Below are positions 1 to 33,968 of a stretch of DNA of 33,968 nucleotides, piece by piece. How positions within the stretch are numbered: the first letter of the stretch is position 1; each line of letters opens with the position of its first letter. Source of the stretch: Macrostomum lignano (lineage: Eukaryota); contig NIVC01004831.1 in the NCBI GenBank assembly GCA_002269645.1, positions 1 to 33,968 on the forward strand. The letters are read 5' to 3'. A model generated the notes under the pieces. That model saw nothing but the letters and a program-made list of their open reading frames with translations. It did no database searches and had not been told where the DNA came from. The position numbers were made by a program, and so were the translations under genes.

Positions 1-3000
1 GCTGCTGCACCGCTGTTAGAGACTGTTGGGTAAAATTGCGAAAAAGTAACAGTTTAAAGTGTTTACTGCGTCAATTGATATTCTCTCCTATCTACTCTCC
101 ATATCGACTCGCCCTACCAACTCTCCCTATCTACTCTACCTACTACTCTCTGTCTACTCTCCTACCTACCCTCCCTAACTAATCTCCCTGCCTTCTCTCC
201 CTGCCTTCTCTCCCTACCTACTTTCCCACCTACTCTCCCTGCCTACTCTCCCTACCTACTCTCCCTACCTACTCTCCCTACCTAACTCTCCCTATCTACT
301 CTCCCTACCTACTCTCCCTACCTACTCTCCCTACCAACTCTCCTACCTACTCTCCCTACCAACTCTCCCTACCTACTCTCCTACCAACTCTCCCTACCTA
401 CTTTCCCTACCTACTCTCCTACCTACTCTCCCTGCCTACTCTCCCTACCTACTCTCCCTACCTACTCTCCCTACCAATCTCCTACCTACTCTCCTACCAA
501 CTCTCCCTACCTACTATCCTACTTACTCTCCCTACTTACCCCTCCAACGGGCACAGCGTCGGCCTGCACGCTGCAGACGCAGCACTGATTAGCCGGCGCC
601 AACGGATCGAAGCATTTCACAATTCCATCGTCGAACCGGCAATCAGCCGACCTCGCCCGGCCGACTCGTCCGAATAAGCCAGATGAGTGCAGGCGGCCGA
701 CTCGCACGGGCAGATCGACGCACCGACGCTCGGCGTGGGCGTCAATTAATCGCAGAAATCTGGCGTGACCGCCGAACGCCAAGCCGGCCTGCTGTTGTTG
801 ATTCCAAGCCATCGCTCTAAGCCGATCTGGCAGGCCAACGAAAGCCGAGATCAACTGCGGACTGCTATTGTAGGGGCAGGCATAGTTGCGCCATAGACGA
901 ACGCAGCCGTCTGACCAGGCGCAGGCCAGTAAAGAATCTTCCGTATGCCAGTTTACTAGCTGAATATCTACTAGGAAATTGCCGCCGCTGCCGCCGCCGA
1001 CCATGCCGCCGTGGGCGCCGAACGAGTGCGAATGATGCGCCGGGAGCTGGTCTGACGCGAATGATGCTGATGCTGCAGCGAGCCCTGGTGCTGCCTGGTG
1101 TGGCCACCGAGACTGCCGCTAGCTGTTGAAATTGAGGAGATAATTATAGATTAGCCAATGACCAATGACCATTCTATTATAGATTAGCTAATGACCAATG
1201 ACCATTCTATTATAGATTAGCCAATGACCAATGACCATTCTATTATAGATTAGCCAATGACCAATGACCATTCTATTATAGATTAGCCAATGACCAATGA
1301 CCATTCTATTATAGATTAGCTAATGACCAATGACCATTCTATTATAGATTAGCCAATGACCAATGACCATTCTTTTATAGATTAGCCAATGACCAATGAC
1401 CATTCTATTATAGATTAGCCAATGACCAATGACCATTCTATTATAGATTAGCCAATAACTAATGACAAATCTATTATAGATTAGCCAATGACCAATCTAA
1501 CTAGCTCCACAATGACCAATCTAATTAGCTCTACAATGACCAATCTAATTAGCTCCACAATGACCAATCTAACTTGCTTCACAATGACCAATCTAACTAG
1601 CTCCACAATGACCAATCTAATTAGCTCTACAATGACCAATCTAATCAAAATCACAATGACCAATCAAATTAGCTCCACAATGATTTGACCAATCTAATCA
1701 AAATCACAATGACCAATCAAATTAGCTCCACAATGACCAATCTAACTAGCACCACAATGACCAATCTAATCAAATTTACAATGACCAATCTAATTAGCTT
1801 TACAATGACCAATCTAACTAGCTCCACAATGACCAATCTAATTATGTCCACAATGACCAATCTAATTAAATTCACAATGACCAATCTAATTAGCTTCACA
1901 ATGACCAATCTAAACAGCTCTTCAATGACCAATTTAATTATCACCACAATGACCAATCAAATTAACTCCACAATGACCAATCTAACTAGCTCCACAATGA
2001 CCAATCTAATTATAACCACAATGACCAATCAAATTAGCTCCACAATGACCAATCTAACTAGCTTCACAATGACCAATCTAACTTGCTCCACAATGACCAA
2101 TCTAACTTGCTCCACAATGACCAATCTAACTAGCTTCACAATGACCAATCTAACTTGCTCCACAATGACCAATCTAATTAAATTTACAATGATCAATCTA
2201 AACAGCTCCACAATGACCAATCTAATTAGCTCCACAATGACCAATCTAGTTAAATTCACTATGACTAATCTAATTAGCTCCACAATGACCAATCTAACTA
2301 GCTCCACAATGACCAATCTAATTAGCTCCACAATGACCAATCTAAACAGCTCCGTAAGAAACTCACTTCCAGCAGTTAGGCCGCCGCTAGACCGACGACT
2401 GCCGCCGGCGGAGCCGCCGCCAAAGGCCAGCAAGTTGACGCCTGACTCGGCATTGAAAGAGGCCAACCTACACAGATCAGGGTCCAGCACTTGTACGCTA
2501 GAATCGTCGCACAGCAATAACTGAGCCAACAAAGGATGGAAATGCAGGCTAACAGCCGGGGACTGCACAGTTCGGGTGCTTCGCAAAGCGAATTGTACTG
2601 AGCGACCGCCGCTACCAGCGGTTGCCAAGGCGACAGCGTCCTGAGCGGCCAGCCGATGCAGACTATGCAATAGCAGGCAGCTGAGCTCGCGGCTTTGAAA
2701 ATTAGCAGACAAAGGATCGGATTCCGTTGACAAGTCAGCTTGAGCTTGAGAAGCCATCGGCCTAGCAAATTGTGCGCAACAATATTCGAATAGTTTAGTT
2801 GTCAAGGGCTCGTTCGATACAACTGACGCAGCCGCGGCGCTTCTTGAACTCCAGTCGGCAGTTGAATAACTTGTCGTCGCCTCGTTAGCGGCCCCGGCGC
2901 TGTCGCTTTGACGACGAACTAAACCGACTAGGCCAGAGCGTCGATTGCCGCCGGTTGCCCCTGGCGACGGGGAGCGTCGTCGACTGTCTAAATTATCCAT

Positions 3001-6000
3001 CATGCCCAGTAGTATCCGGGTAGCAAACCGATTAGTAGAAATTGCTCCGGTTAGCGGAGTTGGCGGACTCCTACTGCTCAAATGATGATGATGCTGATGA
3101 TGCTGCAGGCCTAGATGTCGCTGTAATTTAGGACTGCCAGGCACGCTGCCAGAGGTGGAATCCTCTGCTGGCCGACTCGAACTCAATACTGCTGCAGAGG
3201 ATACTCTAGGAAATGTGCCATTGTTTGACAGTTTGGCATGAGTCTGCTGTTGCTGCTGCTGCTGCTGGCTCTGCTGCTGCTGTCCAGGCTTGGCGTATTG
3301 CTCCAGAATGCGTTGATCTTTGCGCAGTTTTTCAGATACACGAGAATAGACACTCTGGACTAGAGTGCCGGCCATCGACTGTACCTGTACATTGTTTCAT
3401 TCATATGGGTTGACTTTTTTATAGTTTAAGAACTAGGTACGAGTATAAGCATTATCTATAGTAAACAGCGTGTATCCAATGTAAACAGACTGTATCTATG
3501 GGTAAACAGTGTGTATCCAATGTAAACAGACCGTATCTATGGGTAAACAGTGTGTATCCAATGTAAACAGTCTGTATCTATGGGTAAACAGCGTTTATCC
3601 AATGTAAACAGACTGTATCTATGGGTAAACAGTGTTTATTCAATGTAAACAGAATGTATCTATGGGTTAACAGTGTGTATCTAATGTAAACAGTCTGTAT
3701 CTATGGGTAAACAGTGTGTATTCAATGTAAACAGAATGTATCTATGGGTTAACAGTGTGTATTCAATGTAAACAGAATGTATCTATGGGTAAACAGTGTG
3801 TATTCAATGTAAACAGAATGTATCTATGGGTTAACAGTGTGTATTCAATGTAAACAGTCTGTATCTATGGGTAAAAAGTGTGTATCCAATGTAAACAGTG
3901 TGTATCTAATGTAAACAGACCGCTGTATCTATGGGTTAACAGCGTGTATCCAATGTAAACAGATTGTATCTATGGGTAAACAGTGTGTATCCAATGTAAA
4001 CAGACCGCTGTATCTATGGGTAAACAGTGTGTATCCAATGTAAACAGTCCGTATCTATAGGTAAACAGTCTGTATCTATAGGTAAACAGTCCGTATCTAT
4101 AGGTAAACAGTCCGTATCTATAGGTAAACAGTCCGTATCTATAGGTAAACAGTCCGTATCTATAGGTAAACAGTCCGTATCTATAGGTAGACAGGCCGTA
4201 TCCAATGTAAACAAGCCGTATCTACGGTAAAAGTCCGTATCTACGGGTAAACAGACTCGCATCCAACATAAACAGCCCGTATCCAATGTAAACAGCCAGT
4301 TGCTAAGCACCCAAGCTACAAACCTGCGGCGCCGGGTCCCGATGCAGGAAGCAGAGAGATCGCCAGACCTGCTGATAGACGTTGCCAGATTTGAGCAGGC
4401 CGGCAAACGGTTGAGCAGTGGTTGGGCGTTTCAACCTGCGCCACCGCTCCGTATCCTCAATCTGTTGGATAACCACTGCAATCATTTCGTTCTCGAATAG
4501 TCGGGTAAAAGCGGCCAAAGCGCAGACTAATTCGCAGCGAACCAAAGCCGAGCAATCTGACAGAGACCGCTGAAGCAGTCTGAGTACAATAGTCTGATCA
4601 TTGCTACCGCTTAGATCCGAAGCGCGCAGACTCTGCTGTTCGGCGCTATTGCTGCCACTAGAAGCAGAAGACTGTTGTTGCGCAGAAGCATTAGCACTGT
4701 TATTGACATTGTCCATATAAGCTGCTAAAGCGTGCACGCAAGCCGCTCGAACTTTCGGTTGTCGATCGTCTAGAAGAGGCTCGTAGCCGTAGGCGGCGCT
4801 GGACGAGTACAGAGCTTCGTAGGCCGAACTGCGGGCTCCGTGCGATCTGCCCGGCTCATAGTTGGCCCAGATCTTGGCTAGGCAGAACACTAGAAACAGG
4901 CGATAGGTGACAGCCGGCAGGGCTTGGTCCAGCCGGACAGCTGGATCGTCAAGGTGCTCCAGTATAGTGCAGATCAGATTGCTGCGAATGCAGATCTCCT
5001 TAGCTTCAACAGATCGATTCATTAATCTAGCTAGTACGAACGCGGCCATGCCTCTTATTGACAAAGATTTCGGCGTTGTTAAAGGAGCAGGATCTTGTAG
5101 TACGTTGATAAAATAGCGAATATTGTCCTCTTTGACTAGGTCAAGCACTAGATTAGTGGAATGCTCAACCGCTACTATCTTAGCCCAGATGAATACTAGT
5201 TCCTCTTTCATATCTTTGCCTCCGTTCAGCAGCTTCAAGATGTAGGGAAAGGTGCCTACTGATAGGGTCTGATACACCGCATCGGGACCCAGATCCAGGT
5301 AGGAGCACAGAAGCTTCAGCGCTTTAGGCCTGTAGTACTGGGATAGCAGCACCTGCGATAGGGTTATAAAATAAAGCAGATCATGATTTCTTAGAAACAA
5401 ACCAAAACTCTAAATCTAGTCAAACAGACTCTCAATCTAGCTAAACAAAGAAGTTTAATATAGCCAAATAAAGACTAGCAATCTAGCCAAACAAAGACAA
5501 AAATGTAGCCAAACAGACTAACAATCTAGCCAAACAAAGACTACTAATCTATCTAAACAAAGACTTTTTATATAGCCAAATTAGGACCACTAATCTATCC
5601 AAACAAAGACTCTTAATATAGCCAAACAAAGACTACCAATCTAGCCGAACAAAGACTACTAAGATAGCCAAACAGAACCTATCAATGTACTCGAACAAAG
5701 ACTACTAATGTAGCTAAACAAACACTTTTAATACAGCCAAACAAAGACTATCGATCTGACTAAACAAAGAATTTTAATATAGCCAAACAAAGATTAAAAA
5801 TGTAGCCAAACAAAGATTAAAAATGTAGCCAAACAAAGACTACTAATCTAGCCAAACAGGAACTACCATCTACTCAAACAAAGACTACCAATACAGCTTA
5901 ACCAAAGTGATCAATCTAGCCAAACCAAGACTACCAATATAGATAAACCAAGACTATCATTCTATTGAGTTAAACAAAGGCTAAAAATCAATCTAACTCA

Positions 6001-9000
6001 GTTCCATATAAATACATACATCTATCTACATGAATGTACTAAACAATGCACAAACTAACCTGCAGCACAATGGGCAGATGCCAGGCGTCAGCTGGCGTCT
6101 TGCTGCCGGCAGATTTGAGCCAGACTTCAAAGCTAGCCAAATGATCGGCAAAAAACGAGCAAGTTTTGTAGGGCACCTGAAGCAGCGGGCCAGACTCCGG
6201 ATCTGGCATAGTCGATTGATGCAGATGCTGCTGATGATGATGATGATGATACTGGTGGTGATGGTGCTGCTGTTGTTGCTGCTGTTGCGCCTGAGCCTCG
6301 TGATTGCTAATCCATCGATGCACGTCCGGTAATTGGCGCATAAAATCGTCTACAACGTGATCCCAAGCCGACCACAGCGGATGCTTGTGCATGGGCGGCA
6401 GCAGCGGATGAGTCACTGGGGTGCAGCCGTAGCTGACGAGAACTCGTTCGGCTAGTAGGAAGTTGCGAAACAATGACGCCAATAGGGTGTCGTAACGGAA
6501 CAGCCGGTGGAACAGGTCTCTGTGCGGATGGATAGGGTAATTGTGAGTAAGAAGCGTTCATAAGACCCTTCGAGGGCCGATTTCTTATATAATTCAAAGC
6601 CGATTTTTTCCATATTTGAAGGCCGATTATGTCCAAATTTGAAGGCCGATTTCTTACATATTTGAAGGCTGATTTTCTTACATAATTGAAGATCGATTTT
6701 TACATAATTGAGGGCCGATTCAAAATAATTGAAGGCCGATTCTACATAATTAAAGGTCGGTTTTACATAATCGAGGGCTGATTTTTTACATAATTTAAGG
6801 CCGATTTTTACACAATGGAAGGCCGACTTCTCACAAAATTGAAGGCCAATTTCTCACATAATTAAAGGCCGATTCTAAATAATTAAAGGCCAATTTATTA
6901 CATAATTGAAGACCGATTCTTACTTAAATGAGGGCCGATTTTTTTACCTAATTGAGAGCCGATTTTTCACATATTTAAAAGCTTATTTTTACACAATAGA
7001 AGGCCGATTTCTTACATAATTGAATGCCAATTTCTTACATAATTGAATGCTAATTTCTTACATAATTGAATGCTAATTTCTTACATAATTGAATGCCAAT
7101 TTCTTACATAATTGAATGCCGATTTCTTACATAATTGAATGCCAATTTCTTACATAATTGAATGCTAATTTCTTACATAATTGAATGCTAATTTCTTACA
7201 TAATTGAATGCCAATTTCTTACATAATTGAATGCTAATTTCTTACATAATTGAATGCTAATTTCTTACATAATTGAATGCCAATTTCATACATAATTGAA
7301 TGCCGATTTCTTACATAATTGAATGCCAATTTCATACATAATTGAATGTCAATTTCTTACATAATTGAATGCCAATTTCTTACATAATTGAATGCCAATT
7401 TCTTACATAATTGAATGCCGATTTCTTACATAATTGAATGCCGATTTCTTACATAATTGAATGCCGATTTCTTACATAATTGAATGCCGAGTTCTTACAT
7501 AATTGAATGCCGATTTCTTACATAATGGAATGTCAATTTCTTACATAATTGAATGCCGATTTCTTACATAATTGAATGTCTATTTCTTACATAATTGAAA
7601 GCTGATTTAAAAAAAGAAAATTGGTTTGTAACATTCCAACAGCCTCACCTAGGAATAGAATTATAAGCGATAGTATCCGTAACGGCAGTGAAAATCCAAT
7701 TCAATTCTCCCAGCATAGATTTTCGCTCAGACAACTTGCCGGGTATATTAGACAGCATAGCCAGAGTTAGATCTGGAGATAGCCTATTACTGTAGCGAAT
7801 CCAGTACCAATGCAGAGCCGCCTTAATAGGCGTAGTCAGGCAGGCAGTAAACAAATCAGCAGGTAAGTCCGGATTCATTGGCAAAAATTCGTCAACACCG
7901 CAAGAGCACAATAATATCGAATTTTCCATGCTAACTTCGCTACCAGTTGAATAGGCGCACGAACTGCCGCCGCTGGATTTCTGCTGCTGATATTGTTCAG
8001 ATTGTTCCCAATCTTGGCGGCGTCGCTCGCAGAACGCTTCGTAGGATTTTAATACCTGCGTTTGGGGAGATTATTCGTATGAGGAACAGGTGAGATTATT
8101 TTGATTTGCAAATGACAATATTAGCTTTATTACCCAGATGTACACGTGAGATAATTGGCTTTATTAGCCGGATGTACAAGTGAGATAATTAGCTTTATTA
8201 CCCGGATGTACAAGCGAGATAATTAGCTTTATTACCCAGGTGTACAAGTGAGATAATTAGCTTTATTACCCTGATTTACAGGTGAGATAATTAGCTCTGC
8301 TATCCGGATGTACAGGTGAGATAATTAGTTTTAATCACCTGAATGTACAAGTGAGATAATTAGCTTTATTACCCGGATGTACAAGTGAGATAATTAGCTT
8401 TATTATCCGGATGTACAAGTGAGATAATTAGCTTTATTACCCGGATGTACAAGTGAGATAATTAGCTTTATTAGCCGGATGTACAAGTGAGATAATTAGC
8501 TTTATTACCCGGATGTACAAGTGAGATAATTAGCTTTATTACCCAGGTGTACAAGTGAGATAATTAGCTTTATTACCCTGATTTACAGGTGAGATAATTA
8601 GCTCTGCTATCCGGATGTACAGGTGAGATAATTAGTTTTATTACCTGAATGTACAAGTGAGACAATTAACTTTATTACCCGGATGTACATATTTCAAAAA
8701 AAGGTACACAGGAAGGTAAGCTAAACGCACCTGCCCTGCATTGTGACAGTCGATAACGTAGACGGAAGGCGAGCCAAGCCAGGACTGCAGGTCATACAAG
8801 GACAACGGTATGTACTGGGTAAAGTTTCGATTAAATACCCAAGTCTCGCCATTCTTAGTAGGCCTGGGCACTCCGTGGCCATTGAAATGGAACAGTATCC
8901 TGTCCTGTCTGGCGGTTCTACGCAAACTCAAACACTGCTTTTTCACTTCGTCGACAGTTGGATCGTTGCAAGTTTTATAACGAATTTTAGAATTCCACCG

Positions 9001-10207
9001 TTTGTATTGATTAACTAATAAGGTGGAAATTTCTTCAACCGCTTTGTTAGGATTCTTGCCCGAAGGATCGTACCAACAGTGTTGAACAGCGCTTGGTACC
9101 GGCTTCTGCACGTCCGGGGGGTCCGTGTCAACGTTCAGGCACAGGACTAGCAGTACGTTGGTGATTCGAACCTGGGTCCAAATGTTTGCGACAATAGGGG
9201 AAATCAATAATATTAAGGGCCCCTGAAGATGACTCTTCCTAAATAGGGGTGTGAAGGCGATTCTTCTGGGGATTATGAAGGCGATTCCTCTGGGATTATG
9301 AAGGCGATTCCTCTGGGGATTATGAAGGCGATTCCTCTGGGGATTATGAAGGCGATTCCTCTGGGGATTGTGAAGGCGATTCCTCTGGAGATTATGAAGG
9401 CGATTCCTCTGGGGATTGTGAAGGCGATTCCTCTGGGGATTGTGAAGGCGATTCTTCTGGGGATTATGAAGGCGATTCTTCTGGGGATTGTGAAGGCGAT
9501 TCTTCCAGAGGGTGTGAAGATGATTCTTCTGGGGTGTGAAGATAATTCTTTTGAGGTATGAAGGCGATTCTTCTGGGGTGTGAAGATAATTCTTTTGAGG
9601 TGTGAAGGCGATTCTTCCAGAGGGTGTGAAGATGATTCTTCTGGGGTGTGAAGATAATTCTTTTGAGGTGTGAAGGCGATTCTTCCAGAGGGTGTGAAGA
9701 TGATTCTTCTGGGGTGTGAAGATAATTCTTTTGAGGTGTGAAGGCGATTCTTCCAGAGGGTGTGAAGATAATTCTTTTGAGGTGTGAAGGCGATTCTTCC
9801 AGAGGGTGTGAAGATAATTCTTCTGAGGTGTGAAGGCGATTCTTCCAGAGGGTGTGAAGATGATTCTTTCCAGAAGTTTTGAACGTGATTCCTGAGTAGA
9901 ATATAGTCCAAATAATTTCCGACTGTGCTTAAGTTACAGATAATTATTATAAACGAGTCAGAAATGCCTCTAAGAAATTATCAATGTAGAAACAAACTAA
10001 AATTTCTTAAGAGTTGTAGACGCTAACCTTAGTCCCGTAACGCCAACTCTCCGCTATGCCTTCTACGCCGTTGGTTTCTTCGTGCAAATGGGGCGACGCA
10101 AAGGCTAAGGGAATATTCCACTCTGGCAGGCTGCGGGCCAAGCCAATGGGATAGCAGGCCAATTCCGCTTCGTCCACTCGTTTGGCGTCTTCTTCGTACA
10201 AGTGCAT
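1..10207 (-). CDS. RPTOR: Regulatory-associated protein of mTOR (RAPTOR), 3'-partial. Exons (minus): 10207-10028, 9171-8731, 8055-7649, 6519-6060, 5352-4324, 3384-2367, 1122-540, 22-<1
   Basis: Recognisable RAPTOR motifs in order: WNIPLAF...SWR, VLLVLCLNVDTDPPDV, RILFHFNGHGVPRPT, LPMNPDLPADLFTACLTTPIKAAL, LGELNWIFTAVTDTIAYN, LFRNFLLAERV, WHLPIVLQ|VLLSQ, VGTFPYILKLL, HEAT region, then WD40 (HFHPL, LLACAWSDGCVRLWRNY). GT-AG boundaries with consistent phase through exon 6. Exon 7 needs frameshifts (see findings). Confidence 0.93.
81..539. repeat. 13-bp minisatellite (CTACTCTCCCTAC; minus GTAGGTAGGGAGA) filling RAPTOR intron 7
   Basis: Direct reading of tandem units; degenerate toward the low-coordinate end. 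Confidence 0.95.
1141..2352. repeat. Compound minisatellite in RAPTOR intron 6: 33-bp unit (TAGATTAGCCAATGACCAATGACCATTCTATTA, about 1141-1485), then 24-bp unit (AATGACCAATCTAATTAGCTCCAC, about 1486-2352)
   Basis: Period read directly (1147 to 1180 = 33). The two units share AATGACCAAT and ATTAGC. Confidence 0.95.
3460..4295. repeat. 20/21-bp minisatellite (GTAAACAG core) in RAPTOR intron 5; about 41-bp dimer grading into a 21-bp monomer
   Basis: GTAAACAGtgTGTATCCAAT alternates with GTAAACAGacTGTATCTATGG, then a pure GTAAACAGTCCGTATCTATAG run at about 4040-4200. Confidence 0.95.
5410..5990. repeat. Degenerate ~23-bp minisatellite (AATCTAGCCAAACAAAGACTACT) in RAPTOR intron 4
   Basis: Recurrent TAGCCAAACAAAGACT core, diverged copies. 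Confidence 0.85.
6570..7610. repeat. ~23-bp minisatellite (AATTGAATGCCAATTTCTTACAT) in RAPTOR intron 3
   Basis: Homogeneous at about 7000-7600, degenerate (GAAGGCCGATTT variant) at 6570-7000. Confidence 0.95.
8085..8690. repeat. 34-bp minisatellite (GAGATAATTAGCTTTATTACCCGGATGTACAAGT) in RAPTOR intron 2
   Basis: Direct reading of tandem units. Confidence 0.95.
9230..9880. repeat. 22-24-bp minisatellite (GAAGGCGATTCCTCTGGGGATTAT and variants) in RAPTOR intron 1
   Basis: 24-bp monomer to about 9500, then a three-variant higher-order unit (24+22+22). Confidence 0.95.
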
Positions 10208-10339
10208 GCGGGTACTGCTCGGGCGGGAAATGGGGATTAACTATTTGTGACGAGAATGTATTTAGACAGACCTATCACATATGACCCCAATTATTAAAAT
10301 ATGATGCCAACTCCCTAGAATCCCTGGCAAAGACCCAAA

Positions 10340-11295
10340 ATCACTGGCTATGAATTAAAATACTTTGCTATGATCCAAACTAACTGGCTATGATCCAAAC
10401 TAACTGGCTATGATGCAAACTAACTGACTATGATCCAAACTAACTGGCTATGATCCAAACTAACTGGCTATGATCTAAACTAACTGGCTATGATCCAAAC
10501 TAACTGGCTATGATCCAAACTAACTGAATATGATCCAAACTAACTGGCTATGGTCCAAACTAACTGGCTATGATCCAAACTAACTGGCTATGATCCAAAC
10601 TAACTGGCTATGATCCAAACTAACTGGCTATGATCCAAACTAACTGACTATGATCCAAACTAACTGGCTATGATCCAAACTAACTGGCTATGATCCAAAC
10701 TACTTGGCTACGATCCAAACTAACTGGCTATGATCCAAACTAACTGGCTATGATCCAAACCAACTGGCTATGATCCAAACTAACTGACTATGATCCAAAC
10801 TACTTGGCTATGATCCAAACTAACTGGCTATGATCCAAACTACTTGGCTACGATCCAAACTAACTGGCTATGATCCAAACTAACTGGCTATGATCCAAAC
10901 CAACTGGCTATGATCCAAACTAACTGGCTATGATCCAAACTAACTGGCTATGATCCAAACTAACTGGCTATGATCCAAACTACTTGGCTACGATCCAAAC
11001 TAACTGGCTATGATCCAAACTAACTGGCTATGATCCAAACCAACTGGCTATGATCCAAACTAACTGGCTATGATCCAAACTAACTGGCTATGATCCAAAC
11101 TAACTGGCTATGATCCAAACTAACTGGCTATGATCCAAACTAACTGGCTATGATCCAAACTAACTGGCTATGATCCAAACTAACTGGCTATGATCCAAAC
11201 TAACTGGCTATGATCCAAACTAACTGGCTATGATCCAAACTAACTGGCTATGATCCAAACTAACTGGCTATGATCCAAACTAACTGGCTATGAAC
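10340..11295. repeat. Highly homogeneous 20-bp minisatellite (TATGATCCAAACTAACTGGC) upstream of the RAPTOR ATG
   Basis: About 45 near-identical units with a degenerate low-coordinate edge. Confidence 0.97.
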
Positions 11296-12114
11296 CTAAA
11301 TCAATTACTTTTGAAAGAATTTAACTTCGAAAAACAAGCCAACATATCACGGAGAAAATACAATACAAAATATACAAAAAGTTCTTCGTTTTTTCTTTAC
11401 CTGAAGAAAAGGTGAAAAGGAAGTCAAGCAATAGGGTAGTGTAGGCATTCAAAACAAAAAAACAAAACAAACAAGTTAAACAAAGACGCACAGTCAAAAC
11501 AAAAAGTTGTCAGTAAGCGTTATAAATAATAATAAAGACAAAAAACAGGAACAGCAGTTACTGCGAGTCGAGCGGTGGCAAAATATTGAATCAAATACTA
11601 CGAGTAGTTTACTGATTTTGACGAGCAGTGTCTTCAGGACCATCTGCTCATATCTATAAGCAATGCTTCAGGACCTTCTGCTCATAGCTATAAATGACGC
11701 TTAGGGATCAAGCAAATGGACACAGAATATGTTATGAAAAACAGGGGTTAGCAGTGTAGTGAATAGTGCAACTACAAAAATGGTGGGATAAAGAAATAGG
11801 GTATTAAATAGAAAAGCATAGCGCATAGTTTCATAAAAAACAATCAATAGAATCACGAAGTTAACAAATTAATTTTTAAAAAGATGTAAGCAAACAGAAG
11901 CTAATGGAAAAGATAGTGCAGTTCTAATGAAACCAAACCAATGAAAAAATACAATTAACAAAGATATTGTCCCGCGACGGTAGCAAAGTACTTTGTGCAA
12001 AATTGGCTACTGCAAGTAATACAAAAAAATCTTGTAAATATTTCATTTCATTTCGGTAAAAATTTTAAATAAAAAATAACACTGTACCAGAGCAAAAGAA
12101 AGAGAGCAATGAAA

Positions 12115-12324
12115 CACACATGCGCAACCCCTCTGATTTACACTGGCCGTGAGTCTCACTTATAAAAGAAGCAAACAAAAATTAACGTACTTAATAAAGG
12201 TAAACGGCAGGAATAACTACTACTGTAATTTGTAGGCTAAATGCCTCGTCGTCTAATTAGTGGGCATTTTTGCGACTTATCTTGGCTGGGCCCTCGCCAG
12301 CCGGCCGGGTGTTGCGCATGTATG
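12115..12324 (+). mobile_element. 210-bp non-autonomous hAT-type MITE
   Basis: TIR CACACATGCGCAAC...GTTGCGCATGTATG (13/14). 8-bp flanks CAATGAAA (12107-12114) and CGATGAAA (12325-12332) match 7/8. Internal similarity to the element at 16702. Confidence 0.8.
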
Positions 12325-12375
12325 CGATGAAATGTCAATTGTAGTCCAGAATGTACTTTTCTAACGACCTTTAGT

Positions 12376-12396
12376 TTTATTAATTAATAATTTATT
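12376..12396 (-). promoter_or_regulatory. Candidate polyadenylation signals of N4BP2
   Basis: Two AATAAA hexamers on the minus strand 10-30 nt after the TAG stop. Confidence 0.5.
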
Positions 12397-12405
12397 GATT
12401 GACAA

Positions 12406-15400
12406 CTAAGTGAGACGCAACTCAAAACAGCCGAGATGCGGCTCTTCAAATTGGATACACTTTTGCTGGAGAAAATTTCTAACAACAGGCCTCAATACTG
12501 GACCGCTATTAGAGTGCTTCCCGTGTCCAGTAATCACTTTAATAGTCTTTAATCCGCTGCTTGAACTACTATTCATAGTAGTCTTTAAAGCTTGTATAGC
12601 TTCGCTAGCGTTCATGCCGTGCAAATCCAACTGTTTCTCCCTGGACCCGAACAGTCGGATTCCGAGGTTATTGCCGCTGCTTCTAGTTGCCATGCCAACC
12701 AACTCAGCCCGTTCCTGTCGCTCCTGTTGAGCTAACGAGCCAGCCTGGCGCATATAATGGCCCTGAGCTCGTGGATCTTTAGCGTAGGCCGCCTTAGTTA
12801 AATAATCGCGTCTTTGAGCACGGTAATCAGCGCTAACTAGGTTCAAATGATCGAATAGGCCTCCTAATTTAGTAGCTTCATCAGAAGACGTAGATGAGGA
12901 GGCTGCGGCTGCAATCGGTGATGGAGACTTCTTGAATACCGCGGAGCTAGCAGCAGCCGCGCCGTCAGGCTCTGTGGCCGGCTCAAGGCCGCACTCTAAC
13001 AAAGTGGCAAAGGCGGCTTCATAGCTATTGCCACAGTCAGCTAGTAGAGAAGCGGCCGCGTCCTCAGATAGGCCTGGAAAAGCTCTAAACAGTCGGTCAA
13101 GATTAATCCGACTCGATAATGGATCGCTTGCTCTCCACCGGCTGTCTGATAGGGCTGGCGAAGAGTAAGACGATACGGGTTGGCGCTGCTGCTGCTGCTG
13201 CTGCGCAGACACGCCAATATGGTCAAGAAAGGCCAAATAAATCAGCGACAAAACTTCATCTGGCGGAGTCCAATCGGCTAAGAAATCTTCGCCAACTTCA
13301 GATAATAAATTGCCAACAGTTGCATTGTTTTTGGAGTTCAATTTTTTACCAAATCGTTCATGCAAAGCCATTAAGTTGGTCTTAGTAATAAATCCTGATA
13401 GTGCCTGCAAATGTTTTGTAGCGAAATATCCAGGTTTTTAAGCTGTCTCTAACAGCTGCTATTGACTCTCATTAGTGACCTTACCTGATGATAAGGGACA
13501 ATAGCCACAAGTGAGTCACAGGTGACACAAGACACAACAGGCACAAAGCGCATTCACCAGGTAACACCAGACACAACAGTCACAAAGCACATTCATCGGG
13601 TGACTCCAGACACAACAGTCACAAAGCACCTTCACCAGGTGTTTCAAGACACAACACGTGACAACAGTCAAAGCGCATTCACCAGGTGACACCAGAGCTC
13701 AGACTAAACAGTCACAAAGCACATTCACAAACTTGGATACTTTTTGTTATTGCCGATCAGGTAGAAAATTGTTAGAGTTTTAATTAAAGCTTTTACCTGA
13801 TCATCGCTATACATATCTTTAACCACCTCGGCAGCGACTGGACTTTTAGAAGCCCAATTAGCTACATACTTAGGACTTTCTTCGAGTCCTACAGAGAATT
13901 CCACACCAGATTGTTGCTGTTCCACAATTTCAGACACCAACAATGACGGAGAGCATTCATTAGAGACTAAAAGCGGAGCCATGCCAGCACCATCATCTTC
14001 AACTGGTAGCTTAGCATCGCCTTTATAAGCCTCAGATAATTGATTCAACTGTTCGATAGTGGCCGTCAAATCGTTCTCATTAGCTCGATACATTTCAATC
14101 AGCACTTCGGCATCAAAGTCGGGAAATATGCTAGCTAGATAAGCGGAATTGTCGTCCTCTTCTATGGCTGCGACGCGATCCGCGACTAAACAGACCTGAG
14201 CGTCGGCAACGACCTCATTCGAGCACAATGATGAAGCAGCTAGATCAGCATCAACACCGACACTATTGCTTGGAGTCTGTTGAGGCCGAGTCTCGAACAG
14301 ACTGCGCCATTCGTTGACGTGAGCAACGCTTCGAAGGCAATCGTTAAATGATTGAACCATTTCAGGCTGACGATATTGATCCATTGGCTGGTGTCTTGCC
14401 TGCAGTGTTATTTTTTAATAGAAAATATCAGTAAATAACAAGAGCAAACTTTTTTGATCTTCATGTTCAAATACCATCATTATATGCATGATCATGTCTT
14501 TGGTCATATGCATGATCATGTCTTTGATCATATGCATGATCATGTCCTTGATCATATGCATGATCATGTCTTTGATCATATGCATGATCATGTCCTTGAT
14601 CATATGCATGATCATGTCTTTGATCATATGCATGATCATGTCCTTGATCATATGCATGATCATGTCTTTGATCATATGCATGATCATGTCCTTGATCATA
14701 TGCATGATATTGTCCTTGATCATATGCATGATCATGTCTTTGATCATATGCATGATCATGTCCTTGATCATATGCATGATCATGTCTTTGATCATATGCA
14801 TGATCATGTCCTTGATCATATGCATGATCATGTCTTTGATCATATGCATGATCATGTCTTTGATCATATGCATGATTATGTCTTTGATCATATGCATGAT
14901 CATGTCTTTGATCATATGCATGATTATGTCTTTGATCGTATGCATGATCATGTCTTTGATCATATGCATGATCATGTCTTTGATCATATGCATGATTATG
15001 TCTTTGATCATATGCATGATCATGTCTTTGATCATATGCATGATCATGTCCTTGATCATATGCGTGCAATTAATATTCCTCTCCAACAAGGGGAACCCCA
15101 ACTTTCTTATTTGCTAAAATTTGCCCGAATCATTAACATTGCCAAACGTATTAACTTTCTGATAAACAGGGCTAATAAAACTAATAGATATAAATAGCAT
15201 AGCTTGAAATAAACCCTCTACCACACACAAACACATGGTGACCCACCTGAGATCTAGTATGAACGCTGTTAACCTTTGGCAATTGTAAAACTTTCAGGCA
15301 ATACACCGTATTACCATGGCGCGAATCGTTAACCAGCGCGTTGGCCAATTTAGCTCCGACATTGCAGACTTCGTTGGGCAGCTGCTCAACGCCATCTTCG

Positions 15401-16518
15401 TCATCAACTAAACGCAATTGTTCAAAAATTTTGCGCATTTCTTGCAGTTTCTTTTTAGGCACAGAGTGCACATTGCGTTGGGCTAATTGGACAACATCGA
15501 ATTTCCAATACGTATTCGGTTCAGTTACTATGCTTAGATAATTATGAGTAGCGGCCAGAGGTAAATATGATACAAACTCGCTCGTTTTAACATTTGTATT
15601 GTCGATAATGACAATGGGCTTGCGATCCAACATGCAACTGCTTACTAAAATTGGTAGTAGGTGCACAATAACTTCATGTAATTGGCTGGCTTTTATAGTA
15701 AAAAACAGGTTGAAATACCTCGAAACTACTACTGGTCATCTGATGATTCGGTTAGATACTCATTGCTCATTGAACTGGATACTACTGCAATACCTTGTAC
15801 CGAAATGTCACGGTACAAGTCGCTAAAAAGTTGTCAAAGAGTCATCTAAGAGTTCAATTTAAGGTGTTTTGTTGTCTGCGACTCCACTCTATTTAGTCTA
15901 CTTAAGTCAGTAGAAAGTTGAGCACTAGCAGAACAATTCTTGGACGACTTTTTGGCGGCCCTAGAGTCGCTAGAGTCAATGGCGAGTTGTTTGCAATGAC
16001 TCTTTAGCGATTCTGGTCACGTTAACATTTTGAATGGGATGCTTATTGAACTGGATACTACTTATTGCTTAATACAAGTGAGCATATGCTCACATCAATC
16101 TATACTTAAAAATAGATAAATTAGAAACTTTTGAAAAATAAGTTGCTTACCTTTATTTCTACATTGAACATGAGCATTTGAGATTAATGTTGGTTTGTAG
16201 TCATACTCTCCTGTTGGACTATAGAAATAATCATCTGCACTACATATGCAACATGCATTGTTGCCAAATTCAGCCAAAATAGATCTAAAATTAAATTATT
16301 ATACAATTATATTAATCAAATAGAAATCAATGTCAGTGTGTTAACTAATGCAAAAAAATATAAATCTATTTTAAACTTTCTTACTTTGCAAGTGTTGATT
16401 TTCCACTACCAGGCAAGCCTCTCAAGATAATAAGTAGGTTGTAATTCTGTCCAAGATACAATTCAATGATAGGTAATATTGGATGTCTGAATTTTTCTTG
16501 CTGCCCTTTTTATTCCAT
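12406..16518 (-). CDS. N4BP2: NEDD4-binding protein 2-like (P-loop polynucleotide-kinase-like domain, CUE domains, C-terminal Smr nuclease), about 755 codons. Exons (minus): 16518-16385, 16284-16151, 15644-15247, 14399-13797, 13404-12406. In-frame TAA at codon 3 (16512-16510)
   Basis: Walker A LIILRGLPGSGKSTLAK; SADDYF; IVIIDNTN...EPNTYWKFDVVQLAQRNVHSVP; CUE-like LASIFPDFDAEVLIEMY and LFRAFPGLSEDAAASLL; Smr LDLHGMNASEA...VITGHGKHS. All four introns are GT-AG with matching phases (2,1,0,0). AATAAA on the minus strand at 12396-12391 and 12381-12376 follows the TAG. Confidence 0.88.
13500..13735. repeat. Degenerate ~40-bp repeat (CACAAAGCACATTCACCAGGTGACACCAGACACAACAGT) in N4BP2 intron 4
   Basis: About 5-6 diverged copies. 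Confidence 0.8.
14480..15065. repeat. 24-bp palindrome-rich minisatellite (TGATCATATGCATGATCATGTCTT) in N4BP2 intron 3
   Basis: About 24 near-identical units containing CATATG, ATGCAT, TGATCA and the 10-bp palindrome CATGATCATG. Confidence 0.97.
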
Positions 16519-17289
16519 TGTGGCTATAGCTAGACTGGAAAGGGTTTGATATTATGATTGTCTTGTCAATAGTTAAAAAAGTTATAAACTTTACTCATCT
16601 GGAATTAAATGACAAGTATATTGTATAAAAAGCCAAAAATTCATGTTAAAGTATAAACAAGAAATGTATAAAAGAATAATTTCACTTCTAAACATGTATA
16701 ACATACATGCGCAACTTCTGAAATTACGCTGGCCTTGCGACTTAGTTTTCGATCAAAAATGCGACTTACCTATGTAAAAAAGCTAAACAAAGAATTGTGG
16801 GTAAACGGCAGGAGTAACTATGACCACATTTTAAAGGCTAAATGCCTCGCCAGCTAATTAGTGCAGATTTCGTGGTTCTTACTACAGCTAATCAGTATAT
16901 CATAGTGGCGGCCTGAGGCAATTAGTAATGATGACAATGAGTAAAGACATGTAATGACAAAAGTCATGATTCATGAATGTCTAGAAGTAAGTGAAGTGAA
17001 TACAGTGTGGCCTATAGCTCAAGAATAATTTCACTTGCTAGACGATTTGGCATGGAAGATGAGAGCCCTGATTCAGATGGCTCATCAGATGCAGAATACA
17101 AATCCAGTAGAGATACAAGCTGTGAAAACCCACAGATTTTTAAACCACTGAATTCCAATTTCCGGAACTATTTTGCATAGATTCTTAAATTTGAAGTCAT
17201 GCTCAAACAAAAACTAGTTAACAGTTAGGAAAAAGGCAAACAAGGATGGGAGTAAATGCATGTTAAATTAAGATTTGAGGCCTTTGCAA

Positions 17290-17970
17290 ATTCTCTCCTT
17301 TCCTCAATCTTCTCATCCTCTTTTTCTTTTCTCTCTCATCCCTCATCCCTTCTCTCTTTCCTCTCCTCTCTTTCCTCCTCTCTTATCTCTTCTGTCTCCT
17401 GTCTACATTCTTATCTCTCCTCTCGTCTCTCTCCACTTCACTCTACTCTCTCATCTTATCTCTCCTCTCGTCTCTCTCCACTCAACTCTCTCATCTCATC
17501 TCTACTCTCTTATCTCTCCTCTCTTCACTCTCCTCTTATCTCCTCCTTATCCTCTCTTCTCTCGTCTACTCTCTTATCTCCTTTCTTCTCTCTTCTTTCC
17601 TCTTTCCTCTCTTTTCTGATCTCATCCATCATCATATCTTTCCTCTTTCCTCTCATCTCTCTCATCTCTCTCCTCCCTCAGCTTTTCTCTCATCTTCTAT
17701 CTTTTCTCCCATTGCATCGCTCGCCTCTCCTCTGTTTGCTTATCTCCAATCTTCTATTCCCTCTACTTTGAAGTAAGAAAATATGCACACATTTTTGCTG
17801 AAGATAAGAGGAGAGAAGAGGGCATTGAGGAGAAAGGGTAGAGAGAAAAGGGAGAAAGGAGAGGGGAGAAGAGAGGAGAGTAAAAATGAAAGGAGAGAGA
17901 AGAGGGAAAAGGGGAGAGAGAGAAGAGGGGAGGCAAGGTAGAGAAGAAGAGAGAGATGAGAGTTGAAGAG
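17290..17970. repeat. Low-complexity CT-rich tract (about 17290-17765) followed by a GA-rich tract (about 17800-17970)
   Basis: Composition read directly; no fixed period. Confidence 0.85.
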
Positions 17971-18194
17971 ACACCAACCTTGTTAGTTAGAAAGTTTCAA
18001 AGAACCCGAGGGGCGAGGGCCAGATAGAGGGGCTTCGCGAGCTGGACTTTGCCGACCCCTGCTCCGGAGTTAAAGAAATCAATGGGAAACTGTTACATAG
18101 GCTGCTGATTTCAAAGATCTTGTCTGTGGTTGAAGGCTTCTATTCTGTTTTTTTGCTCTCCTGCCACACTTGCACCTACTACCCCTTGATCGCC

Positions 18195-19395
18195 TCTGAT
18201 TGCGACTTACTTCCCTCTTATTGCGACTTAGTTGCTCCTTTTGCGACTTACCTAATCCTTTTGCGACTTACCTAATCCTTTTGCGACTTGACCTAATCCT
18301 TTTTGCGACTTGACCTAATCCTTTTTGCGACTTAGTTGCTCCTTTTGCGACTTACCTAATCCTTTTTGCAACTTAGTTGCTCCTTTTGCGACTTACCTAA
18401 TCCTTTTGCGACTTACCTAATCCTTTTGCGACTTACCTAATCCTTTTTGCGACTTACCTAATCCTTTTTGCGACTTACCTAATCTTTTTGCGACTTGACC
18501 TAATCCTTTTTGCGACTTAGTTGCTCCTTTTGCGACTTACCTAATCCTTTTGCGACTTGACCTAATCCTTTTTGCGACTTGACCTAATCCTTTTGCGACT
18601 TGACCTAATCCTTTTTGCGACTTGACCTAATCCTTTTTGCGACTTAGTTGCTCCTTTTGCGACTTACCTAATCCTTTTTGCAACTTAGTTGCTCCTTTTG
18701 CGACTTACCTAATCCTTTTGCGACTTACCTAATCCTTTTGCGACTTGACCTAATCCTTTTTGCGACTTGACCTAATCCTTTTTGCGACTTAGTTGCTCCT
18801 TTTGCGACTTACCTAATCCTTTTTGCAACTTAGTTGCTCCTTTTGCGACTTACCTAATCCTTTTGCGACTTACCTAATCCTTTTGCGACTTACCTAATCC
18901 TTTTTGCGACTTACCTAATCCTTTTTGCGACTTACCTAATCTTTTTGCGACTTGACCTAATCCTTTTTGCGACTTAGTTGCTCCTTTTGCGACTTACCTA
19001 ATCCTTTTTGCAACTTAGTTGCTCCTTTTGCGACTTACCTAATCCTTTTGCGACTTACCTAATCCTTTTTGCGACTTACCTAATCCTTTTTGCAACTTAG
19101 TTGCTCCTTTTGCGACTTACCTAATCCTTTTGCGACTTACCTAATCCTTTTGCGACTTGACCTAATCCTTTTTGCGACTTAGTTGCTCCTTTTGCGACTT
19201 ACCTAATCCTTTTGCGACTTACCTAATCCTTTTTGCGACTTACCTAATCCTTTTTGCGACTTACCTAATCTTTTTGCGACTTGACCTAATCCTTTTTGCG
19301 ACTTAGTTGCTCCTTTTGCGACTTACCTAATCCTTTTGCGACTTGACCGAATCCTTTTTGCAACTTAGTTGCTCCTTTTGCGACTTACCTAATCA
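18195..19395. repeat. 20-22-bp minisatellite (TTTTGCGACTTACCTAATCC / TTTTGCGACTTAGTTGCTCC) inside the hAT element
   Basis: Two interleaved unit types sharing TTTTGCGACTT; blocks recur, suggesting higher-order structure. Confidence 0.95.
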
Positions 19396-19879
19396 TTTGT
19401 GCAATTTAATTTGCTTCTGCTGCAACTTGTTTTTCTTTTGCTTCACCATTTTACTTCCCTATATTGCTTTTTCCTCTTGCATTTTTTCGTTTTTGGTCAA
19501 CTCAATTTTGCGACTTACCCTGGTCCACCACAATTCACGGTGGCCGGATCGGCCAGCTCGGCCAGCAGTTGCGCATGTATGATGTATAATATATAAGCTT
19601 GAACTATATTGCAAATTTTTATTAAAGAGATACTTAAGATTTAGCTTTATAACTTAACTTTTATATTAAAATAATATCTATATAATATTATAATGGCTTT
19701 ATATGCCAAGTAAATAATTATGTATACTTGCTTCCAAAACTAGATTCTGTTAAACAATTAAGTATACATAGAGCATATTTTATATACTGCTAATAAATAC
19801 GATACTAAGAGGAAATCAAAGTGAAATAAAGTAAACCTCATATATAATGATATTAATATTAAAATGCATTAGATATTAG

Positions 19880-20275
19880 TAGAGGTCAGACCAGATTAAA
19901 ATCTTTAGGCGGGATCAGGAAAAATTTTTTCTTAGGATCAGGATCGGGATTCGGGAATTGGGATCAGGTCTTTTAGTGTATTGTAGCTTGTAGGTCTATA
20001 TAAAGTTAAACAAAATTGAGCTAAAAATGTCAAGATCAAAAAAGTAGAATACAACAAAATTGATGCAAAGTTTTGTAACCAATAAATTAATAATGTAATG
20101 AGTACAAGGTAAAACAAAATACATTCAAGTAATCACTAATTCTATAAATTTTAATCAAAAGACCTGTTCCTATTTATCATGTTTTTTAGGGTTGGGATTC
20201 TAGTCCCGCAGGAATCCAATTTTCTTCAGGATCCCGAGATTTCGGGATCGGGATTGGGATCCCATCCAACCTCTA
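19880..20275. mobile_element. 396-bp hAT-type MITE with TAGAGGT termini
   Basis: Ends TAGAGGTCAGA... and ...TCCAACCTCTA, perfect 8-bp TSD GATATTAG (19872-19879, 20276-20283), and clustered subterminal GGGATC motifs at both ends. Confidence 0.8.
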
Positions 20276-22632
20276 GATATTAGACAATATATAATGTAAT
20301 AGAAAGGCTATGACCTTTTAATTGCAATAATACAAGATACCAGTATAACAATATATTTGCAAAATCATTATAATTTTAGCAATTTTATCATTATAATTTT
20401 AGGTAGCAAAATATGTAAGTGCTTATACACACATACAAATGGAGGTCCAAAGTTGAATGTTAAAAAAGCATTCTATTAACACTCATATCAACTATTAGCA
20501 TGCTACATTCAATTTGTTTTGTATGTATATGTGTATATATGTGAATGCTTGCATGCAAAAAAATTTGTAAATATAATGCTATACTTATGGCAACATTGTG
20601 TTAAAGTTTTGTCAACATTGGTTTCAAATGACAAAAGTAAATCAGGCGCATTACGTGGGCCACCCTAGATTATAGTGTAGTAATAGTGTTATAGGGAGAA
20701 GGAGTAAGGATGATATATACCTAGCATAGTTAGTAACATATTAAAGTTTATATCCCAAAACCAGTGGTCAACTTTCCTCAGATCTCAGCTCCAAGTGACA
20801 TAATTCACAATCACACCATGTTTACAGGAAGCAGGCTTATATAGGCTGATTTCACAATCAAGCTAATATGAAAAAATAAACTAATATTAATGTATTGTCA
20901 ATGATAATATTAAGAATTAATTATTTCATTCATTCATTATTCAACTAATAAATAATTAATCATTTGACTAATAGCTTTGGGATGGAAACATTAACATGTT
21001 GCTGAGTATAGTATTTATATATATCATTATAATATATAGCCATAGCCTAGACCCTACTATAGCCAATGCTAGAATGCTAGAAAATTAGAATTATAGACAC
21101 ATTTATAGGCCTACACATTTTCTTATGTTTAAATAAAGAGTGCCTTGACATTAAACACTTGGCTTGATTGCTTGTCTTATTTTCTAGATTTTATTTAAAA
21201 GCAGTGCAAATAAAGAAAATGAGATTAAAATGAAAATAGGTAATAAGACTATAGTATAGCTATAGGCCTATCTAAACCACACTTCCATATCCACTTTTTA
21301 AATTTCAATCAGGTGCAAATTTAAATTTTAGAATGTATAGGACCCCTATGCCATGGCAATGCTGAGTAAGTGAGTGCTGATGATGTGATACACATTGCAC
21401 AAAAAACAGGTGGTGGCTGGAGGGGAATGATGGGATAGGCCTAGCCTAGGCTAGGGATAGCAGATGCAAATGGGGTGATATTCTAATGATAAAATACCTA
21501 GACAACAAATTTGGTGACAACAAAATGACAGAACCACTAATGGCGACTGAATTTTGCCTTTGAGACTGATGTCGATGTGATCCTGATGATGAGCTAGAGC
21601 TAGGCCTTGGCTAACTTGGCAGGTGGATTTCTAGCAAAAAAGATTAAAAACCATATTAATGAGTGAAATAAATATGTTGCATGTTGGTCTGTACCACTCT
21701 GCCTTTTACTCTTTTAATTAGCATTAAGTATCCTTGGTGTAGACTATAGTTGAAGTTAGTAAGCTGTAAATAATACAAAATAGTACTGTACGCAGTGTAC
21801 TCAGTGTACTTGGCGTGTCGCGGAATAGATGACGGCGCGAATCCATGATGTTGAACCCACTACCCACCCACGCGCTGATAAAACTCCGATACTTTCACAA
21901 AATAACAAAGCAGAACTTTTTTTTCAACGAGAAGGTATTACATTTTTTTTATAGTATTTAGGGTTTTTACCTTTATATTGATTTCTGTTTTGGTGCTTTA
22001 GCATAGGCTAAATATACGTGTCTTGAAAAAGTTTAACCTCATGATTTTCGTAGAATCAAAGATTTAGCTATTATTTTTTTCATGGGTGATTATTCATTTA
22101 ACTAGTATTTAAAAGTTAAGTAAACGAACAATTTCATTTTTTATAAATTTAAAATTTATGTTTTAAAATCAAAATTTTCTTTTTGTTAATTTCTAAGTAT
22201 ATAGGCCATAGACCTACCGAAGTTTATGCCATTATTATTGAAAATTATTATTGTTTTCGTGAGCTAAAGCGATCAGCATAAAGCATGAAACTTCTGACTG
22301 GGTGGCTAAAATTAGAAATTAAAAAAATAAATTTAAAATTTTAACTGTAATATCAAATATAAAAAATATTGTGACTGAAAGTACTGCAATTATGTACATT
22401 GTAGTAATTTATACTCATGAAGTATACATGTAATTAGCTACAATATATTTACTATGCCATTACACTTTTACTTACCATAATTTTAGTAAGTTTTTGACAT
22501 ATTGAGCTATTAATAACATCTACTAAACATAAAAATTAAATTTAAGTTGGCAATTTTAAGATAGTATTGAAATCTATACTTTGATATCTGAATTTTGATT
22601 TCCGCTTTATAATTGACTCATCACTTACCAGA

Positions 22633-25600
22633 ATGTGCTCCATAGAACCATGCTCCTTATTGCAACAGTCAAATTATGATTGCATCATAATAGTTGGCGA
22701 CAATCCATTGCATCTTGGCCAGAATTTGTCAGCATTTTCCAAAACAATTCAACAATATTGCGCTGTAAGTAGAACCAGTTACATTACTCTTTTCATTACT
22801 AAAAATCGTGTTATATATGAAACACCCTGTTGTAGAAAAATTGTTCAATTATGTCGCCAAAATCGACAACCTTTGTGCCCTGCAGCGAGTCGGTCGCTCC
22901 AGCAGGCCGGCTGGTGTTCGCCCACACTGGGCCTTTGAATCGAGACTTTGATGACAGTCGCAGTCTCTATGATGCAGCCCAGCGCGGCATTGAACTGGCC
23001 ATATCGGCTGGGTCGCGCTCACCCCTCCTGTGCCGAGCTTGGCTTGGCAGCCTGCCTAGCGATCAATGGTCGATGGATTTAAATAACTTGGATCGCTGCA
23101 TTGCACTTGGCGCTTTGCAGGCTGTATATTGCCCGTTGGAGGTGCGGGAAGCTACATGTAAGCTTTGAGTTAACGGTTGGAATTTTCTACATGTATTTCC
23201 AGGTAAATTACAACAGAACTACATTAAGTCGCGACTTTCTTGGTTCTTGGTTCATCTGCACCTGTTTCTGTCTATTCTGTTGTCTTGTTATTTTATCTCT
23301 CTTCCTGGCCGCCTTCTTGAAATATTTGATTAGTGTTGAGGTGTCCTTGTCTTCTGGACTCTCATCTCACTGTCACTACTGTAAGGCGGTATAATAACTT
23401 CGATTATCAGTGTGAGAGCCAAATAACTGAGACGGCGGATTCGACAAACTTGTACTTATTTTTTACTATATTGTTAGTATATAGGATTGTTCGGGCGAAC
23501 TGATAGGTTCGATCTCTGTTGTAAGGAGGGGATCGGTTGTCCCTAAAGATACATTACTATTTCTCATTGGCTGAGGTTGGCGTCGTGTCCTCTGCTTTTG
23601 CTTGAATTGGAACGCATTGATTGGCTGGAAATGCATTCAAACTGTATGGGAACTTTCTGGGCCAAAATGTATTGCTTCATGTCGATAGGCTCTTCAATAA
23701 TGGCGCCTCTTTACTAAGACGCGCATTCCAAATTTCCAACCCCTCTTTTACACTTGCACTCAATCCCCTTCCGTTAGTTAACATCTTATAAATATATCCA
23801 TTTAGGCTCTGCGCCCTACTTACTGTTTGTTTTTGTTTTCCAACAATGATTAAATTGTTTACTTGCTTCTCTACATCATATTCTACGATTCGTGGCTTTC
23901 ATAATTATTAAAAGGCTAATAAATATTCCATGAGCTCACAGTTGCATATGGCTTGCTTGTTAATGTTAACTTGTTACAGTGTTCTGTCTATCTCATTTTC
24001 AATCAGTGCCTTGGTGATTGGGTGTGAACCGCACACTCTGTGACTTGATAGTTGGGTGTGAACCGCACACTGTGTCTTGGTGGTTGGGTGTGAACCGCAC
24101 ACTCTGTGCCTTGGTGATTGGGTGTGAACCGCACACTGTGTCTTGGTGGTTGGGTGTGAACCGCACACTCTGTGCCTTGGTGATTGGGTGTGAACCGCAC
24201 ACTCACTGCATTGGTGATTGGGTGTGAACCGCACACTCAGTGTCTTGGTGATTGTGAACCGCACACTCAGTGACTCAGTGCCTTGGTGATTGTGAACCGC
24301 ACACTCTGTGCCTTGGTGATTGGGTATGAACCGCACACTCAGATCATTGGTGATTGGGTGTGAACCGCACACTCTGTGCCTTGTTGGTTGGGTGTGAACC
24401 GCACACTCAGAGCATTGGTGATTGGGTGTGAACCGCACACTCACTGCATTGGTGATTGGGTGTGAACCGCACACTCAGTGCATTGGTGATTGGGTGTGAA
24501 CCACACACTCTGTGCCTTGTTGGTTGGGTGTGAACCGCACACTCAGTGCCTTGTTGGTTGGGTGTGAACCGCACACTTACTGCATTGGTGATTGGGTGTG
24601 AACCGCACACTCAGTGCATTGGTGATTGGGTGTGAACCGCACACTCACTGCATTGGTGATTGGGTGTGAACCGCACACTCACTGCATTGGTGATTGGGTG
24701 TGAACCGCACACTCACTGCATTGGTGATTGGGTATGAACCGCACACTCAGTGCCTTAGTGATTGGGTATGAACCGCACACTCTGTGCCTTGTTGGTTGGG
24801 TGTGAACCGCACACTCAGTGCCTTGTTGGTTGGGTGTGAACCGCACACTCAGTGCCTTGTTGGTTGGGTGTGAACCGCACACTTACTGCATTGGTGATTG
24901 GGTGTGAACCGCACACTCTGTGCCTTGGTGGTTGGGTGTGAACCGCACACTCACTGCATTGGTGATTGGGTGTGAACCGCACACTCACTGCATTGGTGAT
25001 TGGGTGTGAACCGCACACTCACTGCATTGGTGATTGGGTGTGAACCGCACACTCTGTGCCTTGGTGGTTGGGTGTGAACCGCACACTCACTGCATTGGTG
25101 ATTGGGTGTGAACCGCACACTCACTGCATTGGTGATTGGGTGTGAACCGCACACTAAGTGCATTAGTGATTGGGTGTGAACCGCACACTCTGTGCCTTGG
25201 TGGTTGGGTGTGAACCGCACACTCAGTGCATTGGTGATTGGTGTGAACCGCACACTCAGTGCATTGGTGATTGGGTGTGAACCGCACACTCAGTGCATTG
25301 GTGATTGGGTGTGAACCGCACACTCACTGCATTGGTGATTGGGTGTGAACCGCACACTCACTGCATTGGTGATTGGGTGTGAACCGCACACTCACTGCAT
25401 TGGTGATTGGGTGTGAACCGCACACTCTGTGCCTTGGTGGTTGGGTGTGAACCGCACACTCTGTGCCTTGGTGGTTGGGTGTGAACCGCACACTCACTGC
25501 ATTGGTGATTGGGTGTGAACCGCACACTCACTGCATTGGTGATTGGGTGTGAACCGCACACTAAGTGCATTAGTGATTGGGTATGAACCGCACACTCTGT

Positions 25601-28600
25601 GCCTTGGTGGTTGGGTGTGAACCGCACACTCAGTGCATTGGTGATTGGTGTGAACCGCACACTCAGTGCATTGGTGATTGGGTGTGAACTCTTAATGATT
25701 TTTAGAAAGAGAAGAATAATTTTTCAACTGGTTTTGCGCTCTTTGATTCAATCTTCGTGAGCAAAGCATCATGAAATTAGACGAAACAAATTGTGTAATT
25801 ATATTTAGAGATTAAAAACACACGTATTTAAACAGGCAACAAAATGCAGCCCTGGTTAGCAGACTTGGCTACCTGGTTAATCAAGAAGACGATGCCACTG
25901 CAGCATTGGTGACTCAGCGATTCAACTTCATCCGAGCTCTGGAGTCCGGCCGCCAACTTGCCAGAGACATTGGCGGCTCAGATCCGGAACGAATGTCGCC
26001 TGGTCGCATTGCGGATCGACTTGCGTCGGAATTTGGCGTCGTTAGCAACGGTCCAGTTGTCATGGAGATTGAAGAATCAATTAAGCCGGAGAAATATCCG
26101 TTAATGGCGGCTGTAGACAGAGGCAGCGTTGAGAGGCACCGTGGAAAGGTGGTACACCTCACCTATGAGGGCGAGCTGAATAGTCTGGTAAATTATTAAT
26201 TACAATACAATCTTTTCATAGCAACAAAAATTTATGCTGTCTTATAAGTTTGGCTGTTAAATCTGCTTTCATACTTGCGTTGCAGTGGGAGCTGATATGA
26301 TAAGTCAGCTTCTACCCTCTCTCGGTCAGCTTCTACCCTCTCCCAGTCAGCTTCTACCCTCTCTCGGTCAGCTTCTACCCTCTCCCAGTCAGCTTCTACC
26401 CTCACTCGGTCAGCTTCTACCCTCTCCCAGTCAGCTTCTACCCTCTCCCAGTCAGCTTCTACCCTCTCCCACTCAGCTTCTACCCTCTCCCAGTCAGCTT
26501 CTACCCTCTCCCATTCAGCTTCTACCCTCACTCGGTCAGCTTCTACCCTCTCCCATTCAGCTTCTACCCTCTCCCACTCAGCTTCTACCCTCTCCCAGTC
26601 AGATTCTACCCTCTCCCATTCAGCTTCTACCCTCACTCGGTCAGCTTCTACCCTCTCCCAGTCAGCTTCTACCCTCTCTCGGTCAGCTTCTACCCTCTCC
26701 CAGTCAGCTTCTACCCTCTCTCGGTCAGCTTCTACCCTCTCCCAGTCAGCTTCTACCCTCACTCGGTCAGCTTCTACCCTCTCCCAGTCAGCTTCTACCC
26801 TCTCCCAGTCAGCTTCTACCCTCTCCCACTCAGATTCTACCCTCTCCCATTCAGCTTCTACCCTCTCCCAGTCAGCTTCTACCCTCTCCCAGTCAGCTTC
26901 TACCCTCTCCCAGTCAGCTTCTACCCTCTCCCACTCAGCTTCTACCCTATCTCTGTCCGTCAGAAATGATTCGAAAGCAGCTCCCTGCTCCTCGCAACCA
27001 TCCCACAGGCCGATGCCGCTGACTGCTCGCACGTGACACTCCTTCTAGCTGGCAAAGGCGTCACGTTCGATACTGGTGGACTGAGCCTAAAAACCGGTGG
27101 CAGCATGGTCGGCATGCACCGGGACAAGTGTGGTGCAGCAGCGGTTGCCGGCTTGTTCAGCCTGCTTGCCCAGCTGCGTCCGCCAAATCTGACGGCTCGC
27201 TGCAGCCTCGACCTGGTGCGAAACTCCATCGGGTCAGGGAGCTACTCGCCCGACGAGGTCATCGTCAGCCGGGCCGGTCGTCGAGTTCGCGTGGTGAACA
27301 CCGACGCCGAAGGCAGAATGATTCTAGCTGATCTGCTGTGTCTGCAGCGTGAGCGAGCGTTGGAGCTTGCGGAACCGAGCAGAGCCAGGCTGTTTACCGT
27401 GGCGACCCTCACTGGCCACGCTGTGCTAGCCTACGGCCAGGGATATTCCATAGCGATGGACAATGGGCCGGCAAGAAGGCTCGGAGTGGCCGCAAAGTTA
27501 CAAGCTGCTGGCGATCTAATTGCCGATCCGTTTGAGGTGGAAATGCAAAGTCAATTTTTTATTCGTTAATTTTTTCTATTAGAGAAACTGCTCGCTGATT
27601 TGTTAAGAAGATAACTGATCGCTGATTGGTTAAGAAGAGAACTGATCGCTGATTGGTTAAGAAGAGAACTGATCGCTGATTGGTTAAGAAGAGAACTGAT
27701 CGCTGATTGGTTAAGAAGAGAACTGATCGCTGATTGATTGAGAAGAGAACTGATCGCTGATTGGTTGAGAAGAGAACTGATCGCTGATTGGTTGAGAGGA
27801 AAAATGATCGCTAATTGGCTGACAACAGAGCTATATTCGACTACTTTATGAACCCTCGCTATTTAGATTTCCACTGTCAGACGCGAAGACTGGGACTTTG
27901 TTCGGTCATCAGGTCCATACGAGGAGCTACTGCAGTGCAATCCGCAACCCAGTGCAGCCACCCCGCGTGGCCATCAATTTCCGGCCGCATTCTTTGCCGC
28001 AGCTTCCGGTTTAGATAAGGTACAGATATTGATTAGCGTAATAACTGAATTGCTTCGACAGTATTGTAGTTATATAGTTGCAAAATCTTGAATTATAATT
28101 TGAATGTATATATGAAGCTACGGTCGGAATTCCAGTACTTCGTGTACTCGCTTGACCGTACGCTTAAGCGAGACGTTTTTAAATTGGGTAATTGACGTAA
28201 GTGGGCGTATATCAGATGTGTTTATTGTTAAACTTAGAAATTGGTAATAAATACCTCGTGTACTTTGGTTGCAAGTGTGGCAAATATTAATATATATTAT
28301 ATTACGTGCAGTCGTGGTCCTGCCGTTCAAGCTATGGTTTTATTATAATTATGCCTAGTGGATTTAACTGGTTTGATTTAGATAGTGGCTGCCTCCAGGT
28401 CCCTGATTTTCTCTAATTCTAGTACTTAGCGATCAAAGAATAAAAGAAGGAAACCAAAAATTTATTTACTAAAAGGATATAAAACCGGTAGCAGTCTTAC
28501 TGTACCTAGTATTCCCCGACTTTATCCCCCGATGTTACCTCTTATTCTTTAAGTTCGAAGTTGGTTTCAAGACTAAAATTTGCTTGGAAAGGAACGACGT

Positions 28601-29267
28601 GTTTTCTCTCCTAACTGTAACTAACTAACTAGGTAAATCTGGCGCCTCAGCCATTGAGCAGGCTCTTACGCCACTAGAGATAATTTGGGTTCCTCTCTCA
28701 TGCTTTCTCTCCTGCTTCACTTCACTTCACTTGATAAGTAATTCGGCGCCTCAGCCAATGATTAGGCTCTTACGCCACTAGATAAATGAGTATTCCAGCT
28801 GGGGAGTGTACTTATGTACACTGAGATCCTAATTGGAGCTAAGAGGACTGTACAAAGGGCAAATGACAGATCAAAAACCTCCCCGAGGGACAGTGGCACG
28901 GGCTTCCTGACTGGTATGTTATAAGGATAGTTATAAGGAAGTCCCAATTCGCGATCTAACTCCACCAAAATATTTTCCCTGGCTAGAACTACTGACAGTA
29001 GTTTAAAAGCATATCTGTTCTACTACATATGCATTTACCGGTATATAAAATAGTTTCGCAAATTAAAAAATCTGAGAAATTGTAAGTTTACAATCATTTA
29101 TACCTTGTAAATTTCAGCACGGCACGGGCTCTAAAATTCCTCTGTCCTACACTCACATCGACATTGCTGGCAGCGCCGGTCGAATGAAATCTACGCCGCC
29201 AACTGCCTCGCCTTTGCTGGCAGTCGCTATGCGCTACGTACTGCCTCGGTTGTCGCGCTGTGTTTGA
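22633..29267 (+). CDS. M17 family leucyl (cytosol) aminopeptidase, about 540 aa. Exons: 22633-22764, 22836-23157, 25850-26187, 27009-27536, 27867-28019, 29118-29267
   Basis: Intact M17 catalytic motifs GKGVTFDTGGLSLK, MHRDKCG and NTDAEGR, plus ARDIGGSDPERM, DPFE|ISTVRRED, RGHQFPAAF and YTHIDIAGS. The joined CDS is 1623 nt with no internal stop, GT-AG introns and phases 0,1,0,0,0. The start ATG is less certain. Confidence 0.9.
24005..25690. repeat. 34-bp minisatellite (GGTGATTGGGTGTGAACCGCACACTCACTGCATT and variants), about 50 copies, in LAP intron 2
   Basis: Near-invariant GTGTGAACCGCACAC core with a few recurring flanking variants. Confidence 0.97.
26303..26948. repeat. 21-bp minisatellite (CAGCTTCTACCCTCTCCCAGT), about 30 copies, in LAP intron 3
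   Basis: Direct reading of tandem units. Confidence 0.97.
27575..27820. repeat. 27-bp minisatellite (GAAGAGAACTGATCGCTGATTGGTTAA) in LAP intron 4
   Basis: Period 27 read at 27661 to 27688; about 9 copies. Confidence 0.93.
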
Positions 29268-29709
29268 TTGATCGTGTCAATACAGTATATACAGTATATA
29301 TAGGATTTCAACTGGACCTATGTAGTTCCGTTCGTTTTAAAGTTAAATTTAATTCGAATCCCCGCTAATAAGGAAATTGGTATAGTAAATCAGTATTTAA
29401 AACACTATTATAACTAAATTTAAATATCCGGAAGTGCATTCCATTAGCTATATGGTAAAGTCTTTCTTGAAATTCCAACGCCATTATTATAGACGAACTA
29501 CATTCCTAATTGCAAAATGATTATTAGGAGCCAAAGTGATTTGCCATTTTAATTTACAAGTTAATTGGTTAATAACTATTTGTGCTTTGTTCAAAAATAT
29601 ATTGATTCAGCAAATTTCTGTTACACGACTTAAATTATATCGATTTATAATCCAAATTAGAGCCAAAATTTTTCGTTTCATTCGGAGTAATTTTTAGTTT
29701 AGTGTCTAT

Positions 29710-30233
29710 TATAGCTTTTTGCGTTCTAGTTTGGACTGCGGGCTTTTAATTTGGACACAGAGTTGAGCAAAGCCCAGAGAATGCTGGCTAGTCTATGGCA
29801 CAAACCAGAAGCAACTGACGGGCTTTTAAATTCGACAGCGGGCACAAATTTGGACACAGAAGACAAGAAGATCAAAGTTAAGAACGACAGTAATCAGTTT
29901 TTGAGGGTAGGTTATGAATCTGTATATTTGACCCAAACATTGAACTTATCCAAACCGTTAGATACAATTTTCTAAAACTTTAAACTTTAAGACTCTTGCA
30001 TTGTCAGAGCCTGTTTCTTCCTTCTAAAAAACTCGTGTACTTTGTGCTCTGGCTCAAGAAGAAATATGCAAGAGAAAGGGGAAGGAAAAGACTGTCCAAA
30101 TTTGTGCCCGCTGTCGAATTTAAAAGCCCGTCAGTTGCTTCTGGCTTGTGCCATAGACTAGCCAGCATTCTCTGGGCTTTGCTCAACTCTGTCCAAATTA
30201 ACACCAGTCCAAACTAGAACGCAAAAAGCTATA
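29710..30233. mobile_element. Foldback/MITE with ~145-bp near-perfect inverted arms (29710-29856 and 30093-30233) around a ~236-bp spacer
   Basis: The reverse complement of the right arm matches the left arm apart from small indels. Both ends are TATA (possible TA/TATA target). Superfamily not assignable. Confidence 0.85.
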
Positions 30234-30655
30234 TTAATTGTTATTATTTAATTTCTTTTTTGTTATTATTTTATCTATTGCCGCTAACCATTTTATACTC
30301 CACCAAATAATAAATCGTGGGCCCGTTATATAAAGCCTTTGCGTCGCGGTATCCTTAAGTTAATTTTAACTTACGTTGGCGCCGTGTCGTACCGGTAAAT
30401 TTGCGTTCGGTGAAACTTTTGTAAGTCAGTTTGGCTTCTTAAGTTCCGCCGTTAATCTAGTAGGACAGGTCGGTCCTGTCGTAAGTCACTCTTTAGTTGC
30501 GAAAATGCACTTGTGCCGACTTCATTGAGTCAAAAACTTCGCATTTTACTGTATATTTTGAGTAAATTTAAATATTGAAAAAATTAAACACTAGCGAAAA
30601 TTGTTACGCTCGTAATTTAAAGTTTGAGTTGCAAGAAAAACCAATTGTGTTAAAG

Positions 30656-30860
30656 TCAGGCACGGTGGGAGTAGCTCCATGATACGCTGCCTTTCTGCTC
30701 GACCAGCAGCGGTGTCTTCAGCCAGTCAGTGGCTTCATTTTCAGCAGTCGCTTCCATGGCTAGCGGCTGATGTTCAGGTGGAAGTGGAATGGCTCTGCAG
30801 GCTACGGCTAAATTGTGGAGCACGTAGCATGCAACAATGATGTTGTACACCTGCAACAAT
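30656..30860 (-). pseudogene. C-terminal remnant of a PIF/Harbinger (HARBI1-like DDE) transposase
   Basis: Minus strand reads NIIVACYVLHNLAVACRAIPLP followed by an acidic tail and TGA, resembling the conserved C-terminal II-AC-VLHN motif. No upstream catalytic region or TIRs recognised. Confidence 0.55.
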
Positions 30861-31196
30861 GATGTTGCACACATGCAACAATGATGTTGCACACATGCAA
30901 CAATGATGTTGCACACATGCAACAATGATGTTAAGTTGTACACCTGCAACAATGATGTTGCACACCTGCAATTCAATGATGTTAAGTTGTACACCTGCAA
31001 CAATGATGTTGCACACCTGCAATTCAATGATGTTAAGTTGTACACCTGCAACAATGATGTTGCACACCTGCAATTCAATGATGTTAAGTTGTACACCTGA
31101 AACAATGATGTTGCACACCTGCAACAATGATGTTGCACACCTGCAACAATGATGTTAAGTTGTACACCTGCAACAATGATGTTGCACACATGCAAC
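30830..31196. repeat. ~22-bp-based minisatellite (CAACAATGATGTTGCACACCTG with longer variants)
   Basis: Tandem units containing the 7-bp-stem hairpin TGCAACA-ATGA-TGTTGCA. Confidence 0.93.
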
Positions 31197-32474
31197 TGAT
31201 GTGTTGTGCACTTTCACACAGTATCAGTGCACCTAGCCCTCCCAGCGGGTTGAGTCATCCCTGTTTGCACCCATGTTGTTTTCGTTTGTTATCACCCCCC
31301 TTCGCGTATTCCGCAGCCAGAGGCTTAAGTCGGTTTGTTTTTACTGGTATGATTTTTCTCGCCCTGCGCTGCGATTGGTTGCGGCCAGCCCAGTAGTGTA
31401 GTGATTGGCTGACTCAGGGGGTTTGGTGCTGCCGGGCCCGCGCGGGGTGGTTGGCTGGGGTTGGTGGGGTGGTGGGGTGGAGAGCGTGTACGTGGCCCTC
31501 CCCCTTCCACGGGCGTGCGCTATATTTAGCATCGCTCGCGGCGGGTTGGAGCGGTGTCCACCCTGCTCGGCTATCCCTCTCTCGAATTACTCCAAGTCAC
31601 TTTAAGTCAATCAGCTCACTAGCTAGTCGGCTCCATATTGCAAGGCTACGGCCATACGACTGTTTCAAACAAAATAAACGAAATGGCGTCATTAGAAACG
31701 CTCGGATCGTGAGGACCTGAGGCATTCTGACAATTTCAAAAATGCACGTGCTGACGCTGCTGCTGCTTGCTGATTGATTGGAAACGAAATGCAAATGGGT
31801 GCCCAATTTCCCGATCACTGCAATCGAGAGAGAGGGTCAAGTCTGTCTTTAAAAAATTGAAAAAAACAACACCTAGGTTATAAAAAGATAAAAATTAAAT
31901 TGCCGGTTAAAGAGTTAGCTTTAGCGCAAAGTTTTTGTTGGACTATACTAGATCTTATTCGACTATGAAGGCGCGGTCTATGAAGTAATAATATAGATAG
32001 TCACTTAAATTAGTATACACATGGAAGCACCAGGAGCAAACTATTAGGCTTGCCAGGCTTTTAACCTTTTTCTTCGGTTCACTCGAAGTAAAACCATTGG
32101 AAATCTCTAGCCTTTTTAGTTATTCGTCTATAGGAGCGAAGCAGTGCTTGCGAATTGCGAAGTTTCAAAGCAGTGTTTGCCGACAGCAGTAATTACAAAG
32201 CAAAACCGTTTTTGGGAAACGAGAAAAACAAGTGCTTACCTGAAATAAAACGTGTTGTCGAGTGAGGAAAGGACCAAATTGCCCAGTGCCAGGGGAGAAG
32301 GGGAGGGAGTCACCCAGGGAAATTAAGGCGCGCTGCATAGACAGATCAGCGTGATGCATCAGTGAGTTGTGACAGACTGTGACCCCGCTGAAGGAAGCCG
32401 GGAAACCTCTCTCGTCATTGGTAGCCCCGTCTTGGAACAGTAGTCAGCAGTCTCTTGCGGCTGGGTCACTAAAG

Positions 32475-33151
32475 CTCAAGGACCACTAGAAGTTACCGTT
32501 GTATCAGGACGCAACACTCGCAAATATTGCAGAATTAGTTGAAGGCAAGCTTGTTTACCTGTATGTAGCGATGCTTGCCTTAAAAAACCATTCTACTCGA
32601 CTGTTCTAAAAAAGCCTGCACCACATTTGGGCCTCAGAAGCTCCAGAATGGGTGTATTTACAATTTAGTAAGGCTTTAATCTGGTAAATCTACATATTTA
32701 AAGTATTTATGCCATTATATACAACCTTGCAACTCGTTTAAAAGTTGCTACGCTTTTATGTAGTCCTACTGCTACTAAATAGTTCAACAACGCATGAAAA
32801 ATTTTTCAGATGGGCTTCTAATTAATTTACTAACAATGAAAAGTAGTTTAACCAATAATTCCATAAGCTTCAGCTGTCTTGACAAAGTTATGGGCCTCAA
32901 CCCTAGTATGAAATACTGCGTACTGCCTTTAATTTACTGTACGCCCGCCGCTTCTACATCTACTTCTACAAAAAACAAAATTTTGAACAACCTGGCCAAA
33001 AAATTATCTTTCCAAGTGCATCCAGTCCGGAGTTTTTATGAGTATTTAAAGTTTAGCTGCAATGCAAACAAGCGGGCCTTCAAATAATTTTGCAATATTT
33101 GCCAGTGTTGCATCCTGATACAACGGTAACTTCTAGCGGTCCTTGGGTTAA
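32475..33151. mobile_element. Older inverted-repeat DNA transposon relic, possibly piggyBac-like
   Basis: ~82-bp diverged inverted arms at 32475-32556 and 33066-33147. The right end read inward is TTAA|CCCAAGG; the left end is degenerate (AAAG|CTCAAGG). Confidence 0.6.
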
Positions 33152-33499
33152 AATGCCGGCAAGGCGGTGCTAAAAGTCCTTTCTCATCAGAATCCTATAT
33201 AGTCTATGGCCAGTCGGGTGCCAACAGCCTCATTGAATTCCCGCGAATCCAAATCGTCTATGGCCAGAGCCAGCTGACTCAGATGTACAGTTGCGTCTGT
33301 GACTGAGCCGAGCAACTCGGTCCCTTTTATACTACTGTTCCCAAGCCCAAAAATCTCTCAGAATTTCTGATTTCGTTGAGCTGGATTTGCCCTTTTAAAA
33401 AAACTTGACCACGCAGCACTAGGAGAAACAAGAAGCATTTCTTAACAAGCTTAATAAAAGGTTGCGGGATCAGCTGACCTTATCTGCCTCGACTTGAGC

Positions 33500-33728
33500 A
33501 TGTTACGAACGGTTCTGCTTCTGTTCTGCATGAGCGCAGCCATCTACGGCGCTCTGAGCTGCTCTTCCTCAAAGAAATGTGAGTAGCTTTTGTTGCTTTT
33601 GATTTGCGCTTTAGCTTGTGCGCATGCCCAGCTGCATTCAGGATAATCCTGCCACTTTTCAGCTGAGCCTGATGCAGCTCCGGAAACCCAGGAAGACGCG
33701 AAAGAGGAGAGCGATTTAGGAAGTCCTG
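33500..33728 (+). CDS. Unidentified secreted protein, first two exons (33500-33578, 33663-33728), continuing beyond the window: MLRTVLLLFCMSAAIYGALSCSSSKK-SEPDAAPETQEDAKEESDLGSP
   Basis: Signal-peptide-like N-terminus, GTGAGT donor, 84-nt intron ending TTTTCAG, and a 66-nt phase-1/phase-1 open acidic exon ending at a GTGAGA donor. Too short for the ORF track. No family recognised. Confidence 0.6.
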
Positions 33729-33858
33729 GTGAGATCCCAGACTAAAAGTTAAATAACAAATTTCTTACTTCAGTAGAGTAAAAAAATACTCCATTCCGTG
33801 ACTGTCTAACAAATGAATTAACTTGCTAATTCCTGTCTTGACTGCTTTCCACTTTACT

Positions 33859-33968
33859 CAGCATGTCAGAACAGTTCCCTCAGCATGTCAGAACAGTTCC
33901 CTCAGCATGTCAGAACAGTTCCCTCAGCATGTCAGAACAGTTCCCTCAGCATATCATAACAGTTCCTC
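33859..33968. repeat. 22-bp minisatellite (CAGCATGTCAGAACAGTTCCCT) in intron 2 of the secreted-protein gene, running to the window end
   Basis: Period 22 (33859 to 33881); about 5 copies visible. Confidence 0.9.

Follow-up and report, generated by a model that had tools for sequence, protein, structure and literature searches.

Locus-specific minisatellites in the introns of a gene-dense locus of Macrostomum lignano

The window, the whole 33,968-nt scaffold NIVC01004831.1 of the Macrostomum lignano assembly Mlig_3_7 (GenBank), holds one copy of a gene-dense locus that is present as three homeologs in this neopolyploid species, and 33% of the window consists of tandem arrays with units of 13–41 bp. 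We consider it probable, at roughly three in four, that the non-coding DNA of M. lignano is pervaded by locus-specific minisatellites, each produced by tandem duplication in place, limited by splicing and long-lived. Such an array would be born when a local stretch of 13–41 bp is duplicated by replication slippage or microhomology-mediated duplication, and would later grow and shrink through slippage or unequal exchange, with no transposon involved. Selection would purge arrays entering exons or the ~45–50 nt at the 3' end of introns, where branch point, pyrimidine tract and acceptor lie, and arrays would be tolerated nearly anywhere else, the donor included. Older than the subgenome split, the arrays would keep unit and position while their copy number drifts. 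We infer the molecular mechanism of duplication, the selection setting the boundaries and the extension to the whole genome. Privacy and generality are extrapolated from two unlinked loci, ~61 kb of a ~760-Mb genome.

Arrays were called with TRF on the window, and GT–AG gene models were built by hand for RAPTOR, an N4BP2-like Smr gene and an M17 aminopeptidase (LAP), none with an internal stop. RAPTOR is identified by Pfam Raptor_N (1.3e-59) and by human RAPTOR as the top PDB match; its spliced model has 1369 aa and is stop-free. The N4BP2-like model (782 aa, stop-free) is 93% identical to GenBank PAA81215.1, and the GenBank model of this gene on NIVC01004831.1 itself is PAA46500.1. Introns 1 and 3 of the model match the RNA-seq-guided GenBank protein of the sister copy exactly; this protein shifts two N4BP2 junctions by 45 and 64 nt, and all arrays remain intronic. 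The LAP model (540 aa plus stop, no internal stops) shares 97% identity with M. lignano A0A1I8J601, which supports the identity of the window. Three loci were compared: the homeologous copies L012 (~0.4% diverged from the window) and L010 (~5.6% diverged; 94.4% identity in non-array intron sequence), and L009, a locus of M. lignano not linked to the window. A further segment excised from NIVC01004831.1 (L011) is the reverse complement of window 2406–25633. The genes and their introns, with arrays from TRF, are as follows.

1–10207, minus strand: RAPTOR gene, 8 exons, 3' end beyond the scaffold edge
10207–10028, 9171–8731, 8055–7649, 6519–6060, minus strand: RAPTOR exons 1–4
5352–4324, 3384–2367, 1090–540, 22–1, minus strand: RAPTOR exons 5–8
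9247–9869, minus strand: array in RAPTOR intron 1 (9172–10027), 24-nt unit, 46/68-nt higher-order periods
8120–8689, minus strand: array in RAPTOR intron 2 (8056–8730), 34-nt unit
6576–7608, minus strand: array in RAPTOR intron 3 (6520–7648), 23-nt unit, GTAAGA within the sense unit
5413–5964, minus strand: array in RAPTOR intron 4 (5353–6059), 23-nt unit
3453–4297, minus strand: array in RAPTOR intron 5 (3385–4323), 41-nt unit (20+21)
1143–2353, minus strand: two adjoining, related arrays in RAPTOR intron 6 (1091–2366)
82–539, minus strand: array in RAPTOR intron 7 (23–539), 13-nt unit, sense GTAGGTAGGGAGA, ~36 copies
12406–16500, minus strand: N4BP2-like gene (AAA_33 kinase + CUE + Smr; Pfam)
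16500–16385, 16284–16151, 15644–15247, 14399–13798, 13404–12406, minus strand: N4BP2-like exons
15645–16150, minus strand: N4BP2 intron 2, 506 nt, array-free
14482–15063, minus strand: array in N4BP2 intron 3 (14400–15246), 24-nt unit, 24 copies, 95% matches
13519–13696, minus strand: array in N4BP2 intron 4 (13405–13797), 39-nt unit, 4.4 copies
22633–29267, plus strand: LAP, M17 aminopeptidase gene (W07G4.4 / zgc:152830 type; Pfam Peptidase_M17)
22633–22764, 22836–23157, 25850–26187, plus strand: LAP exons 1–3
27009–27536, 27867–28019, 29118–29267, plus strand: LAP exons 4–6
24003–25689, plus strand: array in LAP intron 2 (23158–25849), 34-nt unit, 49.8 copies
26303–26948, plus strand: array in LAP intron 3 (26188–27008), 21-nt unit, 30.8 copies
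27581–27818, plus strand: array in LAP intron 4 (27537–27866), 27-nt unit, 8.8 copies, includes CTGATTGGTTA
28020–29117, plus strand: LAP intron 5, 1,098 nt, array-free (no TRF array, periodicity z=1.3)

Twelve of the 16 introns are arrayed (RAPTOR 7/7, N4BP2 2/4, LAP 3/5), each with a single array locus. Arrays take up 8,623 of 12,957 intron bp (67%), none of the ~8 kb of exon and ~20–26% of the non-intronic non-coding DNA. Their G+C content on the sense strand ranges from ~0.29 to 0.56, and exon GC is ordinary. Once the array is subtracted, 59–266 nt of intron remain; the exception is LAP intron 2 (1,005 nt), which alone among the arrayed introns keeps a long unique stretch (845 nt on its 5' side). 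Ancestral introns would have been short (~60–100 nt, like the two short array-free ones of 71 and 100 nt), so an array of 0.2–1.7 kb constitutes most of each intron. The array of RAPTOR intron 4 is the most degenerate (71% matches, periodicity z=27), and that of N4BP2 intron 4 reaches ~5 copies if its degenerate first copy is counted. RAPTOR intron 6 holds a 33-nt array (10.7 copies, 1143–1496) next to a 24-nt array (36 copies, 1486–2353), with an 11-mer common to both units; the 24-nt unit is also found in L012. A periodicity check detected no decayed array in N4BP2 intron 2 or LAP intron 5.

The initial observation is confirmed, and the interpretation placed on it is partly supported. TRF recovers every array and unit size given in the initial annotation (13; 33+24; 41, formerly read as 20 and 21; 23; 23; 34; 24; 39; 24; 34; 21; 27; 22 bp), and its remark that array-subtracted introns are short is confirmed outside LAP intron 2. 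Its count of 13 arrayed introns among 18 becomes 12 of 16 in the three modelled genes, no recognisable gene that could be the 'secreted gene' being found at 29.3–34 kb. The list was also incomplete, as two large arrays (10324–11293 and 18221–19442) had been missed. That almost every long intron is arrayed agrees with the 12 of 16, but N4BP2 intron 2 and LAP intron 5 are both array-free and neither is a first intron. The suggestion that short array-free introns are first introns does not hold as a general rule: RAPTOR intron 1 and the first intron of the LAP paralogue are arrayed. Arrays were further said to stop short of exons and to be confined by splicing. No exon base is covered, yet in RAPTOR intron 7 the array sets in directly with the donor GT; the 3' ends of introns are spared, but arrays are not confined to introns and also occupy the 20–26% noted above. 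Non-intronic non-coding DNA is less densely arrayed than introns (20–26% against 67%), although large non-intronic arrays exist and ~33% of L009 outside its annotated gene is array.

The limits set at splice sites are asymmetric. At least 48 nt are left before the acceptor in 12/12 intronic arrays (P=7.5e-4), as expected under splicing constraint, and 5' residuals reach 0. RAPTOR intron 6 retains 13 nt on its 5' side and 52 nt on its 3' side. In RAPTOR intron 7, the first base of the array lies at the donor GT (flank GGG/GTAAGTAGGGAGAGTAAGTAGGA), the array opens with a functional donor (GGG/GTAAGTAGGGAGA), and the 3' residual is 59 nt. This intron's donor sequence itself forms the repeat unit, a sign of local origin. 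Four arrays lie outside the modelled introns (TRF).

10324–11293, minus strand: array in the N4BP2–RAPTOR spacer, 20-nt unit, 48.5 copies
18221–19442, unstranded: IG2 array, N4BP2–LAP spacer, 20-nt unit, 57 copies
30830–31196, unstranded: array downstream of LAP, 22/51/102-nt periods, the earlier 'secreted gene' intron
33857–33966, unstranded: scaffold-end array, 22-nt unit, 5 copies, 97% matches, stopping 2 nt short of the end

The 10324–11293 array lies 117 nt upstream of the RAPTOR ATG, with a donor-like CAG/GTAAAG upstream and acceptor-like AGs 52–108 nt downstream. It is intergenic or, judging from these splice-like motifs, possibly the resident of a candidate 5'-UTR intron or outron. A motif scan reads the IG2 unit on the minus strand as AAGGATTAG/GTAAGTCGCAA. 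ORFs near the 30830–31196 array have no Pfam match. In addition, TRF reports two-copy proto-arrays at 11624–11693 and 22130–22177; like the 39-nt repeat, with 2 copies in L010 and 5 in the window and L012, they speak for an origin in place.

Introns hold 12 of the 16 window arrays, while they make up 29.5% of the non-array non-coding DNA (P=2e-4). This excess is not obviously predicted by pure neutral seeding plus selection. It would fit an unlikely alternative, in which random seeding with trimming is insufficient and seeding is coupled to transcription or splicing, favouring introns and outrons; possible routes are an R-loop, replication–transcription conflict or reverse transcription of intron RNA. 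Consistent with such coupling are the finding that no arrayed intron has more than one array locus, the sense-oriented donor-like GTAAGT or GTAAGA motifs in three units, and the frequent trans-splicing of M. lignano (PMC5730564). Moreover, both 'intergenic' arrays could sit in a 5'-UTR intron or outron, with donor-like sequence upstream and acceptor-like sequence downstream. Against it, the base composition of the arrays is not consistently skewed on the sense strand (8/12, p=0.39), units start at the donor in one intron only, and the 10-kb flanks of the annotated L009 gene contain 5.6 kb of array downstream and 1.1 kb upstream. The gene annotation is incomplete, which makes the contrast between introns and intergenic DNA soft, and this together with functional intergenic DNA may account for the intronic excess.

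The arrays might instead be a regional feature, with unequal crossing-over filling the non-coding DNA of a hyper-recombining or subtelomeric domain, as in the mouse pseudoautosomal region or bird dot chromosomes. Genes of the mouse region (bioRxiv 10.1101/2022.03.26.485930) resemble the window in that most introns carry minisatellites, exons are intact, arrays are also intergenic and copy number is unstable, with unequal exchange as the proposed cause. Bird dot chromosomes (bioRxiv 10.1101/2025.10.17.683159; PMC12954441) are likewise compact and gene-dense and are enriched for intronic minisatellites. However, the unlinked L009 has a like density and intron pattern (38% arrays, all 4 introns of its paralogous LAP gene arrayed), and simple and tandem repeats form 15% of the genome (PMC5730564), which renders a regional cause improbable. 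The mouse arrays are restricted to one 700-kb hyper-recombining region with extreme exon GC and are dominated by one family (31-bp mo-2 and relatives), whereas those of M. lignano occur in at least two unlinked loci with ordinary exon GC and a unit of their own in each array. The bird arrays are rich in G4 and other non-B sequence, belong to a special chromosome class and are tied to sequencing drop-out, whereas the M. lignano arrays vary widely in base composition and assemble normally.

The proposal of locus-private units is largely borne out: among ~30 arrays over 61 kb in the window and L009, no unit is shared between the loci, and within the window k-mers above chance are common only to the two adjoining arrays of RAPTOR intron 6. 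The exception is IG2, whose core (TAAGTCGCAA) recurs as solo copies at 3–5 further sites, each sense to the local gene; this unit is not strictly private. A route to intron growth without transposons had also been proposed and is supported, as shared flanks, TIRs, LTR-like ends and other transposon hallmarks were not found and flank-to-flank matches are at chance level. The only similarity found between the window and L009 is a homologous exon and a CT-rich tract. An origin from dispersed elements, either tandem repeats internal to MITEs or Helitrons, or members of multi-locus satellite families that inserted into introns, is very unlikely on these grounds, even though the IG2 core lies at several sites, IG2 lies within a 3.8-kb segment whose presence varies among homeologs (entirely missing from L010, and without terminal repeats), and LAP intron 2 of L010 contains a 23-nt array private to that copy. 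With introner elements, introns carried by transposons in some algae and other protists, repeated DNA likewise shapes numerous introns within one genome. There, one dispersed family creates new introns; in M. lignano the sequences are all different and the introns predate the arrays. Particularly, three LAP intron positions (...YC(A/Q), DPFE/IST and GLDK/HG) look common to the window gene and its ancient L009 paralogue (53% identity), and the introns are therefore older than their arrays.

The homeologous copies document inheritance and length change. RAPTOR exons are 98–100% identical to both sister copies, and every alignable array keeps its unit and position in L010 and L012, with length ratios to L010 of 0.42 to 1.72 that may reflect gains or losses. 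Array lengths in the order window/L012/L010 are 570/570/980 bp in RAPTOR intron 2 (16.7 versus 28.8 unit copies), 1033/918/901 bp in intron 3, 552/552/412 bp in intron 4, 845/802/747 bp in intron 5 (41-nt unit kept in both sisters), 970/853/1230 bp at 10324–11293, 582/582/505 bp in N4BP2 intron 3 and 1687/1714/705 bp in LAP intron 2; the whole of RAPTOR intron 1 measures 856/602/1053 nt. The LAP intron 3 array has 646 bp in L012, and the 39-nt array of N4BP2 intron 4 is an identical 178 bp in L012 and just 2 copies at the same site in L010. Since units are common to the copies and copy numbers are unequal, the arrays are genuine, heritable features whose length continues to change. About half of them differ in length between the window and L012, and inequality at only ~0.4% divergence means that the process is still running; six are exactly equal. 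Units and variant repertoires are common to the window and L010, and unit identity within arrays equals that between copies, which places the origin of the arrays before the subgenome split, with no re-homogenisation afterwards. The idea of active local amplification is thus supported by the RAPTOR intron 7 donor unit and the varying copy numbers, but the arrays are old residents rather than fresh products.

The three copies derive from a single assembly of the PacBio CLR era, which is known to include chimeric scaffolds as well as variants that were expanded or collapsed (PMC10733133). Some length differences, especially between the window and L012, could reflect assembly error or polymorphism among pooled worms. 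A suspect case is IG2, with 1,222 bp in the window and 354 bp in L012. That the arrays or their lengths are noisy long-read artefacts is nevertheless the hardest reading to credit: Mlig_3_7, assembled with Canu from PacBio CLR reads, has just 64% error-free bases (REAPR) and includes chimeric, expanded or collapsed scaffolds, but three separately assembled scaffolds agree on units and intron positions with copy-specific substitutions in the flanks, six arrays are equal in length between the window and L012, and arrays of at most 1.7 kb are below typical long-read length.

The richness of M. lignano in tandem repeats is already published, and no account of the anatomy of its individual introns turned up in the literature searched. 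Published accounts of its repeat landscape give bulk percentages, with a mean intron of 1.1–1.4 kb (PMC5730564), and report homeologs differing mainly by indels, with ~2% SNP difference between subgenomes and 32–36% once indel length is included (PMC10733133). Neither paper describes changes in array length as a source of this indel divergence, and the words tandem repeat, intron and satellite are absent from PMC10733133. Tandem repeats enriched in introns, with units >6 bp included, are known from Daphnia pulex (PMC3152781) and from Chlamydomonas and Volvox (PMC3887541), in the algae near intron–exon junctions. Their density is ~10x lower (at most ~4% of the genome in Chlamydomonas) than in the M. 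lignano loci, where arrays form 33–38% of the DNA and 67% of intron bases, and these reports do not describe introns with a single private array each. In Drosophila Y-linked fertility genes (PMC6508621), tandem repeats set intron length as they do in the window. Those introns carry megabase simple satellites common to a handful of heterochromatic testis genes, whereas the M. lignano arrays are private, kilobase-scale and located in ordinary housekeeping genes.

The window contains 16 substantial tandem arrays, which together with one CT-rich low-complexity tract make up 33% of its sequence (TRF). The arrays are arranged head to tail with units of 13–41 bp, inside the 10–100 bp range of minisatellites/VNTRs, and show higher-order periods of up to 102, 4–57 copies and 71–97% matches. 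Three genes are recognisable by Pfam and were modelled by hand on GT-AG introns:

RAPTOR, minus strand: 8 exons, 1369 aa, zero stops; Raptor_N (1.3e-59), HEAT and WD40 domains
N4BP2-like gene, minus strand: 5 exons, open throughout; AAA_33, CUE and Smr domains
LAP (M17 aminopeptidase), plus strand, 22633–29267: 6 exons, 540 aa, ending at its own stop

The spliced 540-aa LAP model is 97% identical to the M. lignano protein A0A1I8J601. Locus L011, taken from NIVC01004831.1, is identical to window positions 2406–25633 in reverse complement, and the window is a whole scaffold of assembly Mlig_3_7 (GCA_002269645.1) of this free-living flatworm. For N4BP2, PAA81215.1, the RNA-seq-guided GenBank protein from one sister copy, agrees exactly at introns 1 and 3 and shifts the acceptor of intron 2 by 45 nt and the donor of intron 4 by 64 nt. 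Our initial junctions of introns 2 and 4 were replaced with those of PAA81215.1, and all arrays remain intronic. The database relatives of RAPTOR are distant environmental sequences, and another locus with a RAPTOR relative (L004) is free of arrays and has its introns at other positions. Pfam and Rfam searches of the unassigned regions of the window for further genes and RNAs each returned zero matches.

One array locus is found in each of the seven RAPTOR introns, in two of the four N4BP2 introns and in three of the five LAP introns. The initial annotation had counted 13 arrayed introns out of 18, including those of a "secreted gene"; this gene has no Pfam match and was not identified, so the verified count is 12 of 16. 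Its statement that almost every long intron is arrayed holds for these 12, with N4BP2 intron 2 (506 nt) and LAP intron 5 (1,098 nt) as long introns free of arrays. Of the 12,957 intron bases, 8,623 (67%) belong to arrays; the exons (~8 kb) contain no array sequence, and in the other 13 kb the share is 20%. After subtraction of the arrays, the introns measure 59–266 nt, apart from LAP intron 2 with 1,005 nt; the short introns without an array measure 71 and 100 nt (n = 2). No decayed "ghost" arrays were detected in the array-free introns and spacers, where the periodicity z is at most 3.7 and exon-like, versus 27 in the most degenerate array. Introns represent 29.5% of the non-array non-coding DNA, yet they host 12 of the 16 arrays (P = 2e-4), more than this share predicts. 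The sense-strand composition of the arrays shows no consistent bias (8/12, p = 0.39) and therefore gives no hint of a transcription-coupled process.

Within the introns, the distance from the array end to the acceptor is 48–160 nt (median 62, minimum 48, n = 12), and that from the donor to the array start is 0 to 845 nt (n = 12). Were the arrays placed uniformly, all 12 would spare 48 nt or more on a given side with P = 7.5e-4. This placement fits purifying selection on the zone between branch point and acceptor, with little constraint past the donor. Particularly, the array of RAPTOR intron 7 opens with the functional donor (GGG|GTAAGTAGGGAGA GTAAGTAGGA...), so the amplified unit is the intron's own 5′ end.

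Two large arrays lie outside the modelled introns. They were missing from the initial list of arrays, the entries of which were recovered:

10324–11293: 20-nt array beside the RAPTOR ATG
18221–19442: 20-nt array in the N4BP2–LAP spacer (IG2)

At L009 (NIVC01002768.1), an unlinked M. lignano locus bearing a paralogous LAP, arrays of up to 3.6 kb are likewise located outside the annotated gene. The idea that splicing confines the arrays therefore applies to their boundaries, which stay at least 48 nt before the acceptor, and not to their occurrence, since they also populate spacers and L009. The "intergenic" labels are soft because the GenBank annotation deliberately omitted repeat-overlapping transcripts (PMC5730564). 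The array upstream of RAPTOR could be situated inside a 5′-UTR intron or an outron: CAG|GTAAAG, a donor-like sequence, precedes it, acceptor-like sites follow 52–108 nt downstream, and trans-splicing is common in M. lignano (PMC5730564). The recorded gene coordinates were considered as evidence for an outron and set aside, as they are CDS extents and uninformative on the 5′ end.

The explanation by a multi-locus satellite, with one monomer at many unlinked loci, finds little support at the sampled loci. Within the window, more-than-chance k-mer sharing is restricted to the pair of neighbouring arrays in RAPTOR intron 6. BLAST between the window and L009 reveals only a homologous exon and a CT-rich tract in common, and among ~30 arrays across ~61 kb of independent sequence (window and L009) no unit is shared between the two loci. 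By a birthday-problem argument, we infer from ~30 arrays without a repeated unit that the M. lignano genome has at least some hundreds of distinct units. L009 consists of 38% arrays and has arrays in all four introns of its ancient LAP paralogue (53% identity). Three intron positions are apparently common to both paralogues (after ...YC(A/Q), DPFE|IST and GLDK|HG) and carry unrelated arrays; the introns are therefore older than the arrays. Among these sampled arrays the units look private, as proposed initially, with one exception. The core of the IG2 unit, TAAGTCGCAA (minus strand; part of AG|GTAAGTCGCAA), recurs as solo copies outside the array:

12270–12279, minus strand: exact copy
16735–16744, minus strand: exact copy
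19508–19517, minus strand: exact copy
16759–16768, minus strand: copy with one mismatch
23225–23234, plus strand: copy with one mismatch

Each solo copy is sense to the local gene, and the chance expectation for the exact 10-mer is ~0.07 occurrences. One of them lies in a splice-site-like context, ACCAGG|GTAAGTCGCAAAA, ~70 nt downstream of TATATATTATA; a second, TTTTTTACATAG|GTAAGTCGCAT, reads as an acceptor and a donor juxtaposed.

A transposon origin would entail a conserved element with shared TIRs/LTRs or target-site duplications, and the arrays do not fit this. Comparison of the 120-nt array flanks all against all gave only chance 8–13-mers, so there are no common termini, and the 3.8-kb segment bearing IG2 has no terminal repeats at its ends. 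Together with the RAPTOR intron 7 unit, which is the intron's own donor, these observations agree with the earlier proposal of local amplification without transposons. Introner-like insertion, which would place near-identical sequence with its own splice sites at new positions in many introns, is at odds with intron contents that are all different and with intron positions that look common to the ancient paralogue.

The genome of M. lignano is neopolyploid and made up of the three subgenomes S, L1 and L2 (PMC10733133). Two homeologous sister copies of the window locus, L010 (NIVC01000544.1) and L012 (NIVC01003776.1), were retrieved via the N4BP2 protein cluster. Compared with the window, L010 has exons of 96–100% identity and non-array intron DNA of 94.4% identity, and L012 has exons of 99.4–100% identity and unique non-coding DNA diverged by ~0.4% (32 mismatches in ~8.1 kb). 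All copies keep the place and the consensus unit of the alignable arrays while the lengths vary, as is characteristic of a VNTR.

Lengths of arrays in the window, L012 and L010, in this order. The copies were all taken from a single CLR-era assembly, which is known to contain chimeric and mis-expanded stretches, so lengths, especially window versus L012, are as assembled; the comparison covers the three copies alone, and differences carry no direction of gain or loss.
RAPTOR intron 1 (whole intron): 856, 602, 1053 bp
RAPTOR intron 2: 570, 570, 980 bp
RAPTOR intron 3: 1033, 918, 901 bp
RAPTOR intron 4: 552, 552, 412 bp
RAPTOR intron 5: 845, 802, 747 bp
20-mer array upstream of RAPTOR: 970, 853, 1230 bp
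N4BP2 intron 3: 582, 582, 505 bp
N4BP2 intron 4: 5, 5, 2 copies
LAP intron 2: 1687, 1714, 705 bp
LAP intron 3: 646, 646 bp; not covered in L010

About half of the arrays, as assembled, already differ in length between the window and L012, which are ~0.4% apart. Relative to L010, arrays account for a summed length difference of 1,461 bp across 13.1 kb of colinear gene region, which is essentially the whole difference in intron length. Units are on average as identical within an array as they are between copies (e.g. 0.80/0.79/0.80 and 0.93/0.92/0.93), and the copies have many exact variants in common; the arrays and their variant repertoires are therefore older than the L010 split, without re-homogenisation since. 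Concerted evolution after the subgenome split was rejected on the same equality, as was the birth of the N4BP2 intron 4 array from single-copy sequence, given that L010 already has two copies. The process, described initially as active, is so in that copy number still changes between copies; the arrays themselves are not young.

The N4BP2–LAP spacer differs in structure between the window (16584–20421) and the reverse-complemented L010 (14019–15065 and 15676–18661). The 3.8-kb segment bearing IG2 is present in the window and L012 and absent from L010, whereas an unrelated 3-kb segment, also free of terminal repeats, is found in L010 only. The IG2 array measures 354 bp in L012. The alignable spacer ends are 84–86% identical, versus ~94% for intron flanks (window versus L010). 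In addition, LAP intron 2 of L010 contains a 23-nt array absent from the window.

The most likely reading, and the best supported, is local duplication followed by drift and trimming by selection. Ancestrally short introns, along with other non-coding DNA that is dispensable, would each gain their own minisatellite via local tandem duplication, array copy number would then drift, and selection would trim arrays that reach exons or the 3′ splice region. Two tandem duplications in otherwise unique spacer are candidate newborn arrays:

11624–11693: 34 nt, 2.0 copies, 88% identity
22130–22177: 20 nt, 2.2 copies

A far broader proposal seems to us distinctly unlikely. It holds that a lineage-specific high-rate process seeds private minisatellites with a preference for transcribed DNA that is spliced out (introns and outrons), that this process and not transposons sets intron length genome-wide and yields much of the 32–36% subgenome indel-length divergence, and that intron size reflects the dynamics of tandem duplication, with the branch-point-to-acceptor zone as its only bound.

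The nearest phenomena described so far come from other genomes. Introns of mouse PAR genes are mostly minisatellite, as here, but there a single family dominates, within a single hyper-recombining region. A domain of that type would be restricted to such a region and have GC-biased exons; the second unlinked scaffold (L009) shows the pattern of the window, and the GC content is ordinary. Bird dot chromosomes have minisatellites in introns, the giant introns of the Drosophila Y are filled with satellite, and tandem repeats are intron-biased in Daphnia, Chlamydomonas and Volvox at a density roughly ten-fold below that of the M. lignano loci. The M. lignano case is an extreme, locus-private variant of these phenomena and apparently genome-wide. 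The genome contains 15% simple and tandem repeats and 21% LTR elements, and introns number ~5 per gene and average 1.1–1.4 kb (PMC5730564), and homeologs show ~2% SNP difference, or 32–36% with indel length counted (PMC10733133). Of the two papers compared here, neither PMC5730564 nor PMC10733133 describes intronic arrays, and PMC10733133 contains none of the terms tandem repeat, intron and satellite.

If genome-wide, the arrays would explain introns averaging >1 kb despite a functional core of <100 nt, the resistance of the genome to short-read assembly, the loss of genes, perhaps LAP among them, from repeat-filtered annotation, and subgenomes that are ~98% identical per base and about one-third different counting indel length. 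They would be a clear example of intron-size expansion without transposons and, in a model for regeneration and transgenesis, an experiment of nature in which thousands of independent minisatellites exist in triplicate, giving rates of birth, growth and loss. Moreover, they would map the intron sequence that the spliceosome needs at each end, here ~0 nt past the donor and ~48 nt before the acceptor.

Several further features were observed. RAPTOR exons contain in-frame trinucleotide repeats encoding poly-Q and poly-H (3244–3282, 6224–6288 and 3082–3106; e.g. QQQQQQQHHHHQYHHHHHQQH), and exon 4 shows a 6-nt gap between the window and L010; slippage therefore occurs in exons too, only by multiples of three. 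At L009, a GenBank-annotated 417-aa "gene" (19805–21058) lies wholly within an array of 80 copies of 45 nt (19778–23404) and is probably an ORF through the repeat, not a real protein. Just 3′ of the LAP stop codon, an inverted repeat (29757–29856/30093–30192; 100 nt, 99% complementary, 236-nt spacer) looks like a foldback/MITE-like element or a recent palindromic duplication. About 170 nt after the CT-rich tract (17330–17672), the same strand has an AG-rich one (17840–17954), so that the two could pair as a hairpin or H-DNA; the sole non-genic likeness between the window and L009 is a comparable CT-rich tract in the latter (2676–2840).

At the N4BP2 start (16501–16518, minus strand), L010 reads ATG GAA TCA AAA GGG CAG, annotated as MESKGQ..., whereas the window reads ATG GAA TAA, so that codon 3 is a stop. 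On the window scaffold, the GenBank model (PAA46500.1, 662 aa) starts further downstream and lacks the AAA_33 kinase domain. The window copy may have lost its N-terminus or be in decay, unless the AUG comes from a trans-spliced leader; for this alternative, GGGCAG|CAAGAA offers an in-frame acceptor.

The LAP gene is intact, yet it has no GenBank model on the window scaffold. Wudarski et al. left transcripts overlapping repeat annotations out of the GenBank submission (PMC5730564), which may be the cause, and genes with array-filled introns may be systematically absent from public annotation. At the junction of LAP intron 2 and exon 3 (25836–25850), another LAP copy (P0020) reads EATGNRNAALVG and the window model EAT-SLVS. 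The window is apparently one base shorter here (AACAAAAT versus AACAGAAAT implied by P0020), and another acceptor would therefore be used; the homeologs seem to differ in splice-site choice beside the largest array, that of LAP intron 2.
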